DNA from: a virus
DNA length: 64,000 nucleotides
IMG/VR virus record: IMGVR_UViG_3300025466_001905
Location: 14,158 to 78,157 of that record
Strand: one strand, 5' to 3'
A model generated the notes under the pieces. That model saw nothing but the letters and a program-made list of their open reading frames with translations, did no database searches and was not told the origin of the DNA. Shown here one piece after another: positions 1 to 64,000 of this stretch. The first letter of the stretch is position 1. The number at the start of each line of letters is the position of its first letter. The position numbers and the translations under genes were made by a program.

Positions 1-162
1 AGAAAATTTCCCATTGGTGAAGTTGAAAATACAGTAGCCATAAAACCTGGCAGATTTATGCTTTTTGATGCCAGATATATGCATCAACTAAAACCTGCGG
101 CATATTATGCACCAAATATCATGGGCGTTGTATTTAGACTACAACGTAAAACCCACAGTTGA
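1..162 (+). CDS. C-terminal fragment of a putative 2OG-Fe(II) oxygenase-like protein (truncated by window start)
   Basis: Open frame from base 1: RKFPIGEVENTVAIKPGRFMLFDARYMHQLKPAAYYAPNIMGVVFRLQRKTHS*; PGR-x-x-LFD-x4-H resembles the distal-His strand of DSBH oxygenases. Confidence 0.45.
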   Translation, partial: RKFPIGEVENTVAIKPGRFMLFDARYMHQLKPAAYYAPNIMGVVFRLQRKTHS

Positions 163-187
163 CACAAAAATACAGTTTTGCTACAAT
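159..187 (+). promoter_or_regulatory. sigma70-type early promoter
   Basis: TTGACA (159-164), 17 bp, TACAAT (182-187), with extended TGn; upstream of the MoxR gene. Confidence 0.8.
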
Positions 188-234
188 AGATATATAAACA
201 AATTTTTTCACCCTTAACTTTAGGAACACAGCCC

Positions 235-1323
235 ATGTCAGATAGTCGTACAATAACTTCAGTTCAAGCTCGTCGCAGTTTACTGAAAGCATTCAAACAT
301 CAACGTCCACTATTCCTATGGGGTCCTCCTGGAATTGGCAAATCTGAATTGGTAGCAGACATCACCCAAGAACTTGGTGGCTACATGATTGACTTGCGAC
401 TGGGGCAAATGGAACCCACAGACATTCGTGGCATTCCGTTTTACAACAAAGACTCTGGCAAAATGGACTGGGCCGAACCTGTGGATTTGCCCTCTGAAGA
501 ATTGGCCAGTCAATATCCAGTGGTAGTTCTTTTCTTGGATGAAATGAACTCAGCGGCACCTTCGGTGCAATCTGCGGCCTATCAATTGATACTGAATCGT
601 CGTGTGGGCAAATATGTGTTACCCGACAATGTGGTCATAGTTGCCGCAGGCAATCGTGAAAGCGACAAAGGTGTCACATATCGTATGCCAACACCATTGG
701 CCAATCGTTTTATTCACCAAGAAATGAAAGTGGATTTTGCCAGTTGGCAAGAGTGGGCAGTGAACCACAAAATCCATAAGGATGTGGTAGGCTACATTGG
801 CTTTGCTAAAAACGACTTGTATGACTTTGATTCAAAGTCGGCCAGCCGTGCCTTTGCTACTCCAAGATCATGGAGCTTTGTGAGTCAAATCCTGGACGAC
901 GAAAACAGTGACGATGACACCACAATGAATTTGATTGCAGGTACCGTAGGCGAAGGACTTGCGGTGAAATTCATGGCGCACCGTAAAGTGGCCAGCCGTA
1001 TGCCCAAGCCCGAAGAAATCTTATCAGGCAAGGTCACTACCTTGGATGTCAAAGAAGTGTCGGCCATGTATAGTTTAGTGATCAGTATGTGCTATGAGCT
1101 CAAAGATGCGATCACAGAGAAGAAAGTTGACGACAAGAAGTTTCATGAAATGGCCGACAATTTCTTTGCCTACATGATGAACAACTTTGAAACAGAACTG
1201 GTTGTAATGGGTGCAAGAATTGCACTGACCACATACAACTTGCCATTCCAGCCTACCAAGCTCAAGAACTTTGACAAGTTCCATACACGTTACGGCAAAT
1301 ATATTTTGCAGGCCAGTGCCTAA
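235..1323 (+). CDS. MoxR-like (AAA_5) AAA+ ATPase
   Basis: Walker A GPPGIGKS, Walker B LFLDEMN, sensor AAGN, Arg finger PLANRF, TPRSW. Confidence 0.9.
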   Translation: MSDSRTITSVQARRSLLKAFKHQRPLFLWGPPGIGKSELVADITQELGGYMIDLRLGQMEPTDIRGIPFYNKDSGKMDWAEPVDLPSEELASQYPVVVLFLDEMNSAAPSVQSAAYQLILNRRVGKYVLPDNVVIVAAGNRESDKGVTYRMPTPLANRFIHQEMKVDFASWQEWAVNHKIHKDVVGYIGFAKNDLYDFDSKSASRAFATPRSWSFVSQILDDENSDDDTTMNLIAGTVGEGLAVKFMAHRKVASRMPKPEEILSGKVTTLDVKEVSAMYSLVISMCYELKDAITEKKVDDKKFHEMADNFFAYMMNNFETELVVMGARIALTTYNLPFQPTKLKNFDKFHTRYGKYILQASA

Positions 1324-1331
1324 ACTGTTCT

Positions 1332-1383
1332 GGAGGGCGGTGTAAATAAAACACAGGGCTGTGTTCGCACTGCCCCCCTTTTT
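1332..1383 (+). terminator. Putative intrinsic terminator (long imperfect hairpin + U tract) containing a TAAATA motif
   Basis: GGAGGGCGGTG (1332-1342) pairs with CACTGCCCCCC (1368-1378); inner ACACA/TGTGT stem; followed by TTTTT. Confidence 0.6.
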
Positions 1384-1394
1384 ATATATATTTT

Positions 1395-2222
1395 ATGAAA
1401 CGATTTTTTGCTTTTGGATGTAGTTTTACTGCCTACGGCTGGCCGACTTGGGCAGATATTCTTGGAAAAGAGTTTGACTACTATGAAAATTGGGGTTGCC
1501 CTGGGGCTGGTAATTTCTATATATTCAATTCTGTAGTAGAATGTTTAATAAAAAATAATCTTGGGCCCACAGATACAGTGATTGTTATGTGGACTAATAT
1601 TTATAGAAACGATACCTATCACAATAACCAATGGCAAGGCGGCGGCAATAGCTATCATTCTAGACTGCCTGACAAAGGCAAATACTACGATGATAAAGGA
1701 TATTTGATTAGAGATTTATCTGTCATACAGGCTACAAAATGGGTATTGGAACGGCACAGAATTACTCCGTATTTTTTATCAATGGTACCTATAGAAAATC
1801 TAGATCAGAATTCACATACAAGCATCGAGGGACATGATATTGCATCAGTACTTGATTTATATCAAGATACTTTAAAATCAATACGTCCCAGTATATTTGA
1901 ACAAGTGTTTGATTATGATTGGAATAATAGAATTTTATTACCCGTGGATATTGCCGATAAAAATCCACGAGATCGTGGTGGGCACCTTAGACGCAGAATT
2001 GATCTACATGCTGGTCCTGCAGAACATTTAGAATATCTTGATGCAGTACTTCCAGAAATCACAATTAGTGATCAAACAAGGAAATTAGTTGCGTTGGCCA
2101 ATGATCAAGTAACTGCACCTTGCAATGGACAATATCCATTTGAATCAAATTACTTACCCTGGGAGCGCCAAGGATGGGAACCAACATGGGATCTTCGCAA
2201 CACTAGACCAAACAGATTATGA
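1395..2222 (+). CDS. SGNH-hydrolase-like hypothetical protein
   Basis: N-terminal FGCSFT (GDS-like block I), G-x-GN block II, C-terminal DLH. Confidence 0.55.
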   Translation: MKRFFAFGCSFTAYGWPTWADILGKEFDYYENWGCPGAGNFYIFNSVVECLIKNNLGPTDTVIVMWTNIYRNDTYHNNQWQGGGNSYHSRLPDKGKYYDDKGYLIRDLSVIQATKWVLERHRITPYFLSMVPIENLDQNSHTSIEGHDIASVLDLYQDTLKSIRPSIFEQVFDYDWNNRILLPVDIADKNPRDRGGHLRRRIDLHAGPAEHLEYLDAVLPEITISDQTRKLVALANDQVTAPCNGQYPFESNYLPWERQGWEPTWDLRNTRPNRL

Positions 2223-2539
2223 AATACAAAATAGTTAAACTTGATGCCAGATACAATCATCGTAATCGCTTTAGCTACATGATTTCATTTACCAAAGCAC
2301 CAGGACATTCGGCCATCTTAGAATTTGATCGTTGTCGTAGATGGTTCAATGATACCTATGGCTGGAGCCAAGATGTAGAAATGCAATTCCCCATGGCCAA
2401 GGCTCAAAAGTCTCATCCAGAAATTACGGATGTTGAAATCAATCAGCATTGGGCATATAACATAAAATACAACGACTACAGAATCTATGTTGTTGATAAT
2501 CAGGTCCTGACCATGTTTCAATTGCGATGGGCTCAATAA
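2219..2539 (+). CDS. Small hypothetical protein, FxL[KR][WY] C-terminal family
   Basis: ATGA-coupled ORF ending LTMFQLRWAQ. Confidence 0.75.
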   Translation: MKYKIVKLDARYNHRNRFSYMISFTKAPGHSAILEFDRCRRWFNDTYGWSQDVEMQFPMAKAQKSHPEITDVEINQHWAYNIKYNDYRIYVVDNQVLTMFQLRWAQ

Positions 2540-2814
2540 CACCTAACTATGACTTTACGGACTTTGTAGAATGGATAAATGGAGGGTGTTATATGGCCAA
2601 AACAATAATTAAATGGCATAGATTGCCTGGCTACAAATTAAAAGCCACTTGGGAAGTTCTGCCAAGAGGTATAGCAGTTGGACTCAAAGAATCTGACATG
2701 GATCCCATACATGACTGGTCAAAATCCAACAAGTGTGGAGTCCGGGTAAGTTTTGACATGTGGCGGTTCAAAACACCTGAAGAAATGACTATGTTTTTGT
2801 TGAAGTGGTCATGA
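2527..2814 (+). CDS. Small hypothetical protein, FxL[KR][WY] family (alternative start 2593 with GGAGG SD)
   Basis: Ends MTMFLLKWS. Confidence 0.7.
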   Translation: MGSITPNYDFTDFVEWINGGCYMAKTIIKWHRLPGYKLKATWEVLPRGIAVGLKESDMDPIHDWSKSNKCGVRVSFDMWRFKTPEEMTMFLLKWS

Positions 2815-3050
2815 TGGATAGTCTGTCAGCATGGTATGTGGCCAGTGTTCGGGCTCCTGTTATAAACTCTGATCCGATCAATGGACACCGATATCAAGGC
2901 TGGCGACCTTGCATGGAATGGTGTGTGGAAACATTTGGAGGCGGTATAGGAGCCACTGCATGGGGGCCGGGATGGCGTTTTGTGGGCGAAGGTGTGTTTG
3001 AATTCCGGCAGGAGCAAGATAGAACAATATTCCTGTTGAGGTGGTCATGA
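2811..3050 (+). CDS. Small hypothetical protein, FxL[KR][WY] family
   Basis: ATGA overlap with the upstream stop; WCVETFG motif; ends RTIFLLRWS. Confidence 0.7.
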   Translation: MMDSLSAWYVASVRAPVINSDPINGHRYQGWRPCMEWCVETFGGGIGATAWGPGWRFVGEGVFEFRQEQDRTIFLLRWS

Positions 3051-3289
3051 GTGATTTTGTAATAGAGTATATCGACGAAGAAATTAAAACCACTGTGACC
3101 AAGAAAAAACTCTGGATCAACAACGAATGGGTTGACTGCAATTTATATCGTTTTCCAGCAGACCGCAAACTGTTAAAGTATCTTGAAGATAACCATGCAA
3201 AAGATTTTGGTAAATTGTGGCACAAGCATTTTGATAAAATTGCAGTAGAAGAAAAAATATACATGTGGTACTGCTTACAAAACAAATGA
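3047..3289 (+). CDS. Small hypothetical protein (divergent member of the same array)
   Basis: ATGA overlap; ends YMWYCLQNK. Confidence 0.65.
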   Translation: MSDFVIEYIDEEIKTTVTKKKLWINNEWVDCNLYRFPADRKLLKYLEDNHAKDFGKLWHKHFDKIAVEEKIYMWYCLQNK

Positions 3290-3558
3290 GCAACAATCAA
3301 CACTACAACTCTTACGAAAAAAGATTAGATACTGTGCTGGGTCCTACTGCACAAGACTGGACAAGAATACGCCGGGCCAGAGCTGAGTTTGATGAAGAAT
3401 ACGAGTGTATTCCTGACATAGATGAGCGAGATTTTTCACTATGGCTGGCCCATAATTATGGAATACAGTTGAAGTTAGATGGTACTTTTGCAGTAGAAAC
3501 TATTTTTGAAATCGTCGACGATCAAAAGTACACAGTTTTTTTATTGAAATACAGCTGA
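3286..3558 (+). CDS. Small hypothetical protein, FxL[KR][WY] family
   Basis: ATGA overlap; ends YTVFLLKYS. Confidence 0.7.
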   Translation: MSNNQHYNSYEKRLDTVLGPTAQDWTRIRRARAEFDEEYECIPDIDERDFSLWLAHNYGIQLKLDGTFAVETIFEIVDDQKYTVFLLKYS

Positions 3559-3559
3559 T

Positions 3560-3862
3560 ATGAAGCACATCGAAATCAAAAAAAATTTAATTATTTTTAA
3601 ACGGCCCGAGGCATGGTACAAAATTCGCGAACAAATGATTCAGGACTTTGGGAAGCTCAATATTATTATCAGTTGGCGATGCAAGAGAGAATTTGGATTT
3701 ACTGTCAGAGAGCATCGCGGACTTGAACCACATGGTAAAGATTTTTTGGATCTTGTTGGTGATGATTGGAAGTATAGGTATCACTATCAAGATCAAATAC
3801 ACTTGGACTTTTATTCTGAAGCACAGATGACCTGGTTTCAACTCAAATACTTAAACAATTAA
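3560..3862 (+). CDS. Small hypothetical protein, FxL[KR][WY] family
   Basis: Ends IHLDFYSEAQMTWFQLKYLNN. Confidence 0.75.
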   Translation: MKHIEIKKNLIIFKRPEAWYKIREQMIQDFGKLNIIISWRCKREFGFTVREHRGLEPHGKDFLDLVGDDWKYRYHYQDQIHLDFYSEAQMTWFQLKYLNN

Positions 3863-3867
3863 AAAAT

Positions 3868-4527
3868 ATGAATATCTGTGTCATAGGTGGTGGTAGAAAT
3901 TTTGGCAAAGATTTCTGTGATCGTGCACACCTGGACGGGCACAATGTGAGAATACTTTCCCATAAAGACTACAAGAATAATAATGCCAGACATACAAGTG
4001 CAAATTTCAATGATTATGATCAGTTGCTTGATGCATTTAATTGCCTGACAGACGATCTTGATCAAATTGATATCTTTTTGTATAATTCAACCACAACAGA
4101 TAAATTGGGTAAAGCTTATTACAAATCTACATGCCGAGTGAATTATCACGCACACATTGATCAATTAAATGTGCATGTGATTGTGCCGCATTTGTTGTGT
4201 GTTGAAGCATTGAAAAAAATGAATTCCAACAGTAAAATTATTTTTATGACATCGGGCATGGGTAATTTTGATCAATACAAACACAGCGGAATGACTGATG
4301 TTGCAGCCTATGCAGGCGGCAAAGCATATCAGAATTTTCTTATGGCAGCATTTGCTGACCACAATGATAAAAATGCCATTGTTGCATCCATGTCACCTCA
4401 TTTTGACTATAACAATATGGAAAACTATAAACCAGTTTTTGAAGTCTGCTATAAAAAAATACTGGCATTGACTTATCATGATAATGGTAAAATAATAACT
4501 ATGAATGATATTAAAAATATTGTATAA
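3868..4527 (+). CDS. Short-chain dehydrogenase/reductase (SDR)
   Basis: Rossmann CVIGGGRNFG, IDIFLYNS, FMTS and catalytic YAGGK (YxxxK). Confidence 0.75.
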   Translation: MNICVIGGGRNFGKDFCDRAHLDGHNVRILSHKDYKNNNARHTSANFNDYDQLLDAFNCLTDDLDQIDIFLYNSTTTDKLGKAYYKSTCRVNYHAHIDQLNVHVIVPHLLCVEALKKMNSNSKIIFMTSGMGNFDQYKHSGMTDVAAYAGGKAYQNFLMAAFADHNDKNAIVASMSPHFDYNNMENYKPVFEVCYKKILALTYHDNGKIITMNDIKNIV

Positions 4528-4537
4528 TTACTGTATT

Positions 4538-4611
4538 GTCTCGCTGGTGTAATGGCAGCACGTGGGTCTCCAAAACCCTTGGTCGGAGTTCGAATCTCTG
4601 GCGGGATGCCA
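4538..4611 (+). tRNA. tRNA-Trp(CCA)
   Basis: Acceptor GTCTCGC/GCGGGAT, anticodon loop CT-CCA-AA, T-loop TTCGAAT, G73, encoded CCA. Confidence 0.9.
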
Positions 4612-4619
4612 AGAACAAT

Positions 4620-4697
4620 GCAACGGTGGCAGAGTGGTCCAATGCAACGGATTGCAAATCCGTAAAGCCGTAGGTTCAAATCCTACCCGTTGCTCCA
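4620..4697 (+). tRNA. tRNA-Cys(GCA)
   Basis: Acceptor GCAACGG/CCGTTGC, anticodon arm ACGGA-TT-GCA-AA-TCCGT, T-loop TTCAAAT, U73 discriminator, encoded CCA. Confidence 0.92.
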
Positions 4698-4701
4698 TAC
4701 A

Positions 4702-4778
4702 GGGCCGTTAGCTCATTTGGTTAGAGCAGAGGACTCATAATCCTTTGGTGGAGTGTTCGAATCACTCACGGCCCACCA
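4702..4778 (+). tRNA. tRNA with CAT anticodon, most likely tRNA-Ile2 (lysidine-modified, reads AUA)
   Basis: Acceptor GGGCCGT/ACGGCCC with C4:G69 and C5:G68 (TilS determinants), GACTCATAATC anticodon arm, A73, CCA; no initiator features. Confidence 0.85.
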
Positions 4779-4812
4779 TTTTACTGTGTTGTTTTTATGC
4801 AACAGCAGTGAT

Positions 4813-4841
4813 TTGACACAAAATTCACGATTTGCTATAAT
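4813..4841 (+). promoter_or_regulatory. sigma70-type early promoter (perfect consensus)
   Basis: TTGACA (4813-4818), 17 bp, TATAAT (4836-4841), extended TGn; AAGGA SD before ATG 4867. Confidence 0.85.
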
Positions 4842-4866
4842 AACTACATATACATAAAGGACTGTT

Positions 4867-6141
4867 ATGAGCGCAACAACAACAGAAAACAAAGATGCCA
4901 GTAAATTTGCCAATCTGCTTGGCCCTACTATCAGCTCAGAAGATCGTGACGCTAGAGAAAAACTGATCACTGCCAGGGTTGGATTGTTGCTCAAGGCCAG
5001 TTTCTTTGGCAATTTGGCCACTCGTCTCAAATTGGTCAATGCAGATGAATGGTGTGGCACTGCTGCCACAGACGGCAGAAACTTCTACTACAACAGCCGT
5101 TTTATCCGAATGCTCAAACCCAAAGAAGTTGAATTCTTGTTTGGTCATGAAGTGTTGCATTGTGTGTATGATCACTTTGGTCGTAGAGGCGACAGAAATC
5201 CTCAATTGTACAACATTGCCAGTGACTATTGTGTCAACGCAGACTTGAAGAAACACCGTGTGGGAGAGTTCATAACATCTGTTCCTTGCTTGTATGACGA
5301 AAAATACGAAGGCATGAGTTCTGAAGAAATCTATGATATCTTGTATGAAAACGCAGAAAAGATTGATATCGGCAGTCTTGTTGACAAAATGATTGACGAC
5401 CACATGGATGGCCAAGGCGACGGCTCTGGTGATGGTGATGACGAAAGCAAAGGTCGACCCCGACTCACTGAAGAAGAACGCCAACAGATCCGTGACGAGA
5501 TCAAAGAAGCAGTGTTAGCGGCCGCGTCAGCCGAAGCCAATGGTGCTGGCAATATTCCTGCAGGTGTACGCAAGATCATTGAAAATCTCACTGCACCCAA
5601 AATGAACTGGCGCGAACTGTTGCGTATGCAATTGGAGAGCACTATCAAATCTGACTATACCTGGATGCGGGCCAGTCGCAAAAGTTGGCACATGGATGCT
5701 GTCATGCCTGGCCGCAAGCCCGACGAGCTGATTGATATTGCTGTCATGATTGATATGTCAGGGTCAATTAGTTCGGAAATGTCACGAGACTTTTTGAGCG
5801 AAGTGGCAGGCATCATGGAACAGTTCAACAGCTACAAAATACACGTGGCCACATTTGATACTGAAGTGTACAATCCACAACAATATGACAGTGAAAATCT
5901 TGACTCCATTACTGACTATGATCTCCAAGGCGGTGGCGGCACAGACTTTGAATGCATGTACAACTATTTGAAAGAAGCTGATATCCAGCCCAAGCGCCTG
6001 GTGGTGTTCACAGATATGTATCCATATGGATCATGGGGTGATCCAATATATTGTGATACAGTTTTTGTAGCACACGGAACTACCAGTATTGTAGCACCAT
6101 ATGGCACCACAACATATTATGAAGAAGAAACTAAATCATAA
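4867..6141 (+). CDS. Metallopeptidase-like (HExxH) + VWA domain protein (DUF2201-like), MoxR partner
   Basis: TAATDG, GHEVLH zincin motif, acidic Gly linker, MIDAS DMSGS, GGGTDF, FTD. Confidence 0.88.
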   Translation: MSATTTENKDASKFANLLGPTISSEDRDAREKLITARVGLLLKASFFGNLATRLKLVNADEWCGTAATDGRNFYYNSRFIRMLKPKEVEFLFGHEVLHCVYDHFGRRGDRNPQLYNIASDYCVNADLKKHRVGEFITSVPCLYDEKYEGMSSEEIYDILYENAEKIDIGSLVDKMIDDHMDGQGDGSGDGDDESKGRPRLTEEERQQIRDEIKEAVLAAASAEANGAGNIPAGVRKIIENLTAPKMNWRELLRMQLESTIKSDYTWMRASRKSWHMDAVMPGRKPDELIDIAVMIDMSGSISSEMSRDFLSEVAGIMEQFNSYKIHVATFDTEVYNPQQYDSENLDSITDYDLQGGGGTDFECMYNYLKEADIQPKRLVVFTDMYPYGSWGDPIYCDTVFVAHGTTSIVAPYGTTTYYEEETKS

Positions 6142-6728
6142 TCTTCATACAATTGGTCAAGTGTTTTATCTGATTTTTTGTGTTTTTTATAGTTATCTTG
6201 ATCGCTGATGAGTCTTAAATTTGATATGTCAGATACTACATTTATTGGCACATCATTTAAGAATCCATCAGTGACACTATAAATGTGATCCACATGCCAA
6301 TGTTTGCTTCGTTTGTTATCAGGATCAATTAGTTGTTGATGTCTATAGTATTGTGTTTCTGCATATTGATGACATCTACGGCTGTATTGATTTCTTGTTA
6401 GCCCATCAACTGTAAACTTTTTATTCTTGTAAACTTCTGCCCAGTAGTCGGATCGTTGTTCAGACAAAACTTTTTTAACGGATTCTGCTTTGCTTACATT
6501 ATCTACTCCGTATTTTTCAAATGCTTTTTCGCGGCGAATACATTTGACAGATTCAAGCGAGCTAGCGTTTTCTACTCCATATCTTTCCATGGTGGTAGAA
6601 CGCATTTTGGCTAAAATAGAAGAGCACCCTGCAGGTCGGTAAGCACAGACATATGTGCCTTTTTTGGTTTGATGAATTGCTTTTTGACCACATCCATAAT
6701 GGCAAAAATTTTGAGAAATAAATATCAT
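6117..6728 (-). CDS. Free-standing HNH homing endonuclease
   Basis: HVDHIYS...NLRLI...DNYKKH HNH motif; N-terminal CHYGCG...C Zn-like motif; two [RK]YGV[ED]N repeats; AAGGAG SD before ATG 6728. Confidence 0.8.
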   Translation of the reverse strand: MIFISQNFCHYGCGQKAIHQTKKGTYVCAYRPAGCSSILAKMRSTTMERYGVENASSLESVKCIRREKAFEKYGVDNVSKAESVKKVLSEQRSDYWAEVYKNKKFTVDGLTRNQYSRRCHQYAETQYYRHQQLIDPDNKRSKHWHVDHIYSVTDGFLNDVPINVVSDISNLRLISDQDNYKKHKKSDKTLDQLYEDYDLVSSS

Positions 6729-6796
6729 TGCTGGCACTCCTTTTCAGTGTTAGAGTAGTTGGATATTTCCAGTATCGCGAACTACACACTTATTTA
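6729..6796 (-). promoter_or_regulatory. TAAATA late-type promoter plus structured 5' leader of the HNH gene
   Basis: Minus strand: TAAATA AGTGT GTAGTT CGC GATA CTGGAAA TATC C AACTAC TCTA ACACT GAAAAGGAGTG CCAG CA ATG; nested stems and loop/3' CTGG-CCAG complementarity. Confidence 0.55.
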
Positions 6797-6803
6797 GTGC
6801 CAG

Positions 6804-6832
6804 TTGACAAATAAATTTCAACATGTTATAAT
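6804..6832 (+). promoter_or_regulatory. sigma70-type early promoter (perfect consensus)
   Basis: TTGACA (6804-6809), 17 bp, TATAAT (6827-6832), extended TGn; GGAG SD before ATG 6851. Confidence 0.85.
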
Positions 6833-6850
6833 ACATTTATGGAGTTAAAA

Positions 6851-6979
6851 ATGAGAACTGTGGTAGATTGTTTAATAATTGTGGCCTTGTGGGAATTTCT
6901 GTATTTCAATCTAACTGCAATTCCCAAACAAGACTACATTCACAATAATCCTTATGTATACAGTTGGGTAAGACAATGA
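6851..6979 (+). CDS. 42-aa small protein with hydrophobic N-terminus (not in ORF track)
   Basis: MRTVVDCLIIVALWEFLYFNLTAIPKQDYIHNNPYVYSWVRQ*; GGAG SD; ATGA coupling to the next gene. Confidence 0.65.
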   Translation: MRTVVDCLIIVALWEFLYFNLTAIPKQDYIHNNPYVYSWVRQ

Positions 6980-7161
6980 ATGAAAATCTAAGAAAATTGA
7001 TGCTGGAGGCTGGCTATGCGGCTTCAGAGTTGGCCGGGCGTGCTCAACCATTGGCCGAGTTGATCATACAAGAATGCGTTACTGCAATAGAATCCACTGA
7101 TAGACACCGCAGTGATTACTTTACGGCAAAGATTCGGGAGCATTTCGGAGTTGAAGAATGA
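6976..7161 (+). CDS. Small hypothetical protein, MNE(R)I...AELI..EC...HFGVEE family
   Basis: Shared motifs with 7387 and 7593 ORFs. Confidence 0.75.
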   Translation: MNENLRKLMLEAGYAASELAGRAQPLAELIIQECVTAIESTDRHRSDYFTAKIREHFGVEE

Positions 7162-7376
7162 AAAATCTATTTAAGCAAACACGAGTTGTGTATGATGCAC
7201 ACTTGAAAGAATATAACGTACAATATAAGAATTTTCTGGTTTGGAAATTCGTGGAATGTTATAAAGTGTCTGAGCATCTTCCTGATGAACGAGCAAAAGA
7301 ACTTGCTATAACCCAAGCAAAGAATATGTTAGATACTGTTGAAGTGTATCGTAGTCCCAAACCTTATTATATGTAA
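7158..7376 (+). CDS. Hypothetical protein
   Basis: ATGA-coupled ORF with GGAG SD. Confidence 0.7.
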   Translation: MKNLFKQTRVVYDAHLKEYNVQYKNFLVWKFVECYKVSEHLPDERAKELAITQAKNMLDTVEVYRSPKPYYM

Positions 7377-7386
7377 GGAGTAAAAA

Positions 7387-7596
7387 ATGAACGAACGAAT
7401 CAATAAACTGTTTGGACAGGCCATGGATCAATCTATACCAGAAACTTGGACTACACTGACCCATTCTCAGTTATCAATACTAAAGGACAAGTTCGCCGAG
7501 TTGCTTGTTCGGGAATGTGCTGACTTTTTGAAAGACAAACTGGACGACCATTTTGCGGCAGAACAGTTGGAAGAACATTTCGGAGTTGAAGAATGA
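7387..7596 (+). CDS. Small hypothetical protein, MNERI...HFGVEE family
   Basis: AAGGAG SD; MNERI, KFAELLVREC, HFGVEE. Confidence 0.8.
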   Translation: MNERINKLFGQAMDQSIPETWTTLTHSQLSILKDKFAELLVRECADFLKDKLDDHFAAEQLEEHFGVEE

Positions 7597-7832
7597 ACGA
7601 ACGAATCCGACAGTTAGCAACAGAAGTTGGCATTAGTGTTGAATACTTAAACAATACCAAACAGTGGCCATTGATAGAGGCATTAGCCGAGTTGATTGTG
7701 AAGGAATGTGTTGATTGTGCTCGCGGAGCAGGTCTTGCCGACGATGTTGCAGTACGAAATACACTTGGATTCAATGATGGTATTGCAGAAGCAGTAACTC
7801 ATATAAAGAAACATTTTGGAGTTGAACTATGA
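7593..7832 (+). CDS. Small hypothetical protein, MNERI...HFGVE family
   Basis: MNERI, LAELIVKEC, HFGVEL. Confidence 0.8.
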   Translation: MNERIRQLATEVGISVEYLNNTKQWPLIEALAELIVKECVDCARGAGLADDVAVRNTLGFNDGIAEAVTHIKKHFGVEL

Positions 7833-8179
7833 TTATTTTAAACACATCAAATCGTCCCGCACCGCCGGTGAATACTGCATCCAATTTAAATATTGCGTAT
7901 ATCACAGACTTTGCACCTGGCTCTCCACCTGCCAACAATATCTTCCTGGCCTATCAAATAGCACAAGGGTCACATCCAGGTTCTGCTATTTTAATAAATA
8001 CACCTTTCTATACTGCACCAGATACACCGCAGTATGCAGCCATGCCGTCAATCACAAGTGTGCTCAAACCGCCGGTTGCACCAGTGTATGATGCCAACTA
8101 TGCCATGCTGGTAGGAACCAATCCACTGGGTGCCATATTGGGGTACAATGCTCCTCTTCTCAATCCTATACATTCATGA
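7829..8179 (+). CDS. Pro/Ala/Asn-rich low-charge hypothetical protein
   Basis: ATGA overlaps at both ends; GGAG SD. Confidence 0.6.
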   Translation: MIILNTSNRPAPPVNTASNLNIAYITDFAPGSPPANNIFLAYQIAQGSHPGSAILINTPFYTAPDTPQYAAMPSITSVLKPPVAPVYDANYAMLVGTNPLGAILGYNAPLLNPIHS

Positions 8180-8376
8180 ACATAGACGATTTAATTCATA
8201 TCTTTCGCCCTCAGATCCAACAAGGCACTAAAAAATTACACTACATGTTGATAGAAGACCTACATGTAAAAATACAACATCATCCTGTGGATAGATTGGA
8301 AGAGTTGATTCCAGTATTAAAAAATTTCCAATTCGAAGGCTACAAGCCCGGGCATATAGCGAGGTTTGTGAAATGA
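8176..8376 (+). CDS. Hypothetical protein
   Basis: ATGA overlaps at both ends. Confidence 0.6.
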   Translation: MNIDDLIHIFRPQIQQGTKKLHYMLIEDLHVKIQHHPVDRLEELIPVLKNFQFEGYKPGHIARFVK

Positions 8377-8546
8377 AAGAATATCTAATCGAATTTGATG
8401 TGTCTTTGTGGGACTATGTGTTATACTACCGGAGTGAGAAGTATACATTAAAAACTCTTGATCGCAGGCGAGCACATGAATTGGCAGAATTAAAAATGTC
8501 ATGTGTAGACAGACAGGAAACAAATCATAATGAAACAGTTTTTTGA
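8373..8546 (+). CDS. 57-aa hypothetical protein (not in ORF track)
   Basis: MKEYLIEFDVSLWDYVLYYRSEKYTLKTLDRRRAHELAELKMSCVDRQETNHNETVF*; GAGG SD, ATGA overlap. Confidence 0.55.
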   Translation: MKEYLIEFDVSLWDYVLYYRSEKYTLKTLDRRRAHELAELKMSCVDRQETNHNETVF

Positions 8547-8703
8547 TTGGTGTAAACAATACTATGTAGAGATCACATGGTTTCTCATAGGCTGGTTGGT
8601 GCTGTCTGCCATGATCAATATTGGCAATGAAAATTATCTTGTGGCATTCACCAACATAGTGCTGGCAGGTGCCAACTACTTACTTTATAGGAACAAATTA
8701 TGA
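8530..8703 (+). CDS. 57-aa two-TM membrane protein (not in ORF track)
   Basis: MKQFFDWCKQYYVEITWFLIGWLVLSAMINIGNENYLVAFTNIVLAGANYLLYRNKL*; ATGA coupling to 8700. Confidence 0.65.
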   Translation: MKQFFDWCKQYYVEITWFLIGWLVLSAMINIGNENYLVAFTNIVLAGANYLLYRNKL

Positions 8704-9227
8704 TCACACTCAAACAATGGATGGAACTGGTTGACTACAGAATCACCGAAGGCACTGACTATCTTCTAGCAGGTCAAAGTCTTTTTTCACTGAATTCCTG
8801 GAACAGCCGTTACAGCGATGGTGGCTACAGCATGGAGATTGTGTTTGATCAAAAGACACAAGATGTGTACTTGGTAGAAGTGTGTGATTATCAACGCAAT
8901 CGTGCCTACAGATTGATCAATCCTGACCACGCAGATCTTGAATATGACAAAACTGCCTGGGACGATGTAGCATGGACGGATCTTGATGTTGAAGCAGACT
9001 GGTTGGAAAAAGCCACTGCTATCATTGCTGGTCTAGATTATGATACTCGTGTGCAAATGACCATTGACCTACCACATGATCAACTGCACAAACTCATGCT
9101 ACAGGCACATCAAGCAGATATCACGCTGAATCAACATATTGTAAAAATTCTGCATGGGGTCATGGAAGATCGCCGTCTAGAAGAAATCGCTGAATCAATC
9201 GTACCCAGGGCAAACTTCCGTGATTAA
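8700..9227 (+). CDS. Hypothetical protein with possible C-terminal ribbon-helix-helix domain
   Basis: C-terminal MTIDLPHDQLHKLMLQAHQADITLNQHIVKIL fits an RHH pattern. Confidence 0.6.
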   Translation: MITLKQWMELVDYRITEGTDYLLAGQSLFSLNSWNSRYSDGGYSMEIVFDQKTQDVYLVEVCDYQRNRAYRLINPDHADLEYDKTAWDDVAWTDLDVEADWLEKATAIIAGLDYDTRVQMTIDLPHDQLHKLMLQAHQADITLNQHIVKILHGVMEDRRLEEIAESIVPRANFRD

Positions 9228-9609
9228 AGGTATTTTTAGCAAAAACAGCAAGTGGGTAGATGTCTCAGGATCTCACTATACAAGTTCTGTTTATATAGAT
9301 AACCACAAGGTTCAACAGGGCATTGCAGGGCAAGTCAGACACAACGGTAATGAATTTGAAATCAACGATGGCAACGGTTGGAAAGTTCTCTACGACAACA
9401 TGGTAGAAGTGGGGCTATCACCGTTGGCACAAGAAGCTCTGGCCTGGGCAGAAAAAAAGATGGCCGTGGAACGCCAAGCAGAAGAATTGGCACGACACAA
9501 TGTCACAGTCAAAGACGCTTTAGATCTTTATCAACAACAGATTACAGATGCTGAACATCAACTAAAAATGGTTGTGGCATTGGTACAAGATTACGCCCAA
9601 TCAGTTTAA
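9220..9609 (+). CDS. Hypothetical protein with C-terminal coiled coil
   Basis: ORF track; overlaps upstream gene; followed by terminator. Confidence 0.7.
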   Translation: MIKGIFSKNSKWVDVSGSHYTSSVYIDNHKVQQGIAGQVRHNGNEFEINDGNGWKVLYDNMVEVGLSPLAQEALAWAEKKMAVERQAEELARHNVTVKDALDLYQQQITDAEHQLKMVVALVQDYAQSV

Positions 9610-9611
9610 CC

Positions 9612-9636
9612 AAAAAGCCCGTTTACAGGGCTTTTT
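9612..9636 (+). terminator. Intrinsic (potentially bidirectional) terminator
   Basis: AAAAAGCCC-GTTTACA-GGGCTTTTT perfect inverted repeat immediately after the stop. Confidence 0.85.
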
Positions 9637-9672
9637 CAATGACAAAAATATTTTCTAAAACGATTTAACAAG

Positions 9673-9678
9673 TAAATA
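9673..9678 (+). promoter_or_regulatory. TAAATA late-type promoter (T4-like TATAAATA variant), likely leaderless transcript
   Basis: GTAAATA-TCTAC-ATG; no SD; lies directly after a terminator. Confidence 0.55.
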
Positions 9679-9683
9679 TCTAC

Positions 9684-9902
9684 ATGGAAGACACAACACA
9701 ACCCGTAACAATCACAATTCAGGATCTCGATGTACTTAAAAACATTGTGGATCTTGCATCAGCTCGCGGCGCGTTTCGCGGAGCAGAACTAGCCGAAGTT
9801 GGTGCAGTTTATAATAAGCTGACTCAATTTCTTGAAGCAGTAGTAGCACAGGCCAAAGCACAAGCTGATGCAACAGAGCAACCAACCAATCCAGGAGAAT
9901 AA
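9684..9902 (+). CDS. Hypothetical helical phage protein
   Basis: ITIQDL...IVDLASARGAFRGAEL...VG.VYNKL. Confidence 0.75.
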   Translation: MEDTTQPVTITIQDLDVLKNIVDLASARGAFRGAELAEVGAVYNKLTQFLEAVVAQAKAQADATEQPTNPGE

Positions 9903-9903
9903 C

Positions 9904-10662
9904 ATGGCATTTATAAAACACGTGGGTAAAATAGGAGATCGCAAAGTTTGCGTGCTGTTTAGACAGGTACCCGGCGAGGATCACATGTGCTTGATCATTC
10001 ATCCTGAAACACTGCCTGCACACTGGCAAGATGCGGTACAAAAAGTCATCGAAAGTGATATTGGTCAGCAGGCCGAAGAACTAGCAGATGCCTTGCATCG
10101 TAGTCTGTTGCCAGATGGTCGTCCTATCTTGGAAACATTCCACAACGAGCGCATGATCAAAAAAGTGCGTACCGCAGATGTGATCATGACTCCCAATACC
10201 AATTCCAGCATTAGACTGGATGAACTCAACAAAATGTTGAATGAAATGAAACAGGGTACAGATGCCATCAAACGCATGGCGCAGAATGATGCCAGCCGCG
10301 GACTTGTTGAGCCCGGAGTCAAACGTGCCGCTGAAGCTGAATACAAGCGAGGTCGTGCCGAAAAAGCAGATCCCAACTATGTTGCGCCACCCATGCTCAA
10401 AGCAGGCCAAGATGGGGCACTCACAGATCGCGACATTGCAGCCAACATGTTGGCACAGGCCAAGGCCATGGAACTCAACGCCAAACAAATGGTTGCCGAA
10501 GCAGCTCGCATGAAGAAAGATGCTGAGCGCATGGATCCCACTGTGAATGCAAAAAATGCCAAAACAGCCAAAATAGAAACTGCACCAGTGGTAGCAGAAA
10601 CTGCACCAGCACCCAAAGCTCGACGTTCTAAGGCCAAAGTTGCAGATGCCACAGTTCAGTGA
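9904..10662 (+). CDS. Hypothetical phage protein (FIKHVGK N-terminus, Ala/Lys-rich tail)
   Basis: AGGAG SD before ATG 9904. Confidence 0.8.
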   Translation: MAFIKHVGKIGDRKVCVLFRQVPGEDHMCLIIHPETLPAHWQDAVQKVIESDIGQQAEELADALHRSLLPDGRPILETFHNERMIKKVRTADVIMTPNTNSSIRLDELNKMLNEMKQGTDAIKRMAQNDASRGLVEPGVKRAAEAEYKRGRAEKADPNYVAPPMLKAGQDGALTDRDIAANMLAQAKAMELNAKQMVAEAARMKKDAERMDPTVNAKNAKTAKIETAPVVAETAPAPKARRSKAKVADATVQ

Positions 10663-10957
10663 TGAATTTTTAGACCAATGGGAACAGATCATTGCAGGCG
10701 TAAGCAAAACTGAAGTTCCCCTGGAATGCATCAAGAAAGTTATTCTTAGGTTCCCTGGTCGACAACAACAAACTATCAATCTACATACTTTGAGAAAACA
10801 AGGTCTTGATTACGAAGATATTGAAGCTTTGTTAACCAGAACTTTTACTGAGCTCGACGATAAAATACGAGATGTAGATTTTGTCGTAGATATCACTGCA
10901 GTAGCAGAGATGGTTCAACCCGAAACAGATAAATTATTAGGAAAACTTAAAAATTGA
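10646..10957 (+). CDS. Hypothetical protein
   Basis: ORF fills the gap between 9904 and thyX, overlapping both. Confidence 0.7.
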   Translation: MPQFSDEFLDQWEQIIAGVSKTEVPLECIKKVILRFPGRQQQTINLHTLRKQGLDYEDIEALLTRTFTELDDKIRDVDFVVDITAVAEMVQPETDKLLGKLKN

Positions 10958-11619
10958 ATGTACAACTTATATCATATTCGCAGCCCACTGGAGAATTTGC
11001 TGAATTGGGCATCCAAGATGCCCAGCATCTTGTGGCATTTTGTGCCCGGGTCTCAAATCCCTCCAATCAACTAACTACCGAAACCAGTGAAAAACTCATC
11101 AAGCACCTCATCCGCAACTCGCACTGGAGCCCATTGGAAATGGTTTCAGCATGCTTGGAAATTACGACAACACGAGATATTGCACGGCAAATCCTACGCC
11201 ACAGATCGTTCAGTTTCCAGGAGTTTAGCCAACGCTACGCTGATCCAACAGAGGATCTTGGCTTTGTTACCAGATCTGCCAGATTGCAAGACACAAAAAA
11301 TAGACAAAACAGTATAGAGGTTGATGATCCCGAACTAGAATCTTGGTGGCAAGACCAACAAAAAATGTTGATTGAACAAGTACAAACCATTTATGATGCG
11401 GCCTTGGATAGAGGCATTGCTAAAGAACAGGCTCGGGCTGTGTTGCCTGAAGGGTTGATTGAAAGTAGACTGTACATGAATGGCACTTTGCGATCATGGA
11501 TTCATTTTATAGAGTTACGCAGTGCCAATGGAACTCAGCTAGAGCATCAAGCAGTGGCACTGGCCTGTGCTCGGGTGATAGCAAAAATATTTCCCATGGC
11601 CACTGACTTGGTTGCTTGA
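10954..11619 (+). CDS. thyX: FAD-dependent thymidylate synthase
   Basis: RHRSFSFQEFSQRY ThyX signature, HWSPLE, EQARAVLP; TTG start. Confidence 0.95.
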   Translation: MNVQLISYSQPTGEFAELGIQDAQHLVAFCARVSNPSNQLTTETSEKLIKHLIRNSHWSPLEMVSACLEITTTRDIARQILRHRSFSFQEFSQRYADPTEDLGFVTRSARLQDTKNRQNSIEVDDPELESWWQDQQKMLIEQVQTIYDAALDRGIAKEQARAVLPEGLIESRLYMNGTLRSWIHFIELRSANGTQLEHQAVALACARVIAKIFPMATDLVA

Positions 11620-11643
11620 TTTTGTCAACTGTACTAATAGCAT

Positions 11644-11988
11644 ATGGCAACAACTTTTCAACATCACAAGGATAACTGGTCTGAGTTATTCCAGGCACCG
11701 TATACAAAAATTATCAACGGTAAAGCTGTAAAATTTTCTGATGTTGTAGTGCATTCTTTTCCAATGGGAGACGTAGAAGACCCAGACTTATATGCTGGGC
11801 AACCTTTGTTTGAATGGCAAGAGTCTGAATCGGGTAAATGGGTCATGGCACATGCTGCAGATAAACCTTATTGGGTCCGACGAGCAGACTCATATAACTA
11901 TGGATTTAGATTTTACATATTTGCAAGATTAAGCAAAGCTGATCAAGTATATTGGCAATTAAAATGGGGAAATAAAAATGACAGTTGA
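11644..11988 (+). CDS. Hypothetical protein (GDVEDPDLY motif; ends YWQLKW, like the 2.2-3.9 kb family)
   Basis: ORF track and C-terminal motif. Confidence 0.7.
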   Translation: MATTFQHHKDNWSELFQAPYTKIINGKAVKFSDVVVHSFPMGDVEDPDLYAGQPLFEWQESESGKWVMAHAADKPYWVRRADSYNYGFRFYIFARLSKADQVYWQLKWGNKNDS

Positions 11989-12328
11989 ACAGATATATTA
12001 TGCAACACTTTTCAGTGCAGTATCAATTAGTGCGCTATATACTTTTATTTCCTGGAGTCATATCCAAAAATGTTATGCCATGTTGTTTAAAAAAGACTAT
12101 TGGACTGACTATAACACAATTGAATTTGTATCGTGGACGGCCAAAGCAATTATTATTATTCCAGGGTTAATATTTGGAATCAATATTTGGCAATTTTATT
12201 ATGTAACTTTAATCACATCGGCAACACTGATCTGGGCCAGTCGTAAAAAGTCCTTACCTACCTTGGTAGCATTTAATACCATGTGGTTTTGGTTGAGTGC
12301 CATGGTACTGGCACAACATTTAATTTAA
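11978..12328 (+). CDS. Small multi-pass membrane protein
   Basis: About 4 hydrophobic segments. Confidence 0.7.
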   Translation: MTVEQIYYATLFSAVSISALYTFISWSHIQKCYAMLFKKDYWTDYNTIEFVSWTAKAIIIIPGLIFGINIWQFYYVTLITSATLIWASRKKSLPTLVAFNTMWFWLSAMVLAQHLI

Positions 12329-12336
12329 GGAAACAG

Positions 12337-13302
12337 ATGAATATTTTAGTAACAGGCGGTTGTGGTTTGATTGGACACAACGTAGTACATCTATTAGAGC
12401 AACTAGGACACGAAGTCTCTGTCATAGACAATCGAACCACATATGGATTGGTACCCGAGACTGAGATAAATTATCTCATGCATGAACGGTTAAAAAAGAT
12501 CAAATCTCGATTGATCTACAGAGAAAATATCGAAACTGCGGTAACTACAGATTATATTATAGACAAACACAAGCCTGATATTGTGGTACATATGGCCAGC
12601 TTTCCTAGACAAAAAGTTGTAAATGTAAATCCTGCCTGGGGCAGCAGAGTCATGATGGAAGGCCTCATCAATGTGCTTGAAAGTTCTCGCAAACACGGTG
12701 TTAAAAAAGTCGTGTACATTTCTAGTTCAATGGTGTATGGTGACTTTTCTGATGATGTCTCAGAAGACGCAGTATGTAATCCAATTGGGCAGTACGGAAT
12801 CATGAAACTTGCAGGAGAGCAACTTGTTAAAGATTACACTCGTCGTGGTTGTTTTGACCATGTTATTATACGCCCTAGTGCCGTGTATGGACCCCTTGAT
12901 GTGGAAGACAGAGTGGTTGCCAAATTTATGCTCAGAGCTATGCGCGGAGAAACTCTTTGTGTAAACGGAGCCACAGAGACTTTGGATTTTACCTATGTTG
13001 ACGATGCGGCAGCTGGTATTGTTGCTGCGGCCTTGAGTGCAAATACCACAAACAAAACGTACAACATAACCAAAAGTCATAGTGTGAGCCTGGGTCAAGC
13101 TGCAAAAATGATAATAGATATTGTGGGATCGGGTAATATTGAAATCAGAGACAAAGATCCCGACTTCCCCAGTCGTGGAGCATTGAATATTGATGCGGCT
13201 CGTAGAGATTTTGGATTTGATCCTTTAGTAGATGTTCGTGAAGGATTTGAAAATTACTACTCATGGTTAAAAAATTCTGTGTACTGGAACATACAACAAT
13301 GA
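12337..13302 (+). CDS. NAD-dependent nucleotide-sugar epimerase/dehydratase
   Basis: TGGCGLIG, SSSMVYG, YGIMK, RPSAVYGP, DFTYVDD; AAGGA SD before ATG 12337. Confidence 0.9.
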   Translation: MNILVTGGCGLIGHNVVHLLEQLGHEVSVIDNRTTYGLVPETEINYLMHERLKKIKSRLIYRENIETAVTTDYIIDKHKPDIVVHMASFPRQKVVNVNPAWGSRVMMEGLINVLESSRKHGVKKVVYISSSMVYGDFSDDVSEDAVCNPIGQYGIMKLAGEQLVKDYTRRGCFDHVIIRPSAVYGPLDVEDRVVAKFMLRAMRGETLCVNGATETLDFTYVDDAAAGIVAAALSANTTNKTYNITKSHSVSLGQAAKMIIDIVGSGNIEIRDKDPDFPSRGALNIDAARRDFGFDPLVDVREGFENYYSWLKNSVYWNIQQ

Positions 13303-13916
13303 AAATAGTAGTGATTAGTGCTCATCCAGATGATTTAGAAATTGGATGTGTTGGCACTTTGAAAAAATTTCAAGATCAAGGAGCTACCATCATCTCTGTT
13401 GTTACAGTGCGTCCGTCTGCAGAAGTTAATTCTCAAAGATCCCGGTCCGTTGTCGAAGATGAATTACATGCCAGTTACACTATGACTGGCTTTGATCTTA
13501 GAATTTTTGATACTGACTTGCACGACAACGGACGTCCCAATTTACAAGTAGATAATGTCACAATGACCAAACTTTCATACTTGATTGACAGCTGTGATTT
13601 AGCAATTATTCCCAACAGTGAAGATTATCATCAAGATCACAGAGCTACAAATCATTTGGCATGGCCATTGTTACAGAAAAAAGCCAAAGAAGTGTGGACT
13701 ATGAATTCATGGCCCTATTGCTATCAATACAGATCTAACCCCAACATTTATCATGGCATCGACTGGCATGCAAAACAACAAGTATTGTCATGCTATAAAA
13801 GTTATATCAGTCAAGATAATCTTGATCAAATTCAAGCAATCAATTGTGTGAACGGCAACAAGGCTGGAGTACCCCATGCTGAGTCATTCAATCTATTGTA
13901 CAAGTATGTTAGATAA
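13299..13916 (+). CDS. PIG-L/LmbE family N-deacetylase
   Basis: AHPDD and HQDH metal-binding motifs. Confidence 0.88.
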   Translation: MKIVVISAHPDDLEIGCVGTLKKFQDQGATIISVVTVRPSAEVNSQRSRSVVEDELHASYTMTGFDLRIFDTDLHDNGRPNLQVDNVTMTKLSYLIDSCDLAIIPNSEDYHQDHRATNHLAWPLLQKKAKEVWTMNSWPYCYQYRSNPNIYHGIDWHAKQQVLSCYKSYISQDNLDQIQAINCVNGNKAGVPHAESFNLLYKYVR

Positions 13917-14952
13917 CATCAGTTTATTTCAAAACAATAGAAACTGGGATCAAATTCGTAACGAAGTCATTGACCTGGTTGATACCTATCATGCACTGGG
14001 TATTGCTCAAAATGGCAGCCCAATGTTGGAACTTGAATCTGTACTGGCCGGTAGATTTAATCGAAAACACTGTGTGACCACTGCATCATGCACAGATGCA
14101 CTGGTTATTGCTTTGAATGCTTTGAACTTGCCAAAAAATTCCTGTGTTGCAGTTAGCAATTACACTTTTACCGCCACTGCGCATGCCATTGCACGAGCAG
14201 GTTATCAAGTTATCCCAGTGGATGTTGACAACAACTACTGTATCAATTGTGAGTTGATTCCAGATGTATCAGCAGTGGTAGTGGTAGATTTGTTTGGTAA
14301 TATGAGTCAGTGGAGCACTCTTGAAAAATTCAAAGTTCCAATTATCAACGATGCAGCCCAAAGTATAGAAAGTCACAATGGGGTCAAATGGTCTGCGGAA
14401 TATGGTCTGATCAGTTGTTTGAGTTTTAGTCCATCAAAAACCATAAGTTCATGGGGTAGCGGTGGTGCATTGGTCACAGACAATGATGACATAGCCAATA
14501 TTGCACGGAAACTAAGATTGCACGGCAAAATCAAAAATTCAGATATTGCAGTTGATGCTGGGCTCAACAGCATGATGTCCAGTTTTGAAATCGCGTCAGT
14601 TCTAGTGGGTTTGCGATATTCCAGTAACTGGCAACAACGTAGGAAATCCATAGCTGATTACCTTATAAGCAATAGTACCCATGTTTCTGGCATGGACACC
14701 CAGCTTGAACAGCACACCTATCACAAATTGGTATTTCAGTCTTGGGATCGTAATAGCATAATTAAAAAAGCAAGAGACAATCAAATTGAGCTGGCAATAC
14801 ATTACAATATCACAGTCAACGACGAAACACTGTATCAAACTGCTGGCAGTTATCCTGCAAGCAATGATTTGAAGCAAATAAGTTTTACTGTGCCTAATCA
14901 ACACACATTGACTGATGTAGAAGTAGAAAGAATAGCAAAGGTTTTAAAATGA
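13906..14952 (+). CDS. DegT/DnrJ/EryC1/StrS PLP-dependent sugar aminotransferase
   Basis: SCTDAL, YTFTATA, DAAQS, SFSPSK (Schiff-base Lys), GSGG, RLHG. Confidence 0.9.
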   Translation: MLDNISLFQNNRNWDQIRNEVIDLVDTYHALGIAQNGSPMLELESVLAGRFNRKHCVTTASCTDALVIALNALNLPKNSCVAVSNYTFTATAHAIARAGYQVIPVDVDNNYCINCELIPDVSAVVVVDLFGNMSQWSTLEKFKVPIINDAAQSIESHNGVKWSAEYGLISCLSFSPSKTISSWGSGGALVTDNDDIANIARKLRLHGKIKNSDIAVDAGLNSMMSSFEIASVLVGLRYSSNWQQRRKSIADYLISNSTHVSGMDTQLEQHTYHKLVFQSWDRNSIIKKARDNQIELAIHYNITVNDETLYQTAGSYPASNDLKQISFTVPNQHTLTDVEVERIAKVLK

Positions 14953-15911
14953 ATATTTTGATACTTGGTGGGCACGGATTTATTGGTCATCATACAACCA
15001 AACTTTTGACCAATCTAGGGCATAGTGTCAGTGTGGTGGACTTGCATCATCGCTACGGGGACTTTGAACTTTGGGAGTATAATCCTGTGCTTGCGCAACG
15101 AATCGAGTACATGGGTGATCACAAATTTTATCCTGGCAATGTGTCCAATAGAGAATTCATGGAATCTGTGTTTGATTCTGAATCTTTTGACGTGGTAATT
15201 GATTTGGCCACATATCCCAATGCCAAAATGGTCAAACGTAACATAGTTGATGCTACGGAAAATATGATTACAGCCACTGCCATTGCACTGGAACTATGTG
15301 TCAAGTACAATGTCAGGCGGTTTGTATTGGCCAGTAGTTCTATGGTTTATGGAGAATTTGGAGCTGACCCGCCGGATGAAAAGTCACAATGTAATCCTTT
15401 GACGTTGTATGGCAGTTATAAATTACAATGCGAACAAATGTGTAAGATATGGCACAAAGAACACGGCATTGAATACAGTATATTGAGACCAAGTGCACTG
15501 TATGGCATCAGAGACATGGTAGTACGTGTGATTAGCAAGATGACTGTGAATGCTATTAAACTTGGAATCATGGAGGTCAATGGTCCCAACAACAAACTAG
15601 ATTTTTCCTGGGTAGATGATGTGGCCAGTGCTTTTGCTACTGCAGCCACTGATCCAGCCTGTGCCAATCAGATTTTTAATTGTACCCGGGGAAATGGAAG
15701 AAAAATTATTGAAGCTGCTGAACTGATACAGGCCAGAATACCCAGTAAAATTTTACTAAAACCGCATGATGAATTTTATCCCAATAGAGATACTTTGAAC
15801 AGCAGTCGTCTAAGAGAAATCACATCCTGGAATCCTACCATGAATATTGACACTGGCATCAATTTGTATTTAGATTGGTTTTTAAAACAAGACTATATTA
15901 CCAAATTTTAG
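14949..15911 (+). CDS. NAD-dependent epimerase/dehydratase (paralog of 12337)
   Basis: GGHGFIG, SSSMVYG, YGSYK, RPSALYG, DFSWVDD. Confidence 0.88.
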   Translation: MNILILGGHGFIGHHTTKLLTNLGHSVSVVDLHHRYGDFELWEYNPVLAQRIEYMGDHKFYPGNVSNREFMESVFDSESFDVVIDLATYPNAKMVKRNIVDATENMITATAIALELCVKYNVRRFVLASSSMVYGEFGADPPDEKSQCNPLTLYGSYKLQCEQMCKIWHKEHGIEYSILRPSALYGIRDMVVRVISKMTVNAIKLGIMEVNGPNNKLDFSWVDDVASAFATAATDPACANQIFNCTRGNGRKIIEAAELIQARIPSKILLKPHDEFYPNRDTLNSSRLREITSWNPTMNIDTGINLYLDWFLKQDYITKF

Positions 15912-18114
15912 TATTGTACTTGTTGTAATAGTAATTCTCAAGCCATTCCCAATCAAAGCTGAGTTTTAATGCAGAGTAGTCACCGTTGACCTGTTCATAG
16001 TATTCTACTGCATCGCCTGCGCCTTGCAGACAATATTCGGCATTTTGCCCTTGTGCTCGACTACACCAAACTTTTAGTCTGTACTGTATTTCAGTGCCTG
16101 CACCTTGATCAACTTCTTGTTTGAGCTTTAGCACTTCTCTAAATGCACTTCGCCATGTGATCCAGGGATCTGTGTTAAATCTTGAAATACTGGCACAGAT
16201 AGGCACAACTTCGTGAGCTGCACTCAAAGTAAAATCCAGGCCTGGTACAGTGTCTAACACCAACTGTTTGTTGTACAAATTTATATTCATGGCACCATAT
16301 TCTAAACCATTCAAAGGGTTACGACTGTGGAAAATATAGTGCTTGGGTTGTTGCAAGCGATCTGGTGCAAAATCAAATTTAAATTCTGGCAAAACTTCAG
16401 TCTTGGCAAACACAGCAAAAAACCAAGGAGTTGAGCTCAATGCCGCAGCAGTTTTATACGCAAGTTCTCTGCCAGTTACTCCGTCACTGCGCAGAGCATG
16501 TGGGCATATAGACAACAAATTTTTCCAATTTTCTTCAGCCATTGGTTCACCATTGCTGATAAACACAATGTCAGATGGTGTTGCCTTGCAAATACGCTGA
16601 CTTCGATCTATATATGGATAATCATAGACCTGTGTTTTGACATAGGGTATTGCAGCTCTGGGCACTATCACAGTTTCTGCTCCTGAATCCAATGGCACAA
16701 CAGTTTTGGTTTGTTCTCTCCATAATGGCACAGTGGGCACAAAATTGTCATAATCATTGACTGTGAACAAGGCCAGTGGACCTGTCCAGGATCTTGTTTT
16801 GATTTGTTCCACATGTGTATCACTGTTGTGTGAAATTATTGGCATGGGTCTTCTAGGCACAGAAATGCCTACAAAATTCAAGTCATACCATTCTAACAAT
16901 TTACAATTTTCAGATCTAGACAAAAATGTTGGTGAGTGCATGAAAAATGTGTCACCAAACTTTTCTCCGTCAGATGCAAACACATGCAACATACCTGCTT
17001 GCCATTGTTCTGGATGCCAGGTAAAGTCAAAATTGCTGTAGTCACACACGCTGGAACATATCCAAACAAATTCGTGGCCATCTCTATTGGCACCGCGGGC
17101 AATGCGTTTCAATGTGTCCAAGTAGTTGTCAAAATATCTTACAATAGAAACGTTCTGATTGACTTGGTCAATTGTAATCTGTGCATTGTTGTCTAGATGA
17201 TCTATCACATAGGTCCATGCTGCTACTCTAGAAGTTTTGATACGTACCTGATCAATGTATTTGATTTCGGTGGCACCAGGCATGGAGTACACTGGTCCTC
17301 CTGTTTTTTGATGTTGTGTGGCAAATTGGTAGATATAGGGTGGCGATCCTGGATCTGGTACCCAACTGAAATCTACTTCGCCCACATCCACTGTGTCAGG
17401 CACTGACCATTGACTGTAATCAGGCAATAGTTCGGCTCTGGGCCAGGTCATGAACTTTCTTTCCATTGCACCAGGCACACAATACTCGACCGTGGGCATA
17501 ATTTCAGCACGATGCCATTGGTTACCAAACACATAGATATAAGGCGGATCTCCTGGATCCGGTACCCAACTGAAATCCCAATGGCACTCAGTCAATACCT
17601 GCCATTGACAATGATACTTTTGTGGCAATTTAGCCAATGGTGACTGCATAAATTTGTACTCATTGGCACCAGGCACATGGTACTCGACCGTGGGCATCTT
17701 GGTAGCTGGGTACCATTGATTGCCAAACACATAGATATATGGTGGATCCCAAGGGTGTGGATGCCAGGTGTAATCAAACTCTATATTGGGCACCAGTTCC
17801 ACATAGTGCGGATCATTGATCAGTCTGCGAGTGGGTATGATGTGTTGATGAAATCGATATTGTACTTCTGTAACATGCGTGGGCACAAGATATGTGCCTG
17901 AATACTGATGATGTTGACTGGACCAAGTATGCGTAAAGTCTTTTTCCCAAGACACAGGTTCCCAAAGAAAATCAAAGTCAGTATAGTCCGCTAAGTAGTT
18001 GATCCACCAAAAATATCTGGTACGACTTAGTGTTCTTGCATGATCAATATCGGATGCCAGTTGCTCGTGAGGAAATACGTTGGGTTTTGTTCCAGAATAA
18101 AATACGTCAAACAT
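15898..18114 (-). CDS. Repeat-containing protein with C-terminal GT-A-like domain
   Basis: Tandem ~66-68 aa DF/YxWxP..PPYIY.F repeats; C-terminus (IVFISNGEP, GVTG, WRSAFRE) homologous to 41640-42569. Confidence 0.65.
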   Translation of the reverse strand: MFDVFYSGTKPNVFPHEQLASDIDHARTLSRTRYFWWINYLADYTDFDFLWEPVSWEKDFTHTWSSQHHQYSGTYLVPTHVTEVQYRFHQHIIPTRRLINDPHYVELVPNIEFDYTWHPHPWDPPYIYVFGNQWYPATKMPTVEYHVPGANEYKFMQSPLAKLPQKYHCQWQVLTECHWDFSWVPDPGDPPYIYVFGNQWHRAEIMPTVEYCVPGAMERKFMTWPRAELLPDYSQWSVPDTVDVGEVDFSWVPDPGSPPYIYQFATQHQKTGGPVYSMPGATEIKYIDQVRIKTSRVAAWTYVIDHLDNNAQITIDQVNQNVSIVRYFDNYLDTLKRIARGANRDGHEFVWICSSVCDYSNFDFTWHPEQWQAGMLHVFASDGEKFGDTFFMHSPTFLSRSENCKLLEWYDLNFVGISVPRRPMPIISHNSDTHVEQIKTRSWTGPLALFTVNDYDNFVPTVPLWREQTKTVVPLDSGAETVIVPRAAIPYVKTQVYDYPYIDRSQRICKATPSDIVFISNGEPMAEENWKNLLSICPHALRSDGVTGRELAYKTAAALSSTPWFFAVFAKTEVLPEFKFDFAPDRLQQPKHYIFHSRNPLNGLEYGAMNINLYNKQLVLDTVPGLDFTLSAAHEVVPICASISRFNTDPWITWRSAFREVLKLKQEVDQGAGTEIQYRLKVWCSRAQGQNAEYCLQGAGDAVEYYEQVNGDYSALKLSFDWEWLENYYYNKYNTKIW
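17270..17790 (-). repeat. Intragenic tandem repeat, ~200-bp units (3 copies)
   Basis: TACTCGACCGTGGGCAT at 17483 and 17681; GGTACCCAACTGAAATC at 17357 and 17561. Confidence 0.8.
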
Positions 18115-18115
18115 A

Positions 18116-19207
18116 ATGATTAGAATAGATGAAATTTACAACAATACATTTTGGCCTTGGCTGAGAAAAAACAAAGTTGGAGCCAGATTATTTTTTTGTG
18201 ATCCGCCCGGCAAGGCCGATGTAGACAGTCTATTTAATCTTGGTTCTGACAACATGGTAGAAACTGACTATGTTTTTTTGCATGATCAAGAACCTGTGCA
18301 TTTGGATTTGCATAAACCCTTGTTTGATGCAGTGATAAGTCGTAACCAGGACATACACTGTAAACCGCAAGGACACATAATTGTCAGTGAACAAGGCGAA
18401 TATGTTGACCAATTATTGGCCATGTACGGTTGGCAGAGTCATTATTATTTTTACCATGGGTGGGCATGTAAAGATTGGTTTCGTGGGTATGACAAAACTT
18501 TTCTGATTGATCGGGCTCGAAATCGACAACCCACAAAAACTTTTATTAGTCCCAATCGTATTATTGCAGGCAAACGCGATCATCGAGTGTTGTTTCTTTA
18601 CCATGTGTTTAAAAATCAACTTGAACATAATTGGATATCTGCTCCACGCACATGTGTTTATGAAAATGTAGATATATCTGTCATAGCTAGCAAGTATAAT
18701 AGCATATACACAGACATAGAGCAAGTGTTATTGTCGGCACAATTGCCCAGGCTGTTCCCTGGAGAACATGTTCAACATATGACCAGTTGTTGGTTGACCA
18801 ATTTTGACGAAGCAGCAGACAGTCTTGTGTATGTGCCAACCGAAACAGTATATTTTGGACGTAGGCTACACATAACAGAAAAAACTTTCAAAGCCATAGC
18901 CTTAGAAATGCCATTTGTGCTGGTTGCTCCTGCTCATAGTTTGCGTTACATGAGAAGTTATGGATTTCAAACGTTCAAAGGCATATTCGACGAAAGCTAC
19001 GACGACGAAACCGACGATATCATTCGCATTGAAAAAGTTACAAAATTATTGACTGATCTAGATAATATGACAGTCAAAGAACGACAAGAGATACATCGTG
19101 CTTGTTTGCCTGTAGTGGAACACAATTTTGAACACTTTTATGGTTCAGGGTTTGACCAGATACTATGGGCAGAGCTGAAGGATATGTTGCATGAGCTTGC
19201 CATTTAA
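18116..19207 (+). CDS. GT10-like ('TEK' motif) putative glycosyltransferase
   Basis: ETVY...ITEKTFKAI...PF...GFQTF...FDESYD. Confidence 0.6.
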   Translation: MIRIDEIYNNTFWPWLRKNKVGARLFFCDPPGKADVDSLFNLGSDNMVETDYVFLHDQEPVHLDLHKPLFDAVISRNQDIHCKPQGHIIVSEQGEYVDQLLAMYGWQSHYYFYHGWACKDWFRGYDKTFLIDRARNRQPTKTFISPNRIIAGKRDHRVLFLYHVFKNQLEHNWISAPRTCVYENVDISVIASKYNSIYTDIEQVLLSAQLPRLFPGEHVQHMTSCWLTNFDEAADSLVYVPTETVYFGRRLHITEKTFKAIALEMPFVLVAPAHSLRYMRSYGFQTFKGIFDESYDDETDDIIRIEKVTKLLTDLDNMTVKERQEIHRACLPVVEHNFEHFYGSGFDQILWAELKDMLHELAI

Positions 19208-20351
19208 TTTTGTCACTGACAACATTGTAAAAAACAAAATATATCCAGCCTTGGCCCAGTGGCAGGCACAACCATACACAAAAGAATGGCGAGATTTTGT
19301 ACGCCATTGGCCAAACACAGTGCCCATAGAACTACTGGAACACTGTAGAGCTCACAATTACCCACACAACATATCCACTACCGGGCTGGGATTTTATGCC
19401 ATTGGCCTGGGATTTTTTAATTTTGATGTTGATTATTTTGACCTAATACCGCACTGGGTTTTAGAAAACAACAACAAAATACTATTTTACTATCACGAAG
19501 GTGACAATCCTTATAGAATAAAACAACGTCTGGACGAACTTTGTTATATTCATCAGTTGCCAGTGGATTGCTATCGTTTTGTCAGTGGCAATACCGCAGC
19601 CGATAATATTCCAGGATTTGTTTACTTTGCAGATCATGAGTTGTTGTACTGGAATCGAAATCGCACAGTGCCTGCTTGTGCTCTGAATTTTGCTCCAAGA
19701 TCAAAAGAATTCACAGTATTGTCTCGTACACACAAATGGTGGCGAGCCACTGTGATGACTGATATGATTCGTAATCAAATATTGACCAACAGTTTTTGGA
19801 GTTATAATACAGATATCTCTTTAGATGAGTTGCCCAACGACAACCCCATTGAAATTGATACGCTTGATATCAGCACAGATATAACTGATTTTTTAGCAGG
19901 AGCACCTTACACATGTGATACTCAAACTCAAGAACAGCACAATGATCACAGTCAAACTGAACTTGCACACTACTGTGATTCTTATTGTAGTGTTGTTTTA
20001 GAAACTCATTACGATGCTGATCAAAGCGGGGGTGCTTTTTTGACCGAAAAAACATTCAAACCTATCAAGCACGGTCAACCATTTGTGATTGTGGGCGCAC
20101 CAGGAAGTTTAGAAACTTTGAGAAAATTAGGCTACAAAACTTTTGATCAAGTGATAGACTCAAGCTATGATAACATACAGAACAACACTCACCGTTGGCA
20201 AAAGACACTCCAGGTTATCAAACAATTGCAACAACAAGATATGCATAAAATTTTATTGGCCTGCCAGGCAGATCTTAAACACAACCAAGAATTATTTTTG
20301 TCATCAAAATACACAAGATTAAATAGCTTACTTGAAAGATTACATGATTAA
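19191..20351 (+). CDS. GT10-like ('TEK' motif) putative glycosyltransferase
   Basis: VLET...FLTEKTFKPI...PF...GYKTF...IDSSYD. Confidence 0.6.
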   Translation: MSLPFNFVTDNIVKNKIYPALAQWQAQPYTKEWRDFVRHWPNTVPIELLEHCRAHNYPHNISTTGLGFYAIGLGFFNFDVDYFDLIPHWVLENNNKILFYYHEGDNPYRIKQRLDELCYIHQLPVDCYRFVSGNTAADNIPGFVYFADHELLYWNRNRTVPACALNFAPRSKEFTVLSRTHKWWRATVMTDMIRNQILTNSFWSYNTDISLDELPNDNPIEIDTLDISTDITDFLAGAPYTCDTQTQEQHNDHSQTELAHYCDSYCSVVLETHYDADQSGGAFLTEKTFKPIKHGQPFVIVGAPGSLETLRKLGYKTFDQVIDSSYDNIQNNTHRWQKTLQVIKQLQQQDMHKILLACQADLKHNQELFLSSKYTRLNSLLERLHD

Positions 20352-21363
20352 CAGTTATACCAGTTGGCAGCCTTTGCAAGAAGTCATAGTAGGTCGGGCT
20401 TACTCACCTGACTATTTTGATTTTATCGAAAATGCTCAAGTTCGAAATCAACTACAACAAATATTGTCAGAGACCGAAGAAGATTTAGATAATCTTCAAC
20501 GTACCATTGAGACCTATGGCGCTCGAGTACGCAGGCCCAGGCTGATGGACAAGGACCACTTTCAAAGTCAACAGATACTCGGGCAAGGAGCACCTTTGCC
20601 CCCGTTGACTCCAAGAGACTGGCAAATTACCTTGGGACAAAAACTGCTTAGAGTGTTGCCAATGAATGAATTGGATGAAATATGTCAGGAATACTCGGAC
20701 CAGGTAATCAACCCTCACGGCGAGAACTGGGATCCTGACTGTGTATTAAATGGTGCCAGTGCTAGTTGCATTGTGCGTGTGGGGCGTGATGTGTTTTTTG
20801 ACAACAGTGATTTTCTTAGACCAGATCAAACACAATGGATTGTTAAAAATTGTCTGGGTCCAGAATATAGAATCCATGAAGCCATAACCGACGGACACGG
20901 TGATGCAGTGTTTGCTATCTTGAAACCTGGAGTTATATTATCTAGCAAGCATGATATGCATCTGTATCTGGCAGACGATTTTCCAGGATGGGAAGTATTG
21001 AAGATATGGGATTCCAGCATATGGGCTGCCATGGAAATTGGCAAATTCAAATACGAGACCAGTCCTGGTGCTTGGTATGTGCAAGGTCAGACCCCCACAC
21101 CAGAATTCACACAGTTTGTAGATACTTACTTGAACAAATGGACAGGATTTGTAGCCGAAACAGTGTTTGACGTCAACTGTCTTGTGTTAGATGAAGAAAA
21201 TGTTATTTTTAGTGCCTACAATAAAAATGTTTTTGATTTCTGTAAAAAACATAGAATTAATCCTATTATTTCAGAACTACGACACAGTTATTTTTGGGAT
21301 GGCGGAATCAGCTGTTGCACACAAGATTTGTGTAGACTTGGATCGCTAGAAACTTATTTGTGA
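20344..21363 (+). CDS. Amidinotransferase family protein (glycine / inosamine-phosphate amidinotransferase-like)
   Basis: NSYTSWQPLQEVIVG, TPRD, GHGD, FDVN, C-terminal GGISCCT carrying the catalytic Cys. Confidence 0.85.
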   Translation: MINSYTSWQPLQEVIVGRAYSPDYFDFIENAQVRNQLQQILSETEEDLDNLQRTIETYGARVRRPRLMDKDHFQSQQILGQGAPLPPLTPRDWQITLGQKLLRVLPMNELDEICQEYSDQVINPHGENWDPDCVLNGASASCIVRVGRDVFFDNSDFLRPDQTQWIVKNCLGPEYRIHEAITDGHGDAVFAILKPGVILSSKHDMHLYLADDFPGWEVLKIWDSSIWAAMEIGKFKYETSPGAWYVQGQTPTPEFTQFVDTYLNKWTGFVAETVFDVNCLVLDEENVIFSAYNKNVFDFCKKHRINPIISELRHSYFWDGGISCCTQDLCRLGSLETYL

Positions 21364-22349
21364 TGTATGCCATATCTGATATCAAAAAATTACATTTGGA
21401 AATTTCCAGTCTGTGCAATGCATCCTGTCCTTCATGTCCTAGAAATTTCCACGGATACCCATACAATCACGGCTATACTGAACGCAATCTAACGTTGGCT
21501 GACGTCAAACAAATTTTTTGTGTGGAATTTGTTCAACAACTGTCAGAGATACTGATCAATGGCAACTACGGCGATCTTGTAATGAATCCTGAAAGTTTGG
21601 ATATCATTGAGTATTTCAGACAACACAACAGTCATGCACATATTCCTATTTCAACCAATGGATCTGCCAGGAACAAACAATTTTGGCAACACTTGGCCAA
21701 ACTAGACACCAAAGTTTATTTTTGCCTGGACGGTCTTGAAGACACACATAGTTTATACAGAGTCAATACCAATTTTGCCACAGTGATAAAAAATGCCAAG
21801 ACTTACATTGATGCAGGCGGACATGCAGTATGGAAAATGATTCCGTTTGATCACAATAGGCACCAAATACAACAGGCTCAACAACTCAGCAGAGATTTAG
21901 GATTCAAAGATTTTATTGTAACAGATTATGGTCGCAACAACACTCCAGTTTTTGATAAAAATGGCGATTTAACTCATGTGATTGGAGAACCAAATCAAAC
22001 CAATTTTGCTGTGATGTTTTCGGCCTACAAAAGAAAGTTTGACAACTGTTCTAACCTGTTTGATTCTACTCCAATCAAAGATCCTATAACCTGCGAAGCT
22101 CAAACAGACAAATCCATCTATGTATCCAGCACAGGAGAAGTATTTCCCTGTTGTTACATCGGCGATACCATTGACATTGCCAAGAATTGGCAAATGAAAA
22201 AGCTTAAAAAAGAAAACAATGCATTGCACCACAGTTTGGAACAGTGTATCCAATGGTTCGCTGTTATTGAATCTTCTTGGTCTCAGCCCACATGGGCTCA
22301 AGGGCGCATGGTGGTTTGCAACAATGCTTGCGGCAGTAAAAATTTATAG
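21363..22349 (+). CDS. Radical SAM protein with C-terminal twitch/SPASM Cys cluster
   Basis: CNASCPSC, STNG, C-terminal C...GEVFPCC...C..AC. Confidence 0.88.
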   Translation: MYAISDIKKLHLEISSLCNASCPSCPRNFHGYPYNHGYTERNLTLADVKQIFCVEFVQQLSEILINGNYGDLVMNPESLDIIEYFRQHNSHAHIPISTNGSARNKQFWQHLAKLDTKVYFCLDGLEDTHSLYRVNTNFATVIKNAKTYIDAGGHAVWKMIPFDHNRHQIQQAQQLSRDLGFKDFIVTDYGRNNTPVFDKNGDLTHVIGEPNQTNFAVMFSAYKRKFDNCSNLFDSTPIKDPITCEAQTDKSIYVSSTGEVFPCCYIGDTIDIAKNWQMKKLKKENNALHHSLEQCIQWFAVIESSWSQPTWAQGRMVVCNNACGSKNL

Positions 22350-22994
22350 ATCTATTTGAATACACTGTTGTTTGTTAGAGTGTGACAACAAGCTGTTGTG
22401 AACAGTGTGGGCTAGCCGCAGATTAAATTCTGGCGAAAGATGATTGTGATACTGATGCATTAACTTTTTAATATCTTCTCTATCGCCCCATGTGTTGGGT
22501 TGCCCGCCTGCAGATGTAACTGCAATATGCAACAATGGTGTATCAAATTTAATGCCTTCCAGTATGGAAAAATACTGCTGCGTATTTGGAAAACACTGCA
22601 AATGCACAACTTTTTTTCCTTGCATCAATTGGTTCAGCTCATAAAACCATTGTTGCATACACCAAGTTGTTACGTCGTCGGTTTGTATATAAGTATGCCA
22701 TATTTTTTTGGCCAGATCCCCATCGCTGGAGGGAATACTAAAAATAGGATTGCTGCTTAGTAATCTGTTTGGATCAGTATGGCAAAAAACAAAATATTCA
22801 GTTTCTTCAAACTTGTGAGATTTCATATAATCCAGTAGATGTTTACGTACTGGCCACCATCCTTGTCCAGCAAATCCATACCCTTCCAATTGTAAACTAC
22901 AAAGCTCTGCTAGTTTTGCGGGCCAGTGTTTTTCAATGTTTTCTCTGTGAAAACAATAACTATCGCCTGCTATGTAAATGTAACTCACGAACAC
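22344..22994 (-). CDS. SGNH-hydrolase-like protein
   Basis: AGDSY block I, GFAGQG, C-terminal NH. Confidence 0.55.
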   Translation of the reverse strand: MFVSYIYIAGDSYCFHRENIEKHWPAKLAELCSLQLEGYGFAGQGWWPVRKHLLDYMKSHKFEETEYFVFCHTDPNRLLSSNPIFSIPSSDGDLAKKIWHTYIQTDDVTTWCMQQWFYELNQLMQGKKVVHLQCFPNTQQYFSILEGIKFDTPLLHIAVTSAGGQPNTWGDREDIKKLMHQYHNHLSPEFNLRLAHTVHNSLLSHSNKQQCIQIDL

Positions 22995-24484
22995 ACCTTA
23001 ACATTGTACAACTGTTCAAATTGATCTGCATCTCTACGGTCATTGATCATGGGCTCACCTCGTATGTTAAGACTAGTATTCAACAACATAGGACACCCAG
23101 TGATCACAAACCATTTTTCCAATAGTTCTCTTATGCCGGATCTGTCAGGCGGCACAGTCTGAATCCTACTAGTTCCATCCACATGAACAATAGCAGGAAA
23201 TAAATCAGGGCGCCGACAACGGCCTACAATTTGCATATACCTACTGTCACTCCAGCCGCTGGGCATATCAAAGTACTGATCAACAAGTTCTTCCAATATA
23301 ACAGGAGCAAACGGTCTAAATTTTTGTCTACGTTTGATTTCATTCACAAGGTCCTTTATTTTGTCTCCTCTTGGGTCTGCCAGCAAACTTCTATTTCCTA
23401 GTGCTCGCGGCCCAAACTCTGCTCGACCACTAGCCACCCCAACAATATGATCACTAAGAAGCCGATCAAGTATATCATTAGTTGGATAGCAGCCATCGAT
23501 ATTATGCCCAAGAGAAGCACTGTGCCAATTAATAGGTCCGCCATATACCAGTGCTGCGGCGCCAAGGCTAGACCCAGCATCACCAGGATTAGGCATAATC
23601 CAAATGTTTTCAAAATATTTCCCCAAGTTTCTATTAGCCAGGCAGTTGAGTGCAACACCGCCCATGTAAACCAAGTTAGAGCTCCAACAAAAATCTCTAG
23701 CTCTCTTCATTACATTATATATCAAGTTTTCAGCTAGGTCTTGACTCATTGCAGCAATATCTTCGTTCTCTGCATGTGACATAAAATCAGCGTCAACGCC
23801 AATGTGCAAGTTTTGTTTGAATGTTACAGCATGTTCGTCTTCCACCAGACGTCTTTTCAGCAAGTCTCCAAGGCCTTGCCCACCGTAGGCACTCATGCCC
23901 ATCATGATGTATTCTTCTTCGCCGGCTTTGAGTCCCACACGATCAGTCATTGCTGAGTAAAACAGTCCTATGCTGTGCGGATAGCGTTGCCCCCAAAGTT
24001 TGGTATACTGTGCTCGACCGTTGACATATTCTGCGCCCCAAATTGTTATGGTATCTAGTTCACCAATGGCATCTATAACAACAACTGTGGCCTTTGTGTA
24101 GGGGCTGGTTTGGAATCCGGCGGCAGCGTGCGATAAATGATGGGACATGAATCTCCGAGGGCATCGTAGTAGTCGTTCCTGATGAACAGATACAGATAAA
24201 TGTTTACGCAAATACTGATCAAGAGTGAAATTTTTAAAATCAAAGGCTTCATGATATTGTCCTGACTGTAGTTGTTGTAATTTTTTGATCCAAGGACGCT
24301 CGTAGTAGGCCACAAGATCTGGATTGCCATAACTTAATGCGTCTGATACTAGTGCATCATTTATATGGGCATCATTCTTGATCTTGCTGTAACGTTCTGC
24401 ATGTCCAGCAAATAAAATGTCACCGTTGTCAATCAATGACACTGCAGCATCATGAAATCCAGCACTTATACCTAGTATCTTCAT
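22985..24484 (-). CDS. O-carbamoyltransferase (NodU/CmcH/TobZ family)
   Basis: HDAA, ERYSK, HHLSHAA, DAIGE, GGVALNC, GDAG, EFGPRALGNRS, FRPFAP, HVDGTSRIQT, LNTSLN..GEP. Confidence 0.95.
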   Translation of the reverse strand: MKILGISAGFHDAAVSLIDNGDILFAGHAERYSKIKNDAHINDALVSDALSYGNPDLVAYYERPWIKKLQQLQSGQYHEAFDFKNFTLDQYLRKHLSVSVHQERLLRCPRRFMSHHLSHAAAGFQTSPYTKATVVVIDAIGELDTITIWGAEYVNGRAQYTKLWGQRYPHSIGLFYSAMTDRVGLKAGEEEYIMMGMSAYGGQGLGDLLKRRLVEDEHAVTFKQNLHIGVDADFMSHAENEDIAAMSQDLAENLIYNVMKRARDFCWSSNLVYMGGVALNCLANRNLGKYFENIWIMPNPGDAGSSLGAAALVYGGPINWHSASLGHNIDGCYPTNDILDRLLSDHIVGVASGRAEFGPRALGNRSLLADPRGDKIKDLVNEIKRRQKFRPFAPVILEELVDQYFDMPSGWSDSRYMQIVGRCRRPDLFPAIVHVDGTSRIQTVPPDRSGIRELLEKWFVITGCPMLLNTSLNIRGEPMINDRRDADQFEQLYNVKVCS

Positions 24485-24582
24485 TTATAGATAAAAGGAT
24501 CTCGTTTGCGCAGTTCTTTTAATTTTTTTCTATAACGTATTTCCAACTGTATACGTGCTATTAGTTTCTTAATCCAATTCAT
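24481..24582 (-). CDS. 33-aa basic peptide ending DPFIYK (SxtK-like carbamoyltransferase-associated; not in ORF track)
   Basis: MNWIKKLIARIQLEIRYRKKLKELRKRDPFIYK*; AGGA SD; its stop overlaps the carbamoyltransferase ATG (ATGA). Confidence 0.75.
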   Translation of the reverse strand: MNWIKKLIARIQLEIRYRKKLKELRKRDPFIYK

Positions 24583-25291
24583 TGTTTTTTTCCTTTTGCC
24601 TAGCAGCCAGTTCAGGGTCATAGTAAGGAACCATACAAAATGTAATAGTACCTTTGTCCACCGTGGTCCCCCGTCGAAATGCCATGACTGTTTCTATATT
24701 ATAGTAATTATACCTAGCGTCAATGGGTTGATCCCATTTGAGACCAGATCCCACTGCAGTACCATTGTTTATCTGATAGTTAGGTTCCACAGAACCAGCA
24801 AATTCATGCCAGTCAGAATTCCAATCCAAAAGATAAGGCAGTATTATTGCACGCCATCCTGGCGCCATGCGAGCACGCCATGGCCAAAATAACAAACGAA
24901 ATTGATATTCGTAAGGACTTGAATCTAGCAGTCCATGCGAATCTGGTTGCATGGTCCACGGTCCCTGAGATCGATTGGCCCACTTTGTACCGTGTAACAT
25001 TTCAGGGTGCAAGAATCCACGATTAAAGTAGGTATCGTAGCCATCCAGATTTTCTGGTAACGGCATAGTATAGCCTATGTTGAGCAGGCCACGAAAGCCC
25101 AAGCAGTGTCGTATGGTATGCTGCAATCCAAAACCTTCTGGCAAATAATCTTTGATATTGCCTTTGAGATTTTTATACCAGCCAGGCAAGAAATTTTTCA
25201 CTGGTTGTGGCGCAGCACAATCAAGATACTGTATGTCAGGGTCTGACGAGTATTCCCATGCAAGATAATCAGTGACTTGAACTGTAGTCAT
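24569..25291 (-). CDS. Hypothetical protein
   Basis: ORF track; P.P....P.WYK, TIRHC, GY..PLP motifs; overlaps both neighbours. Confidence 0.7.
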   Translation of the reverse strand: MTTVQVTDYLAWEYSSDPDIQYLDCAAPQPVKNFLPGWYKNLKGNIKDYLPEGFGLQHTIRHCLGFRGLLNIGYTMPLPENLDGYDTYFNRGFLHPEMLHGTKWANRSQGPWTMQPDSHGLLDSSPYEYQFRLLFWPWRARMAPGWRAIILPYLLDWNSDWHEFAGSVEPNYQINNGTAVGSGLKWDQPIDARYNYYNIETVMAFRRGTTVDKGTITFCMVPYYDPELAARQKEKNNELD

Positions 25292-26342
25292 ATCCAGGAG
25301 TTAGTAAATTGATCTGTTGTTGATAGTAATCAGCATCTGTCCAGGCATAATCATATGTTGCACAGACATTGCCAGCTTCTATTTTGTATATGTCCAGATA
25401 CCCACTGAGTATGGGCCACACTTGGCGAAAATCAGTGGTGCCAAAACTGGATTGTAGTTGCACTTGACCCACTGGGTGATAACCATAGTTGTATTCTGGA
25501 TTTTGTGCATCAAATCTATTACGATGCAACCAGTCTCTGAATCCTGACAGCCGTTTGGTGTGCCAAGGGTGAGGACCATGATATACCACATCCTGAGCCC
25601 ACTCAATATCAAATTCACCTGTGTAGTATTTCAAATGTGTAATTGTATCACATACTGCTTGATCAATATCCAGCCCTTTTTCATCCTGATAGACTTCAAA
25701 CAGAGTTTTTCCAATCTGTGCCCAGTGTAAGTAAACTTCTCCAAATTTTCTATCATATCTGGTTTCGTCAAATGTTGTCTTGTATTCCTGAGGAAACTCT
25801 AATCTTGGTGCATTCAAAAATGTAGTGATTTGACTGGGACGTACCCAGTCCGGATCGTCGGCTTGTTTTCGCTGACTCAACATGAGACTTTCGGCTTCAT
25901 GGCATAGATTATTCAACTGCCTTATAGCAAATTTGGTGTTGTAATCTGCACGTTTATACCATTCACTCAATCCCCATACTGTGCCTTGAAGATGTTCAAA
26001 ATGATTATGCAAATGATTCATTAAATCTTGATTGGGCTCAAGTCCGTGGCGCAATGCGTTTGGACTGAATATTTCATTTATGACATATTCGTTGACAAAA
26101 AACTCATTGATGGTTTTTTTGGCCCAGTTTAACTCTTTGCAAATATAGTTGAGATTTCTTAGGCTATTTGGAAAACCCAAAAAACAAAAGTTTTTTTCCA
26201 AGTATAGATTTCGTTTTAACAAATCTTGCAAGGCATGGTACCAATTGTGTGCCATGGGTGCATCATTGACAGCTATTTCATAGTCAATGGTGTCTTGTTT
26301 GTTCAACGGATTGCGTAAAATTACCTTAACTGATTGAATCAT
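25269..26342 (-). CDS. Hypothetical protein with paired His/Glu helical motifs
   Basis: NHLHNHFEHL, LNNLCHEAE, YLHWAQIGK. Confidence 0.7.
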   Translation of the reverse strand: MIQSVKVILRNPLNKQDTIDYEIAVNDAPMAHNWYHALQDLLKRNLYLEKNFCFLGFPNSLRNLNYICKELNWAKKTINEFFVNEYVINEIFSPNALRHGLEPNQDLMNHLHNHFEHLQGTVWGLSEWYKRADYNTKFAIRQLNNLCHEAESLMLSQRKQADDPDWVRPSQITTFLNAPRLEFPQEYKTTFDETRYDRKFGEVYLHWAQIGKTLFEVYQDEKGLDIDQAVCDTITHLKYYTGEFDIEWAQDVVYHGPHPWHTKRLSGFRDWLHRNRFDAQNPEYNYGYHPVGQVQLQSSFGTTDFRQVWPILSGYLDIYKIEAGNVCATYDYAWTDADYYQQQINLLTPGYDYSSSH

Positions 26343-27615
26343 ACCACTCCAATATCTCGGGTCTTGATCTTAATATGTCTCTTAGAGTATACCGATCTTG
26401 CCTTATTCTTTCTAATTCTATCACTCTAAATTTGCCTTTGAGCAGTGCAGATTGATATTGGTCTGGCCACTGCTCTTCAAACGTGGGTCGTGTTTTTAAT
26501 TGCTCAAGTACATCTTTGATTGATCCACTGGTGACCAGTGCCAGTTGGTCCAACCAAGGATCCAACAATGTTCTTGGCAGTGCCAATGGACTCATAATAA
26601 TGTCAGGACTAAAACTGAATATTACTTTGGCCAGTATATCCACATCTAACTCTAAGGCCAATGCCTGCATGTTTTCTACTTCAAACATGCCAGGTAATGT
26701 GAGTGTAAAGTCCAAGCGCATGTTGCGTCTGTTGCGGCTGAACTTTAGACCAGTTCGAAAATTCTGCAAAAACTGTTGGTAATCAAGCCCGGTGCGTATG
26801 TACTCACCAATGGCACCAGTGCCGTCAATACTGGCACAGATTTGCCAGTCTCTCACATGAGACAAAATATCTCTGAACAGGTGTGTTTGTCGATATTCAA
26901 TCCGGCTTAGATTGGTGTTGTACCGAGCATAAACTTTGGCGCCATCTCCAAGATCAACTATGCGTTTCATGTAGCGCCAATGTTGCTCAAACATTAGTGG
27001 CTCACCACCAACCCAATATATTTCTTCCACACGGTGCTGCTCCACTGCTTCACTGAATTCTTGTTCAATTTGACTGTCTTGAAACTGACTAATGCTAGAC
27101 CGTACTTCGGGTTTCATCCAGTTATTTTTTGGATTATCCCAATGAATCATGTTGTGTTGGCGTTGTTCGCTTTCCCATGCACTGCTCAGCATATCACCAC
27201 AGGTACGACATTTGAAATTACACAGATTACTGAATCTATAGTCCCAGCTCACAGGCTGCATGGTAGTGTAGCCAGTTTTGTCAGTGGTATTGATCAACTC
27301 TGGATATTTGTGTGCAAAAAGTTGATTGAAATAACTACGATATACGTCTGTATTCAACAATTTATTATTACACACCTGACATTCAGACAGAGTTTCGCCG
27401 GCCATCATTCGCCTGCGTACCGAACGCATGTGATCACTGTTCCAGTGTTGCTCCAGGGTGCTGGGTTTGTAAATTCCAGTTCCGGAACTGGTATCTATGT
27501 ACTGTTCAAAACTTTGAGCCGGTTCTCTACTGGCACAACACATACGTCTTTCAGTCTGGGGACTGAGGTATGTGTGTGTCCAGGGTGCCATGCATAATGT
27601 TTCAGGTTTTAACAT
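26326..27615 (-). CDS. N-terminal twitch-domain radical SAM protein (CxxPW type)
   Basis: CMAPW..MCC..CQVC then CNFKCRTC, GGEP, NTN. Confidence 0.9.
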   Translation of the reverse strand: MLKPETLCMAPWTHTYLSPQTERRMCCASREPAQSFEQYIDTSSGTGIYKPSTLEQHWNSDHMRSVRRRMMAGETLSECQVCNNKLLNTDVYRSYFNQLFAHKYPELINTTDKTGYTTMQPVSWDYRFSNLCNFKCRTCGDMLSSAWESEQRQHNMIHWDNPKNNWMKPEVRSSISQFQDSQIEQEFSEAVEQHRVEEIYWVGGEPLMFEQHWRYMKRIVDLGDGAKVYARYNTNLSRIEYRQTHLFRDILSHVRDWQICASIDGTGAIGEYIRTGLDYQQFLQNFRTGLKFSRNRRNMRLDFTLTLPGMFEVENMQALALELDVDILAKVIFSFSPDIIMSPLALPRTLLDPWLDQLALVTSGSIKDVLEQLKTRPTFEEQWPDQYQSALLKGKFRVIELERIRQDRYTLRDILRSRPEILEWYDSIS

Positions 27616-28816
27616 AGGCTATTAATTGTGCCAACTCGGGCTGAGTTTGGCTTAAATTTTGATTGCGTTTACGGTCAAGATCGGCAATTTTCATTCGCAG
27701 TATATTGCCATCAAGACTGACTCCGCGAGTCATAAAATCAATGATTTTATAGAATTCTTGTTTGTGCCAGTCATTGACTTGAGCCTGCATGAGTTGCTGT
27801 TTGACAGCCATCTTGGCGGCGTCAGGCATGGTACCCACACTGAAATAGTAAGCTTCGTGCATCATATTCCAATACACAAAATCAAATTGTTGTTGATCGA
27901 TCCAATTTGCCAATTCTTCAAGATACAACACATTGAATACGTTTACTGTAGAACAAACTTGCAGTCGGATATTTGCGTAGTGTTCTCTTAGAGTACGAAA
28001 CCAACCAATGTTTCTACACACTTCTGACCATACAGCATTGGTGCGTTGGTATTCAAATCTTTCGCCTACATCGTCAATGCTGAATGCAATTTCTACTAAT
28101 TTAAAATGCTTCCAGATTGTGTCAGCATCTTCAGGATAGTGTGTGCCATTGGTATTATAATGAATTTCAATGTTGTGGGCTATACCACGATCTACCAGTC
28201 CTTGCAACATATCGAAATGCTCTTGAATCATAAATGGCTCACCACCTGTGAATTCAATATAGCGTATCTGATTCATGACCTGATCAATTTCTGTCCAAAA
28301 TTTTAGATTTTCTTTGGGCCATGCACCCTGTTTCAACATTTGATAGTGGTGACTAGATTTTTTATCTTCTCCTGGACCAAGATTGGCCAATTCTTCCACT
28401 GCATACTGACTACTTGACCATGATCCACAAATACGACATTTGAGATTACAGATATTACCCAATTTTAAATCTAAAAACATCAAAGGACTAGCATCAGTGG
28501 TCCATTGCTGATCGGGCAACATATGCTTGAGTCTATCCAGTGTGTGCATGCGTTTACTGGTTCTTCCGGCTCGTTCTTCGCGCCAGCATTTTCTACAGGA
28601 ACTGGGTTGTTTCTGATCTAAAAAGTCTTGTCGCAATTTTTGCATGTAGTTGCAGTTTTGAATATCTACAAAACTTGCGGTATTCAAATCAAATTTGACT
28701 CCTTGATTGTCAACAATTTCATCTTCGGCCAAACAACACGGGCGCACTGTGCCAATAGGACTGGTCTCTAAACTGATCCAAGGCAATACGCAAAATTTAT
28801 CATGTGGTATGTTCAT
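27602..28816 (-). CDS. N-terminal twitch-domain radical SAM protein (CxxPW type)
   Basis: CVLPW..PCC..CRKC then CNLKCRIC, GGEP, NTNG. Confidence 0.9.
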   Translation of the reverse strand: MNIPHDKFCVLPWISLETSPIGTVRPCCLAEDEIVDNQGVKFDLNTASFVDIQNCNYMQKLRQDFLDQKQPSSCRKCWREERAGRTSKRMHTLDRLKHMLPDQQWTTDASPLMFLDLKLGNICNLKCRICGSWSSSQYAVEELANLGPGEDKKSSHHYQMLKQGAWPKENLKFWTEIDQVMNQIRYIEFTGGEPFMIQEHFDMLQGLVDRGIAHNIEIHYNTNGTHYPEDADTIWKHFKLVEIAFSIDDVGERFEYQRTNAVWSEVCRNIGWFRTLREHYANIRLQVCSTVNVFNVLYLEELANWIDQQQFDFVYWNMMHEAYYFSVGTMPDAAKMAVKQQLMQAQVNDWHKQEFYKIIDFMTRGVSLDGNILRMKIADLDRKRNQNLSQTQPELAQLIAYVKT

Positions 28817-29502
28817 ATGTGTGTTATAAATCTCTTACTGGTTTCTTCATAAAAAAACTCTTGTACTATGATCCATTTAGCGAATTCGTCAAACTTCTCG
28901 TTGATAACCATTGGAATAGTTATGTTGTTTAGCAAGCACATAGCATGACACCACGCTAACCAAGGAATATTATTGGAAATATCTATTTTGTTCAATGACC
29001 AACAAGTTTTTTTGTAATTATCTACAGATTTCAGTACAAAATCTATGTTGGCAGTGTAAGATATATTGTATTGATTTAACAACTCAAACACTTGATTGGC
29101 AAAATTCACCGGATTTGTAAATATCAAATCAGCATCTATAACAATATTGTCAAGATAATCTTTTGCCAATGTACCTGAGCAATCTTGATGCCACCTGGCT
29201 TTGTTAGTTAGAGCATAAAATAATTCTGAATTACTCAAACTTTTTATGTCTAATTCTTTTTTGTACCATTTGTAATACACAGTTAGATAGGTTATAAATT
29301 GCGATCTAATTCCTGAAAATGATCCGATTGCATTTTCAAGATTATTTTTATGTTTGAGATTAATAGATTTACTGCCTGGATATTTGTGAAAATTATTATT
29401 TGTAGGAATTATATCGTAATTTTGAGTTTCCAATGAATAAATTAAATTGGATAGCCAATGGCCGCCCTGACCACCTGGATATATTATGGTTATTTTATTC
29501 AT
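28813..29502 (-). CDS. Hypothetical protein, N-terminal YPGGQGGHWL loop (sulfotransferase/P-loop-like?)
   Basis: Very AT-rich ORF, ATGA-coupled on both sides. Confidence 0.6.
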   Translation of the reverse strand: MNKITIIYPGGQGGHWLSNLIYSLETQNYDIIPTNNNFHKYPGSKSINLKHKNNLENAIGSFSGIRSQFITYLTVYYKWYKKELDIKSLSNSELFYALTNKARWHQDCSGTLAKDYLDNIVIDADLIFTNPVNFANQVFELLNQYNISYTANIDFVLKSVDNYKKTCWSLNKIDISNNIPWLAWCHAMCLLNNITIPMVINEKFDEFAKWIIVQEFFYEETSKRFITHI

Positions 29503-30761
29503 TGTAATGCTTGTAATTCTGGAATAATATTTAACATTTGTTCATTTCTAATATTATCCAACTCGTGTGTTTTACGCCAGAAAATGTTTATTAACTGTGT
29601 GTTGTCTGTGGCAAACATAAATTTAACTGCACTCTCAAACCCTTGTGTAGCACGACCTAACTGATCTTTGTCTTTTAACCAATTTAAATGTGCAGTGTAT
29701 TTTTCTTTTAATTTTTGTTTGTACTCTATTGGCGCAATATCAATTCTATAATAAGCAGGGTCTTGAAGTATATTTACATTTAAATCTTGTGCTTTAATAA
29801 ATCCTTGTTCAGTCCAATATCTATGAAAGTCAGGCAAGTGCCAGGCATTCATCACACTCAGGGTAGGGCTGATATAAAAATCCACATTGGGACACATGGC
29901 CAACATTTGTCTACGATTGTTTTCAACGTCTTGCCATACGGTGCCTTTGCGTATGTATTCTGCTCGTGCACCCATGGCATCTAAACTGGCGCCAACTGCA
30001 ACACTATTAAATTGCCTCCAATATTCAAACACACTTTGACCTTTCAAATCCACATGCGTGAAATTTGTATTGTAAATTAATCTAACATCAAAACGTTTGC
30101 GACGAACAAGTTCATCCAGTATGTGATAGTGTTCTTCCATCAGCAATGGCTCGCCACCAGCAAAGTAAATTTGTTCAACATAGTCTATGTGCGGAATTAG
30201 TTGTTCCCACATGTCTGTTTCTGTACGACCTGCATAGTTAAGCACAGTGTTGCGTTGTTTCCAATCACCTCCGGCCAATTTGGCTTGATCTTGATACCAT
30301 TGGCTGCTGAAAATATGTCCGCAACTACGGCATTTTAAATTACACAGATTACTAAATCGAATATCCCAGTAGGTCATTTCAAACTTTTCATCAGTGATAC
30401 GGCCAACATGATGACCATGGTGTTTGTTGGCACTTCTGCGACCGCTGAAAAATCCAGATTCTTCTTGTTCATAACAACGAGTACAGGTTGCATTGGGAGT
30501 TTCTGTCAACATATCCTGACGAAGTTGAGCCATTGGTTTATCGTGCCATATTTGTTCCAGCGTGTTTTGACGACAATTACCAATCTGACCAACACCCATT
30601 TCAGCATGACAACATGGATAAGCTTCGCCAGTGGGATAAGCGTGTAAATGTATCCAGGGATAGATACAAAAAGTTTTTGACTCTGACAATAAAAACTTTT
30701 GTCTCTCACTGAGTTCAACGGGTTTTACCAGATCGCTGGAATTGTAATTATATTGTGTCAT
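29499..30761 (-). CDS. N-terminal twitch-domain radical SAM protein (CxxPW type)
   Basis: CIYPW..PCC..CTRC then CNLKCRSC, GGEP, NTN. Confidence 0.9.
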   Translation of the reverse strand: MTQYNYNSSDLVKPVELSERQKFLLSESKTFCIYPWIHLHAYPTGEAYPCCHAEMGVGQIGNCRQNTLEQIWHDKPMAQLRQDMLTETPNATCTRCYEQEESGFFSGRRSANKHHGHHVGRITDEKFEMTYWDIRFSNLCNLKCRSCGHIFSSQWYQDQAKLAGGDWKQRNTVLNYAGRTETDMWEQLIPHIDYVEQIYFAGGEPLLMEEHYHILDELVRRKRFDVRLIYNTNFTHVDLKGQSVFEYWRQFNSVAVGASLDAMGARAEYIRKGTVWQDVENNRRQMLAMCPNVDFYISPTLSVMNAWHLPDFHRYWTEQGFIKAQDLNVNILQDPAYYRIDIAPIEYKQKLKEKYTAHLNWLKDKDQLGRATQGFESAVKFMFATDNTQLINIFWRKTHELDNIRNEQMLNIIPELQALQ

Positions 30762-32112
30762 ACCACTCTGCTAGTGCTGGAAAAGTTGCGCAAAAGTTTT
30801 TGCCTCGTCGTTGATCATATTGTGTATAAAAGTTTTTAAAATCTCGTTGCAGAATAATCTGTGCCATTGCTTGATCATGCGCTTCTGTTACTTCGTCAAT
30901 ATAACTGATTAATCTACTTAATTGATTCCATTCAAATTCTTGCATGCCATTTGACATGTCACGATATCTCATTGCAAAGTCAGTTAACCTATTGCTGTAT
31001 TTCCTACGAAGATACTTTGGCAACACAGTTAACGATTGAAAGCTAGGAAAGCGTAATATATTCAACGAAAAATTAACTGCATCTGCACCGTACTCTAATT
31101 TCCAGTTCATCACACATTCCAAGAAACTATCCAGGCTGTCCAAACACAGCGCATTGATTGTGCACATGATATGGATGCCACGGAACTGACCTGAATCCAA
31201 CAGTCGTTCTACATTGTTGGCCCAGTCATCCCATACCAGTCCGTCACGGATATATTCTGCTTGTAGATTCATTGATTCGTTACTGGTGTACAGGTCTACT
31301 TCTACACCATCAATGGAAGCCAGTAATCGATCAATATCAACATCTGTGCCCAAGTTTGAATTGATGGCAAGACGAGTTTTACTTCGACCTTGGTTGGTTT
31401 TAAACCAGTCAATCAGCCGCCATGTTTCGGCACTCATCAAAGGCTCACCGCCGGTTATTCTCAGCTCTTGCAATGTTCTGTGTAGGTCGGATTCCCACCA
31501 TTCAAAGAAGGCGGTAACGTAGGGATTAATATCGCCATTTCTATACAGTTGACTATTCCTGTGATCATGACTAAAGTGGCCACGGCCGTCTGATACGAGC
31601 CCCAAATAGGGTCCGTTATTCCTAATGTCTCGAACCCAAGTGCTACTAAAAGCAGGATTACAATAGCTACATGCAAACTGACATGTACGATCAAAAGCAA
31701 TTTCCAATGTTTTAAGATCAAAGTCTCGATCAGCTGGCGTAAGAAATGCATGATTCAAATCCTCTATGGGGTAAATTTTACTTTTGTATACGCGATCACT
31801 GATGGGCACCGGAACATCACTTTTGGCATATTTTGGATCCTTGTACATGTCCTCAATCTTCCAACAGTATTCACAACCTGCAGGACGCTCGCCGCGTTGC
31901 ATTTGTTCACGCTCTATTTTTTTCTGTTGCGTGTTGTGTATGGCTTTGGGATTGGTCTGTATCTCATTGACATCAATTGCATGTGGCAGGGGGTGATGAC
32001 AGCTGGTGGTTTGCCCTGATCCCAACCATATGGTGGCGTTGTACCATTTGGCACCACAGAAGCTTGCACTCTTGGTGTCCAATATCTGGTGTTTAAAATC
32101 TAGATCATTCAT
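30748..32112 (-). CDS. N-terminal twitch-domain radical SAM protein (CxAKW/SCxHP type)
   Basis: CGAKW..SCHHP..CEYCW..SDR then CQFACSYC, GGEP. Confidence 0.9.
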   Translation of the reverse strand: MNDLDFKHQILDTKSASFCGAKWYNATIWLGSGQTTSCHHPLPHAIDVNEIQTNPKAIHNTQQKKIEREQMQRGERPAGCEYCWKIEDMYKDPKYAKSDVPVPISDRVYKSKIYPIEDLNHAFLTPADRDFDLKTLEIAFDRTCQFACSYCNPAFSSTWVRDIRNNGPYLGLVSDGRGHFSHDHRNSQLYRNGDINPYVTAFFEWWESDLHRTLQELRITGGEPLMSAETWRLIDWFKTNQGRSKTRLAINSNLGTDVDIDRLLASIDGVEVDLYTSNESMNLQAEYIRDGLVWDDWANNVERLLDSGQFRGIHIMCTINALCLDSLDSFLECVMNWKLEYGADAVNFSLNILRFPSFQSLTVLPKYLRRKYSNRLTDFAMRYRDMSNGMQEFEWNQLSRLISYIDEVTEAHDQAMAQIILQRDFKNFYTQYDQRRGKNFCATFPALAEWYDTI

Positions 32113-33178
32113 TAAATTTGTGTTGTTTTAGAAATTCAAAGAAGCGATCTGGAAATTCTTTTCTCACTGATAATCGCATTTCTTCAAGATGTTGTTGATT
32201 GTACTTACATACATTATAGCATGCATCTAAAAAACTTGCAAGATCTTGTTGGCATAAATCTTTTACTACCATTGTAATTCTTTCTAACCTGTCTTGATTG
32301 TTATCGATCTGATCAAATGACTCATCAATGACATGTTCAAAAGTTTGAAATCCTGCATTTTTGATGTCTCTATAATAACCCCGACTCGATGCTGCTATCC
32401 AGGGATGTCCTACTGCAATAGGTTTCCAAATTTTTTCTGTTCTAAAACTGTAAGGGTACACAAACACCGTTTCGGTTACTAGACTAAAGTATGTGTGATT
32501 ATAGGGCATGGCTTTGATGTATATGTCGCCCCAGCCATCTTTGGCAAAAAGTTGTGGTTTAACACATTTTTGATCTAGAATACTAATTTTGGTATTAAAT
32601 CTATCAACTTCGTATTGATCTGACAACAAGTTTATGGGCCCATTGCCAGTGTCTAGATTGGACCAAATGGCAGTGTCCAGCAAGGATTTGAGTTTGTCCA
32701 GGAGATATCCTCTGTGATATCTTACTCGACCATTCAAGAACAAAAATTTATAAGGACGGTCTCGAGAGTATTGATCTTGGTATTGTTGTATGGCTTCACG
32801 ATTTTCAAGATAATCAAGAACTTTGGGTAAAAAATTTTCATAATACAATGCTGCATACTCTTCAGGCACATGTCCTCCAGTCAACATCAATATTTTTTTT
32901 TGCATTATTAAATCAGTTATCTGCAACTGTTTACAGTGATTAACCTGTGTTTCAGACCCCTCAGATGGATTACTGAAGATGACTTTTATTGTGTTATTGT
33001 TGACCAAGTTAATTATTTTGGAAGTATTCAGAGTAAATTGATTTCTTGAAATAACATATACTGCACCTGGCACAAGTTTTTGTTCAGCAACATGTTCTTC
33101 AAAATTCCAAAATTCTGCACTGGCCCAGGGCTTTAACAAATCATAAACTTCGCAAAATGTATCTAGCACCAGCTTCAT
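32105..33178 (-). CDS. GT10-like ('TEK' motif) putative glycosyltransferase
   Basis: FLFLNGR..HR, VTET...FRTEKIWKPI...GFQTF...IDESFD. Confidence 0.6.
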   Translation of the reverse strand: MKLVLDTFCEVYDLLKPWASAEFWNFEEHVAEQKLVPGAVYVISRNQFTLNTSKIINLVNNNTIKVIFSNPSEGSETQVNHCKQLQITDLIMQKKILMLTGGHVPEEYAALYYENFLPKVLDYLENREAIQQYQDQYSRDRPYKFLFLNGRVRYHRGYLLDKLKSLLDTAIWSNLDTGNGPINLLSDQYEVDRFNTKISILDQKCVKPQLFAKDGWGDIYIKAMPYNHTYFSLVTETVFVYPYSFRTEKIWKPIAVGHPWIAASSRGYYRDIKNAGFQTFEHVIDESFDQIDNNQDRLERITMVVKDLCQQDLASFLDACYNVCKYNQQHLEEMRLSVRKEFPDRFFEFLKQHKFNE

Positions 33179-33834
33179 GATTGATTTCCTAGCAAGTAAT
33201 AATATTCAAGATTGATTTGTTGGTATTGCTTGATAAATTCTGAAATTTCCTGAGATTCAGCAACACCAAGCATATCAGCAACTGCACTGTTCAAATTCCC
33301 ACTGTATATAGTTTTAAAATTTAAAATGTAATCAACTTGAGTTTTGTCTACATTATCTATCCACCGTTTGGTATCAGGCACACGAAAAGCAATGCATTCA
33401 TCTCTAATCAGTTTAGATTGTATAAGATTATCAACATGATAAGATGGCCAGTCTGGACCAGCAACTTTGTTGTATTCTTCCTGTGTCCATTGCAAGGTAT
33501 AAGCTTTCAGTGTTCTAAAAGTTGATATTTGTACAATGTCTGTGTGATCATAGTCAATCAATACCACTTTGATATTTGGCATCACTGCACGAACACGAGC
33601 AAAATCAGCACAATGAGAAAATACCACTGGGTGTTTTGATGCAGATCCATTCCAGTGATCACCAAATAATTCTATACAGCTGTTACTTCGCCAGATTCCC
33701 TGGCCCAAATCATGACAATGCCCAGTGGCAGCAATCTCAGTGGGACAATCGTGCCCCAAGTATTTGGCTATCACAGTGGACAAAAACATACCACAACTAC
33801 CTGGTACACAACAAATATAATATTGATTGTTCAT
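33175..33834 (-). CDS. Hypothetical protein (PGSCGMFL loop; GPDWPSY motif)
   Basis: ORF track; N-terminal loop resembles 28813-29502. Confidence 0.6.
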   Translation of the reverse strand: MNNQYYICCVPGSCGMFLSTVIAKYLGHDCPTEIAATGHCHDLGQGIWRSNSCIELFGDHWNGSASKHPVVFSHCADFARVRAVMPNIKVVLIDYDHTDIVQISTFRTLKAYTLQWTQEEYNKVAGPDWPSYHVDNLIQSKLIRDECIAFRVPDTKRWIDNVDKTQVDYILNFKTIYSGNLNSAVADMLGVAESQEISEFIKQYQQINLEYYYLLGNQS

Positions 33835-33837
33835 AGA

Positions 33838-34896
33838 CTATTCAAACACATGATTGATTTTGTATTCTTGTTCTTTGGCAAATTCAAAAAAACGTTGTCT
33901 GTTATAAATTAGATCTGGCAACATGTCATGATACATTGATAATATGTCTTCTTTTTTCAGTGATACTAGATGTTTTATCACATTGACTATGGCATAGTGA
34001 ACTTCAAATTCTTTTATGTCTTCAAGTTCTATACCTGGAAAATAATGATTAAATGTTTTGAAACCATTTTTTCTGAGCCAAGCATACACTGTGGTCTGAC
34101 CGTTGATCACAAAAGGCCTTAGACCAATGATTGGTTTTAATGTTTTTTCAGTTACAAATACTGTGTCCCAGGGATAAAATTCTGTTTCGCTGACAATGTT
34201 TAAAAAATGACTACGCCAAATATTCATGTTGCCCAGACTGCATAAGTCATAAGGCACTCCGCCGAAACTTTTGTGCTGGGGAAATTTGCCACCGTGAGTA
34301 TAGTCAGTTGCATCTTCTATGGTCAAGTGGAGATTTGTTTTTTGACCCAGAGATACATCATAGCTGGCATCATGCTTGCCCAGACTGATTACTCCGTGTT
34401 GTTGTAAATTGTGTTCGTGTAAAATTTCTACCATGCGAATACGATGAGGCTTGGGTTTTCTGTTGTAATTTAAATACAACAAGCCAACGTCTTGCAAACC
34501 CACATCTGCTTCTGTATAGGGAGGAAAATCTTCGAGACACACAATAGATGCTGTATTGAATGTGTGCTTGCCGTCGAATGCAGTGCCTATGTAAAATTTT
34601 TCTTTGATTTGCAGTTTGTTTTCTAAATCTTGCAACTGTTGCGGTAACAAGGTCACAGGATCCACTATGCCAATCCAAAATATTCTATCAAAAGTTTTTT
34701 GACGATTTATCAAACGATTGATGCTTGACCAGGCTTGGTTACCAAATTGCGGACCAAACCACGTCAAATTTATCAGTAGATTGTGACCAGATTTGAATTT
34801 TTCTTGAATTTGTTTTTTGACAACCCGGTATATACGATGTTCTTGAGCGCCAAACTGTTCGTCGATAGGAAATTTGACTCCAATTTCAGTGATCAT
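33838..34896 (-). CDS. GT10-like ('TEK' motif) putative glycosyltransferase
   Basis: YLNYNRKPKPHR, VSET...FVTEKTLKPI...PF...GFKTF. Confidence 0.6.
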   Translation of the reverse strand: MITEIGVKFPIDEQFGAQEHRIYRVVKKQIQEKFKSGHNLLINLTWFGPQFGNQAWSSINRLINRQKTFDRIFWIGIVDPVTLLPQQLQDLENKLQIKEKFYIGTAFDGKHTFNTASIVCLEDFPPYTEADVGLQDVGLLYLNYNRKPKPHRIRMVEILHEHNLQQHGVISLGKHDASYDVSLGQKTNLHLTIEDATDYTHGGKFPQHKSFGGVPYDLCSLGNMNIWRSHFLNIVSETEFYPWDTVFVTEKTLKPIIGLRPFVINGQTTVYAWLRKNGFKTFNHYFPGIELEDIKEFEVHYAIVNVIKHLVSLKKEDILSMYHDMLPDLIYNRQRFFEFAKEQEYKINHVFE

Positions 34897-35863
34897 GCTT
34901 TAACCGTTTGATATCTTCTATGACCATGTTTGATATCAATGTATCAAATTCCATCGTGGATTTCCAGCCCAATTTTGTCAATGCCTTGGTACTGTCTCCG
35001 CACAACGTGTACAGTTCTGCTGGGCGCGAAAACATAGGATCTGATTCTACAAATTGACTCCAATCATTTATGCCTATGCACCCAAATGCCACGTCTAATA
35101 GATCCCTGAGCGAATGCATGACACCAGTGGCAATCACATAGTCGTCGGGTTCTTTTTGTTGCAACATACGCCAGGCAGCATCCACATAGTCGCCGGCAAA
35201 TCCCCAATCTCTGGCTATGTCTAAATTGCCCAGTCTGATTTTATCTGCCAAACCCAGCTGTATTTGTGCAATTCCATGTGTGACTTTTCTTGTGACAAAT
35301 TCTTTTCCTCTAATAGGACTTTCGTGATTGAAAGCAATGCCATTGGAGGCATGAATGCTGTAACTTTCTCTGAAATTTACTGTGATCCAATAAGAATACA
35401 ATTTTGAAATCCCGTAAGGACTCCTGGGACAAAACGGTGTTTGTTCGTTGTTGATGGGTTGTGATGAGTTACCAAACATTTCGCTAGAACTGGCTTGATA
35501 AAATTTTGAAATAGGGCTGTGATTTTTAATTGCATTAAGCAGGTTCAACACACCAATTGAATTGATTTCAGTGGTAGACTTGTTTAGGTCCCAGCTTATA
35601 CCAACAAAACTTTGAGCTCCAAAGTTATAGATTTCAGTTGGACGTATCAGTTTGACATAGTGATTGATTGAAGCTTCGTCGGTCAAATCACCAGTGAGCA
35701 TTTCAATGTCATTGGCAATGCCAAAAAATTTCAAATTTTCAAAACTTGGATTACTGTGACGACGTACCAACCCGTAAACTTTGTAACCGTGATCGAGCAA
35801 GAAGTTGCACATGTATGCGCCATCTTGACCAGTTATGCCAGTGACCAATGCAGTTTTTATCAT
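34886..35863 (-). CDS. gmd: GDP-mannose 4,6-dehydratase
   Basis: TGITGQDGAY, AQSFV, QASSSEMFG, PRSPYGISK, FNHESP.RG.EFVTRK, RDWG. Confidence 0.92.
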   Translation of the reverse strand: MIKTALVTGITGQDGAYMCNFLLDHGYKVYGLVRRHSNPSFENLKFFGIANDIEMLTGDLTDEASINHYVKLIRPTEIYNFGAQSFVGISWDLNKSTTEINSIGVLNLLNAIKNHSPISKFYQASSSEMFGNSSQPINNEQTPFCPRSPYGISKLYSYWITVNFRESYSIHASNGIAFNHESPIRGKEFVTRKVTHGIAQIQLGLADKIRLGNLDIARDWGFAGDYVDAAWRMLQQKEPDDYVIATGVMHSLRDLLDVAFGCIGINDWSQFVESDPMFSRPAELYTLCGDSTKALTKLGWKSTMEFDTLISNMVIEDIKRLKHDH

Positions 35864-37032
35864 AGTGTGTTTAATAAATTTTCAAGTTGATCCAAATGTC
35901 TGTTGTTGACAAATTGACTGTTACCAATGTAAAATCCATTTTGATTAATTAAATCAACATTGTAGTTATGTTTGATCACAGTAAATTGATAATTTTTTAA
36001 AAATGGTTGGCGTAATAAATTTCCACCCACAATTGGTCTGTGTTCAATGCCATATGCAGTAAACTTTTGTTTTAGTTGCTGCATGATGTCAGGAGTCCTG
36101 CACACAAACGGCAAGCTGTAATTGCTGTTGAGAGGATCCAAATATATTTGATAAAATTTGTCAGGATGTGAATTCACAATGTTCACAAATCTAGTGAAGT
36201 TTCTACGACGTTGTTGTATGATTGAATCCAGTCTTGGCAACTGTGCCAGCCCCAGTATGGCATTGAGTTCTGAGCTTCTAAGATTGTATCCGTCGGTAAC
36301 AAACAAAAATCTTGGATCAAGATCGGGATATTGACTGGCGTAAATTTCTGGATTCAATGCTTCTCTGGACATGCCATGACTGCGTTTCATTTTCATGATG
36401 TTGTATAATTCCAGATCACTGGTCACAATCATGCCGCCTTCGATGGTGGTCATGTGATGCCCAAAATAAAAACTAAAAGTAGCACCCAGGCTGTCACTGC
36501 CTCTTTTACGACCATTGGGAGTCATGCATCCATGACTTTCGCACACATCATCAAGAATGATAGCATCTGGAAACATGGTGCGATACAGTTCATTGTTTGC
36601 AGAAAATCCCAATAGATGAGTAACAAAAATCAACTTGATATTTGGATGTTGTTGTTTGATCTGTTGCATATGCTCAATATCAAAGCTGAAATTTTCTAAA
36701 TTCACATCACAAAATATAGGAGTGAATCCCAGCTGAATTATTGGACTTATGTTAGTCGACCATGTGCAGGCCGGTACTAGAACCTTGTCGTTGGCCTGCA
36801 ACTGATATTTTTCTTTGACCGCAGACAGCAATAACAAATTGGCTGACGAGCCAGAATTGGTCATTAGACCATACTTGCTGCCAAGCCATGTAGCCCATTG
36901 TTGTTCAAATTTTTTAACATAAACACCATTGGTATACTTGTTATTGGTCAATAAAAAATAACACAGTCTTAACTTGTCTAACCATGTAATAGAGTCTTTT
37001 ATCAATGGCCAATGTAAAGGTTTTATTTTCAT
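35860..37032 (-). CDS. ColD-like PLP-dependent GDP-4-keto-6-deoxymannose 3-dehydratase (DegT fold, His in place of Lys)
   Basis: NSGSSANLL, DVCESHG, SFYFGHHMTTIEGG, RSHG, GYNLR; directly upstream of gmd. Confidence 0.75.
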   Translation of the reverse strand: MKIKPLHWPLIKDSITWLDKLRLCYFLLTNNKYTNGVYVKKFEQQWATWLGSKYGLMTNSGSSANLLLLSAVKEKYQLQANDKVLVPACTWSTNISPIIQLGFTPIFCDVNLENFSFDIEHMQQIKQQHPNIKLIFVTHLLGFSANNELYRTMFPDAIILDDVCESHGCMTPNGRKRGSDSLGATFSFYFGHHMTTIEGGMIVTSDLELYNIMKMKRSHGMSREALNPEIYASQYPDLDPRFLFVTDGYNLRSSELNAILGLAQLPRLDSIIQQRRRNFTRFVNIVNSHPDKFYQIYLDPLNSNYSLPFVCRTPDIMQQLKQKFTAYGIEHRPIVGGNLLRQPFLKNYQFTVIKHNYNVDLINQNGFYIGNSQFVNNRHLDQLENLLNTL

Positions 37033-38414
37033 TGTTGACTCCAGTATTTGCATTCGTTCCACCATGCCTCCATTTCTGGAAAAGTTTTCAAAAAATCTGT
37101 GCCTCTACGTCGATCATGCTCAGAGAAGAAACGATAAAAATCGGCTTTGTTTTTGTTAACATAATCAGTGCTTATTTTTTGACCGTCTCTCATCCAGGCA
37201 ATGTCTCTGTCTAGTCTTTGAAGTTCGAAATCTTTGAATCCATGAAAGGGATCATCCAGTGTTTCACTTTGACCGGTCATGCAACCCCAGAGATTTTCCA
37301 GTTGGTCTGCATAGCTTTCCGGCAACAATTGAAGACTCTGCCAGCTGGGTTGTCTAAGAACAGGAGTATCAAACCATACTCGTTGATAGGTTTTACTGTA
37401 AATTTTCCGCAGTCCTAGTATGCCAGCCATGAGTTTGGGGAATCCAGTTACCGAAAGATTATTCATGGTAATTATAAACGTAATTGAATTTCTGCCTGGT
37501 ATTTCTGTCAAGAACTGATTTACTCGGTCCCAGAGCAAATTAAAATTCAATCCATGTCTGATGTACTCAGCCTGCTCCATCCAAGAATCTAAACTGACAA
37601 ATTGCATGAAGTGTTCAATCTTTTCGCCTTCGCATAATTTTTTCACATAGTCTTTGTACTTGGTCCATAAATTCTCATCCACTGAAAAATTACTGGTAAC
37701 ATTTAAATGCAGATCAGATTTGGGATGCTCCAGTACATAATCAAACACGCGGTAGGTGTTTTTATCCATCAATGGTTCGCCGCCGGTCATACGAAAATGT
37801 CGCAGTTCTGGATACAGGGTAGGCCACCAACGCCAAAATGCTTCTACATAAGGGTTGTGTTGATTTACAGGTATAGGACGATTGCGCCCTGTAAAATGCT
37901 CAGGATCATTGTGCACAGTACTAGTAGGGTATCCACCATGTCTATCGACTTCAGACTGCCAGGTCGAACTAAATTGTGGACTACAATAGCTACATGCCAA
38001 ATTACAAGCATGATTAAAATTGACTTCAACATAACTGGGAACAATATCTTGGTCTCCTGTTGAGTATTTAATCTTGTCAAAATCAACTGCGGCCCAGGGT
38101 TCTCCAGATCTGTAGTGTCGATCGCTTAGTTTTCCATTGTCTTCCATGTGCCAACAGTAGCTGCATTCGGTGGGCCGCTCACCATTGAGCATGAGTTGGC
38201 GTTGTACTTTTTTGTACTGGGTATTGTGTAGTGCCGACGGATTGATTTTGATTGTGTCTGGATCTATCATATGCAACGGCGGATGATAACAACTGTTGTT
38301 CAATCCAGTGGTCAAATGCAGACTGACCTGTTTCCACTTGGCCAGACACAAGGATGGTCCCAGCTGATTTTTCATTTGTTCAGCTGCATTCAAAAATTTA
38401 CTTTTGTCCGACAA
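37029..38414 (-). CDS. N-terminal twitch-domain radical SAM protein (CxAKW/SCxHP type)
   Basis: CLAKW..SCYHP..CSYCW..SDR then CNLACSYC, GGEP. Confidence 0.9.
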   Translation of the reverse strand: MSDKSKFLNAAEQMKNQLGPSLCLAKWKQVSLHLTTGLNNSCYHPPLHMIDPDTIKINPSALHNTQYKKVQRQLMLNGERPTECSYCWHMEDNGKLSDRHYRSGEPWAAVDFDKIKYSTGDQDIVPSYVEVNFNHACNLACSYCSPQFSSTWQSEVDRHGGYPTSTVHNDPEHFTGRNRPIPVNQHNPYVEAFWRWWPTLYPELRHFRMTGGEPLMDKNTYRVFDYVLEHPKSDLHLNVTSNFSVDENLWTKYKDYVKKLCEGEKIEHFMQFVSLDSWMEQAEYIRHGLNFNLLWDRVNQFLTEIPGRNSITFIITMNNLSVTGFPKLMAGILGLRKIYSKTYQRVWFDTPVLRQPSWQSLQLLPESYADQLENLWGCMTGQSETLDDPFHGFKDFELQRLDRDIAWMRDGQKISTDYVNKNKADFYRFFSEHDRRRGTDFLKTFPEMEAWWNECKYWSQQ

Positions 38415-39384
38415 GTTTTAACTCCCATGGTTGCAGTTGCAACAAGTGATTTTTATTGTGTTCTAAGATTGGTAACATGTCTACGTACATTTTTTGCAAC
38501 TGTGTTTGGTCTAGTAAAAAGAGCTTGTCTAGCACACCTCGGATAGCAACAATTCTGTCTGCAGTTGACATATCGTCGTAGCTTTCGTCCCAGTAATCAG
38601 AAAATGTTTTAAAACCACAACGTTGTAGATTTGATATGAATCCTTGCGGACCAAAAATTACCATTGGTGTCAATTGCATGATTGGTCTAAATGTTTTTTC
38701 TGTGGGGAAAAATGTCAATCCGTTGTAGTAAGTTTCGCATACCAGTTCTAAAAATATTTTGGGATAAGCACCAGACAGTTCTGACACCAATGAAACTATT
38801 TCGCCAAGATTTATTTTTTTATCATACTGCATGTCTACTGAGGAAATTTTTCTTGGACAAGAGTGTAAAAAACTTACTGCACTGTTAATTTCTTCTGGAT
38901 AATCAAACATAATTTCGTTTAATTGCAACGAACTCTTTTGTTGAAATGAGCTATTATCATAGTGACAGGTCAACAGGGTTTGATCATGATAAAATTTATC
39001 CAACCATGCCAACATTAGCAATCTATTCCAGGTAGTTTTGCCTACAAAACAACCCACTGTGGCCAAACTGAGATTTTTTGCCTGGTGACTTGTCTGTATT
39101 TTTTTGCTGAAATTGATCCAAATATTGGGAACAATCTTGATATTGTATATATCGTGGTATTCTTCAATATTAGCAGTTTGTATTTCAAACCTGTCTTTGT
39201 CAATGTCATAAGTGTCACATATTTTATCTAACACATCATATAAATTACAAGATCGCAAACATGGGCCTTCGTTGTTCAGACTAATTATGACCTTATCATC
39301 AGTTTGTGTAGCAGCATGAATTATTTCAATAATTTTTGTTTCAAAATTCCAAATATGACTATCTTTGTTTTCTAATGTTATCAT
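38398..39384 (-). CDS. GT10-like ('TEK' motif) putative glycosyltransferase
   Basis: VCET...FPTEKTFRPI...GFKTF...WDESYD. Confidence 0.6.
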   Translation of the reverse strand: MITLENKDSHIWNFETKIIEIIHAATQTDDKVIISLNNEGPCLRSCNLYDVLDKICDTYDIDKDRFEIQTANIEEYHDIYNIKIVPNIWINFSKKIQTSHQAKNLSLATVGCFVGKTTWNRLLMLAWLDKFYHDQTLLTCHYDNSSFQQKSSLQLNEIMFDYPEEINSAVSFLHSCPRKISSVDMQYDKKINLGEIVSLVSELSGAYPKIFLELVCETYYNGLTFFPTEKTFRPIMQLTPMVIFGPQGFISNLQRCGFKTFSDYWDESYDDMSTADRIVAIRGVLDKLFLLDQTQLQKMYVDMLPILEHNKNHLLQLQPWELKLVGQK

Positions 39385-39388
39385 GTTT

Positions 39389-40477
39389 TTACTTAATTAA
39401 TTGATTCAAATAACTCCTAGACACTTTTCCTGTGAAGTTCAATGGGATTTTGTCTACTTTGACCAGTTTGTGAGCCTTACAGTGCGAGCCCAGTGACAGT
39501 AGAAATTTTTGTATCTGTTCTGGCGCACAGTCTCCCACATACATACAATTCACAGAGTCCTGCCCAAATACAGCACAATCGCTGATCTCCGGAAACTTTT
39601 TAAGCAACTGTGCTTCAATGGTAGCAGGATTAAGCATTACGCCTTTGGATCTTATTTGATCGTCGCTTCTTCCCAGTAATTTGTAGTAGTGTTTTTCATC
39701 TTGTTCGGCTAAATCACCAGTGTCAAACCAGTCTGAAAATGCACATGCTGGTCCTTTCAGATGCAAATGATTGGCCAAGTCTATTTTGACATCTACACCA
39801 AATGGCAGTCCAATGGTATTGAATCTTTGTTCACCGTAACGCGGATTTGTAAAGCAATGACCCATTGCTTCGGTCATACCAAACGATTCAAGAATGGGTG
39901 CGTTGAATTGGTCTTTGAGTTGATTGTATTCATTTTCATCTTTGAATTTTCCGCCAGCTGATATAATAAAGTCTAAACTGTTAAAATTAAATTTGACCAA
40001 GGTTCTTAAAAATGCTGGGCCAGTGGCCATGTACGTGGGACGGCATTGCGGACTCAGGTGCCAGTTTTTCACAGTGAAATGATGTAGTTCACAGCTGGCT
40101 TTTTTGGCTGCCCAGTAAAATGTTTGCCCGTAAGCATGCCATAGTGGCATCACCGATGCAAAAACATCATTGGCAGTTATATTGTATGCTGACACCACAT
40201 TGGATGTCAGGATATCCAACTGGTCTTGACTGAAACTGTAAAATTTACTGTCTCCAGTGGTGCCCGAAGTGTACATGAATAGTTTTTCGTTGGGGTAGTC
40301 ACGGCCGTTGCGATAGCGTTCTTCGGTGTCAGTGATCAGCAAACTCCAATCTGAATTTTCCAGTATGTAATTATTTCTGTCAGCATTGGCCGATGGATTT
40401 AGTATTACCAAGCTGTATTCTGATAGCTGGTCTATATAATCTTGCGGATTTTGTACGCAAATTGCGGCTCTTTTCAT
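39389..40477 (-). CDS. Compact AMP-forming (ANL superfamily) ligase
   Basis: YTSGTTGDSK, PLWHAYG, FGMTE, DTGD, GRSDD, P...TGK. Confidence 0.85.
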   Translation of the reverse strand: MKRAAICVQNPQDYIDQLSEYSLVILNPSANADRNNYILENSDWSLLITDTEERYRNGRDYPNEKLFMYTSGTTGDSKFYSFSQDQLDILTSNVVSAYNITANDVFASVMPLWHAYGQTFYWAAKKASCELHHFTVKNWHLSPQCRPTYMATGPAFLRTLVKFNFNSLDFIISAGGKFKDENEYNQLKDQFNAPILESFGMTEAMGHCFTNPRYGEQRFNTIGLPFGVDVKIDLANHLHLKGPACAFSDWFDTGDLAEQDEKHYYKLLGRSDDQIRSKGVMLNPATIEAQLLKKFPEISDCAVFGQDSVNCMYVGDCAPEQIQKFLLSLGSHCKAHKLVKVDKIPLNFTGKVSRSYLNQLIK

Positions 40478-40478
40478 T

Positions 40479-41120
40479 TTAATCTATTTTCCTGTCTAAA
40501 CTTGTAGAATTATCCAATTGTCTATTGCCATGGTAGGTTCCGGCCAGTTGTATATTTTTGGTCACTGTTGATCCTATAAGGTAGTTACAATAGTCAACAG
40601 TTTCAATATTGTGGGTAGATTTTCCTAAAAAATTGGATCTTGCAGCCACATATGAACCTTGCCCCAAAGTGGCAAACAAACAGTATACATAGGGACCAAT
40701 ATGGCAAAAATCTTTAATTTGCACCTTGTGGCTCAATGCCGAATATGCAGTAATTACCACAAAATTTCCAATTACTACATCATCTAAAACAATGTTGAAT
40801 TCATTGATAAAACATCCTCGACCAATGGTCACATTGAACCCAATTTGGTTTGATGATCCAATCACGCTAAAGTAATCTGGGCCAAACTGATCTAAAAAAT
40901 CAACTATTTTCTTTTTTAAACCTATGCTGGCTGTGCCTGTGAAAAATTGCCGGTTATCAAACCAATCTTGATTGTTATTTTCTATATCTTCCAGTCGGTG
41001 TAGTTCGCATGGTCGGTACTGTTGAAAATAATTAAACAAAGTCACATTTATATAACTGGATCCCACAAAACATAAAATTTTGTCAGTGTCATACAATATA
41101 TTAAATTTTAAATTAGTCAT
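40479..41120 (-). CDS. Hexapeptide-repeat sugar O/N-acyltransferase (NeuD/PglD-like)
   Basis: IGxG left-handed beta-helix repeats, SH motif, HIGP. Confidence 0.7.
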   Translation of the reverse strand: MTNLKFNILYDTDKILCFVGSSYINVTLFNYFQQYRPCELHRLEDIENNNQDWFDNRQFFTGTASIGLKKKIVDFLDQFGPDYFSVIGSSNQIGFNVTIGRGCFINEFNIVLDDVVIGNFVVITAYSALSHKVQIKDFCHIGPYVYCLFATLGQGSYVAARSNFLGKSTHNIETVDYCNYLIGSTVTKNIQLAGTYHGNRQLDNSTSLDRKID

Positions 41121-41637
41121 TTATAAATCCAGAAACTTGCAAGGTGTATTTGTTTTCCATACCAGCATTGGCACTCAGATGTAATATTTCACTGTCCCAG
41201 ATCAATGCATCACCAACAGACCAGTGTGTGTGTACAACATCGTTGTACTGTATAAAATGTCCCAGTTTCCATGATTCTAAATGTATATTTGCTCGTACTT
41301 TGAGATCCGTTCTACCAGGATAACGTTTGTTGATTTGGAAAAAAGTGTCACGATGCAGTGGTACTATACAACCAGGTGGTTGTAAAATGCTACTCACGGT
41401 AATGACCTCCATGCCCAGTTGACGACCAATATTATCATAATCCAAATTGGTATTGTCCCACCACAACTGATGTATAAGTGTATTTTCATACCCGTAAGTA
41501 CTGGGCATTCCACCATACTTGTTGTGTATATCAGTTAACTCATATACCTGATGTTGGATACAACTGCCTTGGTGTTGAGTATAGTCAGCCGAAAGTATTT
41601 GCGTGAAGTCATAATCCAGATAAGATTTTTTAAGCAT
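41113..41637 (-). CDS. 2OG-Fe(II) oxygenase / cupin-like hydroxylase
   Basis: PG..VPLHRD (HxD), LHLSANAG..KYTLQVSG. Confidence 0.7.
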   Translation of the reverse strand: MLKKSYLDYDFTQILSADYTQHQGSCIQHQVYELTDIHNKYGGMPSTYGYENTLIHQLWWDNTNLDYDNIGRQLGMEVITVSSILQPPGCIVPLHRDTFFQINKRYPGRTDLKVRANIHLESWKLGHFIQYNDVVHTHWSVGDALIWDSEILHLSANAGMENKYTLQVSGFIND

Positions 41638-41639
41638 TT

Positions 41640-42569
41640 TTACCATCCTTCTTGAGAGCGTATGACATCAATTTCTCTAGTCATAATTCCACGATTGTGC
41701 CAGTTTGATCTGTAATGATGTTTAAAAAATGCACTTTCTTTTTCCAACAACATGTTTATAGGCAAGTCTAATTGTGTAACCAAATCTTCAGACACACGAC
41801 CAGCCAATAGTTCCGGATCGCTATTTTCAACTGTGCTCCACAGTGCTGCTAACTCGTCAAAATTTTGCACTGTTCTATAGTCCCATTGCGGAGTTATCAT
41901 GGTCATGTATGTGCCCATACGGGCCCCGGCTATGGCCCAGATTCCGTGTTCAACGTCTCGTCCCACATTGTGCCATACAGTGAGATGATCAAGATTTCTG
42001 CTGTGTACTCGATCACGAAATTCTGAGATGGCAGGTCGGTTACCGCGGTCAAGACACATCTTGACCCCTTCTCTGAATCCAGCTCGCCAGGCATGAAAAG
42101 CCGATCCATTGGGATAGGTAATGCTGTAGCAATCGTGCATGGCCCAGTACATGGGATCAAAACAAAATTCTACTTCAGTCTCTGTGCGTCCATCAGTGGC
42201 TTCGTGAGTCTGCATGTTCCATGCAAATTCTCTTGTCCAAGAACTTAGGCCGCCGTTTCCGTACATGAGACCATTGATATGATTGCGAGCACGCCATCTA
42301 AACACCGCAGACTCCCATTGGCTGTCCGGAAACTCCAAGGTCAAATTAAAAAACTTTTCATCTGGCATATTGTCGCCGTCGATTAAAATAAATCTTTCAG
42401 TTTCGCTAACATCAGCAGCAGCTTTGTGTGCAGCATCACTTCCTTTGACACCATCCACACGTTTGGCCCATGGAATCAAATTGCGAATTTTTATCCAAAA
42501 TTCTTCACGTTGAGGTTCATCGTAGGAAAGATAAATGCAGTCTAAATCTGCTATGTCAATTTGTTTCAT
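41640..42569 (-). CDS. GT-A-like putative glycosyltransferase
   Basis: LSYDEP, VDGVKG...AHKAAA, IDGD (DxD), NGL.YGNGG, AWRAGFREG. Confidence 0.65.
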   Translation of the reverse strand: MKQIDIADLDCIYLSYDEPQREEFWIKIRNLIPWAKRVDGVKGSDAAHKAAADVSETERFILIDGDNMPDEKFFNLTLEFPDSQWESAVFRWRARNHINGLMYGNGGLSSWTREFAWNMQTHEATDGRTETEVEFCFDPMYWAMHDCYSITYPNGSAFHAWRAGFREGVKMCLDRGNRPAISEFRDRVHSRNLDHLTVWHNVGRDVEHGIWAIAGARMGTYMTMITPQWDYRTVQNFDELAALWSTVENSDPELLAGRVSEDLVTQLDLPINMLLEKESAFFKHHYRSNWHNRGIMTREIDVIRSQEGW

Positions 42570-42906
42570 CTAAGGCTTTCAATTTCCAATATTTTTTGTT
42601 TTCATGATTCACAATCACTGTAATATCTCTAGGATCACAGGCCTGACCTGCAGTGCTAGGAATCAGTTTTGTTGTTGTGATTGTATGTTGAAAAAATTTT
42701 AGTTGTCCATTAACCACCTTAACCTGAGGATTTGCGGCAGTAAAGGTGGCATGATCAATCTCTATGTAATTACCTGAAATTGCTTCCATGCTGTAAAATA
42801 AAAAATTACCGAGATCGTCGTAATACAATCTATAAAATGGTGCAACTGCTGGCTCTACTGGTTTGTCCCAGACAGCCCAAAAATTATCTGTGGTCTCTTT
42901 ACTCAT
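42556..42906 (-). CDS. Hypothetical protein
   Basis: YRLYYD motif; overlaps both neighbours. Confidence 0.7.
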   Translation of the reverse strand: MSKETTDNFWAVWDKPVEPAVAPFYRLYYDDLGNFLFYSMEAISGNYIEIDHATFTAANPQVKVVNGQLKFFQHTITTTKLIPSTAGQACDPRDITVIVNHENKKYWKLKALDETN

Positions 42907-43642
42907 ACAATTTCCAATCTTTGACATGATAGTGTACCAGTCCCCATTGTGCAACAGTGTTGATTCTCATGCCAGGTTCGGTGTTTTCCCATATCAGTTC
43001 TTTGGTCCAGTTGTCGGTGGCAATGGGGTTAATGTGACGTTTCATGTGAACAATAGTAGGACCAAGTCCTGCAGGCAAAGTCACACGCTCTGTGCCCATT
43101 ATTACTGCGGCCATGGCATAGACAACATCTGTAGTTGCCAATTCATCTGGTCGCTTCAGTAATTTTCTATAGTGCGTCCAATTTAAAAAAATATTTTGAA
43201 CCAACCGAAAAAATTCTCTAGCAGTCTCACTCACACGCCAGTAGGTAATAGCATTGTAAACATCTGGCAAGTGATTGTGATCAAATAGTTTTCTATAATG
43301 TCTAGAAGTTGCGGGTTGATTGTAAAAATTTCTAGCACCTTGGCTGATCACAACATCTCGATGTTCAAACAAGGTCCACCAATGGTCCATTGGGCTGGTT
43401 GCTACCATGTCAGCTTCTAATTTGATTGTTTGTCTATATGGACTAGCGCGAAACACTTGCCCATCGTTGGCGTAGCCGCCTAGATCACCGTATGGCAACT
43501 GATCTTTGGTGAGTATGGTGATATGAGCATCAGGGTGCCAAATTTTTATACTGGTAGCTAACTGTTGAGCGCAGGATTCATAATCCACAGTATCGTTATT
43601 GATGGCAGGAATTAGATATCCGCGTTCATGAGTGATTGGCAA
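42899..43642 (-). CDS. GT8-like glycosyltransferase
   Basis: SPYRQTIKLEAD, TDVVYA, VHMK; paralog of 43626. Confidence 0.65.
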   Translation of the reverse strand: MPITHERGYLIPAINNDTVDYESCAQQLATSIKIWHPDAHITILTKDQLPYGDLGGYANDGQVFRASPYRQTIKLEADMVATSPMDHWWTLFEHRDVVISQGARNFYNQPATSRHYRKLFDHNHLPDVYNAITYWRVSETAREFFRLVQNIFLNWTHYRKLLKRPDELATTDVVYAMAAVIMGTERVTLPAGLGPTIVHMKRHINPIATDNWTKELIWENTEPGMRINTVAQWGLVHYHVKDWKLYE

Positions 43643-44426
43643 TTATCTCTCCAAGATGATGTTTGCCCATGGCATGGAAATCTTGGGCAAGGGTAATCCA
43701 GCGTGATTTTTGATCTGCAGTGACAAAATTTACCCTATACTTGTCAGGTTCCAATTGTACCAGTTGATGATCTGGCATTACTGTGGCCAATTGCCAAGGA
43801 ATAGAAGGCATGCTCAAAGTATGCCCGTCTACTATGTTCATAGCAATGCTCAATGCAAAATCATTTCTATAGGTAGATTTCAATATGCCGTAGATATTTC
43901 TATAATGTTGCCAATGGTCACGAATCATTTGCATGGCATCAAATATGAATTTCACAGTGCTGGATCTGCGGAATATGATCACAGTGGCCCAGCTCATGGG
44001 CATGAGATGCCGACCAAAGAAATTATTGTCATCAAACGGTTGCTGACCGGTGACATCATATGCCCAGCGGTGACATAAAAAATCTTGATCAACTGATAAT
44101 AGTAGTAACAATTGATCGCTGGCTACCACATAGTCTGCATCCAGCAACAAAGTTTTATCCCAGGGACTTAGGTCATAGGCATTTGATCTATTGCCGTTGT
44201 GCCAGGTCACAGTAGTATCAAGATCAGCAAATTTACGAGTATTGAATCCCACTGTTTCCGCAAATATAACTTTTTCAAATTTATACTCAGGCGGAATTGG
44301 TTGATCAGTGACCACACACACAGGCAAGTTTAAGTGTCTGCGAATATTTTGCGCCGACCAATTGGCCATGGCCAAATAATCTATTTGTTCGTTGTTGTAG
44401 GCAAAAATCAATACACCAGTGGTCAT
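43626..44426 (-). CDS. GT8-like glycosyltransferase
   Basis: GVLIFA, VTD, SPWDKTLLLDADY (DxD), RNDFALSIA, HAMGK. Confidence 0.7.
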   Translation of the reverse strand: MTTGVLIFAYNNEQIDYLAMANWSAQNIRRHLNLPVCVVTDQPIPPEYKFEKVIFAETVGFNTRKFADLDTTVTWHNGNRSNAYDLSPWDKTLLLDADYVVASDQLLLLLSVDQDFLCHRWAYDVTGQQPFDDNNFFGRHLMPMSWATVIIFRRSSTVKFIFDAMQMIRDHWQHYRNIYGILKSTYRNDFALSIAMNIVDGHTLSMPSIPWQLATVMPDHQLVQLEPDKYRVNFVTADQKSRWITLAQDFHAMGKHHLGEIIANHS

Positions 44427-44731
44427 CGGTTTTTACTTACCTCATCGTATTCTACTAACCAAGCATTCATTTGTTCTTGCCAGCGTTGTTGTGCAAGCTC
44501 AATCAATTCTTGTGGTATTATTTTAATAGGATTTTCGTATAAATCCAACAACACCATTGGTGTCACTGGATCACAGATGTGTAATTGAATCAACAACGGT
44601 GGGCCTGCTTGCCATAGCCCTCCTGCATGTGCAAAAATCATTTTGGCTTGATACTTTTCTTTGAGTACTCGTTTGACCGCAGCATGATCAAATCGACTGC
44701 GGCTGTATGCAACTAATTCATCTGTATTCAT
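44423..44731 (-). CDS. Hypothetical protein (first gene of the - strand enzyme operon)
   Basis: ORF track; GGLW, LLDLYENP motifs. Confidence 0.75.
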   Translation of the reverse strand: MNTDELVAYSRSRFDHAAVKRVLKEKYQAKMIFAHAGGLWQAGPPLLIQLHICDPVTPMVLLDLYENPIKIIPQELIELAQQRWQEQMNAWLVEYDEVSKNR

Positions 44732-44737
44732 ACGTTA

Positions 44738-44766
44738 ATTATATACAAAAGCTTGCCAAAGGTAAA
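44738..44766 (-). promoter_or_regulatory. sigma70-like promoter, likely leaderless
   Basis: Minus strand TTTACC, 17 bp, TATAAT, 6 nt, ATG(44731); no SD. Confidence 0.55.
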
Positions 44767-44784
44767 GGGCCAAAAGGCCCTTTA
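44763..44784 (-). terminator. Hairpin / probable terminator after tail genes
   Basis: TAAAGGGCC-TTTT-GGCCCTTTA perfect palindrome 22 bp after the stop; U-tract is weak. Confidence 0.65.
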
Positions 44785-44806
44785 GGTGATACTGATTTGT
44801 TTAATA

Positions 44807-45799
44807 TTATCCAGCAGTTGCTGCAATAGTAGGTGTGCCCCACTGCGAAGTAATATAAGTTGTTTCAGGCGAATAATATGTGACCAAAGTGGCCGGCGCA
44901 CTGCCAAATGACCCACCTGACGGAGCGCTGCCGCCAGAAATTTGTGCAGTAGATCCTGGATTGGTATCACCTGTACTGTGCCAGTATGTGGTATAAGTTA
45001 TGGTCGACCCACTGATGCTGGCATATACTTGAACATAATTACCAGAATAAGCTGAACCTGCATCATACTGCAAATACAGTTGTGTGTTTGACCCAGTATA
45101 ATTAAATACTCCTGTTGACGTGGCCAAGCCAGAAGGAGTACCAGATCCGGAAAACTTTGTTGTCCCTGTATAACCTGTGCTAGCAATAGTTTTACTGGTG
45201 CCAGCTCCGGTAAAGCGCAGGTATCCTACTACCCCATTGCCGCTGCCGTTGCCTATGAACGCATTCCATTCTGTGTCGGCCACTGTACCTGTGCTGGTTT
45301 TTCCAAATGCCATTTGAATAAACCCACCGCAGTTGAAAAAAGTGTAAAGTGCGGTGCTACTTGCAAATGTAACTGTGTGAGTAAAAGTTGCGGTCCATGC
45401 ACTGCCACCAGATCCATATCCACTATTTAAAGATGTAGTACCAGTCCAACCTGTGTACTGTGATCCTACTGCATAGGCGTTGTTGCGATTATTGTACAAA
45501 TTGGTTAAATCTGTGTTGATGTTAGATAATACTGAAATAGTCTGACCTGTAGTGGGATTACTTCTTGAAGTAATTGATGTGCCTTGATGATTGGCGGCAG
45601 CAGTCATGGTATTGTTCAATGTTGCCCATTGTGTAGCAGTAACTGTGTCAGTGGCAGACACTGTGTTTAAATTGCCTTGTCCATACCCTGCACCTGCTGA
45701 TGCAGTACCCCAGGTAGCATTAATATTTGCGCCTGAATTGGTATTCACAAACCCATTATAGTCTGTTGCTTGAATTAATCCGCCGGATGAATACGTCAT
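44807..45799 (-). CDS. Gly/Ser/Thr-rich virion (short tail fibre-like) protein
   Basis: MTYSSGGLIQATDYN, GYGQ, VTATQW, FFNCGG motifs; composition; position in the structural block. Confidence 0.7.
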   Translation of the reverse strand: MTYSSGGLIQATDYNGFVNTNSGANINATWGTASAGAGYGQGNLNTVSATDTVTATQWATLNNTMTAAANHQGTSITSRSNPTTGQTISVLSNINTDLTNLYNNRNNAYAVGSQYTGWTGTTSLNSGYGSGGSAWTATFTHTVTFASSTALYTFFNCGGFIQMAFGKTSTGTVADTEWNAFIGNGSGNGVVGYLRFTGAGTSKTIASTGYTGTTKFSGSGTPSGLATSTGVFNYTGSNTQLYLQYDAGSAYSGNYVQVYASISGSTITYTTYWHSTGDTNPGSTAQISGGSAPSGGSFGSAPATLVTYYSPETTYITSQWGTPTIAATAG

Positions 45800-45812
45800 T
45801 TTCTTTTTCCAA

Positions 45813-47093
45813 TCATGTTATTGTAACAATGGCTTCTATTAAACCTTCGTCTGTATTTAATTTATCTTGCAATGATCTGCCAATTACGTTGAAAGAACTG
45901 GCTTCTCCAGGGCGAGCTGCCCGTGCTTTACCATTTCCTGCACTGACTAAACGATCGCCCTTGTGAATAATACCAACACAGTTTACAGGAACTCGTCCTG
46001 TCATAGCCACTGGCGGATGTGTTGCATCAGTGCCAGCGCGACTATTCATTAGATACGCAGCTTTTGTACTGATAACACCAAAAACTGTTTCGCTGAGATC
46101 TTGTTTCGACATGGTTATTTCGGCTGATCCGCCAAGTTCTACCACAGTACCTGGTTCATATTCATAATCAGCTGCAAAACGCTCGGCCATGTCAGCATAG
46201 TTGGCATCAATTTGGTTTCCGCTGATAGTGCCAGTGCTACCATTGATTGTCATCACTGTGCTTATTGTGCCACCTTTGTTCACAGTAAAGTTTATGTTTC
46301 CATTGTTAGTTTGATTAGAAATATTAACTGCAGTTCCTACTACACCAACTCGGAAATCACTGTTTACTCCTACTGCAAGTCCTGTATTGTTAAGCACACT
46401 CAAAGTTCCAGATGTAGAAGTGGTTGTATCACTACGCATGAATTGTGTGGCTGATATGTTACCAACTGTTTGAGAATTGGTAGCAGTTCCTTGAAACAAA
46501 GGAACATTTGCTCCTACAATAGTTGCCAGTGTTATACCAGGACGTATAGTTGCGAATCCACTGATAGAATTTTGAGGAGTAAAAGTTGCATCCTGACTAA
46601 TGATGCCTACTATATCGTTGCCGCAATATAGTTCAATGCAGTAATGACTTACACTGCTGTTGTCTACAATAGTGGCAGGAATAGCTCCAGTGATGCCTTG
46701 GCCTGCATTGAACTGAGGACCAATCAATAACCACGTGCTACCTGTCCACACATTGAGTTGTTGATTTGTGGTATCAAACCACAAATCACCAGTGGAATTA
46801 CTAGTAGGGGCAGTGGCACTGGCTGTTGCTGCCGAAATGGTTTTGAACACAGTACCATTGTATATTTTGAGCACATTGTTGGTTTTATCCCACCAAAGTT
46901 GACCGGTCAATGGAGCTCCTGGCGGAGTGGTATTTGATCCTGACTCTAATAAACGTATGATATCGTCATTGATAAATTGACCATAGCCAGCATAATTTTT
47001 CCCCACCAAAGTCATTGAACTTGAAGTGTTTATTGTGCCATCTGCTACAGTAGCAAAAACAGCGCCATCGGTTAACGTAATTGTATACGACAT
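45813..47093 (-). CDS. Tail fibre/baseplate-associated protein with C-terminal autoprocessing chaperone-like domain
   Basis: LVGKNYAGYG, GQLWWD/GDLWFD repeats; C-terminal YADMAE...GTVV...GVIST...GRVPV...GDRLV...IG. Confidence 0.7.
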   Translation of the reverse strand: MSYTITLTDGAVFATVADGTINTSSSMTLVGKNYAGYGQFINDDIIRLLESGSNTTPPGAPLTGQLWWDKTNNVLKIYNGTVFKTISAATASATAPTSNSTGDLWFDTTNQQLNVWTGSTWLLIGPQFNAGQGITGAIPATIVDNSSVSHYCIELYCGNDIVGIISQDATFTPQNSISGFATIRPGITLATIVGANVPLFQGTATNSQTVGNISATQFMRSDTTTSTSGTLSVLNNTGLAVGVNSDFRVGVVGTAVNISNQTNNGNINFTVNKGGTISTVMTINGSTGTISGNQIDANYADMAERFAADYEYEPGTVVELGGSAEITMSKQDLSETVFGVISTKAAYLMNSRAGTDATHPPVAMTGRVPVNCVGIIHKGDRLVSAGNGKARAARPGEASSFNVIGRSLQDKLNTDEGLIEAIVTIT

Positions 47094-47116
47094 CTTTCAT
47101 CTACTCCGTCATTGTG

Positions 47117-47147
47117 TATTTAGTGCATAGTAATATATACATATTTA
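47117..47147 (-). promoter_or_regulatory. Two TAAATA late-type promoter motifs
   Basis: TAAATA on the minus strand at 47142-47147 and 47117-47122, followed by GGAG before ATG 47093. Confidence 0.55.
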
Positions 47148-47753
47148 TGCTGCGCTGAGGTTGGTTAATGTCTGAATACGCAAAGTGTAATCAATTTGTA
47201 TTTGACGATTTAAACTTTTTTGCACTGGATGAAATATCACATGCGTTATCAACAGCAGATTGGTAGAACTTCCAAACCAACATTTTAATCCAAGTTCATC
47301 AAACACATATTCACCATTGAAATTGGTGCTGTTGTCAAAAGCTTGTTGTCCAGCTGGTTCTCCGTAGTCTAACAAACATGTTACCACAATATCAGTGTAA
47401 ACATTACCAGAAGTATGCAACACAGTGATGTAATTATTGGCAGGGTTGGTATCAGCAGCAGAATTGTTGTCAACAACTTTGTAATATGTCTCGTTGTACA
47501 AATTGGCATTTTGCCCAGTGGTGTTTGGTGGCAAATAGGTAATAACTCCAGTAGGATCTACTGCGCTACCGCCGTTGCCAAAGGCCATTTGGTATATGTA
47601 TCCTAAATTTTTGTCACTCAACATGTTGGCCATACAGATGCTGATATTTTCATAGTGTATGGCATTTTTTTTGTCTAGTAAAATTTCTCCTGTTTTAGGA
47701 TCATGTATTTTGACAAATCCTTCTATTTTGGCCAGGCCGGGTTGAATGATCAT
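47145..47753 (-). CDS. Virion structural protein (baseplate/tail-collar-like)
   Basis: NAIHYEN, MAFGNGG, FDELGL, THVIFHPVQKS; structural gene context. Confidence 0.65.
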   Translation of the reverse strand: MIIQPGLAKIEGFVKIHDPKTGEILLDKKNAIHYENISICMANMLSDKNLGYIYQMAFGNGGSAVDPTGVITYLPPNTTGQNANLYNETYYKVVDNNSAADTNPANNYITVLHTSGNVYTDIVVTCLLDYGEPAGQQAFDNSTNFNGEYVFDELGLKCWFGSSTNLLLITHVIFHPVQKSLNRQIQIDYTLRIQTLTNLSAA

Positions 47754-47899
47754 GCTCTTTTCTCCACAAATTTTTCTTTTGTGTTAGGATCAAAAATCCT
47801 TACAAATCCTTCAACCAATATACTTCCTGTTTCATTTGGCCGCTTGGATGCGGGTTTTGGTTCTACAATCGGTTGTGTTGGTAGTTTGTTATCAATCAT
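47750..47899 (-). CDS. 49-aa protein resembling the N-terminus of the downstream structural protein
   Basis: MIDNKLPTQP...VEGFVRIFDPNTKEKFVEKRA; TAAATA 4 nt upstream; ATGA coupling. Confidence 0.7.
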   Translation of the reverse strand: MIDNKLPTQPIVEPKPASKRPNETGSILVEGFVRIFDPNTKEKFVEKRA

Positions 47900-47903
47900 G
47901 CTA

Positions 47904-47909
47904 TATTTA
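47904..47909 (-). promoter_or_regulatory. TAAATA late-type promoter, likely leaderless transcript
   Basis: GTAAATA-TAGC-ATG. Confidence 0.55.
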
Positions 47910-47915
47910 CCTTGC

Positions 47916-50900
47916 TTATAGACCACGTAGGAATCTTGCTGATGGAGTATCGGTTTCTTGCAGCGGTTTTCCATTGCTGGCAGTTCCAACACCGGGTGCG
48001 TACCAAGTTACACCTCTACGAACCAAAATAGTCACTTCTGAACCAATGTCTGGGGCAAGTGTAAATTCAACCGTGACAGGATTATCTGCAGTTATCACAT
48101 AGCCGGTGGTTTGCAATTCACCACCGACATATACTTCAACAGTTTGATTTCTAATAGAATCAGGCTCTTGAGAAATATCAAGATTAGCAGCCACAAACGT
48201 GGTTGTGGTACCGTCGGCAATGATACTATCTGACACAATGTAATTTTGATATTCTTTTGGTAACAAATTTCCAGGTCCCATGTTGTATACTGCACTGCCC
48301 ACTGCATGTGATGCAGCTGCTGTACCAGCAGTGCCTCTTAACAAACTGCTGACTGTGTTGTCTGTGGTATTTCTCACACGGTACATGATTCTTTCACCAT
48401 CTATGGTCAGTGCTCCCCAAATATTATCTGCTAGGTTAGGCTCAACCAGTGCGTTGGCATCAGTGACATAAATTATGTCAGCAGTGGCAGTAAGTGGTTG
48501 TGCCACCAAAGTAGTGGCATTGGGTGTGATTCTATAAGTGGCTTGTACGCCACGCATGTCTTGAAATATACGAAATGCCATGGCTTCTGGTACAACATAT
48601 TGTGTGAAACTGGTAATCACTACCACATCAGTTGATCCAATGATAGGACCAGTGATAGTTATACTTGACTTGTTGACTGTGTAACCTTGTCCATTGAATA
48701 CCCATTGGCCATTCAAAGTCACCAAGATTCGTTCTGGATTGGTTATAACATTTCCGGTATCAAACGTATTGCCTTGAGAGGTAGGCCCTTGCCACAACTG
48801 TGTAAGCAATCTTTGTTCAGTGGTATCATTCCAGGTTATAATTTCAATGATATCTCCTGCTTGCAAACTGATACCTGCACTGGGTTGAAATACCAACTGC
48901 GAACCTATCACATAATACTGTGCATTTGTTCTCACCGATACCAATATCACTGCTCCTGCATTGGCAGGATTTGACAGCGTAATCGTACGTGGGTTGACTC
49001 CGTCCCATGCATTCACAACATAATCAGTGTTTTGAATCAGTAATCTGTTGTTTTGGTACACAGCAACATCAAGATTATTTACTAGTGCAGGACTATATCC
49101 TCCGTTTTGAGGCAAATCATATGTGGTCTGAGAACCATCACTGACATAATCGACTCCGGCAGCTGGGCGTGCCCTGGCACCATTGATAGAAATCACAATG
49201 TTTACTGGATTGGTACCTTGTAAACTGTTGGTCAAACTGTAGGTCAAAATTGACGGATCTGCTACCACAATGGTTTGGAAAACTGGCAAACTCCAACTGT
49301 GTGTTGGGCCGCTTGGGGCATAGCCAAGACAGGTCAAGTTTATTCTGTCACTGTCTCCGTATGTGGTGGTAAAAGTTATTTTTGTTTCACGATCGGAATA
49401 AGAAGCATAATTGTAATCAGTTCCGGCCAATAACGGTCCTTGCTCACCGTTGTAGATTACAAATCCACTGATAGCACTGAAAGGAAAAGATACTATTATG
49501 GAATTACCGATAGTTGACCCCAAGTAGGTGTTATTCAACAGCTGATTGCCACCGCCGGTGGCCACAACTGCAACTTGAATAATATCGCCATCGCTAACGC
49601 CCTGTGTTAAACTAAAAGTGTAATTGACCCAATCATAGGAATCAGGTTCTACACCGAGCCCAGTTGTGATGTTCCAGGTAAGCACAACCATGGGATAGGG
49701 CAATAACTGACCAAAGTATGCTGTTGGATTGGCAATATTATAGGTATATCTCAGAGAGTATATAGGGAATCCAAATCCTTGTCCCAACCAATCTGCCCCT
49801 GGAGTTGTGTATACTCTAAAATCTAAAGTATCAAATTCTGCGCCTGGTACCAATTCTTCTGGGGCATGACTGCTATAGGGACTTATGTATGTGCCACCAT
49901 CAATGTTAATATCAGTGGGCCTAGTTCCAAGATACAAATCCAAGTACGAACTGCTGTATGTAACATCAAGAATACCAGGATCGTATGTGATAAATCCTGC
50001 AGGACTTATGTAAAAATTATCAAACGGATTGATATCAAAGTTACCAACATCAAATCCGGTGTTTTGACTAAACCCAGGAGCTGATACTTGAACTCCAGGA
50101 TAGTCAATTCCATTGACCAACAGTGGCAAACTCAATCCAGGCTGATTGGCAGTGGGATTGTAAAATCCCATGGTTCGATTCACTCCACTCAAAGATGCTG
50201 CAGGAATCAACGTCCATTCGCTGGGCAAAAATTCCAAAGAAGACTGAGTGGCATTGGCACTCCATACCACATTGGCATATCTCACTTGGGTTCCGCTATT
50301 GTAAACAACATTTGGTTGCCAATCCACTAGATAGGTATTGTATTCATATCTGTCATACTTGATAACTGTGCGAATTGAACGTACCAGACCATTGGACATC
50401 TGAGCTACAATCACTGCTCCTGACCCAGTTGTGGAAGTCAGTGTAATTTGTGCAGTGGTACTATATCCTTGACCTGGAGTGATAATATTCACCGCAGTGA
50501 TTTGACCAGAACTATTGACTATTGCTGTCATGGTGGCTTGCACTATACAAGTCCCAGAAACAGTCACCGTAGGCGGGTTGTTGTAGTCATATCCAGAACC
50601 GCCGTTGACCACCACAACGTCTTGTATTTCTAACAAATGATTGTTATACCATTGATTCCAAGGAAATTCTAACCAGATTGCTGCATTTGAAGCAGCATCA
50701 CTGTTGAAATTTTCTCCAGTGCTGTTTGCAATTGCATAAGGAGTCAACACAGGACTAACAAATTGAGGAATTTGCAACTTGTTATCCCAGTACGCTGGTA
50801 CATCATAATCCGTCAATGATCCATTGAATACATCTTGTCCTGTGTAAATCAGATTAAAATTAAGAATTTGCGTGTGATAGGGTTTGACTTCTTGTATGTA

Positions 50901-53900
50901 ATTTTCTACAAAAGTTTGATTGTCAGGTTGATACAATTGATAGGGCAACAATGCTCTCAGTGTATGGTCAACATTGATAAAACTGGTCTTGAGTAACCAA
51001 TCAGGTGCGGTGAATTCACTGTAGATATAGTTAAACATCAAAATTAATGACTGATTACGCTCTAGCAAAAGATCGCCAATGTAGATTTCTTCATTGAGTG
51101 CTCGAATAATTTGACGAGTTTCAATCACCGGTTCCTGGTCAAAATATTGTGCATCAAAAACTTCAGCATCAAAACCATACGGGCCCAGGGCGTAATTCCA
51201 TAGTGTTTCATCAAAGGCTATGGTACCGTTTTGTAGGCCAACTCTGTCCCAACTGGTTGTAGTTCTTTGATATATTTCAAATTTGCCCTGACTGTTGGCA
51301 GATACCTTGACACTGCTGCCAATTGGCACAGTAGACAAAGTCAAACTAGAAAGATCTGCATAGTTGGCCACTGTGGCCACAATTTGAGTTGAGTTGTTGT
51401 AGCCCGGGCGATACCAGTTGATATACCTCCAGTACATAGGAGTATCATAATTTTGTATACGCACAAGATTTAGTGTGCGTGCTGCTGGATTAGTTGCTAC
51501 AACTTCATAAATGGTCCATAAGCCGTGTTGACTAGAATCTGATTCAACCAAATACAAATACCCCAATGGTGCCTGTGCAAGATTCTGATAACTCAGTACA
51601 GTCAGATCTGGTACTTTGAAATTCCATGCGCCGGTGTTGGGAGCCGGCACAGGTTCAGAACTGTTGAGCAAGTTAAAACTTCTAGTTTCACTAATTGGAT
51701 ACTGAGCTAGTGTGTTGTTGGCCCTGGTAAGATAGTTTTGTAATGCAGTAAATCTATTGGCAAACATACTTTGTCGTGGGCGAAATTGAACTCCATAACG
51801 CTGACCTGGGCCCAATGTTGGATCAGGCACTAGATTTCCCAGAGTGTTGACTCCACAAAAACTATCCAGCAATTTTCGATACAAGTTGTCATTTAAAAAG
51901 CTATTTGGCTCTCCGTCAGCTATAAAAGCATATTCCACATGTACATCTGCATTGGTGGCTTGACGGTCATATCCAATGTGCAATATAGTATCATTTGCGG
52001 ACAACAAACTACTGGCATTATAAACTGCAATTGTACTGGCATTCAATCCTGCTATGTAAGGGATTCCGCTACCAATGGGATTCAGAATATAATTTGCAAT
52101 GCCGGCGGTACTCAAAGTTTTGCCTACCGATGTGTCAATGGTTGTAATTCCGCGAACCCAGTAATAGTAGTTGGTAACAAAAATGCCATTGGTGTCCACT
52201 GTGGTAGCCACAGTATAACTAATCGTGCTCAATGGAGTTCCTTGTCCAGCGTAATTAACAGGTGCCACTGAACTTTCTATCCATTGATAAACATCTACAT
52301 TGCTGCCAGGAAACACTTGACCCCAACGCTTGCTGGCATAGATAATGTCATCTTGCCCTGGATTAATAAATCTCACGCGATTGGTATCCCACCATATTTC
52401 CCCCACATGAGATGCTCCCCAACTTGTGCCCACGTCGTGAACTGAACCCTGATTGTAGTTTGCAGGATCTACTGCTCCAATGTAATCAATATTTTGTCTG
52501 GCTGCACCTAAGATTTTACCTTGCAAAGGGTCAATGAAATCATAGTAAGTTTGAGTGCTGTTCAGCTGTTTGTCGTAGCTGTAAACTGAATCTAGTAGAT
52601 TGGTATCTACCACCGGTTGTTGGTAGTATTTGACTTGCCATGCAGGAGCATCGGTAGGGTTATCAAACACATAAGCTTCGCCATAGCTATCAGCAGCTGG
52701 CACTCCTATCAGTAATCTTCCGTTGACATAATTTACGGCTGATGCAAAACTGTAGTCTACATCATTGGCATACTGCTCATCTGAGCTAATACCAGTGTTG
52801 TAAATTTGTTGGCCAAATATAAATGCTCCTGGATTGGCAGCTGACAAGCTTGCGCTGGGCAAATAGTCAAATGTGTATGCTACACCACTGTTATTTTGAA
52901 CCATAAAAAAGGTTGTACTACGCTCGTCAAAATAAGTGGTACCACCATCATATATTTCTTGTTCGTACACATTGCCATTGGGTGCGCCAACTATGAGATT
53001 GATTGCACCAGAATTAACACTGATACTAGATCCAAAATATGCATAATTGGTTGGGTTAGGACTTAGTATGTCCTGTGTCCAAATATATGTATTAAATCCA
53101 ATGTCAGCAAAAGCAGAATTTACCAGTCCGGGCAGAACACTGAGCTTGTTGAAAGGCATAGCGGTATCAGTGTTGATAACTGAAATCGTCAGCCTTCCAG
53201 ACACTACAACAATCAATGATTTGGCTGGTGGTGCAACAGTAAACAATATTTGTTGTGTAGAATTGTTGTAGGTATAATCAACTCCTGCAGTTTGTAGCAC
53301 AGTATTGATATAGACAACTGTGGTGTAGGAACTGGCAGCAGAGTAAACATTGCCTACATCATAAGTTTGAGTAGATCCATCTCCAACAAAGGTAAGATCT
53401 GTGGTCACATTGGCCATGGCATTTGGCACACTGGTCGCATTGATTGCGCGAGCCAACCCTGCAATGTTGTTGTTGGGTGCCGAAGGCACTGCAATCTCAA
53501 TACCGTTGATTCGAATGGTGTGTCCACCAATCAAAGAAGGATTGGCTGTGGTAGATGTTGTTACTCCGTAGGCCCGACTTTGATTGACTTGTCTTTCAAC
53601 CATGCCTGATTGGTCTGGGCCAGATTGACTGCTCTGTGGTGCACCAATGTAGAGACTGCAATTATTGGGACAAATTTTTACACTGTAGGCAAATGCTGAT
53701 GCGGTTGCTGGCATGTTGGCAGTTATTTTTTCAACCAACTGGAATTGATTGGTTTCAATTGTGAGTATATCTCCAATGGTCAATGTCACAGATGAGCTCA
53801 ATACAATATTACTGCCGCTTATGGTGAATTGTCCATTGATAAATTGCGCAGCATCGGTCAGATACATGTTGTTCAAGAGTACTGCTATAGGCGCTGTGTA

Positions 53901-56900
53901 TGATCCTGGAATAACATAGGTAGTTTGGGCAGTATTGGTAATTTGATAATTTATCAATCCGCGATCATAGACATAAACTGCTCCTGCGTCAGGTAGACTT
54001 CCAGCAGAATCATTTACTGCACCTACTAACAGTTGTCTACCATCTGTGGTTGTACTAACGCTGGCCCCAAATACTGCGTCACCGGCCAATCCACTGGCAG
54101 TAATGGCGCTAATATATTTCCAGTATGTTTCAGTAGTGATTTCAATTACTGCACCAGCAGGAGGTATAGTAATAAAATTTAGATTTCCACTGATAAATGT
54201 GTAGTCAATGTAAGGTCGTTGAGTGGTGCCGTTGACCTCAACTGCAAATGAATATATGTCAGATACTGTGTAAAAATAATTGACCAAGGCAAAATTGTTG
54301 TTGGTCGTGATACCACTGCCAGTGAATGTGAATGCTGTAATTGCCCCAGCGCTGACTGCTGTGACTGTGACAGTTATGTTGTTTGCACTAGATCCATTGG
54401 GACAAATTCTTACATAATTTATGGTCAGTGTATCGCCAATTGCATATCCGCTGCCGCTGGCAGTCAACGTGGTATTATATACTCCTCGGGTGTTGACCAC
54501 AGTGAATTTTGCACCTGATCCGGCGCCACTGGTAGAATTTTGAGCAATATTGTAATAAATTGCATGATCAATTTGCCCAGCCTGGCGTCGTAGAAGTTTG
54601 ATTGGTTGTCCAGGTGCAGGTGCAGTATAAAATTGCACAGAATTTGCATCCAGTGTATAATCATTGCCATACACAGCAATAACATTGTTGATGAGCACAA
54701 TCAATTGGCTGGTATAAAAAGGATTTATTACAATTGAATCTGACCAATTGAATGCTGTGGTTAAACCGTCACTGGTGTAAGTTACTGTCTGAGACTGCAC
54801 ATCTACTCTGCCGTAGGCATAAACTGTGTCAACTCCAGGAGCACTTATATACAACCAACGTTCATCTTGGCTGATTGCCACTGCTGAGCCAAACTGTGCA
54901 TTGCTGAAATTTTGATCAGGCGAAACAAACAACTGTGTTTGAATATAATCATTGGTGCCAGGAATTTGGTATACAGTGGCGGCATAGCCAGCATTACTAT
55001 TGCTAGCGCTGGCTCCTATCACTGCCCAATTATTGTCACCAAACATCACAGTATTTCCAAAGCCCGCAGTATCAACTGCAGACAGTGTTAAAATTACATT
55101 GTCAACATAAGGAACCGTGGTAGATTGACGATATGTGTATACAGCTCCTGCTCCTGAATAATCAGCAGGAGCACCAATCAAAACACTGTAGTGATTTTGT
55201 GTCTGACTTACACTGGTTCCAAACAACGAATTAGCAAACAGTTTATAGGGAGCAATTAAATTTGCTATTTTGAATGGAGCAGTTTTTTGTAAAACTTCCC
55301 AGTGACCCGAGCCATCATTGTCCACCCAGGCCTGTGCACCAGGCACTAGTTCTCTAGCGTAAGGTAAATTGACAATGTCACTAGCTTGACCAACTCGCAT
55401 GCTTTGTAGATAAAATACCAGACCATTTCCAGTTATCTGAGTTTGAGTGGTATTTGTAAATGCAAAAGCAATAACTAGAGTGGTTGAATTTGGTACACGT
55501 AGTACGCGGTATACTCCGTCAACTGCATTGTTAAAGTATTTGATGATCAGTATGTCGCCCACTGCTCGACCATGTATACCACTGAATTGGACCAGACTGG
55601 TAGAATTTAAATTATTACTCAAAGCAATCATGCGACCTGCAACCTGCACACATCTATAGATTCCCCAGTCATAACTGTTGATTTGTGCTACCCAAATCAC
55701 GGTATTATTCCCAATTATATTGATATTGGCATCTATATTTGTGGGATTGTTTAAATTAAAAACAGTGATGTCTACATCATTGATGTTGACATACCCAGCA
55801 GTAGGCAGAGCAGTGTCAAGATTTGTTCCATATGTGGTTGGCAAAATATCAACTGAGGGAATGGCATAACTCTCACTCCATAAATCGTTCAAATATATTG
55901 TTTGATTGGCTTGACTTGCTTGTCCTGGTTGTATGATTTGCACTACACCAGGATTGCCAGTCAACACTGCTTGATTCAAGGCTATTTCAAACCAGCTGCG
56001 ATTGGCATTGGCACCATATGTTCCAACCAACACGCCCCAGTTTTCGTAAATATTGTACTGCCCAGTTTCTCTTCCTAAATTGGCCTGCGTAAATAATTCA
56101 GCACTTAATCTAGTACCCTTGGTGGCAATAAAATTTTGATAGATTTGAATCTGGCTTACATCATCCAGATTTAAATCAACCATATATTGACGTGGACGGT
56201 ATCCTATAAGGCCGTATGCAAGTAAATCATTATCGCTGGCCAAGTTGGCATCATAGATATTGTAACTGTTGGCCTGTTGGTCAGCTTTGTTTGGAATATT
56301 AGGTAAAAGCCCTTGGTCAATCATGGCATAATTGCTCTTAACCCAGTTGGCATAGTCAAATGTGTCAGCTGGTTGAACTATGGTCAATGCACTCCAATAA
56401 TTGTTTTTGTACAGTACAATTTCGCCTTTGGTGTATTTCACATTGGGTTGCCATTGAATCACATTGTTTTGATTTAGTACAAATCCCTGTGCATTCAGTG
56501 TGCCATCCCAATCACTGCTGATATTGGCTTTCCACGCCACACGATTTTGTCGTTCTGCGGTTATAGGGTCGTAGATTAAATCATTGAAAATACTCACATT
56601 GTTCAACACTGCCATATTTTCGTAGGTGGTAAATTTCAAATCCAAATACGAAATAGTTTGACTTGTTGAACTTGATATAGTAAATGTATCGCCATCGCGT
56701 ACAATAATCAAATTATTGGCTTTGATACTTTGTTTATTTTGATCAGTTAGCTGATTCTCTGGTGTCAAACTTGTTACTGCTGCTACCACTGCACCAGGTT
56801 TATACACAGTTATTTTACTGGCACCCGGATTCAAATTTATAATTGTGCCGGGCGCCCAGCCTTGTTGACTCCAGTACAAAAATTCCTGAGCCATCTGCTG

Positions 56901-59900
56901 CCAATTTAGTGTATAGCCATTTTGTACACCATTGAATACTAGTCCTTGACTGGTCAAATATATTCCATAACTAAGAATAAAGTCTACTACAATAGTGGCA
57001 TTGGTAAAATTATACCCGTATGGAATATTCACTATGTTGTCTGTGTATTGTGCTGGTACTGTTACTGTGGCATTACCAGCACTTATTACTTGAGTCACTC
57101 CATTAGACGAACTGGCCAGTATTGGAAAATAAGGTTGTACATTGCTGTAACCATACACGCTGAATCCAGACTCTAGTTGTTCAATGATCAATGAGCTGTA
57201 GACAATTTCATTGAATGGCTGATTGGCATACAACAATAGATTCCAACTTTCAGGAGGCAACAACAAGCTGGCATTTTGGCTTTCTGGACTGGATTTTTCC
57301 AAGTATATGTTGGCGTACTTTTTATCTGTGAATGCTGCCATTCTGTAACACAATCTCACATCAAGATTGGCCAAATCAGTGGTCAAAGCTGACGAAGAAT
57401 TGATGCCAAGTTGTTGATTGTAATCAATGATCCAGTTTATATAACTTGCTTTGCTAACACCATTGCCGTACACCTGTACTTCATTGGCATTTATTCTATA
57501 GCGACCGTTGTAGAGATACTGTTCAAATTCTGCACTGTATCTATAAAGATCTCTATCTACAAATAAACTAAAAAATTCAGCTGGACGAGTCAGTGCTAGC
57601 AATCGCATAACTGCAAAAGGATAGCTAGAACTCGACCACCATGATGCTTCAGCAGGCCCACCGTCACCTACTACCCAACTTTTTCGCCAGGCATTGGGAT
57701 TGTAAAGTCCTACTAGGCTTTGCAGTGGTGGCAGTAAAGTTCCCTGAGAATCTACAGGAATCACACTAGTCAACCCTGGACGAGCATATTTAGGATTTAT
57801 ATATGGCGCCACTGGATCAGCAATATATCCTGCTTCAAGATCTCCCCAAAGTACCAAGTTGTCAGATGTATATGGCACTGGTCCATATCTAGCGGTCCAC
57901 CAACTTGGTTGTTCACTGAATCCCAACATTTCCCAAGGAGTCAAATTAGGGTTTACGGTGTCATAAAAATAACGATAGATACCTCGCCAAGCTCCCAACA
58001 AAGGTTGTTCATTGATACGATTTCCGGCTACACTATAATTGTAGGTAAATAGGTTTGATGCAATGTAATTTTGTGTTTTATAGTCAATCTTGTTTTGTCC
58101 AACCCAGGTCAAAAAACTTTCGCCAAGTATCTGAGTGATTTGGGCCTGACTATAATCAGTGGTTCTGAAAAATCCCGGAATTACATCTTCAGCTATCAGT
58201 GGCACTGGATTGTCGTCGTTCTTGAGATTGTTATAGATTCTTTTTTCAAATTCCAGTAAAATTTCATCCCTGATGTCTCCAAATACCACTGTTACACTGC
58301 CATCGTGTCCTTGTAGCACAGGTGTGGGATTTAGATAATTTGGATCGTAAAAAATCTCAGGTTTGAATTTTGGATATAACCCTAGCTTGGTAGGTGTATT
58401 GGGCACAAAATTTCCAATGGTACTAGAATATTCGTTTATGGTAACTGTATCACCAATGTTGAGTGGTGCCAAAATAGTCAACACAGGACTATTGTCTGAT
58501 ACCACATAGTCATAGTTGCGTACCAATAATGTGTTATTCACATAGACCAATAAACCTGAATAATTAGATTCTAAAAAACTATAAGTTTGCACTGTGTTGA
58601 ATACTGCAGTGGTAATGGCAGTGACTGTGGTGCTATTTGAAGTAAATGTGGTGCCAGTGGGCAACATGTCTGACCAGTAGAATGAACTCAAACTGGTTTT
58701 GCCCGCGGTAATTTGTGCAATTGCTGAATCCAGTATTTCTGGAACAGTCATTGTGCCATAGTCTGTGCTGATTACAGTGCTCAACAAAAGAGACTTAAAT
58801 TTTATATATTCTCTACTGTTGAAATCTAAACTGGCAAATATATTGTAATTGGGATCTCGCAAAAAATAACCAGTCAGAGTCAATGGAGAACTTTGTTGTA
58901 GTATTTGTAATCCATAAGGTACTATATTACCAAGATCTCTAGTGTTGTTGGCACCAATAACAGGGCCCTGCAAAGGAATCAAATTTTGTGCTATGGTACT
59001 ATAGTGATTACGAATAGTGCCCAAGGTGAACTGTTTGCTATTGCCGTTGAGAGGATTATTTTCTAAGTTAATAGGAACCTGGAAAAATCCAACTGAACTG
59101 ACTTGATCACTGAGTACTTGAATCTCAATCAAATCTCCTGGCACATAAGTAGTCAACCACGTAATTGTTGTGGTGTTAGCTCCTATGCTGACCCGATAGT
59201 TGTAGCTTTCTTGAAAAGTAGCATTTACAAATACTTGAACCGCCGGCACCGAAGAATTTGTATTCACTGCAATATCCAGTTGCACAGGCGATCCATTGTA
59301 TACAAATTGAAACTGTTGTCTTATAAGACTTTTGTCAACCGCAGGTTGCCATCCAATTTCTCTCTGATATGCTAGTCTGCTGCTGTACTGATACACAAAG
59401 CCAGAGCTCAAGGGCACAGTTTGTCCTGCATTGTTTATGGTATAATTAAATGAATCAGCATAGAGATTGTTGTCAAAAACAATGTCGCCAAGATTGGTCA
59501 AACTCAGATAAGTTAAAGGAAATCCCAAATATAGATCCAGCGGACCTGAACCTACTGCATAGCTAAACAACGAACTACCTCTAAAGTTAGTGCTAGGATA
59601 GGTTATTTCGTCGCCAAAGCTAGTTCCATTGGCATCATAGACATCAAACTGTGGAGGTTGATTCACATTGTTTTTTTGTTGTTCAGTGATCCAATTTGAT
59701 CCATTGAATCTAAAACTTTGTCCTTGCAAGGTGTTGCCATTCAGGCAAACCACAGTTTGATCGGTCAGTGCAGGACTATCAGCAGTTGGTGTCAAGCTTA
59801 TCAGTGGTTCTGGAATCAGCGGAGGCACTGTGTCGGGTACAATAAAATTTACTTGGTATACAGTTCGTCTTACCACTGGATCTGCATCGGCGGCAAAGAT

Positions 59901-62102
59901 AACTGTGTCTCCATTGGACAACTGATATCCATCAGTACCAAATCCTATAGTACCGCTGACTGTTCTTAGTGCATCTGTTTGTGTAAAATCAATTATACTA
60001 ACCGGCGATTTGCCTTCAGTGCCAAAATTAAATAATTTGGTGCCTGCTCTAAATTCCAAAATTGGTCGTCGGGCACGGAAATTGTTGTCAAGTACCGGCA
60101 CTGTATTGTTATACATGGCTGATGCATTGATTACATCAACATGGAACCAACGATTACTACGAGTCCAGGGATTTAAATCTCCACTGGCTCGATTAATGGT
60201 GAGATAATCTGGAACTATGGGCTCAGTGACTGGATAATCACTGCTATTTGTAATGTGTTCTTGTGCTACATATTTTTCAGGCGTGACAAAATTTACCACT
60301 GGCAACAACTGAATAGCTGATCCAACTCCTTCAATGTAATAGGAATTATTTTCGTAGCTGGCAGGAGCAGTGGTGCCTCGGAAAGTGATTTTCATACCAT
60401 TGGTAAATGTCACACCATTGGGGCTGGTATAATTGGTTTTGCCAATTATGGTGCTGATGTCTAAAGTTGACACAGAAGTTTGTTCAATCAGTCTTATTTG
60501 CCCAAAAATATTAGGATCTGTACCGTCTTGATACCACAGTGAACTGCGAGCCGCAGTCAACAATGGAATCTGTTCGAAATATCCGCTGCCATTCTTGTAC
60601 CATTGTGTGCTGGCCCATGTGGTGCCAAATAAAATTGTAAACTTTGTGAGATCGTTTACAGGCGATACACTGGTTAAAGACAAATACACACGGCCGCCAG
60701 AATCTGTTTGGTACTGTATTCTCCACACACTGCGTTGTTGAGCAGTATTGGTTATGTACTCAGTGTTATCAAATGGCACACTGTCAAAACTGCCAGGCAA
60801 TCCATTTTGCGCGATATTGTTAGGCAAAGGATCGAACGGCGATGTTATGTACCAACCGTCTGGAGTAGTTGTGTTAAAAATCACAGTGCGACCATTGAGA
60901 TTGGTAATACCGTCAATGCCATTGGGATTGGCTTCGATAAAATCACTTAGAAATTGATTGTTGATCTGGGAAAATTCTAATGTGGTCAATAAATCCACGG
61001 TGCCATTGTTCAATGGCAATACATTTAATCCATAATAAAAACTTTGTGCATTGGTCAATGGAACATCAAAGGTCACTGTGCCAAGATCTATGCCGTTGTT
61101 GGTCACACCCAATATAGTTCTACTACTGATGTTAGGAGTTGAAGGAATAACGCCATTGATGCCTGGATCAGTTTGTATCCAAAAAGCATTACCGGTGCCA
61201 GCAGTGGCATTGACTACGTTGAACTGACCACGTAAATTAAATTCCACCGGATTGCAATAATACAAGGTGTCAGGCGCATCTTGTGGCACAGTAAATATGA
61301 TTTGGCCAGCACTGGCACCGTTGTTTATGACTCCTTCACTGTAGACATTTACTATTCCAAGGCTAGCAATGGTCTTGATATAAAAAGGCAGGGCATCAGT
61401 CAGTGATAAATTGAAATAATATGTATTGCCACGAACCAGAGTCAACGTAGGATTATTGTTTTGATTGATCACATATGCGCTGGTTCCTTGATTGGTCACT
61501 CGGTAGGTCACTGTTTCCGTGGTATTTTGTGCTACATTGAATGTATAGCTACCGCCTTTGACCAGTGCCAGTGTGGGATTATTTCCTGTATAATTAGAAA
61601 AAGTATACACACCATTGGCACGTGTTACTGTGAAATTATCAGTGGTAGGAACACCGGTGGCGGAAACATCAACGGCCGGCGGACCTCCTGGCAACCAATA
61701 GTACTGAGCATAATTTACAAATTTGTCAAAATCCACAAAAGGATCCCAGGTATAGTAGTCACTGGTATAAAGATAATCGGTATTGGCGGTGATTCCGCCT
61801 TGCACTGTCAAAGCGTCAGTGATACCAGGGTAAGTGATTGCATCTACAATTTTAGCAGAATCCATTGGGTCAATCTGCACCACACCCGGTTCCAGTTGGT
61901 AGTCATTGCGACTTTTTGTAGGCTCAATCACATAGTGATCATTGGCATTTACTCCTGGGCCAATTCGTTGACCAATGAACCCTTGAGATTTTTTAAATTT
62001 AGGTTCTTGTGTAAGTTGATCCAGTGTGGCTGACAAAAATTGTTTGTTGACCGGAGTCTGGAATATATCTGGCAGAAAATCTACCGTGCGAACTGTAGCC
62101 AT
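47916..62102 (-). CDS. Giant (4728 aa) multidomain virion/baseplate protein
   Basis: 14.2 kb uninterrupted ORF; FG-GAP-like blades, CBM-like WQPN..Y motifs, GSGY repeats, [SG]DG.T..[FY] repeats; adjacent to baseplate gene. Confidence 0.8.
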   Translation of the reverse strand: MATVRTVDFLPDIFQTPVNKQFLSATLDQLTQEPKFKKSQGFIGQRIGPGVNANDHYVIEPTKSRNDYQLEPGVVQIDPMDSAKIVDAITYPGITDALTVQGGITANTDYLYTSDYYTWDPFVDFDKFVNYAQYYWLPGGPPAVDVSATGVPTTDNFTVTRANGVYTFSNYTGNNPTLALVKGGSYTFNVAQNTTETVTYRVTNQGTSAYVINQNNNPTLTLVRGNTYYFNLSLTDALPFYIKTIASLGIVNVYSEGVINNGASAGQIIFTVPQDAPDTLYYCNPVEFNLRGQFNVVNATAGTGNAFWIQTDPGINGVIPSTPNISSRTILGVTNNGIDLGTVTFDVPLTNAQSFYYGLNVLPLNNGTVDLLTTLEFSQINNQFLSDFIEANPNGIDGITNLNGRTVIFNTTTPDGWYITSPFDPLPNNIAQNGLPGSFDSVPFDNTEYITNTAQQRSVWRIQYQTDSGGRVYLSLTSVSPVNDLTKFTILFGTTWASTQWYKNGSGYFEQIPLLTAARSSLWYQDGTDPNIFGQIRLIEQTSVSTLDISTIIGKTNYTSPNGVTFTNGMKITFRGTTAPASYENNSYYIEGVGSAIQLLPVVNFVTPEKYVAQEHITNSSDYPVTEPIVPDYLTINRASGDLNPWTRSNRWFHVDVINASAMYNNTVPVLDNNFRARRPILEFRAGTKLFNFGTEGKSPVSIIDFTQTDALRTVSGTIGFGTDGYQLSNGDTVIFAADADPVVRRTVYQVNFIVPDTVPPLIPEPLISLTPTADSPALTDQTVVCLNGNTLQGQSFRFNGSNWITEQQKNNVNQPPQFDVYDANGTSFGDEITYPSTNFRGSSLFSYAVGSGPLDLYLGFPLTYLSLTNLGDIVFDNNLYADSFNYTINNAGQTVPLSSGFVYQYSSRLAYQREIGWQPAVDKSLIRQQFQFVYNGSPVQLDIAVNTNSSVPAVQVFVNATFQESYNYRVSIGANTTTITWLTTYVPGDLIEIQVLSDQVSSVGFFQVPINLENNPLNGNSKQFTLGTIRNHYSTIAQNLIPLQGPVIGANNTRDLGNIVPYGLQILQQSSPLTLTGYFLRDPNYNIFASLDFNSREYIKFKSLLLSTVISTDYGTMTVPEILDSAIAQITAGKTSLSSFYWSDMLPTGTTFTSNSTTVTAITTAVFNTVQTYSFLESNYSGLLVYVNNTLLVRNYDYVVSDNSPVLTILAPLNIGDTVTINEYSSTIGNFVPNTPTKLGLYPKFKPEIFYDPNYLNPTPVLQGHDGSVTVVFGDIRDEILLEFEKRIYNNLKNDDNPVPLIAEDVIPGFFRTTDYSQAQITQILGESFLTWVGQNKIDYKTQNYIASNLFTYNYSVAGNRINEQPLLGAWRGIYRYFYDTVNPNLTPWEMLGFSEQPSWWTARYGPVPYTSDNLVLWGDLEAGYIADPVAPYINPKYARPGLTSVIPVDSQGTLLPPLQSLVGLYNPNAWRKSWVVGDGGPAEASWWSSSSYPFAVMRLLALTRPAEFFSLFVDRDLYRYSAEFEQYLYNGRYRINANEVQVYGNGVSKASYINWIIDYNQQLGINSSSALTTDLANLDVRLCYRMAAFTDKKYANIYLEKSSPESQNASLLLPPESWNLLLYANQPFNEIVYSSLIIEQLESGFSVYGYSNVQPYFPILASSSNGVTQVISAGNATVTVPAQYTDNIVNIPYGYNFTNATIVVDFILSYGIYLTSQGLVFNGVQNGYTLNWQQMAQEFLYWSQQGWAPGTIINLNPGASKITVYKPGAVVAAVTSLTPENQLTDQNKQSIKANNLIIVRDGDTFTISSSTSQTISYLDLKFTTYENMAVLNNVSIFNDLIYDPITAERQNRVAWKANISSDWDGTLNAQGFVLNQNNVIQWQPNVKYTKGEIVLYKNNYWSALTIVQPADTFDYANWVKSNYAMIDQGLLPNIPNKADQQANSYNIYDANLASDNDLLAYGLIGYRPRQYMVDLNLDDVSQIQIYQNFIATKGTRLSAELFTQANLGRETGQYNIYENWGVLVGTYGANANRSWFEIALNQAVLTGNPGVVQIIQPGQASQANQTIYLNDLWSESYAIPSVDILPTTYGTNLDTALPTAGYVNINDVDITVFNLNNPTNIDANINIIGNNTVIWVAQINSYDWGIYRCVQVAGRMIALSNNLNSTSLVQFSGIHGRAVGDILIIKYFNNAVDGVYRVLRVPNSTTLVIAFAFTNTTQTQITGNGLVFYLQSMRVGQASDIVNLPYARELVPGAQAWVDNDGSGHWEVLQKTAPFKIANLIAPYKLFANSLFGTSVSQTQNHYSVLIGAPADYSGAGAVYTYRQSTTVPYVDNVILTLSAVDTAGFGNTVMFGDNNWAVIGASASNSNAGYAATVYQIPGTNDYIQTQLFVSPDQNFSNAQFGSAVAISQDERWLYISAPGVDTVYAYGRVDVQSQTVTYTSDGLTTAFNWSDSIVINPFYTSQLIVLINNVIAVYGNDYTLDANSVQFYTAPAPGQPIKLLRRQAGQIDHAIYYNIAQNSTSGAGSGAKFTVVNTRGVYNTTLTASGSGYAIGDTLTINYVRICPNGSSANNITVTVTAVSAGAITAFTFTGSGITTNNNFALVNYFYTVSDIYSFAVEVNGTTQRPYIDYTFISGNLNFITIPPAGAVIEITTETYWKYISAITASGLAGDAVFGASVSTTTDGRQLLVGAVNDSAGSLPDAGAVYVYDRGLINYQITNTAQTTYVIPGSYTAPIAVLLNNMYLTDAAQFINGQFTISGSNIVLSSSVTLTIGDILTIETNQFQLVEKITANMPATASAFAYSVKICPNNCSLYIGAPQSSQSGPDQSGMVERQVNQSRAYGVTTSTTANPSLIGGHTIRINGIEIAVPSAPNNNIAGLARAINATSVPNAMANVTTDLTFVGDGSTQTYDVGNVYSAASSYTTVVYINTVLQTAGVDYTYNNSTQQILFTVAPPAKSLIVVVSGRLTISVINTDTAMPFNKLSVLPGLVNSAFADIGFNTYIWTQDILSPNPTNYAYFGSSISVNSGAINLIVGAPNGNVYEQEIYDGGTTYFDERSTTFFMVQNNSGVAYTFDYLPSASLSAANPGAFIFGQQIYNTGISSDEQYANDVDYSFASAVNYVNGRLLIGVPAADSYGEAYVFDNPTDAPAWQVKYYQQPVVDTNLLDSVYSYDKQLNSTQTYYDFIDPLQGKILGAARQNIDYIGAVDPANYNQGSVHDVGTSWGASHVGEIWWDTNRVRFINPGQDDIIYASKRWGQVFPGSNVDVYQWIESSVAPVNYAGQGTPLSTISYTVATTVDTNGIFVTNYYYWVRGITTIDTSVGKTLSTAGIANYILNPIGSGIPYIAGLNASTIAVYNASSLLSANDTILHIGYDRQATNADVHVEYAFIADGEPNSFLNDNLYRKLLDSFCGVNTLGNLVPDPTLGPGQRYGVQFRPRQSMFANRFTALQNYLTRANNTLAQYPISETRSFNLLNSSEPVPAPNTGAWNFKVPDLTVLSYQNLAQAPLGYLYLVESDSSQHGLWTIYEVVATNPAARTLNLVRIQNYDTPMYWRYINWYRPGYNNSTQIVATVANYADLSSLTLSTVPIGSSVKVSANSQGKFEIYQRTTTSWDRVGLQNGTIAFDETLWNYALGPYGFDAEVFDAQYFDQEPVIETRQIIRALNEEIYIGDLLLERNQSLILMFNYIYSEFTAPDWLLKTSFINVDHTLRALLPYQLYQPDNQTFVENYIQEVKPYHTQILNFNLIYTGQDVFNGSLTDYDVPAYWDNKLQIPQFVSPVLTPYAIANSTGENFNSDAASNAAIWLEFPWNQWYNNHLLEIQDVVVVNGGSGYDYNNPPTVTVSGTCIVQATMTAIVNSSGQITAVNIITPGQGYSTTAQITLTSTTGSGAVIVAQMSNGLVRSIRTVIKYDRYEYNTYLVDWQPNVVYNSGTQVRYANVVWSANATQSSLEFLPSEWTLIPAASLSGVNRTMGFYNPTANQPGLSLPLLVNGIDYPGVQVSAPGFSQNTGFDVGNFDINPFDNFYISPAGFITYDPGILDVTYSSSYLDLYLGTRPTDINIDGGTYISPYSSHAPEELVPGAEFDTLDFRVYTTPGADWLGQGFGFPIYSLRYTYNIANPTAYFGQLLPYPMVVLTWNITTGLGVEPDSYDWVNYTFSLTQGVSDGDIIQVAVVATGGGNQLLNNTYLGSTIGNSIIVSFPFSAISGFVIYNGEQGPLLAGTDYNYASYSDRETKITFTTTYGDSDRINLTCLGYAPSGPTHSWSLPVFQTIVVADPSILTYSLTNSLQGTNPVNIVISINGARARPAAGVDYVSDGSQTTYDLPQNGGYSPALVNNLDVAVYQNNRLLIQNTDYVVNAWDGVNPRTITLSNPANAGAVILVSVRTNAQYYVIGSQLVFQPSAGISLQAGDIIEIITWNDTTEQRLLTQLWQGPTSQGNTFDTGNVITNPERILVTLNGQWVFNGQGYTVNKSSITITGPIIGSTDVVVITSFTQYVVPEAMAFRIFQDMRGVQATYRITPNATTLVAQPLTATADIIYVTDANALVEPNLADNIWGALTIDGERIMYRVRNTTDNTVSSLLRGTAGTAAASHAVGSAVYNMGPGNLLPKEYQNYIVSDSIIADGTTTTFVAANLDISQEPDSIRNQTVEVYVGGELQTTGYVITADNPVTVEFTLAPDIGSEVTILVRRGVTWYAPGVGTASNGKPLQETDTPSARFLRGL

Positions 62103-64000
62103 TAAATCACTCCACTGCCAGGAGCAGTTTGTAAATTTGTACTTGTCAACGCAGTGATTACCTGAACATCATTGACAGTGGCACCATTGACAAAGATTTG
62201 ATTTGGAGCGCATCTTATTTCGTAAAGATCCCCAAAACTTTTTTGTGGGTTCAGTGGAACCAACACAACAGAACTAACTACATCACCTATCTGTTGATGA
62301 ATATAAGCAGATAATTCAGAAAAATAAAAAGTCTGTCCAAAGTCCCAATTGGCAATGTCAAAATACGCATTCATATTGGCCACAACTAAATTTTTTATTT
62401 CATTGACACTTGCAGTGCTTTGAGTTGATTGTATGACTTTGACCACTGCTCTCAGCGCAGGATCTGCTTTGCTTCCAAACAGTGGCTGAAATTGCACTGA
62501 ATTCAATATCATGTTGTCAGATATCATTTTATAATCTTGCAAGCCAACATAAGCAGTAGTTAAATCGTTTATGGTAGGTGCAGATGGCAGTGCCACAGTG
62601 CCCGTGCTGTCATACAGCCAATTGGTATAGGCAGTATAGTAAGCATTGGTCACAATGTACACATCAATGATATTTGTTGATCCTGGATCAATTCTACTGG
62701 TCAAAGGGCTGTTGTGTCTATATTGAAAATACAAGTTTTGTCGACCAGTGTAGGCAATATACGTGTTGTTGACAATCAAAGTTGGAGTTCCAGTTGAATT
62801 CAGCACATATTCATAAAATACTTGATCTTGATATGCATAAAATACCTGGCCAACTGTGTATTGAACAATTGCTAGTTCAATGGCACCCAATGTAGCATAC
62901 TCACTGTTGACTGTACCTGCAGCTACCAGTAGGTATCTTTGCAAGTTATCAAAATCTACTGTTTGTTGTAAAAATACCAATTTTGTGTTGGGATTCACAT
63001 TAGGAGCAACTATGTCATTGAAAAAATCAGGATTGATAGGTATTAGATCTCCAGATGTGGTAGCAAAACTGACCAAGACCTGAAAATCGTCTACTAGCCC
63101 GTCGCTGAGCACAGGTTGATCAATGATGGTCAACACATTATCACCAGACAGTGGATAGTTGGTATCAGGCTGGCTGTTAATTTTGAGCACATTAATATAA
63201 TCTCTTACCACAGTGCCAGTGCGTGAATCATAGATTGGCTGATTGGTATAGAAGAAAAATCTTGTGTCAATGACACTGCCAAAATAGTAGTTCAAACTTC
63301 TAGACACAACTGTGTAGTTGGCCAATCCAGGAGCAGTAGTAGTGCACTGTATCAACCACGAAGCGTCACTGTTGGTACCAGCGGTGCTTTGTTGGTTGGT
63401 CAAACTAAAAGGTGCATTGACGGCAAGATTGTTGGCGGAAATAATGTACCACGTTGCAGTAATATTGTTATAGCCAATACCAAAATTTTGATTGAGATAA
63501 ATTTGATTTACAATACTCTGTTGCAGACTCACTGGTATATCGGTGACAAACACCGGTATAACTTGTACCGGAATAGCACCAGTGGGCACAAATGTGTTTA
63601 ATACCACTGGACCAACTCCAGATGGCAAATTACCATAGCCATTGCCAGTTCCTGCTAGATAAACTGCAGTGGGACTGGCCCAAATACTTAATTTGTCTCC
63701 GGCAGCACTTGGTTGACCAACCACAAGGTGGTTGTCTGCGTTGAAATAATAGCCAGTGGGCGGAATAAATTTGACCAAACTACTTTCAGTGATGTACTTG
63801 GCATTGTTACTGGCATAATTTCCAATAGGCACAGGCACACCAGAAGAATTTTGAAAATAGCCTGTGGTTTCATTGGTAATAACTGTGCTTTGATGCCAAG
63901 TGTAGTTGAGCACTGACAAATCAGGCCTGGTAAAATTAGCATAGTAAAATTGTTGCAGTCCTGCTTTTGTCAACAAAGGATTGATCTGATTGTATACTAC
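62102..64000 (-). CDS. Baseplate wedge subunit-like protein, C-terminal part (5' end beyond window)
   Basis: Frame is open to the window end; RIDP..TNIID, NWDFG.TFYFSEL..YIH, FG.LYEI motifs. Confidence 0.65.
   Translation of the reverse strand, partial: VVYNQINPLLTKAGLQQFYYANFTRPDLSVLNYTWHQSTVITNETTGYFQNSSGVPVPIGNYASNNAKYITESSLVKFIPPTGYYFNADNHLVVGQPSAAGDKLSIWASPTAVYLAGTGNGYGNLPSGVGPVVLNTFVPTGAIPVQVIPVFVTDIPVSLQQSIVNQIYLNQNFGIGYNNITATWYIISANNLAVNAPFSLTNQQSTAGTNSDASWLIQCTTTAPGLANYTVVSRSLNYYFGSVIDTRFFFYTNQPIYDSRTGTVVRDYINVLKINSQPDTNYPLSGDNVLTIIDQPVLSDGLVDDFQVLVSFATTSGDLIPINPDFFNDIVAPNVNPNTKLVFLQQTVDFDNLQRYLLVAAGTVNSEYATLGAIELAIVQYTVGQVFYAYQDQVFYEYVLNSTGTPTLIVNNTYIAYTGRQNLYFQYRHNSPLTSRIDPGSTNIIDVYIVTNAYYTAYTNWLYDSTGTVALPSAPTINDLTTAYVGLQDYKMISDNMILNSVQFQPLFGSKADPALRAVVKVIQSTQSTASVNEIKNLVVANMNAYFDIANWDFGQTFYFSELSAYIHQQIGDVVSSVVLVPLNPQKSFGDLYEIRCAPNQIFVNGATVNDVQVITALTSTNLQTAPGSGVI

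Follow-up and report, generated by a model that had tools for sequence, protein, structure and literature searches.

Virion glycosylation has precedents. Giant viruses carry fibril glycans, and Freeman and colleagues reportedly found in 2023 that mycobacteriophage capsid and tail proteins are glycosylated. Both systems are cited in PMC12619734. Islands of a kind similar to the one described here were noticed earlier, without characterisation (PMC9723584, PMC5332604, PMC2853527), and the sole published reading for the lineage, made for freshwater bS21 huge phages, is host-surface remodelling (PMC9723584). The original prediction, made from the letters of this DNA, knew of no characterised phage pathway with the same enzyme set, and still no characterised pathway is known to have it.

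The locus and its tail neighbourhood

The window, a stretch of 64,000 nucleotides, comes from an uncultured freshwater Rak2/RsoM2USA-like jumbo myovirus. Positions 12337-44731 hold 33 open reading frames (about 34 had been predicted) that are 99.7% coding, overlap at 27 of 32 junctions and leave a widest gap of 84 bp, as tightly coupled as announced. For the first gene, the ATG at 12337, after AAGGAAACAG, was preferred over an alternative GTG at 12283 because it better fits the SDR domain. HMM, PDB-sequence or fold evidence backs 27 of the 33 genes as sugar-nucleotide, glycosyltransferase or tailoring enzymes. The expected solubility was also borne out: a hydropathy scan of the 33 proteins found no transmembrane segment, its threshold being grazed by just two single 19-residue windows, each within a soluble fold, and no priming transferase, flippase, polymerase or ligase was found among them. 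These results support a phage-encoded, all-soluble pathway that makes and tailors unusual sugars beside the tail module.

A host-phage chimera, which the original prediction had raised, is ruled out by even depth across four freshwater runs, by contigs bridging the 44.7-kb junction and by the identical junction in relatives.

The predicted tail-fibre neighbours were recovered, together with giant-fibre and baseplate-wedge genes:

44732..44806 (-): intergenic; hairpin AAAGGGCC-TTTT-GGCCCTTT, then TTTACC-17-TATAAT (from sequence)
44807-45799 and 45813-47093 (-): two tail-fibre-like genes
47916..64000 (-): 4728-aa ORF (FG-GAP, CBM5/12), then a baseplate wedge gene truncated at the contig end

The 45813 product matches tail-fibre and virion-structural PHROG families, the wedge gene matches phrog_10646 at 1e-102, and in the related locus L082 a 47%-identical homologue of the tail-fibre-like gene adjoins the island. 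RsoM2USA ORF361, a virion protein confirmed by MS (PMC8504454), is a weak homologue within the 47916..64000 context. The intergenic stretch likely combines the terminator of the tail-fibre gene with a sigma70-like promoter of the island's own; L082 has the same hairpin plus TTTACT-17-TACAAT at the equivalent position. Because this hairpin and promoter are apparent, the island would not simply be co-transcribed with the tail-fibre genes.

Enzyme families of the island

IMG/VR loci at least 20 kb long, 57 in all, were scored for conservation, with 12 core genes counted within +/-10 kb. Genes are named below by their first coordinate. The sugar-nucleotide, aminotransfer and decorating enzymes are:

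12337..13302 (+): extended SDR (NDP-sugar epimerase/4,6-dehydratase type), core gene; Pfam Epimerase 1.7e-41
13263..13916 (+): PIG-L family de-N-acetylase, accessory; Pfam PIG-L 2.8e-13
13876..14952 (+): DegT/DnrJ/EryC1 sugar aminotransferase, core gene; Pfam 1.8e-51; 48/57 loci
14949..15911 (+): second SDR, accessory; paralogue of 12337 at 32% identity; 3 loci
20332..21363 (+): amidinotransferase (AGAT/StrB1/SxtG fold family), core gene; PDB phmmer
22985..24484 (-): O-carbamoyltransferase (NodU/CmcH family; NodU/NovN/TobZ-type), core gene; Pfam Carbam_trans_N and _C
34886..35863 (-): GDP-mannose 4,6-dehydratase (Gmd), window-specific cassette; Pfam GDP_Man_Dehyd 1.8e-112
35860..37065 (-): ColD-type PMP-dependent GDP-4-keto-6-deoxymannose 3-dehydratase, window-specific cassette; PDB 2gms
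39389..40477 (-): short ANL (adenylate-forming) ligase, window-specific cassette; Pfam AMP-binding 3.7e-22
40479..41120 (-): hexapeptide-repeat sugar N-acyltransferase (NeuD/PglB/VioB-like), window-specific cassette; Pfam Hexapep

All ten had been named in the original prediction, and HMM or PDB sequence searches confirmed them. The 12337 SDR, present in 51/57 loci at a median identity of 65%, has dTDP-glucose 4,6-dehydratase and GalE as its top NCBIfam models, both below cut-off; the PIG-L gene has a counterpart in just three related loci. The amidinotransferase, which matches AGAT (5.7e-15), HsvA, StrB1 and SxtG and whose C-terminal GG-x-x-C/Cys aligns with the PDB homologues, is the most highly conserved core gene (median identity 81% across 38 loci). 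The carbamoyltransferase matches NovN (2e-46), GdmN and TobZ in the PDB and occurs in 56/57 loci, with a counterpart in RsoM2USA at 46% identity. Gmd scores 376 bits, and 382 bits with TIGR01472 against a cut-off of 415. The 35860 product aligns with 2gms (ColD/WbdK) at 1.1e-60 over residues 19-397, its GHH lining up with the SHH active-site His of ColD. The ANL ligase aligns over its full length with short-type acyl-CoA synthetase models, and the acyltransferase matches TIGR03570 at 2e-17. Neither Gmd nor the ANL ligase has a counterpart in the related loci L082 and L083.

The six predicted radical SAM proteins all carry CxxxCxxC, and five exceed the cut-off of NCBIfam NF033640 (N_Twi_rSAM), at 274-387 bits against 170:

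21360..22349 (+): classical radical SAM with C-terminal SPASM, accessory; CxxxCxxC at residue 19
26326..27615 (-): N-terminal-twitch radical SAM (NF033640), core gene; 289 bits
27602..28816 (-): N-terminal-twitch radical SAM, core gene; 334 bits; CxxxCxxC at residue 123
29499..30761 (-): N-terminal-twitch radical SAM, core gene; 387.5 bits
30748..32112 (-): N-terminal-twitch radical SAM, core gene; 274 bits; RsoM2USA_202 at 49% identity
37029..38414 (-): N-terminal-twitch radical SAM, conserved tail-proximal copy; 311 bits

The SPASM protein has weak Pfam and NCBIfam matches and occurs in 8 loci. The motif of 26326 (median identity 72%) is at residue 132. The 29499 protein has more than 7,700 homologues, the best 120 of them 419-439 aa long and 78-85% identical, and no PDB relative with E<=0.1; 37029 is 70% identical to its L082 counterpart and 35% to RsoM2USA_349.

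The transferases comprise a GT-B group sharing an 'ET...TEK' motif and four GT-A-type proteins:

15898..18114 (-): 738-aa multidomain transferase, core gene; AF2 pLDDT 86; 55/57 loci
18116..19207 (+): GT-B glycosyltransferase, unannotated ET...TEK family, core gene; pLDDT 91.8
19191..20351 (+): GT-B, same family, core gene; paralogy; 41/57 loci
32105..33178 (-): GT-B, same family; paralogy; 48-53% identity in L082/L083
33838..34896 (-): GT-B, same family, window-specific copy adjoining Gmd/ColD; paralogy
38398..39384 (-): GT-B, same family; paralogy and L082/L083 comparison
41640..42569 (-): GT-A-like, paralogue of the 15898 C-terminal domain, conserved; BLASTP 1.8e-14
42899..43642 (-): probable GT-A (Nucleotid_trans/GT8-like), LEADM motif; alignment
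43626..44426 (-): paralogue of 42899, LDADY motif; RsoM2USA_353 at 28% identity

The five GT-B paralogues had been called GT10-like. Their GT-B nature stood, on the predicted fold of 18116 (Foldseek probability 0.99), whereas membership in GT10 was not demonstrable, the resemblance being one of fold and motif: there was no Pfam match up to E<=10 and no PDB match with three successive profiles. In VIA-align the model is structurally tied between T4 DNA beta-glucosyltransferase (BGT, Z 11.8) and H. pylori FucT (10.9), followed by T4 AGT (10.1). On this modelling, the proteins constitute an unannotated GT-B family, with at least 13,730 clusters at 50% identity (E<=1e-3) and more than 543 IMG/VR matches; its top BFVD matches are uncultured Caudovirales throughout. 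For the 33838 copy, no orthologue was found in relatives.

The predicted GT-A/GT8-like set held for two members, 15898 by fold and 41640 as its paralogue. The 15898 protein has three W-rich repeats of ~65 aa (residues 117-290), a nucleotidyltransferase/GT-A-like domain (295-425) and a GT2-like GT-A domain plus helical tail (510-738). Foldseek matches its model to LH3, K4CP, Mimivirus R699 and PBCV-1 A64R, and VIA Z scores are 10.6-9.6 (295-425) and 9.5-8.3 (510-735; BcsA, hyaluronan synthase and heparosan synthase among the comparisons). The 41640 protein is 73-78% identical in five near-complete genomes and 42% identical to RsoM2USA_350. For 42899 and 43626, a GT8/Nucleotid_trans-like assignment is a lead, suggested by a DxD-like motif, Atlas features at 0.94-0.96 and glycogenin-2 at E=1; 42899 has no Pfam or PDB match, its nearest named Atlas clusters are PF03407/PF01501 at 0.94-0.96, and it matches phrog_1903 and RsoM2USA_352 (29% identity).

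The other genes are:

22344..22994 (-): 216-aa protein, N-terminal GDS motif
24569..25291 (-): 240-aa protein, accessory; sole match phrog_7084 (unknown function), 1.2e-6
25269..26342 (-): orphan 357-aa protein, core-conserved; 56/57 loci
28813..29502 (-): 229-aa protein, accessory; no family match
33175..33834 (-): 219-aa protein, window-specific; no family match
41113..41646 (-): 177-aa protein, HxD...H motif; L082 identity 69%
42556..42954 (-): 132-aa protein, kept in close relatives; 31-40% identity in L082/L083; no family match
44423..44731 (-): 102-aa protein, first of the minus-strand array; identity 54% (L082), 28% (RsoM2USA_354)

Two predicted calls among these kept their motifs and stayed unconfirmed as families: 22344 as SGNH, for which the GDS motif is the sole basis (no Pfam, PHROG or NCBIfam match), and 41113, possibly a cupin/2OG oxygenase, whose sole Pfam match is Asp_Arg_Hydrox at E 0.14. 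The 25269 orphan has no Pfam, Atlas or PDB match (the last with a 25-sequence profile), and 33175 has no counterpart in related loci.

Conservation, synteny and cassettes

At least 8 of the 12 core genes are kept in 54 of the 57 loci. By these comparisons, the conserved, syntenic part of the block amounts to ~21 genes and the remainder includes window-specific cassettes, so the block is not the single unit first described. Between close relatives, Gmd/ColD with the extra GT-B, the ANL ligase with the acyltransferase, PIG-L and the rSAM-SPASM gene are gained or lost; Gmd/ColD and the ANL-ligase/acyltransferase pair are cassettes specific to the window.

The synteny comparison proposed in the original prediction found island order and tail linkage conserved. 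In all five near-complete genomes (317-340 kb) the island-to-wedge gene order is preserved, with the 41640 homologue ~20.5-22 kb from the baseplate wedge, and in L082/L083 the order is intact from the tail-fibre gene through the island. In RsoM2USA, a cultured Ralstonia phage, the tail-proximal module has held its position: the wedge is followed by the giant protein, the tail-fibre-like gene, homologues of 44423, 43626, 42899 and 41640, an N_Twi rSAM and a GT-A, the homologues showing 28-42% identity.

Among 301 Bacteroidota genomes, besides the phage contigs of G006, the GT-B family was found in one and NF033640 matches above cut-off in two. The island families are mostly viral, and rare in Bacteroidota (1-3/301). 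In the cellular N_Twi_rSAM loci, the neighbours include GT2, GT-C/Alg9-like polytopic proteins and an 11-TM protein.

Candidate products and acceptors

We favour a virion, that is phage-made, acceptor. The full proposal, a virus-lineage-specific and wholly cytoplasmic island that builds and tailors a glycan on such an acceptor, is tentative, with a chance somewhat short of even. The analysis shows the enzyme families with their solubility, conservation, synteny, tail-module linkage and cassette turnover, and the individual reactions, the end product and what it is attached to are inferred. The SDR and the DegT aminotransferase would make or re-tailor nucleotide sugars, and the source phage would add a Gmd/ColD 3,6-dideoxyhexose branch, the PIG-L deacetylase and the ANL-ligase/acyltransferase pair. 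The amidinotransferase would add a guanidino or amidino group and the O-carbamoyltransferase a further decoration, and the five long-diverged N-terminal-twitch radical SAM enzymes may edit unactivated C-H positions, with epimerisation, oxidation, dehydration or C-C chemistry as candidate reactions. Assembly would fall to soluble transferases, at most nine: five GT-Bs belonging to the new family and four GT-A-type proteins. The likeliest acceptors would be tail-fibre, baseplate or other virion proteins, giving a variable glycan coat on the particle. The persistence of the tail-module linkage across host phyla argues for a phage-encoded rather than a host-specific acceptor. The proposed product would be akin to the glycan coat of giant-virus fibrils and to the modified particles of glycosylated mycobacteriophages.

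The enzymes could instead attach unusual activated sugars to the host's lipid-linked intermediates of LPS, O-antigen or capsule on the membrane's inner face, with export by the host's priming transferase, flippase and ligase, so that superinfection is blocked or particle release changed. Freshwater bS21 huge phages have been interpreted in this way in print (PMC9723584), and bS21 occurs in 4/5 near-complete island-bearing relatives; the membrane proteins of the cellular N_Twi_rSAM loci, the island's own sigma70-like promoter and the 270-min latent period of RsoM2USA, sufficient for a surface change (PMC8504454), fit it as well. However, the phage is of lytic type, no integrase being on record for its lineage (PMC9723584), and the island has 0/33 membrane-bound proteins and none of the priming, flipping, polymerising or ligating enzymes. 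The core families are virus-specific and syntenic with tail genes across host phyla, which fits poorly with lipid-linked acceptors that are host-specific, and we consider host-surface remodelling unlikely, though a serious contender. Soluble glycosyltransferases are the usual case in LPS-core and O-antigen pathways too, and priming and export could come from the host, so a lack of membrane genes is compatible with a lipid-linked acceptor of the host, and the earlier step from absent export genes to a cytoplasmic acceptor does not follow.

A soluble small product, an aminoglycoside-like or oligosaccharide secondary metabolite with guanidino and carbamoyl groups that acts within the infected cell or is freed at lysis, would suit the nearest solved homologues, which are natural-product tailoring enzymes (StrB1, SxtG, NovN, GdmN, TobZ), and twitch-type radical SAMs occur in aminoglycoside pathways (BtrN and others). 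Yet a transferase count of up to nine is high for a small molecule, the island genes yielded no exporter, resistance gene or carrier protein, and the conserved tail-gene linkage would be left unexplained; we regard this as improbable. Phage DNA, also named in the original prediction, found no support. There, the GT-Bs would glycosylate DNA bases and other enzymes tailor the sugars, shielding the genome from restriction. In VIA-align the GT-B model does have T4 beta-glucosyltransferase (Z 11.8) and alpha-glucosyltransferase (Z 10.1) among its best matches, and NodU-type carbamoyltransferases from phage metagenomes have been reported to act on 5hmC DNA, but FucT and other small GT-B proteins tie with the structural match, the thymidylate synthase encoded in the window is of the ordinary ThyX type, and no ThyA-like dCMP/dUMP hydroxymethylase was found in five near-complete relatives. 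A Tet/JBP search of near-complete relatives gave no match, while the search control was likewise silent. We know of no precedent for nine transferases and bulky decorated glycans on packaged DNA. DNA is an unlikely acceptor, and its hypermodification as the island's role is very doubtful.

It should be mentioned that the island's apparent own promoter and the DNA glucosyltransferase as top structural match of the GT-B model, in a tie with FucT, speak against a virion acceptor, as does the location of the rare cellular family counterparts in membrane-linked glycosylation loci.

In favour of the glycan coat on the particle, the turnover of cassettes between close relatives resembles surface-antigen diversification. 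Phages of a very abundant lineage share most of the gene set.

Genomic setting and organization of the island

The window, bases 14158-78157 of one 78-kb viral contig, is a fragment of a freshwater jumbo myovirus. At its minus-strand end lies the gene for a baseplate wedge subunit (phrog_10646, 1e-102), relatives of which were detected by tblastn in Agrobacterium phage Atu_ph07, Salicola phage SCTP-2, Ralstonia phage RsoM2USA, Xanthomonas phage XaC1, and the Rak2/121Q group. Two tail-fibre-like genes adjoin an ORF of 4728 aa that has a weak homolog in RsoM2USA (ORF361), and the island (12337-44731) begins 75 bp past a tail-fibre-like gene. The plus-strand flank closes with ThyX and small phage genes. 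The features surrounding the island are the following:

47916-62102, minus strand: single ORF of 4728 aa, flanked by the baseplate wedge and tail-fibre-like genes and carrying FG-GAP and CBM5/12 domains
4867-6141, plus strand: HNH endonuclease (phrog_1314, 6e-114), upstream of the island
6117-6737, minus strand: homing-endonuclease-like gene, upstream of the island
235-1323: CobS-like AAA ATPase
44732-44806, minus strand (and 1535-1590 of L082, a phage-like metagenomic contig): hairpin AAAGGGCC/GGCCCTTT followed by TTTAC(C/T)-17-TA(T/C)AAT, where the tail-fibre gene gives way to the island

The possibility that the contig is a host-phage chimera, raised with the original prediction, was checked and ruled out by even depth, boundary-bridging contigs, and conserved synteny. 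Indeed, the sequence of the window was present in 24 freshwater metagenome runs; in four freshwater runs mapped to it, the depth was even over 30-50 kb, and contigs from the mapped runs ran across the junction of the island with the tail-fibre gene. One freshwater run contains this phage at about 200x. These results, together with the phage and tail genes, led to the assignment as a jumbo-myovirus fragment. A 10-kb nucleotide search of the window DNA against GenBank phages gave no match. The description of moraphages (PMC12619734) was weighed as an account of the lineage and set aside, as membership of this phage is not demonstrable.

The island contains 33 ORFs, close to the 34 or so tightly coupled genes first noticed, with overlaps at 27 of the 32 junctions and a coding density of 99.7%. 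No credible transmembrane segment was found in any island protein, and none matched the Pfam families for priming transferases, flippases or ABC exporters, and polymerases or ligases, in agreement with the earlier view of soluble enzymes without recognizable export genes. The boundary hairpin and promoter-like motif are kept between the window and L082 even though the flanking proteins are only 47-54% identical, which suggests that the island may form a separate, possibly earlier, transcription unit. Scans for sigma70 promoters and terminators gave an overall yield at chance level, and the motif TGTATATAWT, common to two intergenic spacers, occurred just twice, with no enrichment.

Predicted enzymes of the island

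Six radical SAM proteins were recognized in the island from HMM and PDB sequence evidence, the number originally proposed. Five of them belong to NCBIfam NF033640 ('twitch domain-containing radical SAM protein', N_Twi), for which the curated cut-off is a whole-protein HMM score of 170 bits; the sixth, 21360 (ORFs are named here by their start coordinates in the window), scored 29 bits and falls outside the family.

NF033640 scores of the five N_Twi proteins
26326: 289 bits
27602: 334 bits
29499: 387.5 bits
30748: 274 bits
37029: 311 bits

All five carry CxxxCxxC at residues 123-144, preceded by four to six cysteines, and the Pfam SPASM model matches residues 8-97 in three of them; the domain order is an N-terminal Cys-rich twitch/SPASM-like domain followed by the CxxxCxxC core. 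They are old paralogs, since their pairwise identity is just 20-31%. This family is defined purely by sequence, and we found neither a solved structure in the PDB nor a characterized member for it, so that belonging to it does not point to a reaction. One of the island radical SAM proteins has more than 7,700 close homologs.

Most of the sugar-nucleotide and tailoring enzymes that had been proposed were matched in sequence searches of Pfam, NCBIfam, or the PDB: Gmd, a ColD-type dehydratase, a DegT aminotransferase, two SDRs, a PIG-L deacetylase, an amidinotransferase, a NodU/NovN/TobZ-type O-carbamoyltransferase, a short ANL ligase, and a NeuD/PglB-type acyltransferase. The amidinotransferase (20332) had no match to a Pfam or NCBIfam model and was recognized through PDB sequences (AGAT, 5.7e-15; StrB1, 7.5e-11; SxtG, 4e-8), with its GGISCC aligned to GGGFHC of AGAT, the C-terminal catalytic Cys segment. 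The ColD-type dehydratase matched 2gms at 1.1e-60 over residues 19-397, near its full length, and its GHH aligned to SHH of ColD, with the His in place of the PLP-binding Lys of aminotransferases. The gmd gene adjoins it with a 4-bp overlap. No SDR could be assigned as the ColC partner, the GDP-fucose synthase models scoring far under cut-off. The proposed 2OG oxygenase (41113) and SGNH protein (22344) are candidates recognized by motif only. Pfam searches at E<=10 returned nothing meaningful for 22344, 24569, 28813, 33175, 25269, 42899, and 18116, and NCBIfam gave no match for 22344, 24569, 41113, and 33175. For the orphan 25269, neither a PDB profile search with its alignment nor the protein Atlas gave anything usable.

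The five proteins first described as GT10-like (18116, 19191, 32105, 33838, and 38398) form a genuine family of paralogs in which E-T and T-E-K residues are invariant. The AlphaFold model of one member is a compact GT-B fold (pLDDT 91.8), like the GT10 fucosyltransferase of H. pylori and of similar size. Its best VIA alignments were tied between T4 beta-glucosyltransferase (Z 11.8), H. pylori alpha-1,3-FucT (Z 10.9; PDB 2nzw, rmsd 4.7 over 243 aligned residues), and T4 alpha-glucosyltransferase (Z 10.1). The GT10 model PF00852 gave no match at E<=10, and PDB profile searches with three alignments of the family (5, 24, and 53 sequences) retrieved no glycosyltransferase. The GT-B fold is supported, and a link to GT10 is not demonstrable: because no Pfam model or PDB profile ties these proteins to GT10 and the structural matches are tied, they are best described as an unannotated GT-B family. 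The acidic/TEK-type motif of the C-terminal domain presumably resembles the FucT motif, which we take as a lead only. The family counts at least 13,730 representatives at 50% identity in a library of 1.84 billion proteins, and more than 543 relatives came up when IMG/VR was scanned with a degenerate pattern; its close BFVD matches are all labeled "uncultured Caudovirales". No match was obtained by tblastn against 50,697 GenBank phage records, so the family is absent from the cultured phages of that set. NF033640, this GT-B family, and the orphan 25269 have no characterized representative.

Another set of candidate transferases includes a large multidomain protein:

15898-18114, minus strand: protein of 738 aa with W-rich repeats, a nucleotidyltransferase/GT-A-like domain, and a GT2-like domain

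Its GT2-like domain resembles the catalytic domains of polysaccharide synthases and tandem GT-A enzymes, and its fold matches include PBCV-1 A64R and Mimivirus R699. N-terminal to the transferase domains, residues 117-290 hold three tryptophan-rich repeats of ~65 aa (FxW.PDP.DPPYIY.FGNQ...MPT.EY.VPGA) that were found in no other ORF of the contig. Homologs range from 556 to 1013 aa, which suggests that the repeat number varies. Protein 41640 is a paralog of the C-terminal domain of 15898. In contigs of two freshwater runs, the 41640 gene (41640-42569, minus strand) departs from the reference at 42360 and rejoins it at 42561; one variant joint skips 148 bases (42383-42532). This population variant means that a different allele, or else a small cassette, occupies the N-terminal portion of the GT-A-like gene. 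The GT8-like assignment of 42899 and 43626 is consistent with their invariant LEADM and LDADY motifs (DxD-like) and with Atlas language-model neighbors carrying PF03407/PF01501 (Nucleotid_trans/GT8; feature similarity 0.94-0.96), but it found no HMM support: there was no Pfam match, and the PDB profile search yielded just glycogenin-2 at E=1.

Conservation among phages and counterparts in cells

The island is vertically conserved, tail-linked, and modular. We compared 57 IMG/VR loci of at least 20 kb, fetched from the relatives found in the GT-B pattern scan, for 12 core genes: an SDR, DegT, the 738-aa transferase, two GT-B genes, the amidinotransferase, the carbamoyltransferase, the orphan 25269, and four N_Twi radical SAM genes. 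At least eight of these were present in the same order in 54 loci, with median identities ranging from 30% (DegT) to 81% (amidinotransferase). L082 and a second phage-like contig, L083, keep the order tail-fibre gene, 44423, 43626, 42899, 42556, 41640, 41113, 38398, 37029, 32105, radical SAM row, GT-B pair, and do not encode Gmd, ColD, 33838, 33175, the ANL ligase, or the acyltransferase. The conserved island thus comprises ~21 genes. Additions in this phage are a 3,6-dideoxyhexose cassette that comes with an extra GT-B, an acylation cassette, PIG-L, a further SDR, a radical SAM-SPASM protein, and several unknowns. In five near-complete relatives of 317-340 kb, one of them with terminal repeats, 41640 lies ~20.5-22 kb from the wedge, as in the window, and the island-to-wedge order is identical in all five. 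Chen et al. 2022 (PMC9723584) described freshwater bS21 huge phages that infect Bacteroidetes, and these relatives match them in habitat, in genome size, and in ribosomal protein bS21, which four of the five encode. L082 (183 kb) and L083 (148 kb) are two different jumbo-phage-like contigs, each with the whole island, in one 6.9-Mb 'Haliscomenobacter sp.' MAG; this reflects either mis-binning or a hint of Saprospiraceae hosts.

Among GenBank phages, N_Twi radical SAM proteins were found in RsoM2USA (two) and in Vibrio phages K566/K567 (two above the cut-off and three below). After the wedge, a giant protein of 2540 aa, and a tail-fibre-like gene, RsoM2USA encodes homologs of 44423, 43626, 42899, and 41640, an N_Twi radical SAM protein, and a GT-A-like protein. 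This tail-proximal module (ORFs 348-354), all annotated as hypothetical, is 28-42% identical to the island and follows the order of the window, and ORF361 and ORF356 of the same region are virion proteins confirmed by MS (PMC8504454). A second locus, ORF199-202, holds a radical SAM gene (49%) near a carbamoyltransferase gene (46%). Unlike the island, RsoM2USA has no GT-B family member, no amidinotransferase detectable by tblastn, and just two N_Twi proteins. Small radical SAM clusters were also observed in these cultured jumbo phages, at 125998-128228 in RsoM2USA and at 161548-168284 in K566, the latter with four or five N_Twi-like genes side by side; their annotations are hypothetical or 'radical SAM domain' only. 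The Campylobacter phages CP220/CPt10 contain a module, described as interchangeable, whose 10-12 genes include five for radical SAM proteins and one for a 'glycine amidinotransferase' (Timms et al. 2010, PMC2853527), a combination like that of the island. However, the radical SAM proteins of CP220 score at most 31 bits on NF033640 and so lie outside the N_Twi family, and the amidinotransferase query matched no Campylobacter phage at 1e-5; we dropped this module as a homologous system and regard it as a functional analogy only.

In a survey of 301 evenly sampled Bacteroidota genomes, NF033640 was above cut-off in three and the GT-B family was present in two, the MAG with phage contigs being included in both counts. 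The true cellular loci have two to four adjoining N_Twi genes, whose neighbors include GT2 enzymes, a methyltransferase-GT2 fusion, an Alg9-like polytopic GT-C within a row of proteins with 7-10 transmembrane segments, a protein with 11 such segments, B12-radical SAM proteins, PhyH dioxygenase arrays, and a carbamoyltransferase. The N_Twi family therefore keeps glycan-related company in cells too, where, in contrast to the phage island, membrane machinery is included. One Bacteroidota chromosomal locus (G085:C2:1180466-1235600, GC 32%) holds a GT-B homolog (E 1e-45), two N_Twi genes, four PhyH paralogs, two B12-radical SAM genes, and genes for an 11-TM protein, a carbamoyltransferase, and GT2 enzymes; it is a cellular, membrane-linked counterpart of the island families.

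Possible product and acceptor

The island is well supported and abundant, and we infer its function. It is predicted to encode soluble enzymes for the making of NDP-amino/deoxy sugars, amidino and carbamoyl transfer, radical C-H chemistry, and multiple glycosyl transfers. The product would be a decorated oligo- or polysaccharide put together in the cytoplasm. We favor phage-made virion proteins as its acceptor, a reading to which we give slightly less than an even chance, because the core families are essentially viral and because the tail linkage persists in phages whose hosts putatively belong to different phyla, a pattern not expected of a host-specific lipid acceptor. By analogy, the turnover of cassettes resembles the diversification of an exposed antigen. 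The conserved hairpin and promoter-like motif between the tail-fibre gene and the island count against virion acceptors. Like the Mimivirus fibril clusters, the chlorovirus capsid system (A64R and others), and mycobacteriophage capsid/tail glycosylation, the island combines virus-encoded soluble nucleotide-sugar enzymes (Gmd, aminotransferase, acyltransferase) with glycosyltransferases, in or beside the structural module (in the window, L082, the five near-complete relatives, and RsoM2USA). Those systems, however, do not have the five-paralog N-twitch radical SAM set, the amidinotransferase, or the carbamoyltransferase, and the island differs further in its unannotated GT-B family.

Remodeling of the host surface is an unlikely alternative to virion acceptors. 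O-antigen loci typically include SDR, DegT, and NeuD-type acyltransferase genes, and Gmd and ColD of the island are clear homologs of the colitose (Gmd-ColD-ColC) enzymes, with the active-site His of ColD kept. Yet the island differs from O-antigen, LPS, and capsule clusters in having no priming transferase, Wzx/Wzy, ABC exporter, or ligase, and its Gmd/ColD pair is an add-on particular to the window, outside the conserved island. Since LPS pathways normally rely on soluble transferases, the missing export genes carry little weight in favor of virion acceptors. A soluble aminoglycoside-like product is less probable still, and glycosylation of DNA would be highly improbable: a ThyA-like hydroxymethylase (PF00303) was found in none of the five near-complete relatives, with a control positive in 10 of 14 genomes (the contig itself is just 78 kb). 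Tet/JBP (PF12851) was likewise found in none of the five, a count that is uninformative because its control was silent.

From 2010 onward, radical-SAM-rich islands have been noted in phage genomes (PMC2853527, PMC5332604, PMC9723584). Virus-encoded glycan pathways are a known kind, and no island of this type has a known product. The N-twitch set is anciently diverged, and the lineage that carries it is among the most abundant freshwater jumbo phages. Returning to virion acceptors, it is possible, if rather doubtful, that a virus-specific kit of five N-twitch radical SAM proteins, amidinotransferase, O-carbamoyltransferase, and GT-B family builds a chemically new guanidino/carbamoyl, radical-edited glycan on tail or virion proteins, with swappable cassettes tuning host range or evasion. 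The island families are very common in environmental viromes and have no known reaction, structure, or target; if this reading is true, it would provide the first functions for NF033640 and the GT-B family and the first radical-SAM-tailored viral glycan. Were the host surface remodeled instead, the island would represent an unusually large takeover of envelope glycans by a lytic phage, and either way the cultured phages RsoM2USA and K566 bring the question within bench reach. If the product coats virions, virus-made glycans, known from giant viruses and mycobacteriophages, would be extended to jumbo phages that abound in aquatic habitats, with new sugar chemistry (guanidino, carbamoyl, and radical SAM edits), and cassette swapping would offer a route to fast host-range change or immune evasion.
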